Source of the DNA: a virus
Lineage: Duplodnaviria > Caudoviricetes
IMG/VR virus record: IMGVR_UViG_3300020045_000650
Span: 1-43,090 of that record
Direction: 5' to 3' (one strand)
Length of the DNA stretch: 43,090 bases
The notes beneath the pieces are model-generated. The model was given only the letters and a program-made list of their open reading frames with translations, did no database searches and had not been told where the DNA came from. The translations under genes and the position numbers were made by a program. The number at the start of each line of letters is the position of its first letter. The stretch's first letter is position 1. Positions 1 through 43,090 of the stretch are shown here, piece after piece.

Positions 1-121
1 AGTGGAGCTAGTGAAAGGCCGCTGTCGCCTGAAACTTTCGAGCAGAACTTCGAGGCACTGAGCCTCTGGGATACTAAGCTTGATGGTCACTTCGTTTGCC
101 ATGAGCCCTCCTGAGATTCAA
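1..121. repeat. Terminal direct repeat, left copy (identical to 42970-43090)
   Basis: agtggagctagtgaaagg...cctgagattcaa is present at both ends. It cuts through an ORF, so it is most likely an assembly circularisation overlap. Confidence 0.95.
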
Positions 122-150
122 ATTCTAGGGTTGCCAAGTCCGACCGTCAA
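122..150 (-). promoter_or_regulatory. Sigma70-like promoter for the leftward replication/recombination arm
   Basis: Minus strand TTGACG-17 nt-TAGAAT, upstream of an AGGAGG RBS and the ATG at 102 (=43071). Confidence 0.7.
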
Positions 151-159
151 GAGTATATT
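131..159 (+). promoter_or_regulatory. Sigma70-like promoter for the HTH/primase operon, overlapping the leftward promoter
   Basis: TTGCCA-17 nt-TATATT. Confidence 0.6.
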
Positions 160-209
160 TGCCTTCACGGTAGAAAAATTTTCCGAAAGCAATTTGAAAG
201 GACTCGGGG

Positions 210-419
210 ATGATTATCACAGAATTGAGAGATAGAACCGTTGATATGCTTAGACATAGGCCCGCAACCTTGACCTATGAGCAGATTGAGAAGGATACTA
301 GTCTCCCTGTTGGCTGGCTCAAGGCTTTGGCGCGCGGTGCTGTAGAAGATCCAGGGGTGAATCGAGTTGAGACGTTGAATGTCTATTTGGCAAACGTTTT
401 CAATTCTATTAGGCGGTGA
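210..419 (+). CDS. Small HTH DNA-binding protein
   Basis: 69 aa with an XRE/Cro-like pattern (TYEQIEKDTSLPVGWLKALARG...DPGVNRVETL), immediately upstream of primase. Confidence 0.7.
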   Translation: MIITELRDRTVDMLRHRPATLTYEQIEKDTSLPVGWLKALARGAVEDPGVNRVETLNVYLANVFNSIRR

Positions 420-423
420 TCTG

Positions 424-2658
424 ATGTTTTCAAACATTCCCGAAGAACTAAGGCAGTTCAATAGCTGGATTGTTTGGCGTTATGAAGCTGGCGACCCAAA
501 ACCAAGAAAGGTTCCTTACAATCCTAAGAACGGTTACAACGCAAGCGTTACCGATCCTTCGCATTGGACAGACTTTGACACGGCTGTATCTGCTTTCAAA
601 AGTGGCATGTATTCGGGTATTGGTTTCGTCCTTAGCGAAAATGATCCTTTCACCTTCATTGATTTGGATACTCCTAGCGATCAAGAGACGCTAGAGAAGC
701 AACTGCGTATTGCGGAATGCTTTGAAAGCTACGCTGAAGTTTCGCCCAGCGGTAGCGGTTTGCATATCGTGTGCAATGGAGAAGTGCCCACAGGGAGGCG
801 CAAAGACTCTATCGAAATCTACAGCAAAGATCGCTACATGACCGTGACAGGCAATGTTTACAAGGCACAGCCTGTCAAGGAATGTCAGTCGCTTGTGGAT
901 ATGCTGTGGGCAGAACTCGAAACCTCACAGCCTATTTTCGTTTCTGGTATTGACGAAGATCAAAAATATACTGATGATCAAATCTGTCACATGGCCTACA
1001 ATGCGTCAAACGGTCAAAAGTTTTACGATCTTTACATTGGCGAATGGATCAAACACTACTCTTCACAATCAGAAGCGGATTTTGCATTAATCAATATCGT
1101 TGGTTTCTACACACAAAACAGGGATCAAGTTAAACGTATCTTTATCGCAAGCGAATTGGGAAAGCGGGATAAGGCAAAGCGCGGCTCTTACCTTGGCGGT
1201 ATGATTTCAAGGGCTTTTGATCGTATCCCGCCGAAGGTTAATCTCGACGCTTTGAAGGCCGATCTTGCCCACAGGTTAGAGCCTCAAGAGACAGTGGAGG
1301 AAGAGCCCAGGCCAGAAGCGGACAAGAGCGAGGTCTACGCCTTTCCTGATGGTTTGCTCGGTGATGTGGCAAACTTCATCTTCGAGTCCTCGCCTCATCC
1401 TAACAAGGAAATGAGCCTTGCGGGTGCTATCGGTTTCATGTCTGGTGTTTGCGGTAGAGCGTTTAATATCAATGGCGTTGGTCTTAACAACTATCTTCTA
1501 GTGTTGGCTGATTCCGGCGTTGGCAAAGAGGCCATGCGAAGCGGTATCAACAAACTGTTTGCCCAAATTGTGCTTAAACAGAACATGGCGTCCGAGACGT
1601 TCATCGGGCCTAGCTCCTACTCATCAGCCCCGGCGCTAATTAAAACGCTAATGGAACGTCCTTCCATCGTCTCGCTCATGTCAGAATTTAGCTATGACAT
1701 TGAGCGTATGAGGCCGCGCAATTCAAATCCAAACATGATTGGCTACAAGCAAGCGTTGGTGGACCTTTACACCAATAGCGGCAAGAACGCGATCATTTCT
1801 AGTCATGCCTACAGCGATAAGGATAAGACAACCAAGATTATCAAAGCTCCCTCGTTTAGTTTTCTAGGCGAGTCGGTTCCCGAACGTTACTACAAAAACG
1901 TAGATCCAGAATTCATTGACGATGGTTTCATTCCTCGTATCTTGACTTTTCACTGTAACAATGTTAGAGCAACGTTCAACAAAAATTGTAAGAATCACGA
2001 AGCTACTGACAAAATGGTAACTCGCATTTCGTCTTTAATAGCATCCTCTTGTGCTTGCAATACTGACAATAAGATTGTCGATGTAACGTTTGATGCCGAT
2101 GCAGAGCAAATGGACGCCGACTACGAAGCCTTTTTGACAACTCAAATCAATGAGGATTCGCCTAGCTGGAAAAAGGCTATTTTCAATCGATCCAAGCTGA
2201 AGATATGGAAATTGTCAGGCTTGGTGGCTGTCGGCATTAATCCTTACGTCCCGGTAATCACTACAGAAATTTACCTGTGGGCAAAAAAGATCGTTGAATT
2301 TGATAACGAAATGTTATTTTCAAAGGTAGAATCTGGTGAGATTGGCGGTAATTACGATCAGCAACAATTACACAAGGTTCGTGAAATCCTTTTCAAATAT
2401 CTAAACAATGGCTACAAGCTTCAAGAGAATCATAGATTTTTCAAAGACAGCGGTTGTATTCCTTACGCTATCATCCAGCGAAATGCTGCAAGTTTTAATT
2501 GCTTCAAGAATGATCCTCGTCGTAGTGCAAGTGCATTGGACGCAACAATCAAAACTCTGGTGTCTAATGGCGAATTGAAAGAACTTCAACCAAAAGACAC
2601 ACAAGAGAAGTTCCAATTTGGCGGAAGATCGTTTGCGATATTGACCATTGAGAAGTAA
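424..2658 (+). CDS. Primase-polymerase (NrS-1-like AEP) fused to a helicase/NTPase domain
   Basis: N-terminal IPEELRQ..W..W, GIGFVL, FIDLD, EVSPSGSGLHI, IEIYSKDRYMTVTG; SQSEADFAL helix bundle; Walker A ADSGVGKE. Start set at ATG 424 after GGTGATC. Confidence 0.85.
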   Translation: MFSNIPEELRQFNSWIVWRYEAGDPKPRKVPYNPKNGYNASVTDPSHWTDFDTAVSAFKSGMYSGIGFVLSENDPFTFIDLDTPSDQETLEKQLRIAECFESYAEVSPSGSGLHIVCNGEVPTGRRKDSIEIYSKDRYMTVTGNVYKAQPVKECQSLVDMLWAELETSQPIFVSGIDEDQKYTDDQICHMAYNASNGQKFYDLYIGEWIKHYSSQSEADFALINIVGFYTQNRDQVKRIFIASELGKRDKAKRGSYLGGMISRAFDRIPPKVNLDALKADLAHRLEPQETVEEEPRPEADKSEVYAFPDGLLGDVANFIFESSPHPNKEMSLAGAIGFMSGVCGRAFNINGVGLNNYLLVLADSGVGKEAMRSGINKLFAQIVLKQNMASETFIGPSSYSSAPALIKTLMERPSIVSLMSEFSYDIERMRPRNSNPNMIGYKQALVDLYTNSGKNAIISSHAYSDKDKTTKIIKAPSFSFLGESVPERYYKNVDPEFIDDGFIPRILTFHCNNVRATFNKNCKNHEATDKMVTRISSLIASSCACNTDNKIVDVTFDADAEQMDADYEAFLTTQINEDSPSWKKAIFNRSKLKIWKLSGLVAVGINPYVPVITTEIYLWAKKIVEFDNEMLFSKVESGEIGGNYDQQQLHKVREILFKYLNNGYKLQENHRFFKDSGCIPYAIIQRNAASFNCFKNDPRRSASALDATIKTLVSNGELKELQPKDTQEKFQFGGRSFAILTIEK

Positions 2659-2672
2659 TGCCCACAGGTAGT

Positions 2673-2706
2673 AAGCCAGGCGTATTCAATAATTGCCTGG
2701 CTTTTT
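2673..2706 (+). terminator. Rho-independent terminator after primase
   Basis: AAGCCAGGC...GCCTGGCTT stem followed by a T run. Confidence 0.75.
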
Positions 2707-2740
2707 ATTTGGATTCGGATAATTCTACTTGAAAATGATT

Positions 2741-2766
2741 AGAGCCGCTTGATTGCGGCTCTTTTT
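2741..2766 (+). terminator. Second tandem rho-independent terminator
   Basis: AGAGCCGC-ttgatt-GCGGCTCT followed by TTTT. Confidence 0.7.
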
Positions 2767-3149
2767 GATTTGAGTGATTTTGATCGGAATAGTGAAATTT
2801 TTCGCCAGAATTGAAAGTGTTCTTATCGATTGTGTAAGGATTGATTGCCGCTCAATGTTGATCGTTCGATCGATAACACTTGAGACTGATTCTCACTGTT
2901 TAAGGCCTCTTGCAGTCCTGGCCTATGCAATGGGACGGCTCGGCGCATCTGAGGGCCTGGATGTGCTAGGCCAGGGACAGAGGACAGCCCGGAGCAGGTG
3001 GACTGCATACCGTGGCCTAGCAATGACAAGTCTAAATTGGAACTAACTCTAGTCAATGCTTGTGGTTATGTTCCAAGTTGACCAAGCAAGCCGACCGAAC
3101 AAAACGCAAATGATAAAATGATTGAAGATAAAATTTTTGAAAATTTATC

Positions 3150-3178
3150 TTGACGGATGCCAGGAACGAACCGATAGT
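3150..3178 (+). promoter_or_regulatory. Sigma70-like early promoter with AT-rich UP element
   Basis: TTGACG-17 nt-GATAGT preceded by A/T tracts; RBS AGGAG before ATG 3216. Confidence 0.55.
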
Positions 3179-3215
3179 TAGGTATCCCGAGTGGGACTAA
3201 CTAACAGGAGCTAAC

Positions 3216-3455
3216 ATGCAAGCAATCAAAACTCGCTACATCGGACCTACCAATTCCAAGCCTGCCAGGATCAAAGCATCATGCGAGGCTGGTTCAATCA
3301 TCATTTCCTGGCCCCATGAATTGAATGTTGAGGATGCGCATACATTTGCAGCCATCCGGCTAATCAAAAAGCTCAATTGGTTTGATGCCGATTTAATTAT
3401 TCACACCGGCTCAATTGATAGTTATTTTGTTCACGTTTTGGAATACAGGAGATAG
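3216..3455 (+). CDS. Conserved phage hypothetical protein
   Basis: 79 aa, MQAIKTRYIGPTNSKPARIKA is a common phage early-protein pattern; good RBS. Confidence 0.75.
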   Translation: MQAIKTRYIGPTNSKPARIKASCEAGSIIISWPHELNVEDAHTFAAIRLIKKLNWFDADLIIHTGSIDSYFVHVLEYRR

Positions 3456-3457
3456 CC

Positions 3458-3715
3458 ATGATTAGAGTCTATCCAGGATCGCTCTATCCCGAGCAGTTGA
3501 TAAAATACAATCAACTGAAAGCATTGTATCCCAAAGCTATCATTCTGAAATGTTCAGATGAGCGAACGGGAATAAGGTTTGGTCAATCAAAGAAACGTTT
3601 GGATCAATGTGCAAAAATAGGTTCGGGAGGTAGGTCTCCAGGGTCACGCATTGCACCTTATCAACTATGGATTACATGGTCGCCGTTTGATCTTTTGCAT
3701 TGGAGTGGGAAATGA
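3458..3715 (+). CDS. Hypothetical protein
   Basis: 85 aa, AGGAG RBS, tightly packed in the operon. Confidence 0.6.
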   Translation: MIRVYPGSLYPEQLIKYNQLKALYPKAIILKCSDERTGIRFGQSKKRLDQCAKIGSGGRSPGSRIAPYQLWITWSPFDLLHWSGK

Positions 3716-3838
3716 AAATCTATTGCGGACTGTCAAAACCAATTATTGTAAAAGGTAAGAATTGCATAAGACTTGCAGAATTTGTGTTACAGCGTTGAAA
3801 CCATCGACCAATATTTTTGCGAAGAAAGGGACTAACTC

Positions 3839-3916
3839 ATGGTAGCATTTGCTTACATCACGATTGGTTCTGTCCTTGGTTTGCACCTTGTCTACTACAA
3901 ATGGAGCGGAAAATGA
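3839..3916 (+). CDS. Small membrane peptide (25 aa)
   Basis: Manual translation MVAFAYITIGSVLGLHLVYYKWSGK; ATGA overlap with the next ORF. Confidence 0.45.
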   Translation: MVAFAYITIGSVLGLHLVYYKWSGK

Positions 3917-3978
3917 AAATCCTCGGCGTCCTTCTACTTTCCGCCATGCCTATCATTTGCCTCGCGGCTTTCATCTAA
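3913..3978 (+). CDS. Small hydrophobic peptide (21 aa)
   Basis: Manual translation MKILGVLLLSAMPIICLAAFI; translationally coupled. Confidence 0.4.
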   Translation: MKILGVLLLSAMPIICLAAFI

Positions 3979-3990
3979 TAGGATCGATCA

Positions 3991-4173
3991 ATGGACAGCA
4001 CTCTGCCTTACACAATTGGAACATACATCAAGATGAACCCGCCTTATGATATTGAAATTGTGTATAGCACTTTTGAACAAGCATGTATTGATGCATTGCG
4101 AATGAGAAAGAGTGGCAAATACTCCAAAATAGTTATAGGCAATCCTATATCCAATTTTGAGCGTGAAGTATGA
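3991..4173 (+). CDS. Hypothetical protein
   Basis: 60 aa ORF with AGGA upstream. Confidence 0.55.
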   Translation: MDSTLPYTIGTYIKMNPPYDIEIVYSTFEQACIDALRMRKSGKYSKIVIGNPISNFEREV

Positions 4174-4242
4174 TCTTCTATATTATTTCACTTATCATCG
4201 TCTCAATCTATCTTGGCATTATGCCCACAGAAAGGATTCAAA

Positions 4243-4788
4243 ATGTCTAACATCAACTGGACTCGGATCAATAATGACAGCAATGGTAATTCACGTTTCG
4301 TTTGTTCGTGGCTTGCTTGTTTGCCTAGTTCCTGGCATGCTCATGATGCTATGCTCAATTCCTCATATAATCGTGTTGTGGCGCTAATAGCTCGTATCGG
4401 TGGCCGTAAGTTTCATAACCGAAATTATGCAGGTGGAATTGTTTTTACTGAATATCGAGGATGTTTGGACCAACTGGAGGCCAAGATCGAAGAATTGAAG
4501 GCATTGACGGATAAGCGCCATAATGTTTTAAAAATTAATAATTGGGTAAAAAGAAACGATGAGTTTGAATGGCTGTCTAGTTACGCTGTTATAGTAATTG
4601 ATGGTTTAGACCTTCAACATATTGAAGATAATCTTAAATTGAGAGACAAGCGTATCATGCAGCTTTTACGCAATAATGGTATTAATGTTTATGCCAGCAA
4701 ACATTATATCGAAGACGATGGCGTAAATTATGTGGTCCACCAGATTGGTTCAAATTATCCTTTGTATGCTATTCAATATGGTGAGTAA
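4243..4788 (+). CDS. Conserved phage hypothetical protein (two-domain)
   Basis: N-terminal WTRINNDSNGNSRFV...GGRKFHNRNYAGGIVF pattern recurs in phage early proteins; RBS AAGGA; start at ATG 4243. Confidence 0.7.
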   Translation: MSNINWTRINNDSNGNSRFVCSWLACLPSSWHAHDAMLNSSYNRVVALIARIGGRKFHNRNYAGGIVFTEYRGCLDQLEAKIEELKALTDKRHNVLKINNWVKRNDEFEWLSSYAVIVIDGLDLQHIEDNLKLRDKRIMQLLRNNGINVYASKHYIEDDGVNYVVHQIGSNYPLYAIQYGE

Positions 4789-4815
4789 TTAGCATTATCC
4801 AATATGGTGAGTAAT
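4774..4815 (+). repeat. 16-bp direct repeat duplicating the gene end
   Basis: CAATATGGTGAGTAAT at 4774-4789 and 4800-4815. Confidence 0.85.
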
Positions 4816-4836
4816 ATTTGATATTTGTTGAGCATT

Positions 4837-4863
4837 GGCCCTGTCTTCGGATAGGGCCTTTTT
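4837..4863 (+). terminator. Rho-independent terminator
   Basis: GGCCCTGTC-TTCG-GATAGGGCC followed by TTTTT. Confidence 0.8.
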
Positions 4864-5160
4864 CATAGAGAGAATATATGTCATTTGCGAGTATTGGGAG
4901 TATTGGGATATAATGACATCTGGGGTCACTTGTATATATTTTCACATAGAGAGAGAAAATCTATATGTTTACATACGTGTGTATAATTTTTAAAAAACAT
5001 AGATAGATTCTCTCTATTAAAAAATATACACTGGAAAAGAATTATATTATTATATCTTATATTACTATATATTGTATACTATTTGTTTACTTTCACTGCT
5101 TTAAACACTAGTCATTCATCAAGATTTTGTCTTGCTTCATAGAGAAAATCTATATAAAAT
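4861..5160. other. AT-rich non-coding region with direct and inverted repeats (candidate origin/control region)
   Basis: TTCA(CA)TAGAGA(GA)A..TAT copies near 4862, 4941 and 5136; imperfect inverted repeat at about 4931-5030; TTGCTT-17-TAAAAT promoter at 5132-5160. Confidence 0.5.
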
Positions 5161-5192
5161 GGGATTGCCTAAATTGGCATGGGAGGATGAAC

Positions 5193-5816
5193 ATGAATTG
5201 GCCTACGCCCGGAGACTCGAACGGGAAGTTCCGATGTGTTGGATGGGACTATCTCGAAAACCAAGTCGTTGTGAAGTGCCTTAGTTGTTCCAGGCATGAA
5301 TCTTTTTCGCTTGAGCAATGGTCTAGTGCCGAATGCACTTGTCGAACCATCAAAGGTGATTGGCAAGTGATCGGGGGCGATCCTAAAACCAAGCTTGAGG
5401 TCAAATGTATCTACTGTGGGCATACTCGTCCAATGTCAGGACATCAATACAGATACTTTCCTCCAGCTTGCTCATGTCAAAAGGTTAAGGGCCAAATCAA
5501 AACCAAACCTTTGATTGAGGGCAAAGCAGGCAAGAACGGAATCATAGGCAATTGGATTTATGTATCCAAGGACCGAGACGGATTCACATGGACATGCAAG
5601 GTGTGCGGTAGGGACACCCATACCCAGACTGCTGATGTGCAGGCCAAGGGTTGCATGGAGTGCTACCACGACGAAGTAGCCTGTGCCGAGCCTACAGAGA
5701 ACGATCTGGCCCTGTGGGCCGCGCAACCGGAGATTGGTGAGGCTATCCAAGCAAGTCGTCTTAAACGTAGAGAACGAGTCGCAAGTAGGCAACCGAATGT
5801 GAGCGGAACTAACTAA
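5193..5816 (+). CDS. Cys-rich protein with three tandem zinc-ribbon-like repeats
   Basis: CLSC..CTC, CIYC..CSC, CKVC..CMEC; GGAGG RBS before ATG 5193. Confidence 0.7.
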   Translation: MNWPTPGDSNGKFRCVGWDYLENQVVVKCLSCSRHESFSLEQWSSAECTCRTIKGDWQVIGGDPKTKLEVKCIYCGHTRPMSGHQYRYFPPACSCQKVKGQIKTKPLIEGKAGKNGIIGNWIYVSKDRDGFTWTCKVCGRDTHTQTADVQAKGCMECYHDEVACAEPTENDLALWAAQPEIGEAIQASRLKRRERVASRQPNVSGTN

Positions 5817-5941
5817 ACTTTCGATAATGTATATTATGTAACTCTATTCATAGCACCTATCTCCAATCATTGCACTACTTAGCACATTGTAATACATAGT
5901 ATTCATTGCATGTATTGCATACTCATATGATAGATCATGGC

Positions 5942-5964
5942 ACCCTGCTCATTAGGCAGGGTTT
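5942..5964 (+). terminator. Hairpin, probable terminator
   Basis: ACCCTGC-tcattag-GCAGGGT followed by TT. Confidence 0.5.
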
Positions 5965-6201
5965 GTTGTATATGGTATGCGATTTGCATATATACATTGA
6001 TCGATCAATCAATATCGATCGAGCTATCTGATATGATGATACGATGATATGACCCCCCCTATACACCAAATTTCTAGGAAGGAAGGTCTGGGTTATCTAT
6101 CAAATAGTATTCTGATGCTTTCAATTTTTGGACTAACTTACACAATACGAAGGACTTAAAAATGCTGGCTAGGCATTCAAAAATTTGGACTAACTAAAAG
6201 C

Positions 6202-6229
6202 TTGACAGAGTTGCTCCTGGGACTAATCT
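6202..6229 (+). promoter_or_regulatory. Sigma70-like promoter for the middle operon
   Basis: TTGACA-16 nt-TAATCT; RBS AAGGAGG before ATG 6274. Confidence 0.55.
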
Positions 6230-6273
6230 ATACAATACAGAGACGCTAACGCGCCCTACCCTAAGGAGGAAGA

Positions 6274-6471
6274 ATGAGATACCAAGTCATCGACGAATCG
6301 GCGTCGGCGCATTCAAAGCAAGAATTTGCTGTGATCGATACAAACAAACCTGAATACGATTCAGCGTATATAATGTGCAAATGCTTCTCCAAGCAACATG
6401 CAATTAAGATCGCAGTATTGCTTAACTACTTACCGTCTTTGGGCGGTTTGATGGACAGGAGCGATGTATGA
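6274..6471 (+). CDS. Hypothetical protein
   Basis: 65 aa, strong RBS; RYQVIDESASAH...FAVIDT...IMCKCF pattern seen in phage proteins. Confidence 0.7.
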   Translation: MRYQVIDESASAHSKQEFAVIDTNKPEYDSAYIMCKCFSKQHAIKIAVLLNYLPSLGGLMDRSDV

Positions 6472-6734
6472 GAATCGGAAGAGTCGCGCAAGCTAGTTTT
6501 GAATACGTCGATATTATTGGAGATGATGTTTATGAATTCAAACGCCATTCGCCTACCTACTGGGAGATTCGTTGCGGCGATTGTTGGGAGCCTTTGTTTT
6601 ATTGTGAAGATGTTGAAAAAGCATACCAAGAATGGGATGCTGAAGAACGAGCCAAAGCATTAAAATTACAAGCAAAGCTCAACACGAATCCTGCTCTATA
6701 CAACAAATCGCTAAACGCTAATTGGGAGGTATAA
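6468..6734 (+). CDS. Hypothetical protein
   Basis: 88 aa, ATGA overlap, AGGAG RBS. Confidence 0.65.
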   Translation: MRIGRVAQASFEYVDIIGDDVYEFKRHSPTYWEIRCGDCWEPLFYCEDVEKAYQEWDAEERAKALKLQAKLNTNPALYNKSLNANWEV

Positions 6735-6838
6735 TGCTCAAACACCCACTAGCATCCTGGATCATCACCACAATCATGTTTACAGCGGTTCTAACTGCGG
6801 CTTTGATTGGCATAATCGATATACTGTGGGCAAATTAA
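6734..6838 (+). CDS. Small membrane protein (34 aa)
   Basis: Manual translation MLKHPLASWIITTIMFTAVLTAALIGIIDILWAN; GGAGG RBS, TAATG overlap. Confidence 0.55.
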   Translation: MLKHPLASWIITTIMFTAVLTAALIGIIDILWAN

Positions 6839-6849
6839 GGAATAGACCA

Positions 6850-7050
6850 ATGCTCGAACGTCCTAAGCCTACTCCAGACCTTTACTTTCCATTACCGCAT
6901 ACATCTGTTACGCAAATCGAATTTGCAGCAATCTATCCTACGAACTGGCAAATTGCAAATTCAAGAACTTGGCATCTAGTCCGAATATGCTTCGCTTATG
7001 GAATGACGCAATCAAGACCGCTTCATCCTTCTCACAGTTGGTTTAACTAA
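6850..7050 (+). CDS. Hypothetical protein
   Basis: AAGGA RBS, fills the operon. Confidence 0.55.
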   Translation: MLERPKPTPDLYFPLPHTSVTQIEFAAIYPTNWQIANSRTWHLVRICFAYGMTQSRPLHPSHSWFN

Positions 7051-7062
7051 AAGGACACTACA

Positions 7063-7269
7063 ATGAGCGTAGGAATTAAAATCGGAACGGATCTTAAAAC
7101 AGTGGAAGCTGCTACTAAGACAGTAATGGCTATTTTAGAAGCCAACGCCGATCAGAAAACCAAAAGAGAAGCTTTTAGAGTGTTTGGAAATCTTTGCAGC
7201 GTTACTGGTGCTGCTGTTAGTAACTGCTGTGTAACCATGCAACCGGATAACGATAGCGATGAGGATTAA
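7063..7269 (+). CDS. Hypothetical protein
   Basis: 68 aa, AAGGA RBS. Confidence 0.65.
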   Translation: MSVGIKIGTDLKTVEAATKTVMAILEANADQKTKREAFRVFGNLCSVTGAAVSNCCVTMQPDNDSDED

Positions 7270-7270
7270 A

Positions 7271-7453
7271 ATGATTTGCTGCTCAAGTCCCAACATTCAA
7301 AGGAAGCTACGAGGCCAGACGGGTATTACCGTTGTTCTTTGGCTCGCTGCAATATTCTTTCTTCCTTTCGCTATTGCTGCTATCATTTACATGATTTGGC
7401 GTCGAGACGAAGCCCGTAAAACTCGCTGCCTCAATTGTGGAAAGGTGTTTTAG
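7271..7453 (+). CDS. Small membrane protein with flanking Cys pairs (LITAF-like zinc ribbon/TM hairpin)
   Basis: CC..., hydrophobic core, then CLNC; GAGG RBS. Confidence 0.6.
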   Translation: MICCSSPNIQRKLRGQTGITVVLWLAAIFFLPFAIAAIIYMIWRRDEARKTRCLNCGKVF

Positions 7454-7720
7454 ATGATTAGAGAAACTTCGCAAATCAACAAAGAGATTCAGGATCTACC
7501 TGTGGGCATTAGCAGAATCGTTTTGCGAGATGCTTACAGACAGACCCGAATCGCTTATCAGGCTCTTGTCAAACATAACGGAAAGTTCAAAACGAAGCGT
7601 TTCTATGTCTCTGGCAAGCGAAACGAAGTTGAAACTTACAAAATTGCTTTGTCTTGCCGACAAGCTTACGAAAAAGCTGAAAACATGGGTTTGTCGTTCG
7701 ATCTTGATAGGTGGTGTTAA
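7454..7720 (+). CDS. AP2-like DNA-binding domain protein
   Basis: LPVGISR...YQALVKHNGKFKTKRFYV...YKIALSCRQAYE resembles the AP2/ERF beta-beta-beta-alpha pattern. Confidence 0.5.
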   Translation: MIRETSQINKEIQDLPVGISRIVLRDAYRQTRIAYQALVKHNGKFKTKRFYVSGKRNEVETYKIALSCRQAYEKAENMGLSFDLDRWC

Positions 7721-7818
7721 TGATCGGCCTTGATTGGTTGACCGTTGGCATAATGTTTGTAGTCGGTATTTGGTTGTGTCTCGAAGTCTGGAATTGTCCA
7801 AAGGAGCCTTACTCATGA
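7720..7818 (+). CDS. Small membrane peptide (32 aa)
   Basis: Manual translation MIGLDWLTVGIMFVVGIWLCLEVWNCPKEPYS; coupled on both sides. Confidence 0.5.
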   Translation: MIGLDWLTVGIMFVVGIWLCLEVWNCPKEPYS

Positions 7819-8219
7819 TAGAACAAGATCCCAACGGATTGAAAGCTAACGAACCTGGAGCCAAACTGGATCAAGGCAAGCCTAGAATTGGATTGATGAC
7901 GGAATCCTTTCCGCTTGCTTTGACTGCTGTTTCTGCTATCTCGACCTATGGAGCCGTCAAATACAGTCGTGGTGGCTGGGCTCATGTTCCAAATGGTATC
8001 GACCGTTACACCGACGCCATGCTACGCCACCTGCTGGACCCTCGCTTTGACGATCCTGAGTCCGGCCTACCTCACGCCGCCCATGCCGCCTGGAATGCCC
8101 TCGCAAGGCTGGAACTGATGCTTAGAGACAGGGTTAGAGCGTTCGGGCCTCTCCCTGGCTACTCGCCTTGTGTGTTGCAGGACTACAAAGTTTGTGATAC
8201 TTGCGGAGATTGCAAATGA
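7815..8219 (+). CDS. dATP/dGTP diphosphohydrolase domain protein (DUF5664)
   Basis: GAKLDQGKPR..TYGAVKY...W...RYTDAMLRHL..DPESGLPHAAHAAWNALA signature. Confidence 0.85.
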   Translation: MIEQDPNGLKANEPGAKLDQGKPRIGLMTESFPLALTAVSAISTYGAVKYSRGGWAHVPNGIDRYTDAMLRHLLDPRFDDPESGLPHAAHAAWNALARLELMLRDRVRAFGPLPGYSPCVLQDYKVCDTCGDCK

Positions 8220-8425
8220 GCGACTTCATAGATAGAGACAACCTTGTTAACAAATGTGCTGAAATTGCATCTGATTCCAATAGCATCACAGCTTTTGTTT
8301 TACTGTGGGAAAAAGATGGAATTTTAAATTATTCTAGGGATGGAGGTTTGCATACTCAATTAGGTATGACTCAATTTATGTTGGGTGACATTAATCACGC
8401 TGTTGAGAATGCGGTGAAAGAATGA
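8216..8425 (+). CDS. Hypothetical protein
   Basis: ATGA overlap, GGAG RBS. Confidence 0.6.
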   Translation: MSDFIDRDNLVNKCAEIASDSNSITAFVLLWEKDGILNYSRDGGLHTQLGMTQFMLGDINHAVENAVKE

Positions 8426-8580
8426 GATACAACATATTTTTAACAATACAGGGCGAGCCTGCTACGTTTGTCAACTGCAAAAACTTGATTATCGGAAACA
8501 CATATATTGAGTTTGAAACAGACGATCTAAGGCGTATTGTCTATAGTGGCGATTTCTTTATTGAAGAGGTTTCCCGATGA
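8422..8580 (+). CDS. Hypothetical protein (52 aa)
   Basis: Manual translation MRYNIFLTIQGEP...IEEVSR; ATGA overlaps on both sides. Confidence 0.55.
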   Translation: MRYNIFLTIQGEPATFVNCKNLIIGNTYIEFETDDLRRIVYSGDFFIEEVSR

Positions 8581-8951
8581 CCCCAGAGCAAATTGGAAAA
8601 GGAAAGTCCGAACACGCTCAACAGGCCGCTTTGTTTTGTTGGGCCGCTGCATATCCCGAACTGAAATGGATGTTTGCAATCCCCAACGGTGGAACACGAG
8701 ATAGGATTACCGCTGGCAAATTGAAAGCCGAAGGCGTCAAAGCTGGCGTGGCTGATATCTTTCTACCTGTGGGCAAAGAAAACAGTAACGGCCTATGGAT
8801 TGAAATGAAAAATGCTATTGGAAAACCTTCCGATAAGCAAGTTGAGTTTCAAAAAGACATGGTTCGAGCCGGATACGCTCATGTTATTTGTCACAGTTGG
8901 GAAGAAGGTAGAGACGCCATCGTTACATACATGCGAGGATCGAATGGCTAA
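8577..8951 (+). CDS. VRR-NUC domain nuclease (Holliday junction resolvase-like)
   Basis: EHAQQ..FAIPNGG.R...LKAEGVKAGVADIF..WIEMK...SDKQ. Confidence 0.9.
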   Translation: MTPEQIGKGKSEHAQQAALFCWAAAYPELKWMFAIPNGGTRDRITAGKLKAEGVKAGVADIFLPVGKENSNGLWIEMKNAIGKPSDKQVEFQKDMVRAGYAHVICHSWEEGRDAIVTYMRGSNG

Positions 8952-9111
8952 AACTACTAGCAAAATGATTGCCGAAGCCAAGCGCATTGTAAAAGATACC
9001 GTATATACTTGCAAAGTAATGTATCCTAATATTTCAACCGAAGGCTTGCTTTACGAAGCTGCTTTGCATATCGCCAAAGAGAATATTAGACTAAAGGAGT
9101 TGATAAAATGA
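8944..9111 (+). CDS. Hypothetical protein
   Basis: GAGG RBS before ATG 8944, coupled to neighbours. Confidence 0.55.
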   Translation: MAKTTSKMIAEAKRIVKDTVYTCKVMYPNISTEGLLYEAALHIAKENIRLKELIK

Positions 9112-9818
9112 GCGAAAACAAACTTCGTTTAACAACCTTTACAGAAATTGAGCTTCTTGAAAAACTTGATCGCGCTTATCGCAGGATTGATGAGTTGGAG
9201 CGCAAGAACTCCGCTGGTGACACCTTGGCGACAGATTTGGTGACGGAAGTTGACGACCTCCGTGCCCGTCTGGAGCAAGCCGAGGCCACCAAGGACGCCG
9301 CGATGGCCCATGGCGCAGCTATGGAGGCCAGGGTGCAGGAGTTGGAGGCTGAAAACAGAAGTTTGGATCTTTCAAACGAAAGAATTTTGAAAGATCTAAA
9401 TCGATTTATTGAAGTCGAAGACCGTCTGGCCGCCTACGAGGCCGCAGAGGAACAACTGGGAATGGCTAGGCGAGAGCTTGACGCCGCCATTGCCGAACGG
9501 GACCGCTACAAGAAGGAACTCGAATCCCTGGACGAGCCGCGCAACATGACGGTCGAGATCAGCGAACTGAAATACATGTTGGAGCAGGCAAGGACCGAGC
9601 GGGACCAAGAACGACAGTCCGCCCAATTGGACAGGAATCGTCTGCTAGTCATGGTCGAAGATGCAGAAATGCGCCTAACCGCCGCCCGCCAGAAGGGAGC
9701 TGAGGCGCTGAAGCCGTGGTTGCTTCACAAGGAAGAGTGTTTCCTCATACCCCATGCGCACAAGACCCATGAACGTTGCACCTGCGGGCTTCGCGAAGCC
9801 CTGGGGAAGGAGAATTGA
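9108..9818 (+). CDS. Coiled-coil protein (Ead/Ea22-like architecture)
   Basis: Heptad E/R/L/A-rich body, C-terminal H..EC...CTCGL motif. Confidence 0.65.
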   Translation: MSENKLRLTTFTEIELLEKLDRAYRRIDELERKNSAGDTLATDLVTEVDDLRARLEQAEATKDAAMAHGAAMEARVQELEAENRSLDLSNERILKDLNRFIEVEDRLAAYEAAEEQLGMARRELDAAIAERDRYKKELESLDEPRNMTVEISELKYMLEQARTERDQERQSAQLDRNRLLVMVEDAEMRLTAARQKGAEALKPWLLHKEECFLIPHAHKTHERCTCGLREALGKEN

Positions 9819-9819
9819 A

Positions 9820-9957
9820 ATGAAACTTGCTAGCGTATACATCGAAAAGCGTGAATGGGCATTGCCTTTTTCCATTAGTGTTTTTAAATACAATTTCCAT
9901 TTAGGGTTCCTTTGTTTTTGGTTTGTTATTGAAAGGTCTAGAAATGATAATCGCTAA
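9820..9957 (+). CDS. Small aromatic-rich hypothetical protein (45 aa)
   Basis: AAGGAG RBS; MKLASVYIEKREW... Confidence 0.5.
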   Translation: MKLASVYIEKREWALPFSISVFKYNFHLGFLCFWFVIERSRNDNR

Positions 9958-10528
9958 ACATTCTGCAAAACTGCTTTCCGTTACTCCTAACGCTTTGGAA
10001 CTTATTGAACAAGCCGGAAGGATTTGTTACAAGTCCGAACCGAACGGCAATCCAGAGGCTTTCATAGCAAAGCTTGTTAACAATAAGCACTTGTCTGTAA
10101 TCGAACACGCCTCCGCAACAATCTTGATCGGAACTGACAGAGGCGTTACTCATGAGCTTGTTCGACATCGATTGGCTAGTTACTCTCAGGTAAGCACTCG
10201 ATACGTCAATTACAATAAGAAGCAAATTGCTTTTGTCATACCCGTCGAATTGAAAGGCAATGGTTTGGCTTGTAATATATGGACAGGAGCGATGGAGCAT
10301 TGCCAAGAAGCTTACGAAATAATGATACAAGCCGGATGTAGCCCACAGAACGCTAGATCGGTGCTTCCAAATTCGCTGTATACGGAAATCGTTGTTACGA
10401 TGAATTTCCGTTCCTGGCTACATTTCCTTGAGCTTCGCACAGCCCCAAACGCTCATCCTGACATGCGAGCCGTGGCTGAATTGGTCAAGAACGAACTTAT
10501 CAAGGCATGTCCTGTAATTTTTGCTTGA
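9944..10528 (+). CDS. thyX: FAD-dependent thymidylate synthase ThyX
   Basis: AGRICY, HLSVIEH, RGVTHELVRHRLASYSQVSTRY (RHRX7S), ARSVLP, NFRSWLHFLELR. Confidence 0.95.
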   Translation: MIIAKHSAKLLSVTPNALELIEQAGRICYKSEPNGNPEAFIAKLVNNKHLSVIEHASATILIGTDRGVTHELVRHRLASYSQVSTRYVNYNKKQIAFVIPVELKGNGLACNIWTGAMEHCQEAYEIMIQAGCSPQNARSVLPNSLYTEIVVTMNFRSWLHFLELRTAPNAHPDMRAVAELVKNELIKACPVIFA

Positions 10529-10552
10529 CACATTCCTGTGGGCATCTATTCT
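10525..10552 (+). promoter_or_regulatory. Sigma70-like promoter with CCTGTGGGCA in its spacer
   Basis: TTGACA-cattcctgtgggcatc-TATTCT (16-nt spacer). Confidence 0.6.
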
Positions 10553-10557
10553 AAACG

Positions 10558-10703
10558 AATGAGGAGTCTAGGCTCTGATACAGGTAATGGAGTAGTGTCC
10601 TTTCAAAATTGATCTTGGGTAAGCGAGTGACCCCAAGAGAAGGTTTTGGGCCTGTGTTCTTTGTAAGGCCGGGAAACGCAGTCGCGTAACCCCGGCCTTA
10701 TTT
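10558..10703 (+). ncRNA. Candidate structured small RNA or leader
   Basis: Gap with no listed ORF between a promoter and a 10-bp hairpin (TAAGGCCGGG/CCCGGCCTTA + TTT); internal TCTTGGG/CCCAAGA stem. Confidence 0.35.
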
Positions 10704-10718
10704 ATTGGAGGGTTTTGC

Positions 10719-10904
10719 ATGACACGATATGTTGTTTCTGGAAACACCTTTCCCGTTAGGTATGAGCTTGGCCTTTGCGGTTGCCGTTACAAGGATGGCA
10801 AATGGACCACAGAAAGAGCCGACATACTTGAAGCTTTGAACAAACTGGGCTGTCGCTCAAAAAATTTGAAAGTTTCTGTTGACAGGACCGAAACCAAATC
10901 TTAA
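10719..10904 (+). CDS. Hypothetical protein
   Basis: 61 aa, GGAGG RBS; VSGNTFPVRYEL..G.R pattern seen in phage proteins. Confidence 0.65.
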   Translation: MTRYVVSGNTFPVRYELGLCGCRYKDGKWTTERADILEALNKLGCRSKNLKVSVDRTETKS

Positions 10905-10907
10905 CCT
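10879..10907 (+). promoter_or_regulatory. Sigma70-like promoter
   Basis: TTGACA-17 nt-TAACCT upstream of the AGGAG RBS for 10950. Confidence 0.6.
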
Positions 10908-10949
10908 TGTGTATCGACCAACACGGTCACAACCCAAAGGAGAAACCCA

Positions 10950-11528
10950 GTGGCTACCAAGCTTGAAACTCTGATTGAAATCGGCAACGCAATGCAGGAG
11001 GAGCCTAACTTCAAGTTTGTCTCCCATTCTTCCGTCAAGACCTTTGTTAAGCAGGGGCTTGTGGAAATCAACGAAGACATCAAGAATGAAGACCTTCATA
11101 TTGCCGCTCGACTTACCGAAGCTGGCATCAATTACGTCAAGGAGAACCTGACTATGACCCCTGTTGTTGAAACCCCTATCGTCAACGCTTCCGGCTTTGA
11201 AATCATCGCCGATGTCCCGATGCCCAAGAGCAAGCGCGGTGGCAACCTGAACGGTGGCCGGAAGTGCAAGTATCCCTTTGATGCTCTCCAGGTGGGTCAG
11301 ATGTTCTTCGTCCCTGCCACTGAGAAGACCCCTGATCCTGCCAAGTCCATGATCGGTGTGGTGTCTGGCGCTAACAAGCGTTACGCCAGCCCTGCTTCTG
11401 ACGGTGCTACCAAGATCAATCGTAAGGGTGAGGAGATTCCCGTTCTGATCTACGGTCGCAAGTTCGTGGTCCGTCCTTACACCACCAAGGATGGCATCGA
11501 AGGCGCTGGTGTTTGGCGCGAAAAGTAA
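10950..11528 (+). CDS. Putative abundant DNA-binding protein (winged-helix-like N-terminus plus basic C-terminal domain)
   Basis: GLVEINE...ARLTEAGINYV resembles a wHTH wing; VPMPKSKRGG..KYPFDALQVGQMFFVP..RKFVVR..GVWR is a recurrent phage domain; codon use resembles the MCP gene. Confidence 0.6.
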   Translation: MATKLETLIEIGNAMQEEPNFKFVSHSSVKTFVKQGLVEINEDIKNEDLHIAARLTEAGINYVKENLTMTPVVETPIVNASGFEIIADVPMPKSKRGGNLNGGRKCKYPFDALQVGQMFFVPATEKTPDPAKSMIGVVSGANKRYASPASDGATKINRKGEEIPVLIYGRKFVVRPYTTKDGIEGAGVWREK

Positions 11529-11544
11529 TTAGCTCGATAGTCGG

Positions 11545-11573
11545 TTGACACGATTGGTGAGTGTGATTAAATA
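11545..11573 (+). promoter_or_regulatory. Sigma70-like promoter
   Basis: TTGACA-17 nt-TAAATA. Confidence 0.45.
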
Positions 11574-11615
11574 GTTTACCCTGGGTCATTCCCGAAAAGA
11601 CTAGCCGAAAAGATC

Positions 11616-11642
11616 GCCCCTTCCTTTTAGGAGGGGGTTTTT
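11616..11642 (+). terminator. Rho-independent terminator
   Basis: CCCCTTCC-tttta-GGAGGGGG followed by TTTTT. Confidence 0.75.
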
Positions 11643-11694
11643 GTTTGCCTTGGTCACAGCTTGCCTTAGACTGAATCAAAGAGGAGGAGGCGTC

Positions 11695-12006
11695 GTGCCC
11701 GAAAGAATTAACGAAACATTTAAAACAGTAATGCCTTGGGTGGCGACAATCCTACTTTCGTCTTGGGGTGGAACCGTGGCATATATAACGAAGAATCGAA
11801 AACGACAATTCCGAATGCGCGATTTGCTTTTTGATCTAATTGTATCTTCTTTTGCCGGGATCATGATGCACCTGCTATGTTCCCATGCTGGATTGGATCA
11901 ACGCATTTCGGCAGTTCTGATTGCTATCTCAGGCCACATGGGGACAAGGGCCATTGCTGGATTTGAGAAGTTTAGGGACGCAATGTTTGGGGGCACCGAT
12001 GCTTAA
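11695..12006 (+). CDS. Holin (LydA-like phage holin family)
   Basis: Three hydrophobic segments, WGGTVAY...SSFAG...ISGHMGTRAI motif; GAGGAGGAGG RBS, GTG start. Confidence 0.8.
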   Translation: MPERINETFKTVMPWVATILLSSWGGTVAYITKNRKRQFRMRDLLFDLIVSSFAGIMMHLLCSHAGLDQRISAVLIAISGHMGTRAIAGFEKFRDAMFGGTDA

Positions 12007-12256
12007 ATTGAAGTTGATTGAAGAGTGGAAGGACGCCAAGCGATGGTTTAGCATCCACGCTATGCTGTGGGCATCGGTTGTTCAAATCGTATGGGCCGAA
12101 CTGCCTGAAGATTTGAAAAGCTATCTTCCCTCTAAGTATGTTTCTATTCTGACTGTGACCTTGCTTGTGCTTGGCATCGGTGGAAGACTTGTTAATCAGG
12201 AAACTAACAAAACCCAACTTACAAAGGATAAACAAAATGAAAACATTTGCGTTTAA
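11999..12256 (+). CDS. Second lysis membrane protein (holin/antiholin-like)
   Basis: KLIEEWKDAKRWFS...WAELPEDLK..two TMs..GRLVNQ, a family common in lysis cassettes. Confidence 0.7.
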   Translation: MLKLKLIEEWKDAKRWFSIHAMLWASVVQIVWAELPEDLKSYLPSKYVSILTVTLLVLGIGGRLVNQETNKTQLTKDKQNENICV

Positions 12257-12421
12257 AACTTTGCATTACGAAAAGCGGTTTCCTGAAAAACAAAAAAGTA
12301 TTTTGTATAAAGAATTTCGATTTTGTTTTTTCAATTGGTTTTTGACAATTCGCAACGATCTTAAAATGGCCTTTGGTCATCGCGTTTCGTTTAGAAATGG
12401 AAAACCTTGTTAATCAGGAAA
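12188..12421 (+). repeat. 16-bp direct repeats flanking an AT-rich insert
   Basis: CTTGTTAATCAGGAAA at 12188-12203 and 12406-12421. Confidence 0.85.
12237..12413 (+). CDS. Small basic/aromatic hypothetical protein within the insert
   Basis: 58 aa MKTFAFKTLHYEKRF..., AAGGA RBS. Confidence 0.5.
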   Translation: MKTFAFKTLHYEKRFPEKQKSILYKEFRFCFFNWFLTIRNDLKMAFGHRVSFRNGKPC

Positions 12422-12430
12422 GGGTAAAGA

Positions 12431-12898
12431 ATGACGCGAACCAAGAACCTGCATCCTAACGTTTCTGCTTTTTTGGACATGCTTTCTTTTTCCGAAGGAA
12501 CGAATCGATACGGCAACGACGAAGGATACAATGTCATTGTCGGCGGAAAGCTTTTCGATTCATACGAGAAGCATCCTGGTGTTTTAGTAAGGCTCAATTC
12601 AAAATTGACTTCAACCGCTGCCGGAAGATATCAGATTTTGGAACGATACTGGAATACCTATCGAAAACAATTGAATCTTCCAGACTTCAGCCCTGAGTCG
12701 CAAGACGCCTATGCTGTCAACATTCTGAAGGAACGTTGCGCCACTAAGCCTCTCGAAGCTGGAGACATCAAGACCGCCATCAAGCGTTGCGCTAATATCT
12801 GGGCCTCGCTTCCTGGTGCTGGATACGGACAGCGCGAAAACAAAGAAGAAGTTTTGATTGCAAAGTATAAGGAGTTTGGCGGAAATGTTAATTGTTAG
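12431..12898 (+). CDS. Endolysin, lambda R-type lytic transglycosylase (GH24/GH104-like)
   Basis: AFLDMLSFSEGT, STAAGRYQIL, DFSPESQD, WASLPGAGYGQRE. Confidence 0.93.
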   Translation: MTRTKNLHPNVSAFLDMLSFSEGTNRYGNDEGYNVIVGGKLFDSYEKHPGVLVRLNSKLTSTAAGRYQILERYWNTYRKQLNLPDFSPESQDAYAVNILKERCATKPLEAGDIKTAIKRCANIWASLPGAGYGQRENKEEVLIAKYKEFGGNVNC

Positions 12899-13484
12899 CA
12901 ATTACATTCGAGTTGCAAAGATGGCCGCCGTTGTTGCGGCCATCTTTTGTTTGATTGGTCTTGGCTACTATTTGGGCAAACCCAAAGATGTAAAAGTTGA
13001 TAACACTTTGATCGAAAAGGTAAAGACTCTTGAGATTGAAAAGAACGCGGCTAACGAAGCCTCAAACAAGTCTTTGGCCCTGGCAAATGAGATCGAATCT
13101 CAGCGTTTAAGCCTGTCTTGGGACAGAGCTAGGCAGAAGGTGGAGATGGATCGTCTCAGGGCTCTTGTGGCTACCCAGACAAAGCCCCAGGTGCTCCAAG
13201 ACGATTCCAGAGACGCCTTGATCGAAAAGCAAACGGAATACATCACCGGTCTTGAATCTGATAAGAATCTATTGACATCCGAAAACGATCTTTTGCGTAA
13301 ATCAATAAAAGAAAAAGACATTGCTTTGAATCTATCTGAGGAAAAGTTCAAAGCTTATTCGCTATCCAAAGATACTCAAATTGCAGCTATGAAAAGCGAT
13401 ACTTGGAAATCGAACGTCAAGGCATTTGGTTTGGGTTTTGGCACTGGCTTGGGTGTCGGTCTGTATTTTAGGTTGCGTTTCTGA
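12885..13484 (+). CDS. Spanin-like membrane-anchored coiled-coil protein
   Basis: Follows the endolysin; N-terminal TM, long coiled coil, Gly/aromatic C-terminus. Confidence 0.6.
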   Translation: MLIVSNYIRVAKMAAVVAAIFCLIGLGYYLGKPKDVKVDNTLIEKVKTLEIEKNAANEASNKSLALANEIESQRLSLSWDRARQKVEMDRLRALVATQTKPQVLQDDSRDALIEKQTEYITGLESDKNLLTSENDLLRKSIKEKDIALNLSEEKFKAYSLSKDTQIAAMKSDTWKSNVKAFGLGFGTGLGVGLYFRLRF

Positions 13485-13522
13485 GGCGGTAATATCATAT
13501 TGCTTTAGGGGGATGAGATGCT

Positions 13523-13972
13523 ATGGAATTTTCAGAGTTAAAAATAAACTTCGCAAAGCTGCTTTTTCTTGATCCGGGCAACCCGTTCGCCTGTGGGCAG
13601 AAGCTTTTTCCAGGTGATGTTGGCCACGCTTGTATGGCGGCTGTTGAATGGAAAAACGATCCTATTGTTGTCGCTGAAATGGAACGTTTGGCGGCCGAAA
13701 CCCCACCTGAAAGTTTGATTGCTAGTAAGATTGAGACTATGCAGCGAGCTTGGCGTATTGCGAATGACGATGGTGTTAATCCAAAAGAGCAAGTTGCCTC
13801 ACTTCGTTTGTATGCCGAAATGGCCGAATACATGCCTGAAAAGACAATGACCAAAAACATTAATAAGAATGAGGTTGTTAATCGTGTGATGGTTGTAAAA
13901 GATCATGGCGAAGACGAAAATTGGGAAACGAAGGCTGAAGATCAGCAACGAAAGCTAATCAATGCAAACTGA
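13523..13972 (+). CDS. Terminase small subunit (putative)
   Basis: Directly upstream of and overlapping TerL; helical 149 aa ending RVMVVKDHG..WE..A..QQRKL. Confidence 0.7.
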   Translation: MEFSELKINFAKLLFLDPGNPFACGQKLFPGDVGHACMAAVEWKNDPIVVAEMERLAAETPPESLIASKIETMQRAWRIANDDGVNPKEQVASLRLYAEMAEYMPEKTMTKNINKNEVVNRVMVVKDHGEDENWETKAEDQQRKLINAN

Positions 13973-15443
13973 AGTTATCTGGAAACCGATTCCCAATAGT
14001 AGCCAAGAGCTTGCCTTAGATGCTAGATCTGAGGAAATTCTTTATACAGGAAATCGGGGTCCAGGTAAGACCGATACTCAGTTGATGTTTTTTAGACGTT
14101 ATGTAGGTGTAGGCTACGGCAGATTTTGGCGTGGCGTAATTTTCGATAGAGAATATAAGAACCTTGACGATTTGGTTGCAAAATCAAAACGTTGGTTTAG
14201 CGCGTTTGGCGATGGAGCAAGGTTCCTTAGTTCTAAGGGCGAATATAAGTGGGTTTGGGCAACTGGCGAAGAATTGATGTTTCGATCTATTAAAAAGTTA
14301 GACGATTATTGGAACTTTCACGGTCAAGAATTTCCGTTTATTGGTTGGAACGAAATGACTAAGTTTCCTACATCGGAACTTTACGACATGATGCTTTCTT
14401 GTAATCGATCTTCGTTTACACCTGAGAAGGACAATCCAGAACTTCCATCGATTCCGCTTGTTATTTTCTCAACCTGCAACCCCTATGGGCCGGGTCACGC
14501 TTGGGTAAAAAGAGAGTGGATTGACCCAGTTCCTTACGGCAAGGTGCAACGAAAAGATATCGAGGTATTCAATCCTAAGACGCAAAAAGAAGAAGTTGTA
14601 ACTAGACGAAGAGTTTGCATCTTCGGTTCTTACAAAGAAAACATCTATTTAGATCCTTTGTATGTCGCATCGCTCAATAATATCACCGATGAAAACATGC
14701 GCGAAGCATGGCTTAAAGGAAACTGGGATATTGTTGCTGGTGGTGCTTTGGATGACGTTTGGAATAAGAAGGTTCACGTCAAGCAACGTTTTCGAGTCCC
14801 TGCAAGCTGGCGCATTGATCGTTCTTTCGATTGGGGCTCCAGTCATCCGTTTAGCGTAGGATGGTGGGCCGAAGCTTCGGGCGAAGAAGCCATTTTGCCC
14901 ACAGGTGAGGTTTTCTGTCCGGTTCGAGGTAGCCTAATCCAAATTGCAGAATGGTATGGAACAAAGCAAATTGGAACGAACAAGGGCCTAAAGATGTCGG
15001 CGGGTGACATTGCTGTGGGCATCAAGAAAAGAGAAATCGAAATGTTGCGCGATGGCTGGATTCAAACGCAACCTTATTCCGGTCCTGCTGATAACCAAAT
15101 TGGTCAAATAAGAGAAGCCGACGTTGAATCTATTTCTACGAAGATGGCAAAAACTGGTATCAGGTGGCTGGAATCAGATAAGAGTCCTGGTAGTAGAAAA
15201 ATTGGTTTGCAGCTTATTCGTGACAGATTGAAAGACGCTGTTGACCTTGAATCTCCGGGGTTGTATTTTATGGATAATTGCAGAGCTACGTTGGCTCTAT
15301 TGCCGATTCTTCCAAGAGACACTTCCGACTTGGACGATGTTGATACAACTGCCGAAGATCACGCCTATGATATGATTCGATATCGAGTTACCAAGGGCAA
15401 CAATAGAACTGCTAAGGAAATCAACGTTAGTTTCATGTCGTGA
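13962..15443 (+). CDS. terL: Terminase large subunit
   Basis: Walker A GNRGPGKT, FIGWNEMT Walker B-like, TCNPYGPGH, RuvC-like FDWG...PAD...EDHAYDMIRY. Confidence 0.95.
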   Translation: MQTEVIWKPIPNSSQELALDARSEEILYTGNRGPGKTDTQLMFFRRYVGVGYGRFWRGVIFDREYKNLDDLVAKSKRWFSAFGDGARFLSSKGEYKWVWATGEELMFRSIKKLDDYWNFHGQEFPFIGWNEMTKFPTSELYDMMLSCNRSSFTPEKDNPELPSIPLVIFSTCNPYGPGHAWVKREWIDPVPYGKVQRKDIEVFNPKTQKEEVVTRRRVCIFGSYKENIYLDPLYVASLNNITDENMREAWLKGNWDIVAGGALDDVWNKKVHVKQRFRVPASWRIDRSFDWGSSHPFSVGWWAEASGEEAILPTGEVFCPVRGSLIQIAEWYGTKQIGTNKGLKMSAGDIAVGIKKREIEMLRDGWIQTQPYSGPADNQIGQIREADVESISTKMAKTGIRWLESDKSPGSRKIGLQLIRDRLKDAVDLESPGLYFMDNCRATLALLPILPRDTSDLDDVDTTAEDHAYDMIRYRVTKGNNRTAKEINVSFMS

Positions 15444-15450
15444 GGTTAAA

Positions 15451-16878
15451 ATGCCAAATGTAGCTTTTACTAGATTGGAACTTCGTAGACTCAAAGACGT
15501 TTACGAAACGGTTGAAGATTGCTGTGAAGGTGATTTTCAGGTTAAGAAAAGGAAGGTTAAATATCTTCCAAAGCCCAACGCTTCCGACACTTCTCCCGAA
15601 AACAAAGCCAGATACGAAGGCTATTTGAATAGGGCAATGTTCTTTAATGCTACTAAGAATACCTACAACGCTCTAGTCGGTATGATTTTCGCAAAGCCTG
15701 CCGAAATTGATATTCCCGATAGCTTGCGAGGCATGATTGATAATTGCGATGGCGAGGGAAAGAGTCTAATTCAACATGCAAAGGATTCTGTCGGTAGTGT
15801 TTTGAAAACTTCCAGAATCGGATTGCTTGTGGATTTTCCTAGCGATGGCGAAGAAACTACAATGCACCCTGTTATTAAAATGTATGATAGCAAGGATATT
15901 ATAAACTGGAGAACCGTTGCAGTAGGAACCGAAAAGCTCTTTACTGTCATTGTTCTTAGGGAAAAAGAAATCTATCTTGACGACGGATTTGAATTTTTGG
16001 AACGTGATTTTTACCGTGTTTTGAAGCTTGTTAATGGTGTGTATGTTCAGGACATTTATAGCGGGGACGATGTTTCGTTTGAAGTTCCTAGTAAGAGCAT
16101 TGTTCCTACTAAGTTTGATGGATCTTATTTTGATAGAATTCCTTTTGAATTTTGTGGATCTGACAACAACGATGCATTGCCAGACGTTCCACCGCTTTAC
16201 GACATTTCAGTTGCCAACATCGCTCATTATCGCAACTCTGCCGATTACGAAGACTCTTGCTTTATCACTGGTCAACCCACGCCCTACTTCGCCGGATTGA
16301 CTGAAGAGTGGGTGAGAGATGTCCTCAAGGGAAGCATCCAGCTTGGCTCACGGGCGGCTGTGGCTTTGCCTGAGGGGGCTTCTGCCGGGTTGCTCCAGGC
16401 TAACCCCAACACCATGCCCTTCGAGGCCATGAAGCACAAGGAAGAGCTAATGGTCATGCTAGGAGCGAAGCTAGTATCGCCTAACAGTAGCACTAGAACC
16501 GCAACCGAATCAGCGGCTAATACTGCTGGCGAAACAAGCGTTTTGTCCAACATTGCGAATAACGTTTCGGAAGCTTTTACCAGAGCATTTGGTCATGCTT
16601 CTAGTTTCGTAACCGATGCCGAACCGGAAGTTGTCTTTGCTCTAAATACCGACTTTGAAATTAGCAAGATTAGCGTGACAGAACGTGCTCAAATCGTTAA
16701 CGAATGGATGCGAGGTCTTATTAGCTTTAGCGAAGCTCGCGTTATTCTAAAGAATGGCAAGATCCCGATTGGCGATGACGAAGCTGCTAAGAGCGAAATT
16801 GATGCTGATATGGAAGCTTCCGCCGCTTTGGATGCTGCCAACACAAACACCAATACTAGCGACAACACAAATGTATAA
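15451..16878 (+). CDS. Portal protein (DUF4055-type)
   Basis: YLPKPN..RYEGYLNRAMFFNAT, IINWR, PPLYDI..NIAHYRNSADYE, position after TerL. Confidence 0.9.
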   Translation: MPNVAFTRLELRRLKDVYETVEDCCEGDFQVKKRKVKYLPKPNASDTSPENKARYEGYLNRAMFFNATKNTYNALVGMIFAKPAEIDIPDSLRGMIDNCDGEGKSLIQHAKDSVGSVLKTSRIGLLVDFPSDGEETTMHPVIKMYDSKDIINWRTVAVGTEKLFTVIVLREKEIYLDDGFEFLERDFYRVLKLVNGVYVQDIYSGDDVSFEVPSKSIVPTKFDGSYFDRIPFEFCGSDNNDALPDVPPLYDISVANIAHYRNSADYEDSCFITGQPTPYFAGLTEEWVRDVLKGSIQLGSRAAVALPEGASAGLLQANPNTMPFEAMKHKEELMVMLGAKLVSPNSSTRTATESAANTAGETSVLSNIANNVSEAFTRAFGHASSFVTDAEPEVVFALNTDFEISKISVTERAQIVNEWMRGLISFSEARVILKNGKIPIGDDEAAKSEIDADMEASAALDAANTNTNTSDNTNV

Positions 16879-17929
16879 ACTTTACGACTTTCTTCTAAGA
16901 AAGCAACTTTACTTTGAGAGTGTAAAAAACTATCGAAGCCAGGAGTTTAGAAAAGAACTTCCTAAAATTGTAAAGGAAATAAAGGTATTGTTCGCCGGTG
17001 TCAAATTGGACGATATGACCAAGCGAGAATTGGGAAAGTTAGTTACAGCAGTTAGAAAGGCTGTAATGAATTTCTATGACATTTGGGCCAATCAGCTTTT
17101 AAAAGACCTGGAAGAGTTGAACAAAGCTGATCTTAGCGTTACTAAAATAGCGGTTGCAAATTCATTTTCAGAAGATGAGTTTGAAACGGAAGACGAAGCG
17201 ACTGCTATTTTAAAGGAAAACAAAATAGCTTTAAAGGAAGATGAAAGTAGAGACATTCCTTACGCTTGGATATTTGGTAGCAAAGCGGACAAGTTGTTCG
17301 ATTATGCTATGCAACAAACGGTTCCAGCCGTTGGAACGACACTAGAAGCTTACATTGCATCTTTGCCAATGCTTGCAGCGGCAAGAGCAGAGCAAGCCGT
17401 CAAAAGCGGTATTGCAAATAACGATAGTGCTTCCGACATTGCAGATAGCATTATCGGAACATCAGAAAACAATTACAAAGACGGGATCTTTTTAAAAACA
17501 AACAACAACGCCGAAGCCATTTCTGACACGAGTTTCCAGCATATTGATAGCATCGTAACTGCCGGTGTTCTAGCGACGGTGTTTGCAAAGTATCGTTGGA
17601 TTTCTGTAATGGATTCCAGAACAAGCGATATTTGTTTGTATCGTAACAATCGAATATACGCCTTTGGAAAGGGTCCGTTACCGCCTGCCCACACTAGATG
17701 CAGAAGTTCGATATCTGCTCAAATAGCTGCTAGTGAAACCGAAGATGAGAGCTTTCAATCGTGGCTAACGAAGCAACCGCAGGACATTCAAAAGCATGTG
17801 CTTGGCAAAAAGTTCAACCTGTGGGCATCCAGCAATTTATCCGAAGCAGATTTCCCGAAGTTCAATCAAGTTACGCCCTTGTCAATTTCACAATTCAAGT
17901 CTAAACTTTCAAGCATTGTAACCCGCTAG
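16871..17929 (+). CDS. Head morphogenesis / minor capsid protein (SPP1 gp7/Mu gpF-like)
   Basis: WISVMDSRTSDIC...PPAHTRCRS motif. Confidence 0.88.
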   Translation: MYKLYDFLLRKQLYFESVKNYRSQEFRKELPKIVKEIKVLFAGVKLDDMTKRELGKLVTAVRKAVMNFYDIWANQLLKDLEELNKADLSVTKIAVANSFSEDEFETEDEATAILKENKIALKEDESRDIPYAWIFGSKADKLFDYAMQQTVPAVGTTLEAYIASLPMLAAARAEQAVKSGIANNDSASDIADSIIGTSENNYKDGIFLKTNNNAEAISDTSFQHIDSIVTAGVLATVFAKYRWISVMDSRTSDICLYRNNRIYAFGKGPLPPAHTRCRSSISAQIAASETEDESFQSWLTKQPQDIQKHVLGKKFNLWASSNLSEADFPKFNQVTPLSISQFKSKLSSIVTR

Positions 17930-17960
17930 GCTGTGCCTAGTTTTAAAGGATCGGTGATCT

Positions 17961-18668
17961 ATGGCAATTAAGCGCAAAATTAGTAAGGAAGAATTTGAAA
18001 AGCTTCCTGACATTCTGAAAAGCGAATACGAAGAAAAGGGCGGTTCTTATATTGCTATCATCGATGGCGATGACGAAGCTGTCGAAGCTTTGAAGAAGGC
18101 CAAAGAGCATGAGAGCAATGCTCACAAGGAAACTAAGACTAAGATGAAGGAACTCGAAGACCGTCTCAACACGATGGATTATGATGGAAAGAAAAAGAAC
18201 AACGATATCGAAGCTATCGAAAAGTCTTGGAGTGAAAAGCTTGCCAATCGTGAAAAGGAATTGAGTGGCGAACGCGATAGCTTGAAGTCAATGCTTTCTT
18301 CTTCGTTGCGTGATGCTACTATCGCGTCTATTGCTTCTAAGATTGTAAAGCCCGATGCTCAACGTTTGTTTAAGAAGTCCATTGAAGAGCGGTTTAACGT
18401 CGAACTCGATGGCGACAAACCTGCCATTCGCATTCTCGATAGGGAGGGCAAACCTTCTGCTATGAGTCTTGATGATTTTGAAAAAGAAATTCTTGCTGAT
18501 AAGGAATACAGCAGTATTCTAGTTGGTAGCAAGGCTTCCGGTGGTGCCGGAGTCAAGCCGGGGCAGTCTGTGGCTAGTCCTGGTGAAAGCAAACCCGTCG
18601 ATCTGTCTAAGCTCAAACCTGCCGAGCTTGCGGCTCATATTAAAACCAAACACGAAACCCAGGAGTAA
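17961..18668 (+). CDS. Capsid scaffolding protein
   Basis: Charged coiled coil directly before the MCP; GSKASGGAG linker. Confidence 0.85.
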   Translation: MAIKRKISKEEFEKLPDILKSEYEEKGGSYIAIIDGDDEAVEALKKAKEHESNAHKETKTKMKELEDRLNTMDYDGKKKNNDIEAIEKSWSEKLANREKELSGERDSLKSMLSSSLRDATIASIASKIVKPDAQRLFKKSIEERFNVELDGDKPAIRILDREGKPSAMSLDDFEKEILADKEYSSILVGSKASGGAGVKPGQSVASPGESKPVDLSKLKPAELAAHIKTKHETQE

Positions 18669-18674
18669 CAAACA

Positions 18675-19643
18675 ATGGCTCTTTCCGATCTTTCCGTTTT
18701 TTCCAAGTCGGTCTACGATAGCATGACCGAAGTTGCTACCCAGCAGATTGATTTGTTCAATGCTGCTTCCCGTGGCACTATTCAGCTTTCCGCTGGTGCT
18801 ATGCAGGGTGATTACGCCGAGCGAGCGTTTTTCGCCAAGATCAGCGGCCTTGTTCGTCGGCGTAACTCTTACGGCTCTGGTGCTGTTACTGCTAAGACCC
18901 TTACCCAGCTTGTCGATAACATGGTCAAGATTGCCGCTGGCACCCCTCCTGTCAATCTCGATCCCGGTCAGTTCAAGTGGATTCAGATGAATCCCGAAGT
19001 TGCGGGTGCTGCCCTTGGACAGCAGTTAGCTAAGGACATGCTTCAGGACATGCTCAACACATCTGTCATGGCTGGCTACGCTGCCCTGAGCGGACAGGCC
19101 GCTAGCATTCAGTATGACGGCACTGGCGATACGGTGGATACCCTTACCGCTGCCATGATGAATAGTGCCGCTGCCAAGTTCGGCGATCGATCTTCTGAGA
19201 TCGTCGCTTGGATTATGCACTCTTACAGCGCCCACCTTTTCTACGGCAACGCGATTGCTAACGCCAGTTCGCTGTTTACTTACGGCACCATCAACGTCAT
19301 GGGCGATCCCTTTGGCCGTGTGTTCGTTGTAAGCGACATTCCCACCCTCTTCACTTCCGGGACTCCCAACATCGCTTACACCCTTGGCCTTGTTAACGGT
19401 GCTATTGAAGTCGAGCAGAACAACGATTTCACCGATAACTATGAAACCAAGAATGGTGATGAAAATATCCTTCGCACCTATCAGGCTGAGTGGTCCTACA
19501 ACCTGGGTATTAAGGGTTTTGCCTGGGATAAGACCAACGGCGGCAAGTCTCCCAACGATGCTGCCATCGCTACCGCCACCAACTGGGATAAGAACGTTAC
19601 CTCCATCAAGGATATTGCCGGGGTTCTGATTAAGAGCAACTAA
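18675..19643 (+). CDS. Major capsid protein (PA73/KL1-type)
   Basis: MALSDLSVF..QQIDLFNAAS..GLVRRRNSYGSG..ETKNGDENILRTYQAEWSYNLGIKGFAWDKTNGGKSP closely matches the PA73-like MCP as I recall it. Confidence 0.93.
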   Translation: MALSDLSVFSKSVYDSMTEVATQQIDLFNAASRGTIQLSAGAMQGDYAERAFFAKISGLVRRRNSYGSGAVTAKTLTQLVDNMVKIAAGTPPVNLDPGQFKWIQMNPEVAGAALGQQLAKDMLQDMLNTSVMAGYAALSGQAASIQYDGTGDTVDTLTAAMMNSAAAKFGDRSSEIVAWIMHSYSAHLFYGNAIANASSLFTYGTINVMGDPFGRVFVVSDIPTLFTSGTPNIAYTLGLVNGAIEVEQNNDFTDNYETKNGDENILRTYQAEWSYNLGIKGFAWDKTNGGKSPNDAAIATATNWDKNVTSIKDIAGVLIKSN

Positions 19644-19661
19644 GCAATTTCCATAAACTAG

Positions 19662-19704
19662 AATGGGCGAATCTTTAGCAAAAGCTTCTGATTCGCCCAT
19701 TTTT
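19662..19704 (+). terminator. Rho-independent terminator after the MCP
   Basis: AATGGGCGAATC...GATTCGCCCATT followed by TTT. Confidence 0.75.
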
Positions 19705-19717
19705 AAAAAGGACGCAA

Positions 19718-21151
19718 ATGAAAAAAGTAATTTTCTTTACAGAAGGTATTGTTCCTACCGAATCCGAACTTTTGGAAATTGAGGAACTTAATAGCAATCG
19801 TTACGAAGTCGCTGTTAGAAATAGTTCCGTTAATCACTCTACGGAAAATTGCGATTCCGTTGCAGGCTTGAAGGCCCCTTCTGCCTACAAGCATTCTAAG
19901 CTTTTCAAGGTTACGCCGGAAGATTCCGCGTCGCCTAATTATAGGATCTGCAAAGACGAATCTACCGTAGTGACTACTTTCCAGGCGAGTCACGGTTTTA
20001 CCTTCGGAACTGGAGCGCAAAACGGAAACGCCAACTACACCGATGATTTTGTTACTGGAACTCAATGCGCTTACTGGGAAACTAAGGGTGCCGGTGTTCA
20101 AGCTTCGTGCCGTAAGTTCGCAAATACGGCTGTTGACATTAGTAACAAGATTATCAGAATCACTTTCAAGGTTGACAACATTAAGAACATTAGCGAAATT
20201 GCGATGTTCGCAGGTGACACAAGCCTTGCCAATTGTTTTAAGTGGAGCATCCAGACTAGCGGCACTGCTAATATTCTTCCCGTCATTTCTGGAGAATGGA
20301 CAACCGTTACGCTTAACTTGGCCGATGCTTCTTCAATCGGTTCGCCCAATGCTGCCAATATCACAGATTACAGTTTTGCAATCTATGATAACAACACCGC
20401 TGCAATTTGTTCCTGCAAATGGCAATCTTTGGAATTGATCGATATTCCGGTATCGAAGTTCCCCAAGGGTGTTATCTCTATCACGTTTGATGACAACTAT
20501 GAAAGCGTATACACCAAGGCTTTTGCAAAGATGAAGGCCCTTGGTTTGAAAGGTGTTTCTTACAATGTTATTGAATATGTCGGAGCAACCAACAGAATGA
20601 CGCAGGCGCAAATGGATGAACTGGCTTCGTATGGATGGGAGATGTCCGCTCATGCTTACCTAGCTGCCAATCACGGAACCGATTTTACTGTGACTGACAA
20701 TCCTACCGCCCATGCGGATTTCAAAAACTCAATCAAGTATCTAAACGCCAAGAAGTTCAGCAGAGGAATTGCCTATCCGCACGGTGCTAGGAATAGGCGT
20801 GTTGTCGATAGGTGCAAAACGTTCTTTACTTACGGCAGAACGATCATTAGCCGAACTAAGGAAACGCTTCCTTTTGGAGATAGATTTGGTCTTCGTGCTG
20901 TGTCGTCTATTTCCAATTTCACTGGAGGCGTCCTGCCTTCTTCGATTTATACCGACACGACTGGTCTTATTGACAAGACTAAGACCTACAAGAATTGGCT
21001 GATTCTTGTTTTTCATAACATCACCGACGAAACCGAAACGGCAACTACGCAATGTAAGACTTCGGATTTCAATCTAATCATGGACAAGATCAATACTTCC
21101 GGGGTTCCTGTAATGACCGTTGAAGAAGTTCTAGGTTTGCTTGGAGAATAA
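19718..21151 (+). CDS. Polysaccharide deacetylase (NodB/CE4) fused to a virion-protein N-domain
   Basis: ITFDD, WEMSAHAYLAANH, AYPHG, LILVFH motifs; first ~60 aa paralogous to 21153-21389. Confidence 0.85.
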   Translation: MKKVIFFTEGIVPTESELLEIEELNSNRYEVAVRNSSVNHSTENCDSVAGLKAPSAYKHSKLFKVTPEDSASPNYRICKDESTVVTTFQASHGFTFGTGAQNGNANYTDDFVTGTQCAYWETKGAGVQASCRKFANTAVDISNKIIRITFKVDNIKNISEIAMFAGDTSLANCFKWSIQTSGTANILPVISGEWTTVTLNLADASSIGSPNAANITDYSFAIYDNNTAAICSCKWQSLELIDIPVSKFPKGVISITFDDNYESVYTKAFAKMKALGLKGVSYNVIEYVGATNRMTQAQMDELASYGWEMSAHAYLAANHGTDFTVTDNPTAHADFKNSIKYLNAKKFSRGIAYPHGARNRRVVDRCKTFFTYGRTIISRTKETLPFGDRFGLRAVSSISNFTGGVLPSSIYTDTTGLIDKTKTYKNWLILVFHNITDETETATTQCKTSDFNLIMDKINTSGVPVMTVEEVLGLLGE

Positions 21152-21152
21152 C

Positions 21153-21389
21153 ATGCGAAAGATTATTATTTTTATCGCTGATTCGGTTCCTTCCGATGAA
21201 GAAAGGATTGAGGTGGAAGGGGCCAAGGTCTGCTATAGAAATGCTAAGTTTATCGATAGCGAATCTCTGGCCATCGAAAGCTGCGATTACGTCAAGGGCC
21301 TAATCCCTTCTAGCTACGCTCATCTTCCAGAGTGGCAAAAAGAGGCCCCTACCCCTGTGGGCAAAACTAAGTGGAAGTCTAATTCTTGA
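21153..21389 (+). CDS. Small conserved post-capsid (virion-associated) protein
   Basis: KIIIFI..VPS.EE..YRNA..ESCDYVKG..P..Y, typical of the gene after the MCP in PA73-like phages. Confidence 0.7.
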   Translation: MRKIIIFIADSVPSDEERIEVEGAKVCYRNAKFIDSESLAIESCDYVKGLIPSSYAHLPEWQKEAPTPVGKTKWKSNS

Positions 21390-21398
21390 AGGTGATCT

Positions 21399-21941
21399 AT
21401 GAACGCTTTCGATTGGATAAACAAGATTTGGCAAACTGTTAGATGCACTAAAAAAGGTGCTTTGTTTGCCGAAACGATTCACGTTGGGTATGCCGAAGGC
21501 AAAGAGTTCCGCATATTTGACGATTTTAGTTTGGCCGATGGAGGTGTCAAGGTAATCAAGTTTGTTTCTGCTGTTAACTTCGCAGTTCATAACGAAAACG
21601 TTTCGATCGTTTCGGGCGAAATGAAAATGGAAACCTTGACTACCGGAACCGAAGGTGGAACGTTTACCGCTAAAACGGTCTTCCCTAAGAACATGGGAAC
21701 GGAACGGCCCACGCCTCTATACGAAAGCCAAATGGCTGTATCTAGCGGTGGAACACATACGGGAGGCACGTTGCTGCAAGTTTCCAGGATGAAGACTTCT
21801 GGAAACTCCAACTTCGCTGCCAATGTTGGCAAGGATTCGTCTGATGTAAGAACCTATCCGGCTGGAACCTACTACATTCGTTTTACCGCAACTGGGGCTG
21901 TAGTTGGTGTTTACAATTTGGTTTGGGAGGAACGAGTATGA
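21399..21941 (+). CDS. Virion structural protein
   Basis: 180 aa, beta-rich, EGKEFR..PAGTYYIR..WEER, in the head-tail region. Confidence 0.65.
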   Translation: MNAFDWINKIWQTVRCTKKGALFAETIHVGYAEGKEFRIFDDFSLADGGVKVIKFVSAVNFAVHNENVSIVSGEMKMETLTTGTEGGTFTAKTVFPKNMGTERPTPLYESQMAVSSGGTHTGGTLLQVSRMKTSGNSNFAANVGKDSSDVRTYPAGTYYIRFTATGAVVGVYNLVWEERV

Positions 21942-22438
21942 CATTGGTTGTTGAAGACGGTTCCATTGTTGCTAATGCAAACTGCTACGCGGATCTTGCT
22001 ACTATCAAAGCCTACGCAACGGCAAGAGGCATTGCGCTTGGAACCGACACGGTTATTGAACAACAGGTGATTAAGGCAATTGATTACCTAGAAGGCTTAC
22101 GTAATCGATTTCAGGGTAACAAAGTCGTAAGCACTCAATGCTTGCAGTTTCCTAGACAGAATGTTTGGATTGATGGTTTTGAGATTCTCGAAACTGTCAT
22201 TCCTAACGAACTAGTAAAGGCTCAATGTCAGTTGGTTTGTGAACAAGCAAACAGTATTGATATTATGCCCACACAAAGCGAACCTGCTGTTAAGAAGGAG
22301 GTGATTGGGCCGATCGAAACCGAATACGCAGTTGCTACCGGAACCATTACAACTCCTGTTATGACTGCCGTGGATGCTTTGCTTGAGCCGTTGTTTAAGA
22401 ACAATAGCGGATTTACGCTTACAACGGTGAGGGTGTAA
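21938..22438 (+). CDS. Head-tail adaptor (often annotated DnaT-like)
   Basis: LVVEDGSIVANANCY, AIDYLE, Q.LQFPR, VKKEVIGPIETEY. Confidence 0.85.
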   Translation: MTLVVEDGSIVANANCYADLATIKAYATARGIALGTDTVIEQQVIKAIDYLEGLRNRFQGNKVVSTQCLQFPRQNVWIDGFEILETVIPNELVKAQCQLVCEQANSIDIMPTQSEPAVKKEVIGPIETEYAVATGTITTPVMTAVDALLEPLFKNNSGFTLTTVRV

Positions 22439-22824
22439 TGACTAGCCGATTCTCAGTTCATGTCAAAACCGTTCAAAAGGCAATTGCTAAATTCGGGCAG
22501 ACCGTAACATACAATCAAACAACGGCTGTTTCTGTGGGCAACCCTTGGGAAGGCGCTACATCAAAAGGCCCCGATATTAGTTTGAAGATTCTGTTTCTTG
22601 CTCCTTCCGCTACTGGTGAAACTCAGTTCGGAAAAGAACTGCTAACCTACTTGAAAGGAACTGAAACTTCCAAAACGCAGGTTCGAGGTTACATGGCCTA
22701 CAACGGTTTTGAACCTGCTAAGAGCGATATTGTTGTTAGAGACGGTAAAGAACTAGTCATCGGTGCTGTCGATACTCTAGCCCCTGATGGAACTTCGATT
22801 CTGCATGTTTTGGAGTTTGAATAA
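22438..22824 (+). CDS. Head closure protein (putative)
   Basis: IAKFGQTV...PDGTSILH, position in the neck module. Confidence 0.7.
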   Translation: MTSRFSVHVKTVQKAIAKFGQTVTYNQTTAVSVGNPWEGATSKGPDISLKILFLAPSATGETQFGKELLTYLKGTETSKTQVRGYMAYNGFEPAKSDIVVRDGKELVIGAVDTLAPDGTSILHVLEFE

Positions 22825-23279
22825 TGCCCACAGATAGATACACAGCACTTAACGAAATGTTAACTTTGTTTTTGGGACGATGGGCTACGGATGCTCCAGC
22901 GGCTCTTGGCTTGGTCGATGTGCCTCATGTCGAGTATCCGGGCGTAGACAGCGGGTTCCTGCCAACTGGGGAAGACTGGTGGGCTAGGATCAGCTTTCAG
23001 TCAGTCTTGAGTGAGCAAGGAACTTTTAGTGAAAACGTGGTCACTTCCGGTTCTAGGCGTTACACTAATTCGGGGCTAGTCTATGTTCAATTGTTCGCCC
23101 CGAAGAGAAACGATAGTTTTGTTTTAATCAACAAACTTTCCAACGCAGTTCAAAATATTTTTAGAGAACGAACATTGAATGTAAACTTTTACAACTCTTG
23201 TGTAAAAGAACTTGCATCGGAAAGCGGTTGCTTGCGATACAATGTAGTTGCTGAATTCGAGTTTGACGAAATTTCCTAA
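22824..23279 (+). CDS. Tail terminator-like protein
   Basis: WARISF...RRY..SGLVYVQLFAP..V.AEFEFDE, before the tail tube gene. Confidence 0.75.
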   Translation: MPTDRYTALNEMLTLFLGRWATDAPAALGLVDVPHVEYPGVDSGFLPTGEDWWARISFQSVLSEQGTFSENVVTSGSRRYTNSGLVYVQLFAPKRNDSFVLINKLSNAVQNIFRERTLNVNFYNSCVKELASESGCLRYNVVAEFEFDEIS

Positions 23280-23292
23280 AGGAGGAATATAA

Positions 23293-24816
23293 ATGGCAAA
23301 CAAGATTGACTCTAATATCGTGGGAGCGTCTTACGCTGAAGAATCTTCACTGAAGACTCTTCCAGGCACTCCCGTTTGGTATGCTCTTGAACCGAATAGC
23401 TTTTCTGATTTCGGTGGAGAGATTACCAACGTTGCTCGTAATCCCATCAATGCTTCCCGGCAGGTAATGAAAGGTGTTATCACCGATCTTGACGCTTCTG
23501 GCGGCTACACTACTGATGTGACTAGCAACAACATCAAGCGTTTGATGCAGGGTTTCTTTTTTGCTACGGCTCGCGAGAAGGCCGACAGCATTCCCCTCAA
23601 CGGAACTGCAATCGCTATCACTAGCGTTGTTGCTTCCACCAAGACCTACGCCGCCGCCTCTGGCTTGGGTGTCTTTGGCGCTAACGATCTCGTTATGTTC
23701 TCCGGCTTTACCAACAGTGCCAACAACGGCCTTGATGTAGTTGCTTCGTCCACCGCTGCTACTGTTGTCGGAACGGCTACGAAGGTCGATGAACCTGCCC
23801 CGCCTGCTACCGCTCGAATCGAGCGTGTTGGTAAGCAGTTCGCTTCCGGCGATCTTGCCTTGACCGTGGGCACTGATTACGTTCGCCTTACCAGCCTTGC
23901 TTACACCATGAGCGATCTTGGCTTGATCCCTGGCGAGTGGATCTTCATTGGCGGCGATACCGCTGCAAGCAAGTTTGCTAACTCGACTCCTGGGTATGCT
24001 CGTGTCAAGACCGTTGCTGCCACCTATGTCGATCTTGAGGAAACTACCTTTACGCCTGTCGCCGATACCGGGACCGGCAAGACTATTCAGATTTTCTTTG
24101 GCAAGGTTGTAAAGAACGAGGACAGTCCTTCTTTGATCGTTCGTCGTTCCTATCAGATTGAGAGACAGCTTGGTAACGATGGTTCTGGCATCCAGTCGGA
24201 ATACATCACCGGCGCGATTCCTAACGAATTTGTTTTGAACGTTCCTGAGACTGATAAGCTTACCGCCGATCTTAAGTTCGTTGCTGTTGACTACGAAACT
24301 CGAACCGGAACGGTGGGCGTTAAGGCCGGGACTCGTGTTGCTGCCTTGGTTGAAAATGCTTTCAATACTTCCAAGGATGTTTACCGCCTCAAGATGAGCA
24401 TCAATCCTGTGGGCAGTATTAACCCCGCTGCCTTGTTTGCTTACGTCACCGATTGTTCGATTAGCATTAACAATGGTGTAAGTCCTAACAAGGCCATCGG
24501 TGTGCTTGGCGCGTTTGATGCCTCTGTTGGTGATTTCGCTGTTACGGGTAGCCTTACGGCTTACTTCTCCAACGTTACCGCTGTTGCTGCTGTTAGGAAC
24601 AATAGTGATGTTGGTTTTAATGCCATCTTCGCCAACAACAATAGCGGTTTCATTTTCGACATTCCTTTGATGTCGCTTGGTGGTGGTCGATTGGCTGTTG
24701 AAAAGGATTCCCCTATCACGTTGCCTATTGATATGAACGCTGCTAAGAACACCAAGGGCTATACCCTTCTTGCTAACTTTTTTAGCTACTTGCCAACGAT
24801 TGCAATGCCGCTATAA
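23293..24816 (+). CDS. Major tail tube protein
   Basis: MANKIDSN..AEE..LPGTPVWYALEPNSFSDFGG..ARNPIN.SRQ..KG..TDLDASG; GDFAVTGSLTAYF. Confidence 0.9.
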   Translation: MANKIDSNIVGASYAEESSLKTLPGTPVWYALEPNSFSDFGGEITNVARNPINASRQVMKGVITDLDASGGYTTDVTSNNIKRLMQGFFFATAREKADSIPLNGTAIAITSVVASTKTYAAASGLGVFGANDLVMFSGFTNSANNGLDVVASSTAATVVGTATKVDEPAPPATARIERVGKQFASGDLALTVGTDYVRLTSLAYTMSDLGLIPGEWIFIGGDTAASKFANSTPGYARVKTVAATYVDLEETTFTPVADTGTGKTIQIFFGKVVKNEDSPSLIVRRSYQIERQLGNDGSGIQSEYITGAIPNEFVLNVPETDKLTADLKFVAVDYETRTGTVGVKAGTRVAALVENAFNTSKDVYRLKMSINPVGSINPAALFAYVTDCSISINNGVSPNKAIGVLGAFDASVGDFAVTGSLTAYFSNVTAVAAVRNNSDVGFNAIFANNNSGFIFDIPLMSLGGGRLAVEKDSPITLPIDMNAAKNTKGYTLLANFFSYLPTIAMPL

Positions 24817-24837
24817 TTCAGACAGGCCACGAGGCAC

Positions 24838-24866
24838 AGGGCCGGGGACAATCTCCGGCCCTTTTT
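24838..24866 (+). terminator. Rho-independent terminator
   Basis: AGGGCCGG...CCGGCCCT followed by TTTT. Confidence 0.75.
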
Positions 24867-24880
24867 ATTGGAGCTAAACA

Positions 24881-25300
24881 ATGAGCATCTTTAATCAGTT
24901 CAAGACTAGCAAGACTGCTGAGGAAGAGGGCATTCTTATTAAGTTTGCCGCTAATGAAGATGGGTCCATTCCTACGTTTAAGATCGGTCGCCAGTGCCGT
25001 AGCAATACCAAGTGGGCAAAGACCTTTGAGGCTAAGACCCGTCCTTACAAGGATGAGATTTCCGACAAGACGATCGAAACCGATGTTGCCGAAAAGCTCA
25101 ATATCGAAGTGTTTTGCTCTGCTATTCTTTTGGATTGGCAGAATGTTCGAGACGAAGACGATGTTGAGATTGCTTTCACTTTCGACAACGCTGTGAAGCT
25201 CATGACCGATCTTCCTGATCTTTATGAAACCCTTAACGCCAAGTCGATGGTTATGGAAAACTTCCTTTCCATCAAGATGAAGACCGACTCAAAAAACTAA
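24881..25300 (+). CDS. Tail assembly chaperone (gpG analogue)
   Basis: Follows the tail tube gene; LLDWQNV..LMTDLPDLY; ends in a slippery heptamer. Confidence 0.85.
   Translation: MSIFNQFKTSKTAEEEGILIKFAANEDGSIPTFKIGRQCRSNTKWAKTFEAKTRPYKDEISDKTIETDVAEKLNIEVFCSAILLDWQNVRDEDDVEIAFTFDNAVKLMTDLPDLYETLNAKSMVMENFLSIKMKTDSKN
25291..25297 (+). other. Programmed -1 frameshift site A AAA AAC
   Basis: X XXY YYZ heptamer just before TAA; the -1 frame reads LIDVLLYDLEM into the ORF 25309-25617. Confidence 0.8.
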
Positions 25301-25308
25301 TAGACGTT

Positions 25309-25617
25309 TTGCTCTATGATTTGGAAATGTCGGGAATAGAGCAAAATATCGTAAAGCAAGCGAGACGATTCAATCAGCCAATACCCGATAGAATTAAAAA
25401 CAAACCCCAATTATTGGCTGGCCTTTCTCTTTACATCGACGCATTCTTTGATCTATTGAACGATGCAAACTCTTCAGGTTTCATTCCTTGGACAGCGATT
25501 GTTTCTTACGCAAGTTATCATTGCTTTTCAAGTGACCAGACCGATTTAGCAATCTATTTTATAAGAGAACTGAATGCCGCTTACTTAAAGCACGTTGGTA
25601 AAAAGAAAGGAACCTAA
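25309..25617 (+). CDS. Tail assembly chaperone C-terminal extension (gpGT analogue)
   Basis: No clear RBS; reached by the -1 frameshift; IPWTAIVSYA motif. Confidence 0.8.
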   Translation: MLYDLEMSGIEQNIVKQARRFNQPIPDRIKNKPQLLAGLSLYIDAFFDLLNDANSSGFIPWTAIVSYASYHCFSSDQTDLAIYFIRELNAAYLKHVGKKKGT

Positions 25618-26054
25618 TGGGTGATCTACACACATTAGCAAGCAAGCTCGAAACGCTTACGGCTAACCTTGAAAGTGAGGTTAGCCGTTGTTCTGTTGAG
25701 GTTGCCCAAGACATCCACTTCGCTCTAGTGACCGGAACACCCGTAGATACATCAAAGGCCCTTTCTAACTGGCAGGTGACCCTAGAAGCCCCTATGCTGG
25801 ATGAGATAGAGGCTTACAGCCCTGGCACAAAGGGAAGTAGCAGAGGGGCAAGCATGGGCGTTACGATTCAAGAAGGCAGGAGCGTTCTAGCCTCAAAGCG
25901 GTTCGGTCAATCGATCTTCATATCAAACAACGTTTCTTACATCGGTGATCTTGATCGTGGAACTAGCAAACAAGCGCCTAGCGGTTTCCTACAGCAATCG
26001 TTGTTAATTGGACGCAGAAAAGTAAAAAGTTTTAAGATTAAGCTGAGGTTCTAA
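25617..26054 (+). CDS. HK97 gp10-like tail completion/neck protein
   Basis: TPVDTSKALSNWQV..IFISNNVSYI..L..G.SKQAPSGF. Confidence 0.85.
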   Translation: MGDLHTLASKLETLTANLESEVSRCSVEVAQDIHFALVTGTPVDTSKALSNWQVTLEAPMLDEIEAYSPGTKGSSRGASMGVTIQEGRSVLASKRFGQSIFISNNVSYIGDLDRGTSKQAPSGFLQQSLLIGRRKVKSFKIKLRF

Positions 26055-29011
26055 TGGCAGATCCAATTGTTATTGAAATTCAAGACAAGATTCCTGATTC
26101 CATTGGACAGAAGCTTAAATCGTTTGCTACCGACAGCACGAAAGCCGCTACAGCCATTGATCGTTTGAATGCCTCGGAATCGAAAACTGCTTTAGCTAGT
26201 GAAAAGTTGGCCTTGGCGCAAGCTAAAACGGCAACCGAACAAGCTAGACTTGCTAAGACTGCCGATCAAGCGGCCATGGCACACATTAAACTTGCAGCGG
26301 CACAAAAGAAGCAAGAAGAGGCTTCCAATCGCGCTACGGCTTCTGTGGGCAAAACGTCTAACGGATTCTCGCAGTTGGCAGGTTCTTTAAAAGGGGCGCT
26401 TGCTGCGGCTGGTGTGTATGTAGGCATTCAGCAGATTACGGAACTAGGCGATGCTTACACATCTATGAAAAATAAGTTAGCGGTTGTTAGCGAAACATCA
26501 GCGCAAGCCGAAGCCGTAATGCAAGGTGTTTTTGATGTAGCTAACAAAACTAGAACGCCTGTCGAAGAAACCGCAACCGCTTTTGCAAGATTCGATAGAG
26601 CTTTACAACCTCTTGGCGCAAGTCAGAAAGAAACTTTAAGACTTACACAAACTATCAACGAAGCAATGGTTGTTAGCGGTGCAACGGCTGGCGAACAAGC
26701 TGCCGGGTTGTTGCAGCTTTCACAGGCATTCAATAAAGGAAAGTTGGACGGTGATGAATTTAGAACCGTAATGGAATTGATGCCTTCCGTTGCCGATGCT
26801 ATTGCAAAGCAAATGAAGGTAACTAGGGGCGAATTGTTAAAGTTATCCCCACAGGGTAAGATTACCGCGCAAGTAATGAGGGAAGCGTTTGCACAGGCCG
26901 CTGAAGATATAGATGCGAAATTTGGAAAAACAGTTCCGACATTGGGGCAATCTGTAACAGTTCTTAAAAACAATCTGATTGCAATGTTTGGTGAAATTGA
27001 GAAGGGCTCTGGGATATTTTCAGGTTCGGCATCTGCGATAAGCACTTTTGCTACTGCTATTGCCGATTACAAAGTTGAGATATTTGATGTCAGTAGCGGA
27101 TTTGGAAATCTTGCCAAATCTGTCATTAGTTTGAGCCTTGCTCTAAGCACTTCTTCTACCGATATCATTTCTTATAAAACCATTCTAGGGTATCTTGAAA
27201 AGGGTATCACTGGAATAGGTTTTGCATTTTCAGCCGTTGCAGATATTTTTGAAAATAAGAACCGCATTGTCAAAAGTTCGCTTGACTATCTGTTTAACAA
27301 TGATAGAACCGATGCAGCCTCTAAGTTTTCCGATTCTTTGAAAATAACTACAACCAACATGGATTCCTTTACCGAATCTACGTTGAAGGCACAGCAACAA
27401 CACAATCTTTTGAAAAAGCAAATGGAAGATCAGCAGGCCACTTTGCTGAGGGGTGCTTCTGCTCCTGCTAAGACCAAAGCACCCGTTGACGTTAATGCAC
27501 AGAAAGCACTTGAGAATCGAGCCACTTGGATTCAAAGAAACAAGTCCGAACTTGAGAAGGAACAAAAGGCCCTTCAAATGTTGGAGCCCGAAAGAACCGC
27601 TTACAACAAACTAAGCGAAATTGAAATTCAACTTGCTGCTAAGAAGCTTGGCAAGAATAAGGAACTGAATAAGCTAAAGCCTGAAGAAAGAGCCGAACTA
27701 GAAAAGCTAATCAACACCAATGAGACTTTGAAAAAAGTTCAAGCCGAAATGGACAGCATCTATAACAGTTCGTCTAAGAAGGCTCTTGAAAACTACAATA
27801 ACACTATCAAAGCAAACGACATTCTTCTGTCGAAAGGAATCATTACAGAAAAGGAACACAACGCCAAACTGTTGACAGCCAAGGACACTTTAGCCGAAGC
27901 TTTGAATCCTATGAAGGAAATGACGGATTCTTTGAAAGACCAGTTGAGCATTACTGAAAAAGTAGGAGACGCGCAAACGCTGTATTCTACTTTGCAGCAA
28001 CAGGCAAATACACTGAGGAAAAAAGGCATTGATCTTTTGAACGATCCTGCTTATTTGTCCGAGTTGAATACTTTAAAAGCAACCAACGCCGAGCTTTTAA
28101 AGAAGCAGCAAATCAATGCAGCTAAGACTACTGTAAACGCCAGTCTACCCACTACACAATTGGACGAGTTTAAGGCCAAGTTGGAAGCTTTGAAGGGGCT
28201 GCAAGGTTCCGATTTGGCTTCTGGCAAAATGTCTTTGTTTGCTTCAATGTTTGAAGGAACGCAAACCGAATTCGATAATCAATTGAACGCCTACAAGGTG
28301 TTCCTTGGGCAGGTTGTTGCAATGACCAAGGACAGTATAACAAAGGATAAAGAAGCTGCTCAACTTAGATTGAGAGCCGAATTGATGTATTGGCAAGTTA
28401 AGTTAAACATGGCATCATCTTATTTGGGTCAGTTTACTGGACTGATGGAAAGCACCAATAGGGAAATGTTCGCTATTGGAAAAGCCGCTGCTTTGGCTCA
28501 AGCTATCATTGACGGCATCGCTTCTGTTATGAAAGTTGCCAGCACGACGCCTTACCCTTGGAGCATTCCTTTGATGGCCGCCGCTGCCGGAGTTGCTGCT
28601 GTAAACGTAGCTAAGATCCGAGCTACTCAGTTGCCCACAAGCTACGCTACGGGTGGCTACACCGGAGACGGGGCCATAGGAGCCGCTGCTGGGGTTGTGC
28701 ATGGACAGGAGTTCGTTGTCAACGCCGCTGCCACGGCTCGCAACCGATCTACCCTGGAGGCGATCAACGCCGGAAAGTCTGTGGGCAACACTTCCAGCGG
28801 CATGAGTGTTAAGATCGAAAACTACGGAACTAGCAAGGGTTTTGAGACTCAACAAATTGACGAAAACACCATTCGTATCATTGCCAGAGACGAAGCTTCC
28901 TCAACTGTTAGTAAATCGGTTCCTACCATGATGGCTTCTCAGTTTGCGAATCCGAATTCAGTAGCAAACAAGTCTTTGCGTAAAAACACTTTCGTATCGG
29001 TGAGGCGCTAA
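26054..29011 (+). CDS. Tape measure protein
   Basis: 985 aa, Ala-rich helical; QLSQAFNKGKLDGDEFRTVME domain; C-terminal YATGGYTG..GVVHGQEFVVNA. Confidence 0.95.
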   Translation: MADPIVIEIQDKIPDSIGQKLKSFATDSTKAATAIDRLNASESKTALASEKLALAQAKTATEQARLAKTADQAAMAHIKLAAAQKKQEEASNRATASVGKTSNGFSQLAGSLKGALAAAGVYVGIQQITELGDAYTSMKNKLAVVSETSAQAEAVMQGVFDVANKTRTPVEETATAFARFDRALQPLGASQKETLRLTQTINEAMVVSGATAGEQAAGLLQLSQAFNKGKLDGDEFRTVMELMPSVADAIAKQMKVTRGELLKLSPQGKITAQVMREAFAQAAEDIDAKFGKTVPTLGQSVTVLKNNLIAMFGEIEKGSGIFSGSASAISTFATAIADYKVEIFDVSSGFGNLAKSVISLSLALSTSSTDIISYKTILGYLEKGITGIGFAFSAVADIFENKNRIVKSSLDYLFNNDRTDAASKFSDSLKITTTNMDSFTESTLKAQQQHNLLKKQMEDQQATLLRGASAPAKTKAPVDVNAQKALENRATWIQRNKSELEKEQKALQMLEPERTAYNKLSEIEIQLAAKKLGKNKELNKLKPEERAELEKLINTNETLKKVQAEMDSIYNSSSKKALENYNNTIKANDILLSKGIITEKEHNAKLLTAKDTLAEALNPMKEMTDSLKDQLSITEKVGDAQTLYSTLQQQANTLRKKGIDLLNDPAYLSELNTLKATNAELLKKQQINAAKTTVNASLPTTQLDEFKAKLEALKGLQGSDLASGKMSLFASMFEGTQTEFDNQLNAYKVFLGQVVAMTKDSITKDKEAAQLRLRAELMYWQVKLNMASSYLGQFTGLMESTNREMFAIGKAAALAQAIIDGIASVMKVASTTPYPWSIPLMAAAAGVAAVNVAKIRATQLPTSYATGGYTGDGAIGAAAGVVHGQEFVVNAAATARNRSTLEAINAGKSVGNTSSGMSVKIENYGTSKGFETQQIDENTIRIIARDEASSTVSKSVPTMMASQFANPNSVANKSLRKNTFVSVRR

Positions 29012-29484
29012 TGTTCAAACTTATTTTGCCCCCCGATCAAACGTCTTATGCCGCTGTTGACGGAACTGAGGTTCTTAGCACTTCGCTAGATGGCGGTTCT
29101 GCTAGATATCGAAAGGATGTTCTAAATTCAACTACAAGCATTACGGCCAAATGGACATTGGATAGAGAAGGTTTCAACTACTTCCGTATCTTCTACAAAG
29201 ATATGATTAATAGCGGCGCAGATGCTTTTCTGTTAGACCTTTACGTTGACGATCCTTTTGAACTTACGGAACACGAATGTCACATTGTTCCAGGTTCCTT
29301 TGGCCTAACTGCTCAATCGGGTTTGTCCTTCACGGTAGGTGCTACGTTAGAGGTTAAACCCATCGCGCAATCGCAAGCTAACAAGGATCTTGCTTACATT
29401 TATTCATACTTTGGTGCCAATTGGACAACCGAAGTCGATACAATTGACAAGCTTATAAACATCGATATTCCGGCGGATTTCTAA
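29011..29484 (+). CDS. Distal tail / minor tail protein
   Basis: STSLDGGSARYRKD..., directly after the tape measure gene. Confidence 0.75.
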   Translation: MFKLILPPDQTSYAAVDGTEVLSTSLDGGSARYRKDVLNSTTSITAKWTLDREGFNYFRIFYKDMINSGADAFLLDLYVDDPFELTEHECHIVPGSFGLTAQSGLSFTVGATLEVKPIAQSQANKDLAYIYSYFGANWTTEVDTIDKLINIDIPADF

Positions 29485-29485
29485 C

Positions 29486-29986
29486 ATGAGCAATTATTCA
29501 GAATTTTTTCTAAATGGTAAATCCGCTGTCGTTGAATTGGAAACGATTGAAATTTCCCATCCTAACTTTTCAAAGACATATCGAGTTGTTAGGAACAATA
29601 CAGAAGGAATTACAGCAACGTTAGAAACTGGTGTTAGTGCTGAATTTGAATACTACCCAGTATCGGTTTCCAAGTCGCAAGATACAGATGACCTCGACCA
29701 AATGTTCGTTGTTAAGATAGGCGATCTTGGCGACATTTTGCCCACAGAAATGGATAGGGTTAGAGCCTCGGATAATTTCAAAACTAGGCCAGTGTTTATC
29801 TATCGTTCCTATCGAAGCGATCTTTTGACTACTATTTTGAACGGACCTATAACGCTAAATATAAAGAGTATTGTTTTCGATTCTTCGGGTTGCAAGATAA
29901 CTGCTGAAGCTCCCAGATTGAACGTGAATAAGACTGGCGAGATTTACACTCTTGAACGCTTTCCGATGCTGAAGGGCACATTGTGA
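29486..29986 (+). CDS. Minor tail protein (DUF1833-like)
   Basis: LETIEISHPNFSKTYRVVRN..APRLNVNKTGEIYTLERFPML. Confidence 0.8.
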   Translation: MSNYSEFFLNGKSAVVELETIEISHPNFSKTYRVVRNNTEGITATLETGVSAEFEYYPVSVSKSQDTDDLDQMFVVKIGDLGDILPTEMDRVRASDNFKTRPVFIYRSYRSDLLTTILNGPITLNIKSIVFDSSGCKITAEAPRLNVNKTGEIYTLERFPMLKGTL

Positions 29987-30354
29987 ACTTTGACAATCTC
30001 TTTTCCATTGCATACAATAAACGCAACTACACTTGCGCTAACTTCGTTGTCGATGTTTGGAAAGAGTTATTTAAGGATGATCTTTATTTGGCCTTGCTTG
30101 GCCCCAGAGCCGAGGAAGGAACCAATAGGCTAGATGGACACACCAAAGCCCTCCTAGAGCGCATAGCCGAACCCGTGGAGCCTTGCGTAGCCCTGTTTCA
30201 GGCTCCCGGCCTTGGCTCCCATGTGGGCATCCTTATCGAGGGCCGTGTGCTATCTTTGGATCAAGACGGTGTGACTTGGCAAACGGTGGACAGTCTTCTT
30301 AGCGGATTTAATCGAGTGAGGTTCTACGGTGTTAAAAAAACTAATAATCGCTGA
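29983..30354 (+). CDS. NlpC/P60-like tail tip assembly protein
   Basis: Y..RNYTCANFV..VW...HVGI..GRVL pattern. Confidence 0.75.
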   Translation: MNFDNLFSIAYNKRNYTCANFVVDVWKELFKDDLYLALLGPRAEEGTNRLDGHTKALLERIAEPVEPCVALFQAPGLGSHVGILIEGRVLSLDQDGVTWQTVDSLLSGFNRVRFYGVKKTNNR

Positions 30355-32905
30355 AAACATAATTGAGCCTTCTTCTTGGTTGACGTTTGAAGTAGAGAAC
30401 GTTTTAGACGCAATCATGGAACATTTTACAAGCTGGCCTGAAACGGCGAAGCTTTATCACGATTGCGTATCTGAAGAAAACAACATCACTCCAGAGACTA
30501 AAACTGACATTGAAAACATATTGAAAATGGACGGAACTTTTTTGGTTCTAGTCTATCCGGCAGGCCATAGCATAATTCAAAAGGCTTTTGGTAATAGGTT
30601 TGTAAAATACGAACCTTCTGCTATGATTACGATGTTTTCTGACAAGTTGGCAGAGCGAGTCGAAAACAAAATAGTTAGTTGGTTGGTTCCTAACGTAGCT
30701 TCGTCTAGTTCTAGCGATTCCAGAAGCTCCAATAACAGTCTTTCTGGTAGGTCGAACGACACTAGGGCGCTAGGGAGAATCCCTGATATCTTTGGACAAG
30801 TCAGAGCTTATCCTGATTTGATTGCACAGCCCTACACCTTCTTTGTAAAGAATGTAGAGCTAGAACATTCTTACATGTGCTTAGGCCGTGGCTATTACGA
30901 TATTGCCGATGTTAGGGAAGATACAACGCTATCTTCGCAAATCGAAGGTTCTAGTGTTGAGTTTTACGATCCGGGAACTTCGCCCAACTCCGGCGACGAC
31001 CCTGCTGTTAGAATCGGCGATGCTATCAATTTGAATATCAAAAACGTAAAGCGGTATTCGTCAGTCGATGGACAGTTGTTGACCCCTCCCGATGCTTTGA
31101 GCATTCAGGGCGATTCAAATGTAATGTTTACGATAAATAAGGAAATTACAATCGATGCTGATGCTAGTGTCGATTTCAACGATTTCTTCAAGGCTGGCGA
31201 TCATGTTGTTGTAAGCAATGCTACCCAATCATCGCCATATTATAACTTTGCAGGAACTTACGTCATTGCAACTGTGGACGAGTTTACACTTACTTTGTCC
31301 GATCCTGAGTCAGTCAATAACAACTGGACTAACCTAATTGGTTCCGGTGTGAATAGCGAGAAACTTTCAGCATTGCTTGTTAGCGATTCGATTTTCTGGG
31401 TAGGTCCGTTCATTATTGAAGAATCGGCCAATGCAGAAATTTGGTGTAACTTCGTAGCTGCAAACGGTATTTACACCGATGATGGAACTACCAAGTCATC
31501 CTTTCCCGTAACGATTAGAATTGGGGTTACGCCAGTTAACTCTAGCGATGTTGCAATTGGAAGTGAGGAAACATATGAAGTAACCTTGCAATGGATTAGC
31601 ACCAACAAAAAGTATTACAACGTTGGTGGAACATTGAAAACTACGCCTACCTTTACAGGCCGTTGTGCTGTTAGAGCTAGACGAATCACCAACAAAAATA
31701 CCTCATCCGGCGCTGTGCAAGATGTTCAATGGCGGGATATGTATGGTGTAATTCCTGTTTCAAAGACTGAGTTTGGAAATGTAACCACGATTCAAGCATT
31801 GACCAAGGCAACGCCCAACGCTTTGGCTGTATCCGAGCGAAAGCTCAACTTGCTCGCTACTCGAATGCTGCCGACTCGTATTTCAGGTTCGACATTCACT
31901 GACACATTGACAGCTACAAAGCGAATTGATGATATTATTTCCTTCCTTAGTCTTGACAAATACAACGGCAATCGTTCTGCCGATGAGTTGGATTTTGACA
32001 ATATCTACTCTACCGTTCAAAGTGTTATCGATTATTTCGGAATAAGCGAAGCTGCTGAGTTTTCGTATACGTTCGACACAATCAACATGTCGTTTGAAGA
32101 GATGCTATTTAGCATTTGCGCGGCTGGCTTTTGCACACCGTATCGAAGTGGAAGTAAGATAAAGCTACTGTTTGAAAAGGAAAATAATATTCCTACAATC
32201 TTGTTTAATCACAGAAACAAGATCCCTTCTAGTGAGACTAGATCGGTTAGCTTTGGGAATGTTAATGATTACGATGGCGTTGAATATACTTATGTCGATG
32301 CCGACGATTACGATGCTTCTGTAAAGATTTACATACCTTCCGATCAAAGCGCAATCAACGCAACTAAGATCGATTCGTTGGGTGTAAGAAACTACCATCA
32401 GGCTTACATTGCTGCCCACAGAGCCTACAACAAGCTTAACTATCAGACTATGGACATTGAGTTTCAATCGACACAGGATGGTAATATTTGCATGTTGAAC
32501 GATAGAGTGCTTATTACGGATGGGACCAGAGGCGACAAGATTGAAGGCGAAATTGTTGCTCAAAATGTTTTGGAACTTGAGTTGTCCCAGGATGTAGACT
32601 TGGAGGATGGAAAGAGTTACACAATCTTTCTTCAAAACACAAATGGAATTGTGGAATCTGTGGGCATAACAAAAACAAGCGAAGCTAATAAGGTTTTGTT
32701 GAATGCTTCTCCTAGTTTCTCAATTGTTACCGATCCACTGTGCTTTGCAAAAACAACCTTCGCTATTGTTGAGAACGACACAAATCCACCAATGGCTTTT
32801 TTGATTACTGAGAAATCTCCTGATGATGTTATGACTGTTTCCCTAAGCGCGGTCAATTACGATTCGCGTTATTACCAAAACGATAAGGATTTTTATCCTA
32901 ACTGA
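30329..32905 (+). CDS. Central tail tip / host-specificity protein (TipJ-like)
   Basis: SSNNSLSGRSN..RIPDIFGQVRAYPDL, LFNHRNK, C-terminal AVNYDSRYY.ND; exact start uncertain. Confidence 0.85.
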   Translation: MLKKLIIAENIIEPSSWLTFEVENVLDAIMEHFTSWPETAKLYHDCVSEENNITPETKTDIENILKMDGTFLVLVYPAGHSIIQKAFGNRFVKYEPSAMITMFSDKLAERVENKIVSWLVPNVASSSSSDSRSSNNSLSGRSNDTRALGRIPDIFGQVRAYPDLIAQPYTFFVKNVELEHSYMCLGRGYYDIADVREDTTLSSQIEGSSVEFYDPGTSPNSGDDPAVRIGDAINLNIKNVKRYSSVDGQLLTPPDALSIQGDSNVMFTINKEITIDADASVDFNDFFKAGDHVVVSNATQSSPYYNFAGTYVIATVDEFTLTLSDPESVNNNWTNLIGSGVNSEKLSALLVSDSIFWVGPFIIEESANAEIWCNFVAANGIYTDDGTTKSSFPVTIRIGVTPVNSSDVAIGSEETYEVTLQWISTNKKYYNVGGTLKTTPTFTGRCAVRARRITNKNTSSGAVQDVQWRDMYGVIPVSKTEFGNVTTIQALTKATPNALAVSERKLNLLATRMLPTRISGSTFTDTLTATKRIDDIISFLSLDKYNGNRSADELDFDNIYSTVQSVIDYFGISEAAEFSYTFDTINMSFEEMLFSICAAGFCTPYRSGSKIKLLFEKENNIPTILFNHRNKIPSSETRSVSFGNVNDYDGVEYTYVDADDYDASVKIYIPSDQSAINATKIDSLGVRNYHQAYIAAHRAYNKLNYQTMDIEFQSTQDGNICMLNDRVLITDGTRGDKIEGEIVAQNVLELELSQDVDLEDGKSYTIFLQNTNGIVESVGITKTSEANKVLLNASPSFSIVTDPLCFAKTTFAIVENDTNPPMAFLITEKSPDDVMTVSLSAVNYDSRYYQNDKDFYPN

Positions 32906-32916
32906 AAGGAATAAAC

Positions 32917-34707
32917 ATGGCTTTGACTGGTGCAGAAGCAGTCGTTAGATTCGGAGAAAACGAGGTCCGATTTGATGACTTTCTAAACGACTCGGAAAGT
33001 TACGATACTCGGCTTGGTGTTACTGTCGAATCGGTTCCTCATTTGATGGCTCGATTGCAAGAGCATTATCTAAATGTTGTCTCTAGGGGAGAGTGGGCTA
33101 CAGCAACGGCTTACGTTCAAAACGATTTGGTTACGCAAGGCGGAGTTGTCTATCTATGCGTAACGGCCCACACATCTGGAACGTTCGCCACCGATCTTTC
33201 TTCTGGAGATTGGGTAATTTATCAGGAAACTTTGCTTGAATCCGAACTTGCCACTAGCTCGGGTGCAACCATGGTTGGCTACGTTCCAGGTATCACGGGT
33301 GGAGAAGCCACTACTGTAGATAAAAGGCTTGACGAGCGCATTAGCATCAAAGGCTTTGGAGCTATTGGCGATGGTGTTGCCGACGATAGCGTTGCCTTTC
33401 TTACCGCTGCTACTTGGCTAAACGCCAACGGAGGTGGTAAGCTCCATCTCCCCAAGGGAACGTATCGAGTCGGCAACCTGTGGGCAATCACCACGGGCAA
33501 CGTGACTATCGAAGGCGATGGTATTGGAGCGACCACTATCAAAGTCATCGCTACTGGAGTTGATGGCATCCGAATTGCCAACGGTTATCCGGCCACTACT
33601 TCGGTTATTTCCAAGGTAACTATCCGTGATTTGTCGGTCAATATGAATACGGGTGGCTACACTCATAATTCTACCGACACCAATGGTAACGGCATCAATC
33701 TCAATGGTGTCGATAAGTATCTGGTGGAGCGTTGCGAAGTTTACGGTTGCGATCAGCAGGGTATTGTTTCAACCTATTGGGAAGCCGGATCAGTTGCACA
33801 GACTAGCGGTGTTATTGACAGTTGTATTGTTCACGATGTCTACGCCAGTAACATCGGTATCGGTATCGAAGGACAGAGCCGAGGCAACCGCATTACCAAT
33901 TGCGATGTCTACGATATGGGCACTTCTAGTCGCGGCATTTATGTTGGCTACGCTGCCGGGAGTGGAACCACTCAAACCGGGCACACGGTTAGCCACAATC
34001 GAATTGTTGGCCCTGGCACGACTGGCTGTGAAGGCATTCGAGTTGAAGACAATGTTTATTCTGTAAACATTGAAAACAACCAAGTCAAGGCTTGCGATTT
34101 CGGCATTCGTTGCAGTTCCAACGCAACTTCCACATTTGGTTTCAACATCGTAGGCAATACGATCATCGACTACCTTAACGCAGGAATCATCACTGGGCCC
34201 ATGTATGGAAGCGATACCGCTAAGGCGGTCATTGCCAACAACCGTGTTGTTAGTTCCACTGCGGTTGCAGGGTCCGGTGGTATTTACACTTCTACCGCTT
34301 GCGTTATCTCTGGCAACTATGTCAACAATACCGGGACTTATGGTTCTGCTGTCTTGTGTGCTGGGCCTGCTTTCGTAACTGGCAACTGGCTTACCTCGCC
34401 TTCTTACAGTGTGAACGCTATCGGGTCCGGTGTTGTTGTTGGTCCCAACTATTGCACTTCTGACATCAACAGGCAGAGCGATACTCTTGTGTTCGGGACG
34501 GCTGGATTTGCTACTCAGCGTTGGACCAACATGTATTTCAACACTACCAAAAACGAAACCGGAACCGCCGCCCCGACTACCGGAACTTGGGGACAGGGCG
34601 ACCGTGTTTGGAACGTCCTTCCCGCTGCCGGGGGTTACACAGGCTGGATCTGTGTAAGTGCCGGAACCCCCGGAACGTGGAAGGGCTTTGGTGTAATTGC
34701 TTCTTAA
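32917..34707 (+). CDS. Tailspike / receptor-binding protein with pectate-lyase-like beta-helix
   Basis: WATATAY..DLV..GVVYLC..AHTSG module, SIKGFGAIGDGVADDS, Asn/Gly/Ile beta-helix repeats, C-terminal APTTGTW..GD...GWIC..GTPGTW. Confidence 0.85.
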   Translation: MALTGAEAVVRFGENEVRFDDFLNDSESYDTRLGVTVESVPHLMARLQEHYLNVVSRGEWATATAYVQNDLVTQGGVVYLCVTAHTSGTFATDLSSGDWVIYQETLLESELATSSGATMVGYVPGITGGEATTVDKRLDERISIKGFGAIGDGVADDSVAFLTAATWLNANGGGKLHLPKGTYRVGNLWAITTGNVTIEGDGIGATTIKVIATGVDGIRIANGYPATTSVISKVTIRDLSVNMNTGGYTHNSTDTNGNGINLNGVDKYLVERCEVYGCDQQGIVSTYWEAGSVAQTSGVIDSCIVHDVYASNIGIGIEGQSRGNRITNCDVYDMGTSSRGIYVGYAAGSGTTQTGHTVSHNRIVGPGTTGCEGIRVEDNVYSVNIENNQVKACDFGIRCSSNATSTFGFNIVGNTIIDYLNAGIITGPMYGSDTAKAVIANNRVVSSTAVAGSGGIYTSTACVISGNYVNNTGTYGSAVLCAGPAFVTGNWLTSPSYSVNAIGSGVVVGPNYCTSDINRQSDTLVFGTAGFATQRWTNMYFNTTKNETGTAAPTTGTWGQGDRVWNVLPAAGGYTGWICVSAGTPGTWKGFGVIAS

Positions 34708-36644
34708 AACAAAGATTTGATCTTTGGAGAATAATACCCAAGATCGTAAAGCATTTCTTCAGCGGTCTTGATATAAAACCCAAAGTCTAAATCAGCAGGA
34801 ACGTTTAGGGCCAAGTCCATCATGGGTTTGGCCCTATCGCTATTAGGAACTTTGTTTCCAGTAGAAATATAATTGATCGTTCCTTTTTCTTCTGTGCTGT
34901 AGTAGAAGCGAACAACCTTTCCCAAATACTTTCCGTCTTTATGCGCTCCACCGCGAACATTGCGAACGGTCAAGAACTTACGAACATCCTTGCATTCGGT
35001 GACAGTTTCGATAATGGGCTTGCCCACAGTAAGCAAGGCCACGGCAGCTTCATTGCAAATCTGCCTTTCAGGATTCTTGCTTAATACCGAATCGTTGGCT
35101 GATCCTTTTTCGCTGTAAGTTCCTTTGGTCTTTATGCTACCGTCTTCTTTGATTGCAATGTAATTGTTTACGTCACGGCTGTAAACGGCTTTGTAACGGG
35201 TTTCTTCGGTTACGAAACTGGTGTTGTGCTCCCACCATCGAACAATAGCTTCATATTCCTCAAAGCGATCCTGTGGGCATTTGATGATAATGCCATCGGT
35301 ATTTGCCGAAACAACGGGAATGCCCACAGATTCCAGAGCCTCTATTAGCATAAGCAATGCAAGCTGTCCGGTAACTGTTACTTGCAAAAGCAAATCTGGA
35401 GAATACAAGCACGAATAACGGTTTCCAAGCTTGCCAAAGCTGCCATTAATAACGATCTTCAAACTATTGGCGACAACTTTGTTTCCGTTATGTTTGGCCT
35501 CTAGTCGCTTGTCCACAAGTCCTTGATACACTTCTATGAAGAAATCTCCCATGTGGGCAGGAGCTAGATTGTTGTTTAGAATAATGCTAGGGTAATACGA
35601 AGCAACGTCACGATCTAGCAAAAGTGTGTTTTCGTCTGCCTTGTGGCATGTCTTTTCTTCGCTACTATGCAAACCGCCGATGCCCATTCGATAAACACCG
35701 TTGCCTATGCTTACTTTCAAATCGGCCAGCTCTTTAGGCATTTCAATGGAGCCGCTTTCCGCTACTATGAACGGCGTTTCCATTACAATCCTTAGCACTT
35801 CGTTGAGCTGTGGCGTGAGGAAGGCCATCCAGTCTGGCTTACGGTAGGGGAAGGCTGTCCCAGCCAGCACAGCGGGGCGTTTCGGCCACCGACCGCTAAT
35901 TCTGGCTATCTCCGAGGCTAGAACATGCTCGGCAATCTGGGCATCGGACCTAGAGCGCAAATCGATCCCGAATTGCTCGGACATGTCGCATCGAAGCTTC
36001 AATTGCGGGGCAAGATCTTTGTAAAGCAAAATGGTGTTATCCAAATCGTTAATGCAGTAATGCTTAACAAAGTTCATTTGTTCATCTGTAAGCTCGTCGT
36101 TAGGATTGAATGGCAAATCCTGCATCTTGTTACAGTGCATTCGGCCTGCGTAGGTCTTAAGACTTGCCTTCAACGGTGCCACTTCGATCAAATCAATATG
36201 ATTGATGGTCTTAGGAATGACGAGCTTGTATTCTTCCTCAAGCTGTTTCATTCTAAGATCGTTGTTAACAATACGGTTTGAGATTCGCTTTAACTCTTCA
36301 AACGATGTTTCACGAAGCGCCATAAACAACATAGGCATGTCATAGCTCATGCTGTTAAAGCCGACTAGCAAGTAACGCCATACAACCCAATCTAACTTTT
36401 CAAGATCTAGCTTCTTGGTTGCCGAAAGTTCAAAGGTGATTACTTTGCCAATGTCAATGTGTTTGAATGCAATCAGGAAGTAATTTGGATAACATTCAAT
36501 ATCGAAAATCAAAGGCGTAAAGGTGTTGTTCAATATCTCTTCGTTGGTCATTTCCTCATACGGTGTTAGAGGTAGCGACATTACATAATCGCGGTCAATT
36601 TTTATATTCTTTTTCGATTCCGCAATTGGTTCATCGAAGAACAT
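34704..36644 (-). CDS. DNA polymerase family B
   Basis: Exo FDIECY, GFNSMSYD, YCIND; polymerase DVASYYPSI, KIVINGSFGK, NTDGI. Confidence 0.92.
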   Translation of the reverse strand: MFFDEPIAESKKNIKIDRDYVMSLPLTPYEEMTNEEILNNTFTPLIFDIECYPNYFLIAFKHIDIGKVITFELSATKKLDLEKLDWVVWRYLLVGFNSMSYDMPMLFMALRETSFEELKRISNRIVNNDLRMKQLEEEYKLVIPKTINHIDLIEVAPLKASLKTYAGRMHCNKMQDLPFNPNDELTDEQMNFVKHYCINDLDNTILLYKDLAPQLKLRCDMSEQFGIDLRSRSDAQIAEHVLASEIARISGRWPKRPAVLAGTAFPYRKPDWMAFLTPQLNEVLRIVMETPFIVAESGSIEMPKELADLKVSIGNGVYRMGIGGLHSSEEKTCHKADENTLLLDRDVASYYPSIILNNNLAPAHMGDFFIEVYQGLVDKRLEAKHNGNKVVANSLKIVINGSFGKLGNRYSCLYSPDLLLQVTVTGQLALLMLIEALESVGIPVVSANTDGIIIKCPQDRFEEYEAIVRWWEHNTSFVTEETRYKAVYSRDVNNYIAIKEDGSIKTKGTYSEKGSANDSVLSKNPERQICNEAAVALLTVGKPIIETVTECKDVRKFLTVRNVRGGAHKDGKYLGKVVRFYYSTEEKGTINYISTGNKVPNSDRAKPMMDLALNVPADLDFGFYIKTAEEMLYDLGYYSPKIKSLF

Positions 36645-36646
36645 TT

Positions 36647-36784
36647 TCAGTCATCCTTTCTTATGCAAGGAACAATATAGCGACCTGCTAAAACGCCAGT
36701 TGCATAAAACAGAAAGTCTCTAAACTTTAAACTTCCATCTGCGACAATTATGGCAAGCAAAAGAATGCAAATTAAATGACCCAT
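36647..36784 (-). CDS. Small membrane protein (45 aa)
   Basis: MGHLICILLLAIIVADG..., fills the gap between the clamp-like and polymerase genes. Confidence 0.5.
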   Translation of the reverse strand: MGHLICILLLAIIVADGSLKFRDFLFYATGVLAGRYIVPCIRKDD

Positions 36785-36785
36785 T

Positions 36786-37721
36786 TTACATTCCCTTTCT
36801 ATTTGAAATAATACCTCTAATACCATCACCATAGAAAGCAATGTAACCGTTTTCGCGGAATGAAACTTGCTTTGCGTGTTTGGCAACAAACAAAAGATCG
36901 TCGGCCCCGTAAATAGCTCCCTCAAGCACTCCAGGGAACGGCATGGAAGCGCCCTCCTCTTGCCCACAGGCTGTCGAAAGCCTTCCGGCCCTACCGTAGA
37001 GCAGGGAGCCCTTGGCAAACGGCTTGAGGGTAATCACGGCCCTAACAAAATCGTCGCTCATTTCAGCGGCTTCCTCTGTGGGCAAAAACTCATTGGGATT
37101 AGGCCAATCGACATAGAAAGATCGCGCCATGATCCAACTACCGTCTTCAAAGTAGAACGTATTGCTATTTTGGCTCTGTCCGAATCCAGCAACTTTCTTT
37201 TTGGTCTTGACAATCAAAGAAGCCATTTTCTTGCTAATCAAAACGAAAGGCATGGAAACTTCATTCCAAAACTCAACCATACCAAAAGCGTTGGTTGCAA
37301 AAATAGAAGTTCCGTAAATGCAAACGGTCTTCGCCGCTTCCTTTACGGAATTGGTCAAAGCCATTTCGCAAGCAATCTTCAGCATTCCGGCAATGTCATT
37401 GTCAAATTCGATTGACATTGGATCAGCAATGGCATGTTTAATTTCATCGTCGCAATTGACATACGATTGAAAATCGCCGTTGTCAACATGCAATTTGCTA
37501 AGTTCCAATTGAGTAATAGCAATCTTTCCACTTGACTTATCAATGCTGTTGTAAAGCATCTTGATATTAGCTCTGGCATTCAAGCTTTCTTCAATCGGGC
37601 AACCGATGGAAATATGATCAGTCACGGCAGTTACCATATTGTTAGCAATTTCGCAATAGGTTGCGCCGGAAATTCCAACAAACTTCAAAGCTGCTTTCAA
37701 ACTAACGGTAGTATGATTCAT
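36786..37721 (-). CDS. Sliding-clamp (DNA pol III beta)-like protein
   Basis: ~311 aa upstream of the polymerase as in PA73-like phages; IFATNA..E, FYFEDGSW, WPN motifs. Confidence 0.65.
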   Translation of the reverse strand: MNHTTVSLKAALKFVGISGATYCEIANNMVTAVTDHISIGCPIEESLNARANIKMLYNSIDKSSGKIAITQLELSKLHVDNGDFQSYVNCDDEIKHAIADPMSIEFDNDIAGMLKIACEMALTNSVKEAAKTVCIYGTSIFATNAFGMVEFWNEVSMPFVLISKKMASLIVKTKKKVAGFGQSQNSNTFYFEDGSWIMARSFYVDWPNPNEFLPTEEAAEMSDDFVRAVITLKPFAKGSLLYGRAGRLSTACGQEEGASMPFPGVLEGAIYGADDLLFVAKHAKQVSFRENGYIAFYGDGIRGIISNRKGM

Positions 37722-37926
37722 AAGGATCTTCCTCAATCTCATTGACATGAACGAAAGTCACAGTGCCGTAAACCAATTCTGTAACAGGCCTACCGCTGGG
37801 TTTGTAACCGATGATTACTTCAACCCATCCTTCTTTCGAGTTTGCCGACATAGCGTTTCTAACAACTTCGCCGTTTAGAACGGGAAAATGCTCAAGTCCA
37901 AACTTGCTGTTGACATCATATGTCAT
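37702..37926 (-). CDS. Hypothetical protein
   Basis: GAGG RBS; VLNGEVV..A..ANSKEGWVEV..VYGTVTF pattern. Confidence 0.6.
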   Translation of the reverse strand: MTYDVNSKFGLEHFPVLNGEVVRNAMSANSKEGWVEVIIGYKPSGRPVTELVYGTVTFVHVNEIEEDPYESYYR

Positions 37927-37934
37927 TGCATACC

Positions 37935-38168
37935 TCAAAAAGGGATATCAGAAACGTATTCCTCACAACCGATCACAGCGACACGGGCGGGAACAACGGC
38001 TTTCCAGTATTTACAATTACCTGTTTCCTTTTCGTAACTGTCGCAGTTTATACAAGTCTGCCAATTGTTGCAAGCGATTTGTGTGTTTTGAAACAACAAT
38101 CTCGCTCTAACCTTTTCGTAACGTTTTATTGTCATTTCAGTTAGATAGTTTTTGAAACTAGAACTCAT
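37935..38168 (-). CDS. Small Cys-rich protein
   Basis: TCINC...C.YW..VPARVAVIGCE.Y..DIPF; start could instead be 38135. Confidence 0.7.
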   Translation of the reverse strand: MSSSFKNYLTEMTIKRYEKVRARLLFQNTQIACNNWQTCINCDSYEKETGNCKYWKAVVPARVAVIGCEEYVSDIPF

Positions 38169-39765
38169 GACTGACAATCTCCGGGTATTTTTTGTTTGTG
38201 TGAACTTTGATTCTAGCAGGTTGTTTCAAGTTTGACAATTCCGCAAGTGCCATGTCCGTCGAAGCAGGCATTGGTTTACCGCTTCTTCGTTTCCACCATT
38301 CTAACGCCTTTCTTCCTGCGTAGCCAGGATGCTCAATACAAACATACTCTTCAAATCTTTTCAAGCCAGAATAATACGAAACGCGAATCATCGGAAACGA
38401 ACCGACTTTGTCATGCCTATGATAGATAACACGATCAATGTTGAACGTTTCAACAACTGGCATATCTGGGGTTCTTATTAATTCTTCCGTTCCAGCTTCG
38501 GCGAAAATCTTTGTATAGACCGGGAAGACTTGCCCACAGGTTACACAGAACCGGGCCGAGGCGTGATTGTAGGTGCCGCACTCGTCACAGATCCTAATGG
38601 GGGCATCGCCTGCCTTCTGGCCCTTTGGCCTGGGCTTTACTGGGTCATTGATCGGGCCTAGACGTTTGGTGTTCTGAGCGAAATCCAAAACAAGACAATT
38701 CTCTTTGTAGTATGGAAAAAGCGGATTTGAACCATCGTAAGGACGAGTGCCTCTGCCTAGCATTTGCACCCAAAGCGATGCGGACATTGTGGGCCTAAGC
38801 ACAGCAATCAAATCAATGGGCGGGTGATCGAAGCCAGTTGTAAGAACGCCGTTTGAAACAATATATTTATACTTGCCTGCTTTGAAGCCTTCGATCGCAG
38901 CGTCTCTATCTTTAACACCCATCTTGCTATGAACGAAGGTTGCAGTTTCGCCAAAGCTAGTAATCGCTTGAACGACATGTTCGCAATGGTCAATTCCAGT
39001 AGTAAAGATTAAGCCGCAATGACGATCATATCCGAGCTCTAGCATTTCCGAAATTGCAGCATGTGTAATTTCATCGACATCTACTGCGGCTTGCAAATCG
39101 TGTTGTTGAAACTCACCATTTTGAACTTTTACATTTTCGGTATTTATAGCCGTGTTTGTTCGCTTAGGAATAAGTGGTGCTAGATAACCATCACGAAGCA
39201 AACGGTTAAATCCTGCAATGTCTGTGATGTCGTAAGCAACATCAGTAAACAAGCTTCCAGGCTCGATAAGCTGGCCCTGGCCCATACGGTAGCCTGTCGC
39301 GGTGAAACCAATCACCCTGACAAACGGGTTGATCTTACGCAACTCTGCAAAGAACGTTTGATACATGCTATTTGCTTTGTTGGAGATGGTATGGGCCTCA
39401 TCGACTAGGATCAAGTCACGATGGCCGAACAAGCTAGGATTGGCGATCATACTTGCGATGCCACCACAAACGATAGGGCTGTAATGATTCTTTTCACCCA
39501 ATCCAGCGGAATAGATGCCCACAGGAGCGTTGGGCCACATTTCAATAATCTTTTTAGCGTTCTGACTTATTAATTCCTTGACATGAGTTATCATCAAGAA
39601 ACGCTGGTCAGGCCATTGAAACATTACTCTTTGCATAAAAGCGGAAATGACTAAGCTCTTACCGCTACCTGTGGGCAACAATGCAAGAGGATTGCCCTTT
39701 CCGCCATTCGCAAAGTAAGCAAATAGCGCATTGATTGACTCCTCTTGATAATCTCGCAGTTTCAT
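38158..39765 (-). CDS. Superfamily 2 DEAH helicase (RadD/YejH-like, with Zn finger)
   Basis: LRDYQ, PTGSGKS, DEAH, TAT, LTTGFD, QMLGRGTR, CDEC..CVTC. Confidence 0.93.
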   Translation of the reverse strand: MKLRDYQEESINALFAYFANGGKGNPLALLPTGSGKSLVISAFMQRVMFQWPDQRFLMITHVKELISQNAKKIIEMWPNAPVGIYSAGLGEKNHYSPIVCGGIASMIANPSLFGHRDLILVDEAHTISNKANSMYQTFFAELRKINPFVRVIGFTATGYRMGQGQLIEPGSLFTDVAYDITDIAGFNRLLRDGYLAPLIPKRTNTAINTENVKVQNGEFQQHDLQAAVDVDEITHAAISEMLELGYDRHCGLIFTTGIDHCEHVVQAITSFGETATFVHSKMGVKDRDAAIEGFKAGKYKYIVSNGVLTTGFDHPPIDLIAVLRPTMSASLWVQMLGRGTRPYDGSNPLFPYYKENCLVLDFAQNTKRLGPINDPVKPRPKGQKAGDAPIRICDECGTYNHASARFCVTCGQVFPVYTKIFAEAGTEELIRTPDMPVVETFNIDRVIYHRHDKVGSFPMIRVSYYSGLKRFEEYVCIEHPGYAGRKALEWWKRRSGKPMPASTDMALAELSNLKQPARIKVHTNKKYPEIVSHEF

Positions 39766-40592
39766 TAGTAAATCGATTCCCAAGAACCGCAACCGGAAGG
39801 AATGTATTCAGCCGGAACAATGCCGAACCTGTGGCAATGCCATTGCTTGTTTTCAATAGGCTTGCAGTTAGTGCATGAACGGCAATTCCTGGCAAGTTCT
39901 TTGCCGCTATGACAAACAGCAACAAACTGACACATTTTGCATTTCCAGAAATCCTTACTTTCGCTTTCCCTGGGAGGTGGAATTTCGCTAAAGATCACGC
40001 TTTCGGCTTTGCGAATCATATCCTCACCGTGCTTCCAATCAAGCTCCACAGGTTCGATATACAAATCGTCATTGCACTTGTTCTTACAAATGTAAAGCGC
40101 ATGAGTCAATCCAAGCTTAAAGCCATAGGTGCAAACCTGTGACCAATGCTTATCTTTTGCAAAAACACCATTGTCAAAAAGCGTTTTAAATTCAGCACCG
40201 CATTTTGACGTTTTGCATTCAAGCAGACAATTGCCGAGCCCTGGAACTTCAACAATACCATCAATCGATCCTCCAAAATGCCCACAGACATCAGAGATGA
40301 TATATTGCCTGCCTGTAGCCGGATCAATGTTCTCAACCTTATATCCAGCCCCTTGCAGCCATCCGATAATACGGGCCTCTTCCATGTGTCCAGTGTTAAA
40401 CAGACGATACATTCTGCCAGTGTGCTTTACATGATCGACCCAACGAAAGGTAAACCAAAGCTTTCTACGGCAGGTATCGCCAATCAAAGAAGCACCCAAA
40501 TGAGTGCGAAAGCCATCATCGTAGGCTTCTTGTGCATAAGATTCGATACCGTTGCGGATAATATCGGCGATCTTCTTGCAATCTTCTTTCAT
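39765..40592 (-). CDS. Cas4-like / PD-(D/E)XK exonuclease
   Basis: HLGAS.IG..C.R, GSIDG..LLECKT, Q..Y, CKMCQF..VC. Confidence 0.85.
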   Translation of the reverse strand: MKEDCKKIADIIRNGIESYAQEAYDDGFRTHLGASLIGDTCRRKLWFTFRWVDHVKHTGRMYRLFNTGHMEEARIIGWLQGAGYKVENIDPATGRQYIISDVCGHFGGSIDGIVEVPGLGNCLLECKTSKCGAEFKTLFDNGVFAKDKHWSQVCTYGFKLGLTHALYICKNKCNDDLYIEPVELDWKHGEDMIRKAESVIFSEIPPPRESESKDFWKCKMCQFVAVCHSGKELARNCRSCTNCKPIENKQWHCHRFGIVPAEYIPSGCGSWESIY

Positions 40593-40810
40593 TCCCAATT
40601 CCTATCACGCAATTTTGAAAGTGAACGAGAAAGATCCATTGAGGATCGCTTGAGAGCAGAACTTTCAGGCTTCATAAAAGTTCCACAATAGGATTCGATT
40701 TTGCCTTTAGGTTGCGTTTTGCGAAGATCGGCGCAACGTTTCAAAAATCGCTTTGCTTCCTCTTCACAAGCTTTTAGCGTTTCTTCAGTAATCATGCTTT
40801 CATTCCTCAT
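40589..40810 (-). CDS. Hypothetical protein
   Basis: 73 aa, EAKRFL...ALKRSSMDLSRSLSKLR conserved phage pattern. Confidence 0.7.
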   Translation of the reverse strand: MRNESMITEETLKACEEEAKRFLKRCADLRKTQPKGKIESYCGTFMKPESSALKRSSMDLSRSLSKLRDRNWE

Positions 40811-40812
40811 TT

Positions 40813-40849
40813 AAAAACCCCTGGAATCTATGACAACTCCAGGGGTTTT
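40813..40849 (-). terminator. Rho-independent terminator after SSB (possibly bidirectional)
   Basis: AAAACCCCTGGA...TCCAGGGGTTTT. Confidence 0.75.
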
Positions 40850-40867
40850 GTTTAGATCGTTGCTATA

Positions 40868-41515
40868 TTACCGCGTTGCCCAAGGGGGAACGGGAGCGCC
40901 GGAAGGTGCCGCTTCCTGAGTCTGTGCAGGGGCGGCCTGCTGTCCCCAAGGAGCGGCGGCAGGGGCTGCCTGCTGTGCCTGTGGCTGAGTGAAGGCCGGA
41001 GCCTGGGGAGCGGGGGCCGCAGCGGGAGTTCCGGCAAAGGCAGGGACAGGAGCAGAAGCCGCCTGAGCAGGCTTGGCCTGTCCTGGACGATTGCCGCTGT
41101 AATCCAGCACGCCCTTAACTTCGGTGTAGTCGGGAGCATCTTCCTTAGCCTTCTTCTGAAGGCCAACAACGGCACGGAAGGGAATGTTGTGAAGCTGGGC
41201 AGAATCGGAAATCATCATCTGTCCGGTAACGTGGCAGATGGCGGAAAGCTGCCGGGAAGCAATGTCAACCGTCTGAGCGTTTTCGTTGAAGAGATTCAGA
41301 CGATAAGCACCGGTCTGGCCCTTGTGTTCTCCCTCAATGATGCTAAGGGTCAACTCAAGATAGCCATTGGTGCCATTGCCGCTCTTACTGGCCTTGAACT
41401 CAGAAGCGGAAACGATCACAGGCCAGCCATCGGACCCGGAGATGGGAAGCTGAGAAACGGCAGGGCCAGCAGGTTCCACCGTATGAGCGTTGAAAGGACT
41501 AGGCAAAAGAGCCAT
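40868..41515 (-). CDS. DUF669 single-stranded DNA-binding protein
   Basis: GYLELTLSIIEGEHKG..RLNL.N..TVDIA.RQLSAICH; Pro/Ala/Gln tail ending PPW. Confidence 0.85.
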   Translation of the reverse strand: MALLPSPFNAHTVEPAGPAVSQLPISGSDGWPVIVSASEFKASKSGNGTNGYLELTLSIIEGEHKGQTGAYRLNLFNENAQTVDIASRQLSAICHVTGQMMISDSAQLHNIPFRAVVGLQKKAKEDAPDYTEVKGVLDYSGNRPGQAKPAQAASAPVPAFAGTPAAAPAPQAPAFTQPQAQQAAPAAAPWGQQAAPAQTQEAAPSGAPVPPWATR

Positions 41516-41561
41516 TTGAAACCTCTTTTAGAAATTAGAGCAACTTGCTCTATTGGTTGAT

Positions 41562-41666
41562 TTAAAAACCGTAACCGCCACCGTCACCGCTACCGTCACC
41601 GTAACCGTAACCGCTACCGCTACCGTCACCGCTACCGCTACCGTCATGTATCATTGCGGTATTCAT
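41562..41666 (-). CDS. 34-aa Gly-repeat peptide
   Basis: Manual translation MNTAMIHDGSGSGDGSGSGYGYGDGSGDGGGYGF; hexamer-type repeat 41569-41645; GGAG RBS. Confidence 0.6.
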   Translation of the reverse strand: MNTAMIHDGSGSGDGSGSGYGYGDGSGDGGGYGF

Positions 41667-41667
41667 G

Positions 41668-41991
41668 TTACTTCTCCGTGCTGCTCAGGTCCACGCCCTC
41701 AGCGATAGGAATAATCTCGATAACCTGGGTCAAAATAATCTCAGGCACGTTGACGCTGATGCGCGAATTGCTACGAATAATGCCGTTCGTCGCCACGGCA
41801 GAAAGTGTGAAAGCGCCCTGCCAAGACCAGAGGCGGCGAGCATTGGCGAGAACCACTTCAGTTCCTTCTCGCTTGACGATGGTGCCGATGTGGACGCCTG
41901 CGGAGTAGGTCCGCACGATGACTTCAGGACCGGTCTTGACAGTAGAAGCAGGCACGTAGTCAACGCCATTGATAGTGATAACTTCGCTCAT
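41668..41991 (-). CDS. DUF6948-like protein
   Basis: VIVRTYSAGVHIG..VVLANARRLWSWQGAFTLSAVATNG. Confidence 0.75.
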   Translation of the reverse strand: MSEVITINGVDYVPASTVKTGPEVIVRTYSAGVHIGTIVKREGTEVVLANARRLWSWQGAFTLSAVATNGIIRSNSRISVNVPEIILTQVIEIIPIAEGVDLSSTEK

Positions 41992-42070
41992 TTGAAACCT
42001 CTTTTAGAAAGCTGGATTCTGTGGGCATCCAGCGAAAGCCCATGTGTTGAAATGTTGCCTGATGCAATAA

Positions 42071-42241
42071 CTAATTGTTAAACGGACCTAGCATGATGTT
42101 TATGGATCGAAACAAATTATCTATGAATGATAAAGCAGGGCACGAAACTTTGCTCAAGCATTGCCGCAATTCCCTTGCTTCCTCTTCAGTTTCGATCGTG
42201 ATAATAATCGGTTCAAAGGTTTTATTCTGCTCAATTTTCAA
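42071..42241 (-). CDS. Hypothetical protein (56 aa, TTG start)
   Basis: Manual translation MKIEQNKTFEPIIITIETEEEAREL...; AGGAG RBS. Confidence 0.55.
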   Translation of the reverse strand: MKIEQNKTFEPIIITIETEEEARELRQCLSKVSCPALSFIDNLFRSINIMLGPFNN

Positions 42242-42242
42242 C

Positions 42243-42923
42243 TCAACTCCTGATCTTATTGAAAATATGGTTTAGGTCGGCAGGTTCCCAAGGATCGAGG
42301 TTGCCGGAACGGTCCTTCGCTTGGTATTGATTGTCCTTCTTACATCGCAATGCCCGTGTTTCAACATTTGTAGCAGGATCGACAAAAACAGTCAACTGAA
42401 AAACTTCATCGAACAAATACGGTAGCTGTGGCGCGGTAGCTTGTCCAGGCATGGAAGGGCCGAAGAACATAGCTCCGGTCGTGCCATCCCTTACAACCGC
42501 TTGCTTGGCCGAAAAGTAGACATTCTTTTCGGGAATGTCACGGAATGATTTAATCAAAGCGATAATGGTTTCTTGCATGTCAAAGAATGCTTTGCGTCCA
42601 TCTCTGGTCTTGCTCTTAGCGTCAACCAATAGAACTTCGGCTATTTCAGAGATGCTGTCAAGAGAAATTGTTTGAAAGTTTTTAGCTTCGTTGCTCTTGA
42701 TAGCCCACATGTAAGCTTCTTCAAGATCCTTGTAAGTGTCGATGTTGATGTAAGGGAGCTTGTGCTTGCGAAGAGACAGCAAGCCAGATTCAGCGGAAAG
42801 AATGATATTGTTTGGAGCGGTTGAACAAAGAACCGTCTTTCCGACTCCAGCATCGCCATAGACCAGAGCTTTGATGCCCTGCTTAGATGAAACGTCACTA
42901 GTGCTTTGAATCTTGATAGCCAT
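42243..42923 (-). CDS. AAA_24 / Sak4-like ATPase (recombination)
   Basis: LVYGDAGVGKT, SAESGLLSL, LDSISE, PYLFDEV, AKDRSG.LD..EPADL. Confidence 0.88.
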   Translation of the reverse strand: MAIKIQSTSDVSSKQGIKALVYGDAGVGKTVLCSTAPNNIILSAESGLLSLRKHKLPYINIDTYKDLEEAYMWAIKSNEAKNFQTISLDSISEIAEVLLVDAKSKTRDGRKAFFDMQETIIALIKSFRDIPEKNVYFSAKQAVVRDGTTGAMFFGPSMPGQATAPQLPYLFDEVFQLTVFVDPATNVETRALRCKKDNQYQAKDRSGNLDPWEPADLNHIFNKIRS

Positions 42924-43071
42924 TCGTTCCCTTTCGGATCTGACTAGTAATGTTGACTGCAAGGGCGCAAGTGGAGCTAGTGAAAGGCCGCTGTCGCCTG
43001 AAACTTTCGAGCAGAACTTCGAGGCACTGAGCCTCTGGGATACTAAGCTTGATGGTCACTTCGTTTGCCAT
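42898..43071 (-). CDS. Hypothetical protein (57 aa), first gene of the leftward operon
   Basis: Manual translation MANEVTIKLSIPEAQCLEVLL...; AGGAGG RBS; its 5' part is duplicated in 1-102. Confidence 0.6.
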   Translation of the reverse strand: MANEVTIKLSIPEAQCLEVLLESFRRQRPFTSSTCALAVNITSQIRKGTNGYQDSKH

Positions 43072-43090
43072 GAGCCCTCCTGAGATTCAA
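42970..43090. repeat. Terminal direct repeat, right copy
   Basis: Identical to 1-121. Confidence 0.95.

What the first reader, a model, noticed from the sequence alone, without database searches (positions are those of the whole stretch)
785..42027. Genome-wide 9-mer CTGTGGGCA, ~100-fold over-represented: candidate undescribed DNA-site/protein system
Seen: at least 36 exact copies (22 CTGTGGGCA, 14 TGCCCACAG on +), on average one per ~1.2 kb, plus 1-mismatch variants (e.g. 5712, 10340, 22266, 23864, 28632, 30221, 35551). Uniform-base arithmetic gives about 86,000/262,144 = 0.3 expected. In 31 of 36 copies the next base is A or T, giving consensus YCTGTGGGCAW. Inside genes it is read in different frames and strands (PVG/SVG, LWA, CGQ/CGH, LPT, AHR, CPQ), so selection acts on the DNA rather than the protein. 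It occurs in both orientations relative to transcription, unlike Chi, KOPS or mycobacteriophage L5 stoperators, which are polarised (established knowledge). Inference: an array of binding sites for a phage or host protein (genome coating, protection, titration), or sites of programmed nicks or modification in virion DNA.
Basis: partly seen in the sequence, partly recalled or inferred. Interest (0 to 1): 0.9.

Follow-up and report, generated by a model that had tools for sequence, protein, structure and literature searches.

The report
Evenly spaced primase start-site grid
This phage carries the word CTGTGGGCA 36 times, about every 2 kb along one DNA strand and less regularly on the other, and related phages carry variants spaced evenly on each strand separately; these words likely mark where the phage's own primase starts new DNA pieces, which would mean the virus writes its replication-priming map into its genome.

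Summary
Observation confirmed: 36 exact copies (22 +, 14 -); 32 lie in genes against 0.76 under a codon-preserving null. The window is a complete PA73-like phage whose ORF 379-2658 is an NrS-1-type primase with a helix-bundle domain; such enzymes prime just 5' of GTG(G). The word is the local form of a TGTGG-NN-A family, strongly enriched in 27 of 29 phages with this primase plus its replication module, 0 of 15 with helicase/Cas4/Sak4 but no such primase, 0 of 7 with the primase alone. Same-strand copies avoid each other (70 vs 345 pairs under 1 kb), opposite-strand copies do not (330 vs 340). Best reading: lagging-strand priming sites (0.78). Against: no biochemistry; trees do not single out the primase; the clamp co-occurs equally well. 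Not found in print; this scan reached the same reading before on other genomes. Specific here: facing site pairs 111-262 bp apart (weak, corrected P 0.04).

The parts
904..42027 (+). + strand array, 22 exact CTGTGGGCA at 904, 2275, 5414, 6824, 7500, 8767, 10536, 12065, 13591, 15013, 17819, 21355, 22532, 24407, 26343, 28779, 32658, 33478, 35271, 37076, 39669, 42019; gaps 676-3879, evenly spaced
785..40287 (-). - strand array, 14 exact copies at 785, 1266, 2659, 4222, 14896, 22825, 29739, 32413, 35021, 35321, 36961, 38531, 39516, 40279; uneven, sparse between 4222 and 29739
10340..35559 (.). one-mismatch copies keeping TGTGGG that partly fill gaps: - strand 10340, 17686, 22266, 26846, 28632; + strand 30221, 35551 (also 5712, 8303)
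785..39677 (.). facing pairs (- site followed by + site 111-262 bp later, TGTGGGCA): 785/904, 14896/15013, 17686/17819, 22266/22532, 28632/28779, 32413/32658, 35021/35271, 35321/35551, 36961/37076, 39516/39669
   Evidence: rotation null P 0.005, 0.044 after scanning over offsets
379..2658 (+). NrS-1-type AEP primase / helix-bundle domain / C-terminal P-loop (DUF3987) protein; proposed reader; D95-x-D97, SPSGSGLH 122-129, E146, SQSEAD 229
34704..36644 (-). family-B-like DNA polymerase
36786..37748 (-). DNA polymerase processivity factor (clamp-like; PHROG label only, no PDB sequence match)
38158..39792 (-). RadD-like SF2 helicase
39765..40598 (-). Cas4-domain exonuclease
40868..41515 (-). single-strand DNA binding protein (DUF669)
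42243..42962 (-). Sak4-like annealing protein

Best explanation
CTGTGGGCA is likely the single-strand template site at which the phage's own NrS-1-type primase (ORF 379-2658) starts new DNA, and the copies are kept about every 2 kb along a strand, where they would serve as Okazaki-fragment start points. Shown: enrichment, even + strand spacing, primase family and fold, the motif family across relatives, strand-specific spacing and positional turnover. Inferred: the helix-bundle domain binds GTG-G plus 3' bases on the unwound lagging-strand template; the invariant C-T just 5' of GTG templates a primer starting 5'-A-G; the phage polymerase and clamp extend it to the previous fragment; both strands carry sites because each serves as lagging template for forks of one direction; redundant close copies decay or are purged, which gives the even grid.
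For: (1) Reader on board: sequence matches to NrS-1 primase (E 7.5e-29) and 7OLA primase; AlphaFold model pLDDT 86.5 best matches NrS-1 N300 (E 1e-19) then pRN1 primase (2.5e-8); catalytic residues invariant in 17 homologues. (2) Site chemistry: NrSPol primes best at GTGG/GTGA, also TTTGGTTA, starting just upstream (PMC8718748); pRN1 primase primes only at GTG, its common template runs C1-T2-G3-T4-G5, pairing ATP and dGTP, and its HBD also contacts bases 6 and 7 (PMC13469122). (3) Family: top de novo words TGTGGGCA, CGTGGGCA, TGTGGCCA, TGTGGTCA, TGTGGTTA, TTGTGGGT in relatives infecting Alpha-, Beta- and Gammaproteobacteria; a GTGG word is the top 7- or 8-mer in 38 of 59 IMG/VR loci of 10 kb or more (59 of 80 fetched). 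(4) Unbiased scan of all 6-8-mers: a word of this family is the most evenly spaced in 20 of 24 primase+module genomes and 0 of 12 others. (5) 22 genomes pooled: same-strand pairs under 1 kb 70 vs 345 expected, opposite-strand 330 vs 340; median same-strand gap 2277, quartiles 1629-3020, 951 gaps in 27 genomes. (6) Positions turn over: a window site has a site at the homologous codon in 10 of 205 site-orthologue comparisons. (7) Dissociation: log10 P <= -8 in 27 of 29 primase+module genomes, 0 of 15 with helicase homologues (14 with Cas4, 14 with Sak4) and no primase hit, 0 of 4 with neither. (8) Survives change of virion genes (BP63, RHEph04, G001-G003) and absence of the window-type polymerase (Bhz54, PmaS_R3, G006, G008).
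Against: No biochemical test. The primase is not sufficient: 0 of 7 primase-only genomes, NrS-1 among them, show the grid. The base after GTGG needs 2 changes on the primase-domain tree and 3 on its C-terminal half but 1 on the SF2 helicase, Cas4, clamp and polymerase trees (19-24 genomes per tree, FastTree), so phylogeny points to the module, not to the primase. The clamp-like gene is absent from all negatives and so co-occurs as well as primase-plus-module does. For NrSPol, shortening bases 3' of GTG(A) did not affect priming, whereas here three further 3' bases are invariant. The window's - strand is not evenly covered (10.7-kb gap in exact copies); G006 and G008 show little same-strand avoidance (14 vs 19.7, 16 vs 18.9). 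8 of the 14 primase-less IMG/VR records are under 90% complete. Per-genome patterns and the -8 threshold were chosen after seeing the data.
Confidence: 0.78

Rival explanations
1. The word is read by another member of the phage replication module (clamp-like factor, RadD-like helicase, SSB or Cas4 nuclease), for instance as a loading site or a Chi-like stop for phage-encoded resection.
For: Motif state fits the helicase, Cas4, clamp and polymerase trees with one change; the clamp co-occurs with the grid and is missing from all negatives; Chi-type sites are also read on one strand (recalled).
Against: 0 of 15 genomes with helicase homologues (14 with Cas4, 14 with Sak4) but no primase hit carry the word; Axy20 has the word without a Cas4 hit; the word starts with the published primase site; sliding clamps are not known to read sequence (recalled).
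Confidence: 0.11
2. Array of sites for a double-strand DNA-binding phage or host protein (coating, protection, titration, uptake signal, host Chi).
For: High copy number, both orientations, all reading frames.
Against: Spacing acts within a strand only; the same word occurs across hosts in three proteobacterial classes and different words in phages of one host (P. aeruginosa: PA73 TGTGGGC, and Pseudomonas phage NP1 TGTGGTCA; E. coli: Seurat TGTGGTTA, FritzHoffmann TGTGGTCA); DUF7303, the one conserved candidate I followed, has no hit in Queuovirinae, BP63 or RHEph04, which carry the grid.
Confidence: 0.05
3. Sites of programmed nicks or modification in virion DNA, or signals for packaging or ejection.
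For: Regular spacing would suit stepwise handling of virion DNA.
Against: Present on both strands, whereas T5- and phiKMV-type nicks are on one (recalled); persists in phages with unrelated terminase, portal or capsid (NP1, RHEph04, G001-G003) and is absent from capsid relatives lacking the primase (D14P, YMC11/02/R656, K1H).
Confidence: 0.04
4. The sites serve the same primase but for re-priming or recombination-dependent restart on either strand rather than for routine Okazaki initiation.
For: Huang et al. propose GTG sites for restart in NrS-1; no strand switch marking an origin and terminus is seen, and sense/antisense 422/338 is no more skewed than the null 116/73.
Against: Restart alone gives no clear reason for avoiding close same-strand copies (10 vs 104 pairs under 300 bp) or for depletion of near-cognate words. 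This is a variant of the best explanation and overlaps with it.
Confidence: 0.15

Closest known systems
Template recognition sites of phage NrS-1 primase-polymerase (5'-TTTGGTTA-3'; 5'-GTGG/GTGA-3'; PMC8718748, PMC7102993)
   Same: Same enzyme family and fold; GTGG core; priming expected just 5' of the site; Seurat's word TGTGGTTA is one base from TTTGGTTA.
   Different: NrS-1 has only two copies of its 8-nt site, proposed as an origin, and shows no grid; here a strict 8-9-mer is laid genome-wide at about 2 kb per strand in a phage with its own polymerase and clamp.
pRN1 ORF904 primase GTG site (PMC13469122, PMC8076596)
   Same: Helix-bundle domain reads GTG; C-T 5' of it templates the first A-G dinucleotide; bases 3' of GTG touch the domain.
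   Different: Three-base requirement, archaeal plasmid, no genome-wide array in the passages I read; 12% identity in the structural alignment.
T7 gp4 primase sites on the lagging-strand template (recalled; the T7 trinucleotide is mentioned)
   Same: Phage-encoded primase-helicase priming Okazaki fragments at sequence-defined sites.
   Different: DnaG-type enzyme, short frequent sites used stochastically (recalled); here an AEP enzyme and rare, evenly kept sites on both strands.
RSF1010 RepB' ssiA/ssiB (search listing)
   Same: AEP plus helix-bundle primase acting at two inversely oriented sites; the window's facing pairs resemble that geometry loosely.
   Different: 40-nt sites confined to oriV; here 9-mers with no hairpin signal, spread over the genome.

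Membership tests
NrS-1-type AEP primase-polymerase (ORF 379-2658) | AEP catalytic motifs DxD, SxSGxGxH, E | tested here: met
   D95/D97, SPSGSGLH 122-129, E146; invariant in 17 homologues including NrS-1
NrS-1-type AEP primase-polymerase (ORF 379-2658) | Helix-bundle domain after the catalytic domain | tested here: met
   PF22763 E 7.8e-6, 26.1 bits, just under the 27.9 cut-off; helical domain in the model and fold match to NrS-1 N300
NrS-1-type AEP primase-polymerase (ORF 379-2658) | C-terminal ring helicase domain | tested here: inconclusive
   DUF3987 E 3e-6 and a P-loop-like ADSGVGK in the sequence; PDB sequence matches cover only the N-terminal part
NrS-1-type AEP primase-polymerase (ORF 379-2658) | De novo primer synthesis at a specific template | not testable with these tools
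   needs an enzyme assay
Helix-bundle primase recognition site | GTG (best GTGG/GTGA) core with templating bases 5' of it | tested here: met
   CT-GTG-G in 36 of 36 copies vs published sites
Helix-bundle primase recognition site | Acts on one strand at a time | tested here: met
   same-strand avoidance, opposite-strand independence in 22 genomes; in the window only the + strand is even
Helix-bundle primase recognition site | Depends on the primase gene | tested here: inconclusive
   absent from 19 of 19 genomes without a primase hit but also from 7 of 7 primase-only genomes; trees do not single out the primase
Chi sites (RecBCD/AddAB type; features recalled) | Sequence set by the host nuclease | tested here: not met
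   word follows phage clade, differs between phages of one host
Chi sites (RecBCD/AddAB type; features recalled) | Co-occurs with a helicase-nuclease pair | tested here: not met
   0 of 15 genomes with the helicase (14 with Cas4) and no primase hit carry it
DNA uptake sequences (features recalled) | Host-specific word, orientation-independent | tested here: not met
   shared across three proteobacterial classes; spacing is strand-specific
Mycobacteriophage stoperators (features recalled) | Oriented with transcription in a temperate phage with a repressor | tested here: not met
   23 sense, 14 antisense; no integrase or repressor among 63 ORFs scanned
Programmed virion nicks (T5, phiKMV-like; features recalled) | Physical single-strand breaks at the motif, on one strand | not testable with these tools
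   motif is on both strands; breaks need virion DNA

The most novel reading that the evidence does not exclude
The phage replicates from a hard-wired priming map: a strict 9-base primase site fixes where every Okazaki fragment starts, surplus sites are purged, and in this lineage the ten facing site pairs 111-262 bp apart act as distributed ssiA/ssiB-like origins that prime both strands from one bubble. The milder form without the origin role has about 0.5 probability.
Probability: 0.12. Interest if true: 0.85.

Novelty: new variant of a known kind. Interest (0 to 1): 0.62.

Why it matters
Primase sites are usually 3-5 bases, frequent and used by chance, and what sets Okazaki-fragment length is still argued (recalled). 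A large group of culturable phages (PA73-like, Queuovirinae, Rosemountvirus) with rare, evenly kept 7-9-base sites makes this directly testable by synonymous recoding. It would also give each primase's specificity from genome sequence alone, a natural series (GC, TC, TT, CC, GT after GTGG) for mapping helix-bundle recognition, sequence-specific primases as reagents, and a constraint to respect when recoding therapeutic phages.

Tried and rejected
No nucleotide-level relative among annotated phages; best primase homologues are 42% identical, so synonymous conservation at the window's own sites could not be tested. A single-protein locus search found nothing. A single-sequence fold was useless (pLDDT 35). 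Sites show no hairpin tendency (MFE -4.22 vs -4.21, P 0.67). An origin/terminus strand switch suggested by the window's - strand clustering was dropped: variants fill part of the gap and pooled sense bias equals the null. Genome-wide GTG depletion as proof of primase-site purging was rejected: it is rank 11 of 32 in the window and, where strong, mostly accompanies loss of CTC/GAG. Near-cognate depletion (non-T + core below null in 18 of 18 genomes, 0.35 or less in 9; window 0.62 vs control 0.87) is kept as suggestive only. Careful trees finished for the primase domain only; the Queuovirinae clade was supported and Bhz54 unresolved. Promoter or terminator role: only 2 of the 8 sites starting in 2600-12000 touch a predicted element (10536 in a promoter-like spacer, 2659 in a weak hairpin). 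Literature: ten searches found no paper on the word or on an evenly spaced primase-site array; most subscription papers are not covered and Zhu 2017 PNAS was not held.
Full report
Observation. The window holds 36 exact copies of CTGTGGGCA, 22 on + and 14 on -, and 48 within one mismatch against 6.6 in shuffles. 32 copies lie in genes, in all six frame/strand classes, against 0.76 (maximum 5 in 1000) when amino acids and codon usage are kept. Flanks are biased: C/T before in 30 of 36, A/T after in 31 of 36. The enrichment is real and acts on the DNA.

The genome. The ends overlap by 121 bases and the record is complete with direct terminal repeats. Gene order and families match PA73-like siphophages: terminase to tail on +, then polymerase, processivity factor, RadD-like helicase, Cas4-like nuclease, SSB and Sak4 on -, and a 759-codon primase ORF at 379-2658. 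No integrase or repressor was found among 63 ORFs. It has no close relative.

On the + strand the 22 gaps run 676-3879 bases, CV 0.41; none of 100000 random sets was as even. The - strand is not even (CV 0.99): exact copies are sparse between 4222 and 29739, partly filled by one-mismatch copies.

The candidate reader. ORF 379-2658 matches NrS-1 primase structures by sequence. A model of residues 14-294 from a 59-sequence alignment (pLDDT 86.5) matches NrS-1 N300 first and pRN1 primase next. Catalytic residues are intact. From PMC8718748 (abstract, introduction, part of the methods, section 19 and passages): NrSPol primes at TTTGGTTA and more efficiently at GTGG or GTGA, beginning just upstream, and trimming bases downstream of GTGA did not matter. 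From PMC13469122 (passages): pRN1 primase primes only at GTG; its usual template reads C1-T2-G3-T4-G5-C6-T7-C8-A9, C1 and T2 pair with dGTP and ATP, C6 and T7 contact the helix-bundle domain, C8 and A9 do not. PMC8076596 (passages) agrees that the first dinucleotide forms opposite the two bases 5' of GTG. PMC7102993 (passages) reports only two copies of the 8-nt site in NrS-1. PMC12205980 (passages) restates GTG as the strong site. Zhu 2017 was not held. I read no supplements; those of PMC8718748 (template series) may bear on how far recognition reaches 3'. The window's word reads CT-GTG-GGCA, so a primer would start 5'-A-G (inference).

Relatives. In 28 named phage genomes first fetched, de novo counting gave TGTGGGC(A) in PA73, LPPA15, RcTitan, AH03, Kharn, Axy20, Ab_SZ3 and PmaS-R3, CGTGGGCA in VCLv21, TGTGGCCA in Bhz54, TGTGGTCA in NP1, BUCT627, VhaS-tm, FritzHoffmann and VspDsh_1, TGTGGTTA in Seurat and CTGTGG in RHEph04. 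The myovirus-type BP63, with a diverged primase of the same family, has TTGTGGGT. Among 80 IMG/VR primase loci, 59 were 10 kb or longer and a GTGG word was the top 7- or 8-mer in 38. An unbiased ranking of all 6-8-mers by per-strand evenness put a word of this family first in 20 of 24 primase-plus-module genomes and in 0 of 12 others.

Strand logic and turnover. Pooled over 22 genomes, same-strand pairs closer than 300, 600 and 1000 bases number 10, 26 and 70 against 104, 207 and 345 expected; opposite-strand pairs number 85, 198 and 330 against 102, 204 and 340 (patterns were chosen per genome after inspection). Median same-strand gap is 2277 bases, near the 1-2 kb of bacterial Okazaki fragments (recalled). 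Only 10 of 205 comparisons find a site at the homologous codon of an orthologue: spacing is conserved, positions are not. A double-strand binder or titration array gives no reason for a within-strand rule; a reader of the unwound template does.

Which protein. Over all 55 genomes, the best N-GTGG word reaches log10 P <= -8 in 27 of 29 with the primase and its module (misses: RHEph04, whose CTGTGG was outside the pattern set but is even, and the fragment G009), in 0 of 15 with the helicase (34-40% identity; 14 with Cas4, 14 with Sak4) and no primase hit, in 0 of 7 with the primase alone and in 0 of 4 with neither. 8 of the 14 primase-less IMG/VR records are under 90% complete, and five records (Mcat17, G007, G015, G022, G023) were fetched short of their ends. 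Results against: the primase is not sufficient (NrS-1 has no grid); the clamp-like gene is missing from every negative and so cannot be separated from primase-plus-module; and on FastTree trees the base after GTGG changes twice on the primase-domain tree but once on helicase, Cas4, clamp and polymerase trees. Genomics thus ties the word to this replication module; it is the match to published site chemistry that picks the primase. Serbin, with a RepB-like primase (weak Pfam hit), shows a mild GTGTGGC excess, while Mcat17, also RepB-type, shows none.

A window-specific detail. 10 of 17 - strand TGTGGGCA sites are followed by a + site 111-262 bases later, the geometry in which the two primers would point towards each other (rotation null 3.3, P 0.005; 0.044 after scanning offsets). 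In 27 relatives such pairs are depleted (36 vs 66 expected; back-to-back 76). This is unexplained and may be chance.

Earlier notes. I had written down the primase reading before consulting the scan's notes; eight earlier notes on other genomes reach the same or a parallel reading. They are not independent evidence. None was found for look-alikes of this window or for facing pairs.

Verdict. A real, DNA-level feature; most likely a genome-wide grid of recognition sites for the phage's NrS-1-type primase (0.78). It works like known helix-bundle primase sites but differs in length, rarity and even per-strand layout, which ten literature searches did not find described. New variant of a known kind; interest 0.62.

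Noticed in passing
PA73 (L001), LPPA15 (L029-L031), RcTitan (L032-L034), Kharn (L038-L040), PmaS-R3 (L100-L102), whole genomes: The trinucleotide GAG/CTC is almost absent on both strands: 28, 21, 10, 30 and 12 copies against about 1300-1500 expected; GTG is also halved in three of them. Partial depletion in Ab_SZ3, VCLv21, AH03, Axy20; mild in the window (826 vs 1186). One paper search and one notes search found nothing. A three-base avoidance this strong suggests an unknown host defence or DNA-modifying pressure and deserves its own look.
   Followed up: partly
window 1-43090: GTAC is completely absent (0 copies), as in VCLv21 and Kharn; likely restriction-site avoidance.
   Followed up: no
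Pseudomonas phage YMC11/02/R656 (L094-L096, L103): ATCAGCG/CGCTGAT (10 and 13 copies) is as evenly spaced per strand as the primase-family words (score -7.9) in a phage with no NrS-1-type primase hit.
   Followed up: no
window 7734-8219 and 9923-10528: dATP/dGTP diphosphohydrolase domain protein (PF18909) and ThyX thymidylate synthase; no base-modification synthesis genes were identified among the ORFs scanned.
   Followed up: no
window 19718-21151: Virion-region gene after the major capsid gene carries a polysaccharide deacetylase domain.
   Followed up: no
window 5127-5816: 229-codon ORF with several CxxC pairs and no family hit in PHROGs, Pfam or NCBIfam.
   Followed up: no
G008 (L203-L204) and loci L159-L163: A clade with the word TGTGGGG at higher density (32 in 28 kb), little same-strand avoidance, and GTG as its most depleted trinucleotide.
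   Followed up: partly
G012, G013, G015 (L290-L298): GCTGGCGC is the top 8-mer (23-49 copies, 5-6 fold) in these primase-less phages; may be codon-driven or Chi-like.
   Followed up: no
Klebsiella phage VLCpiS10a (L060-L062): CCCGTGG is enriched (37 vs 4.9) but not evenly spaced, in a phage with the primase but not the module.
   Followed up: partly
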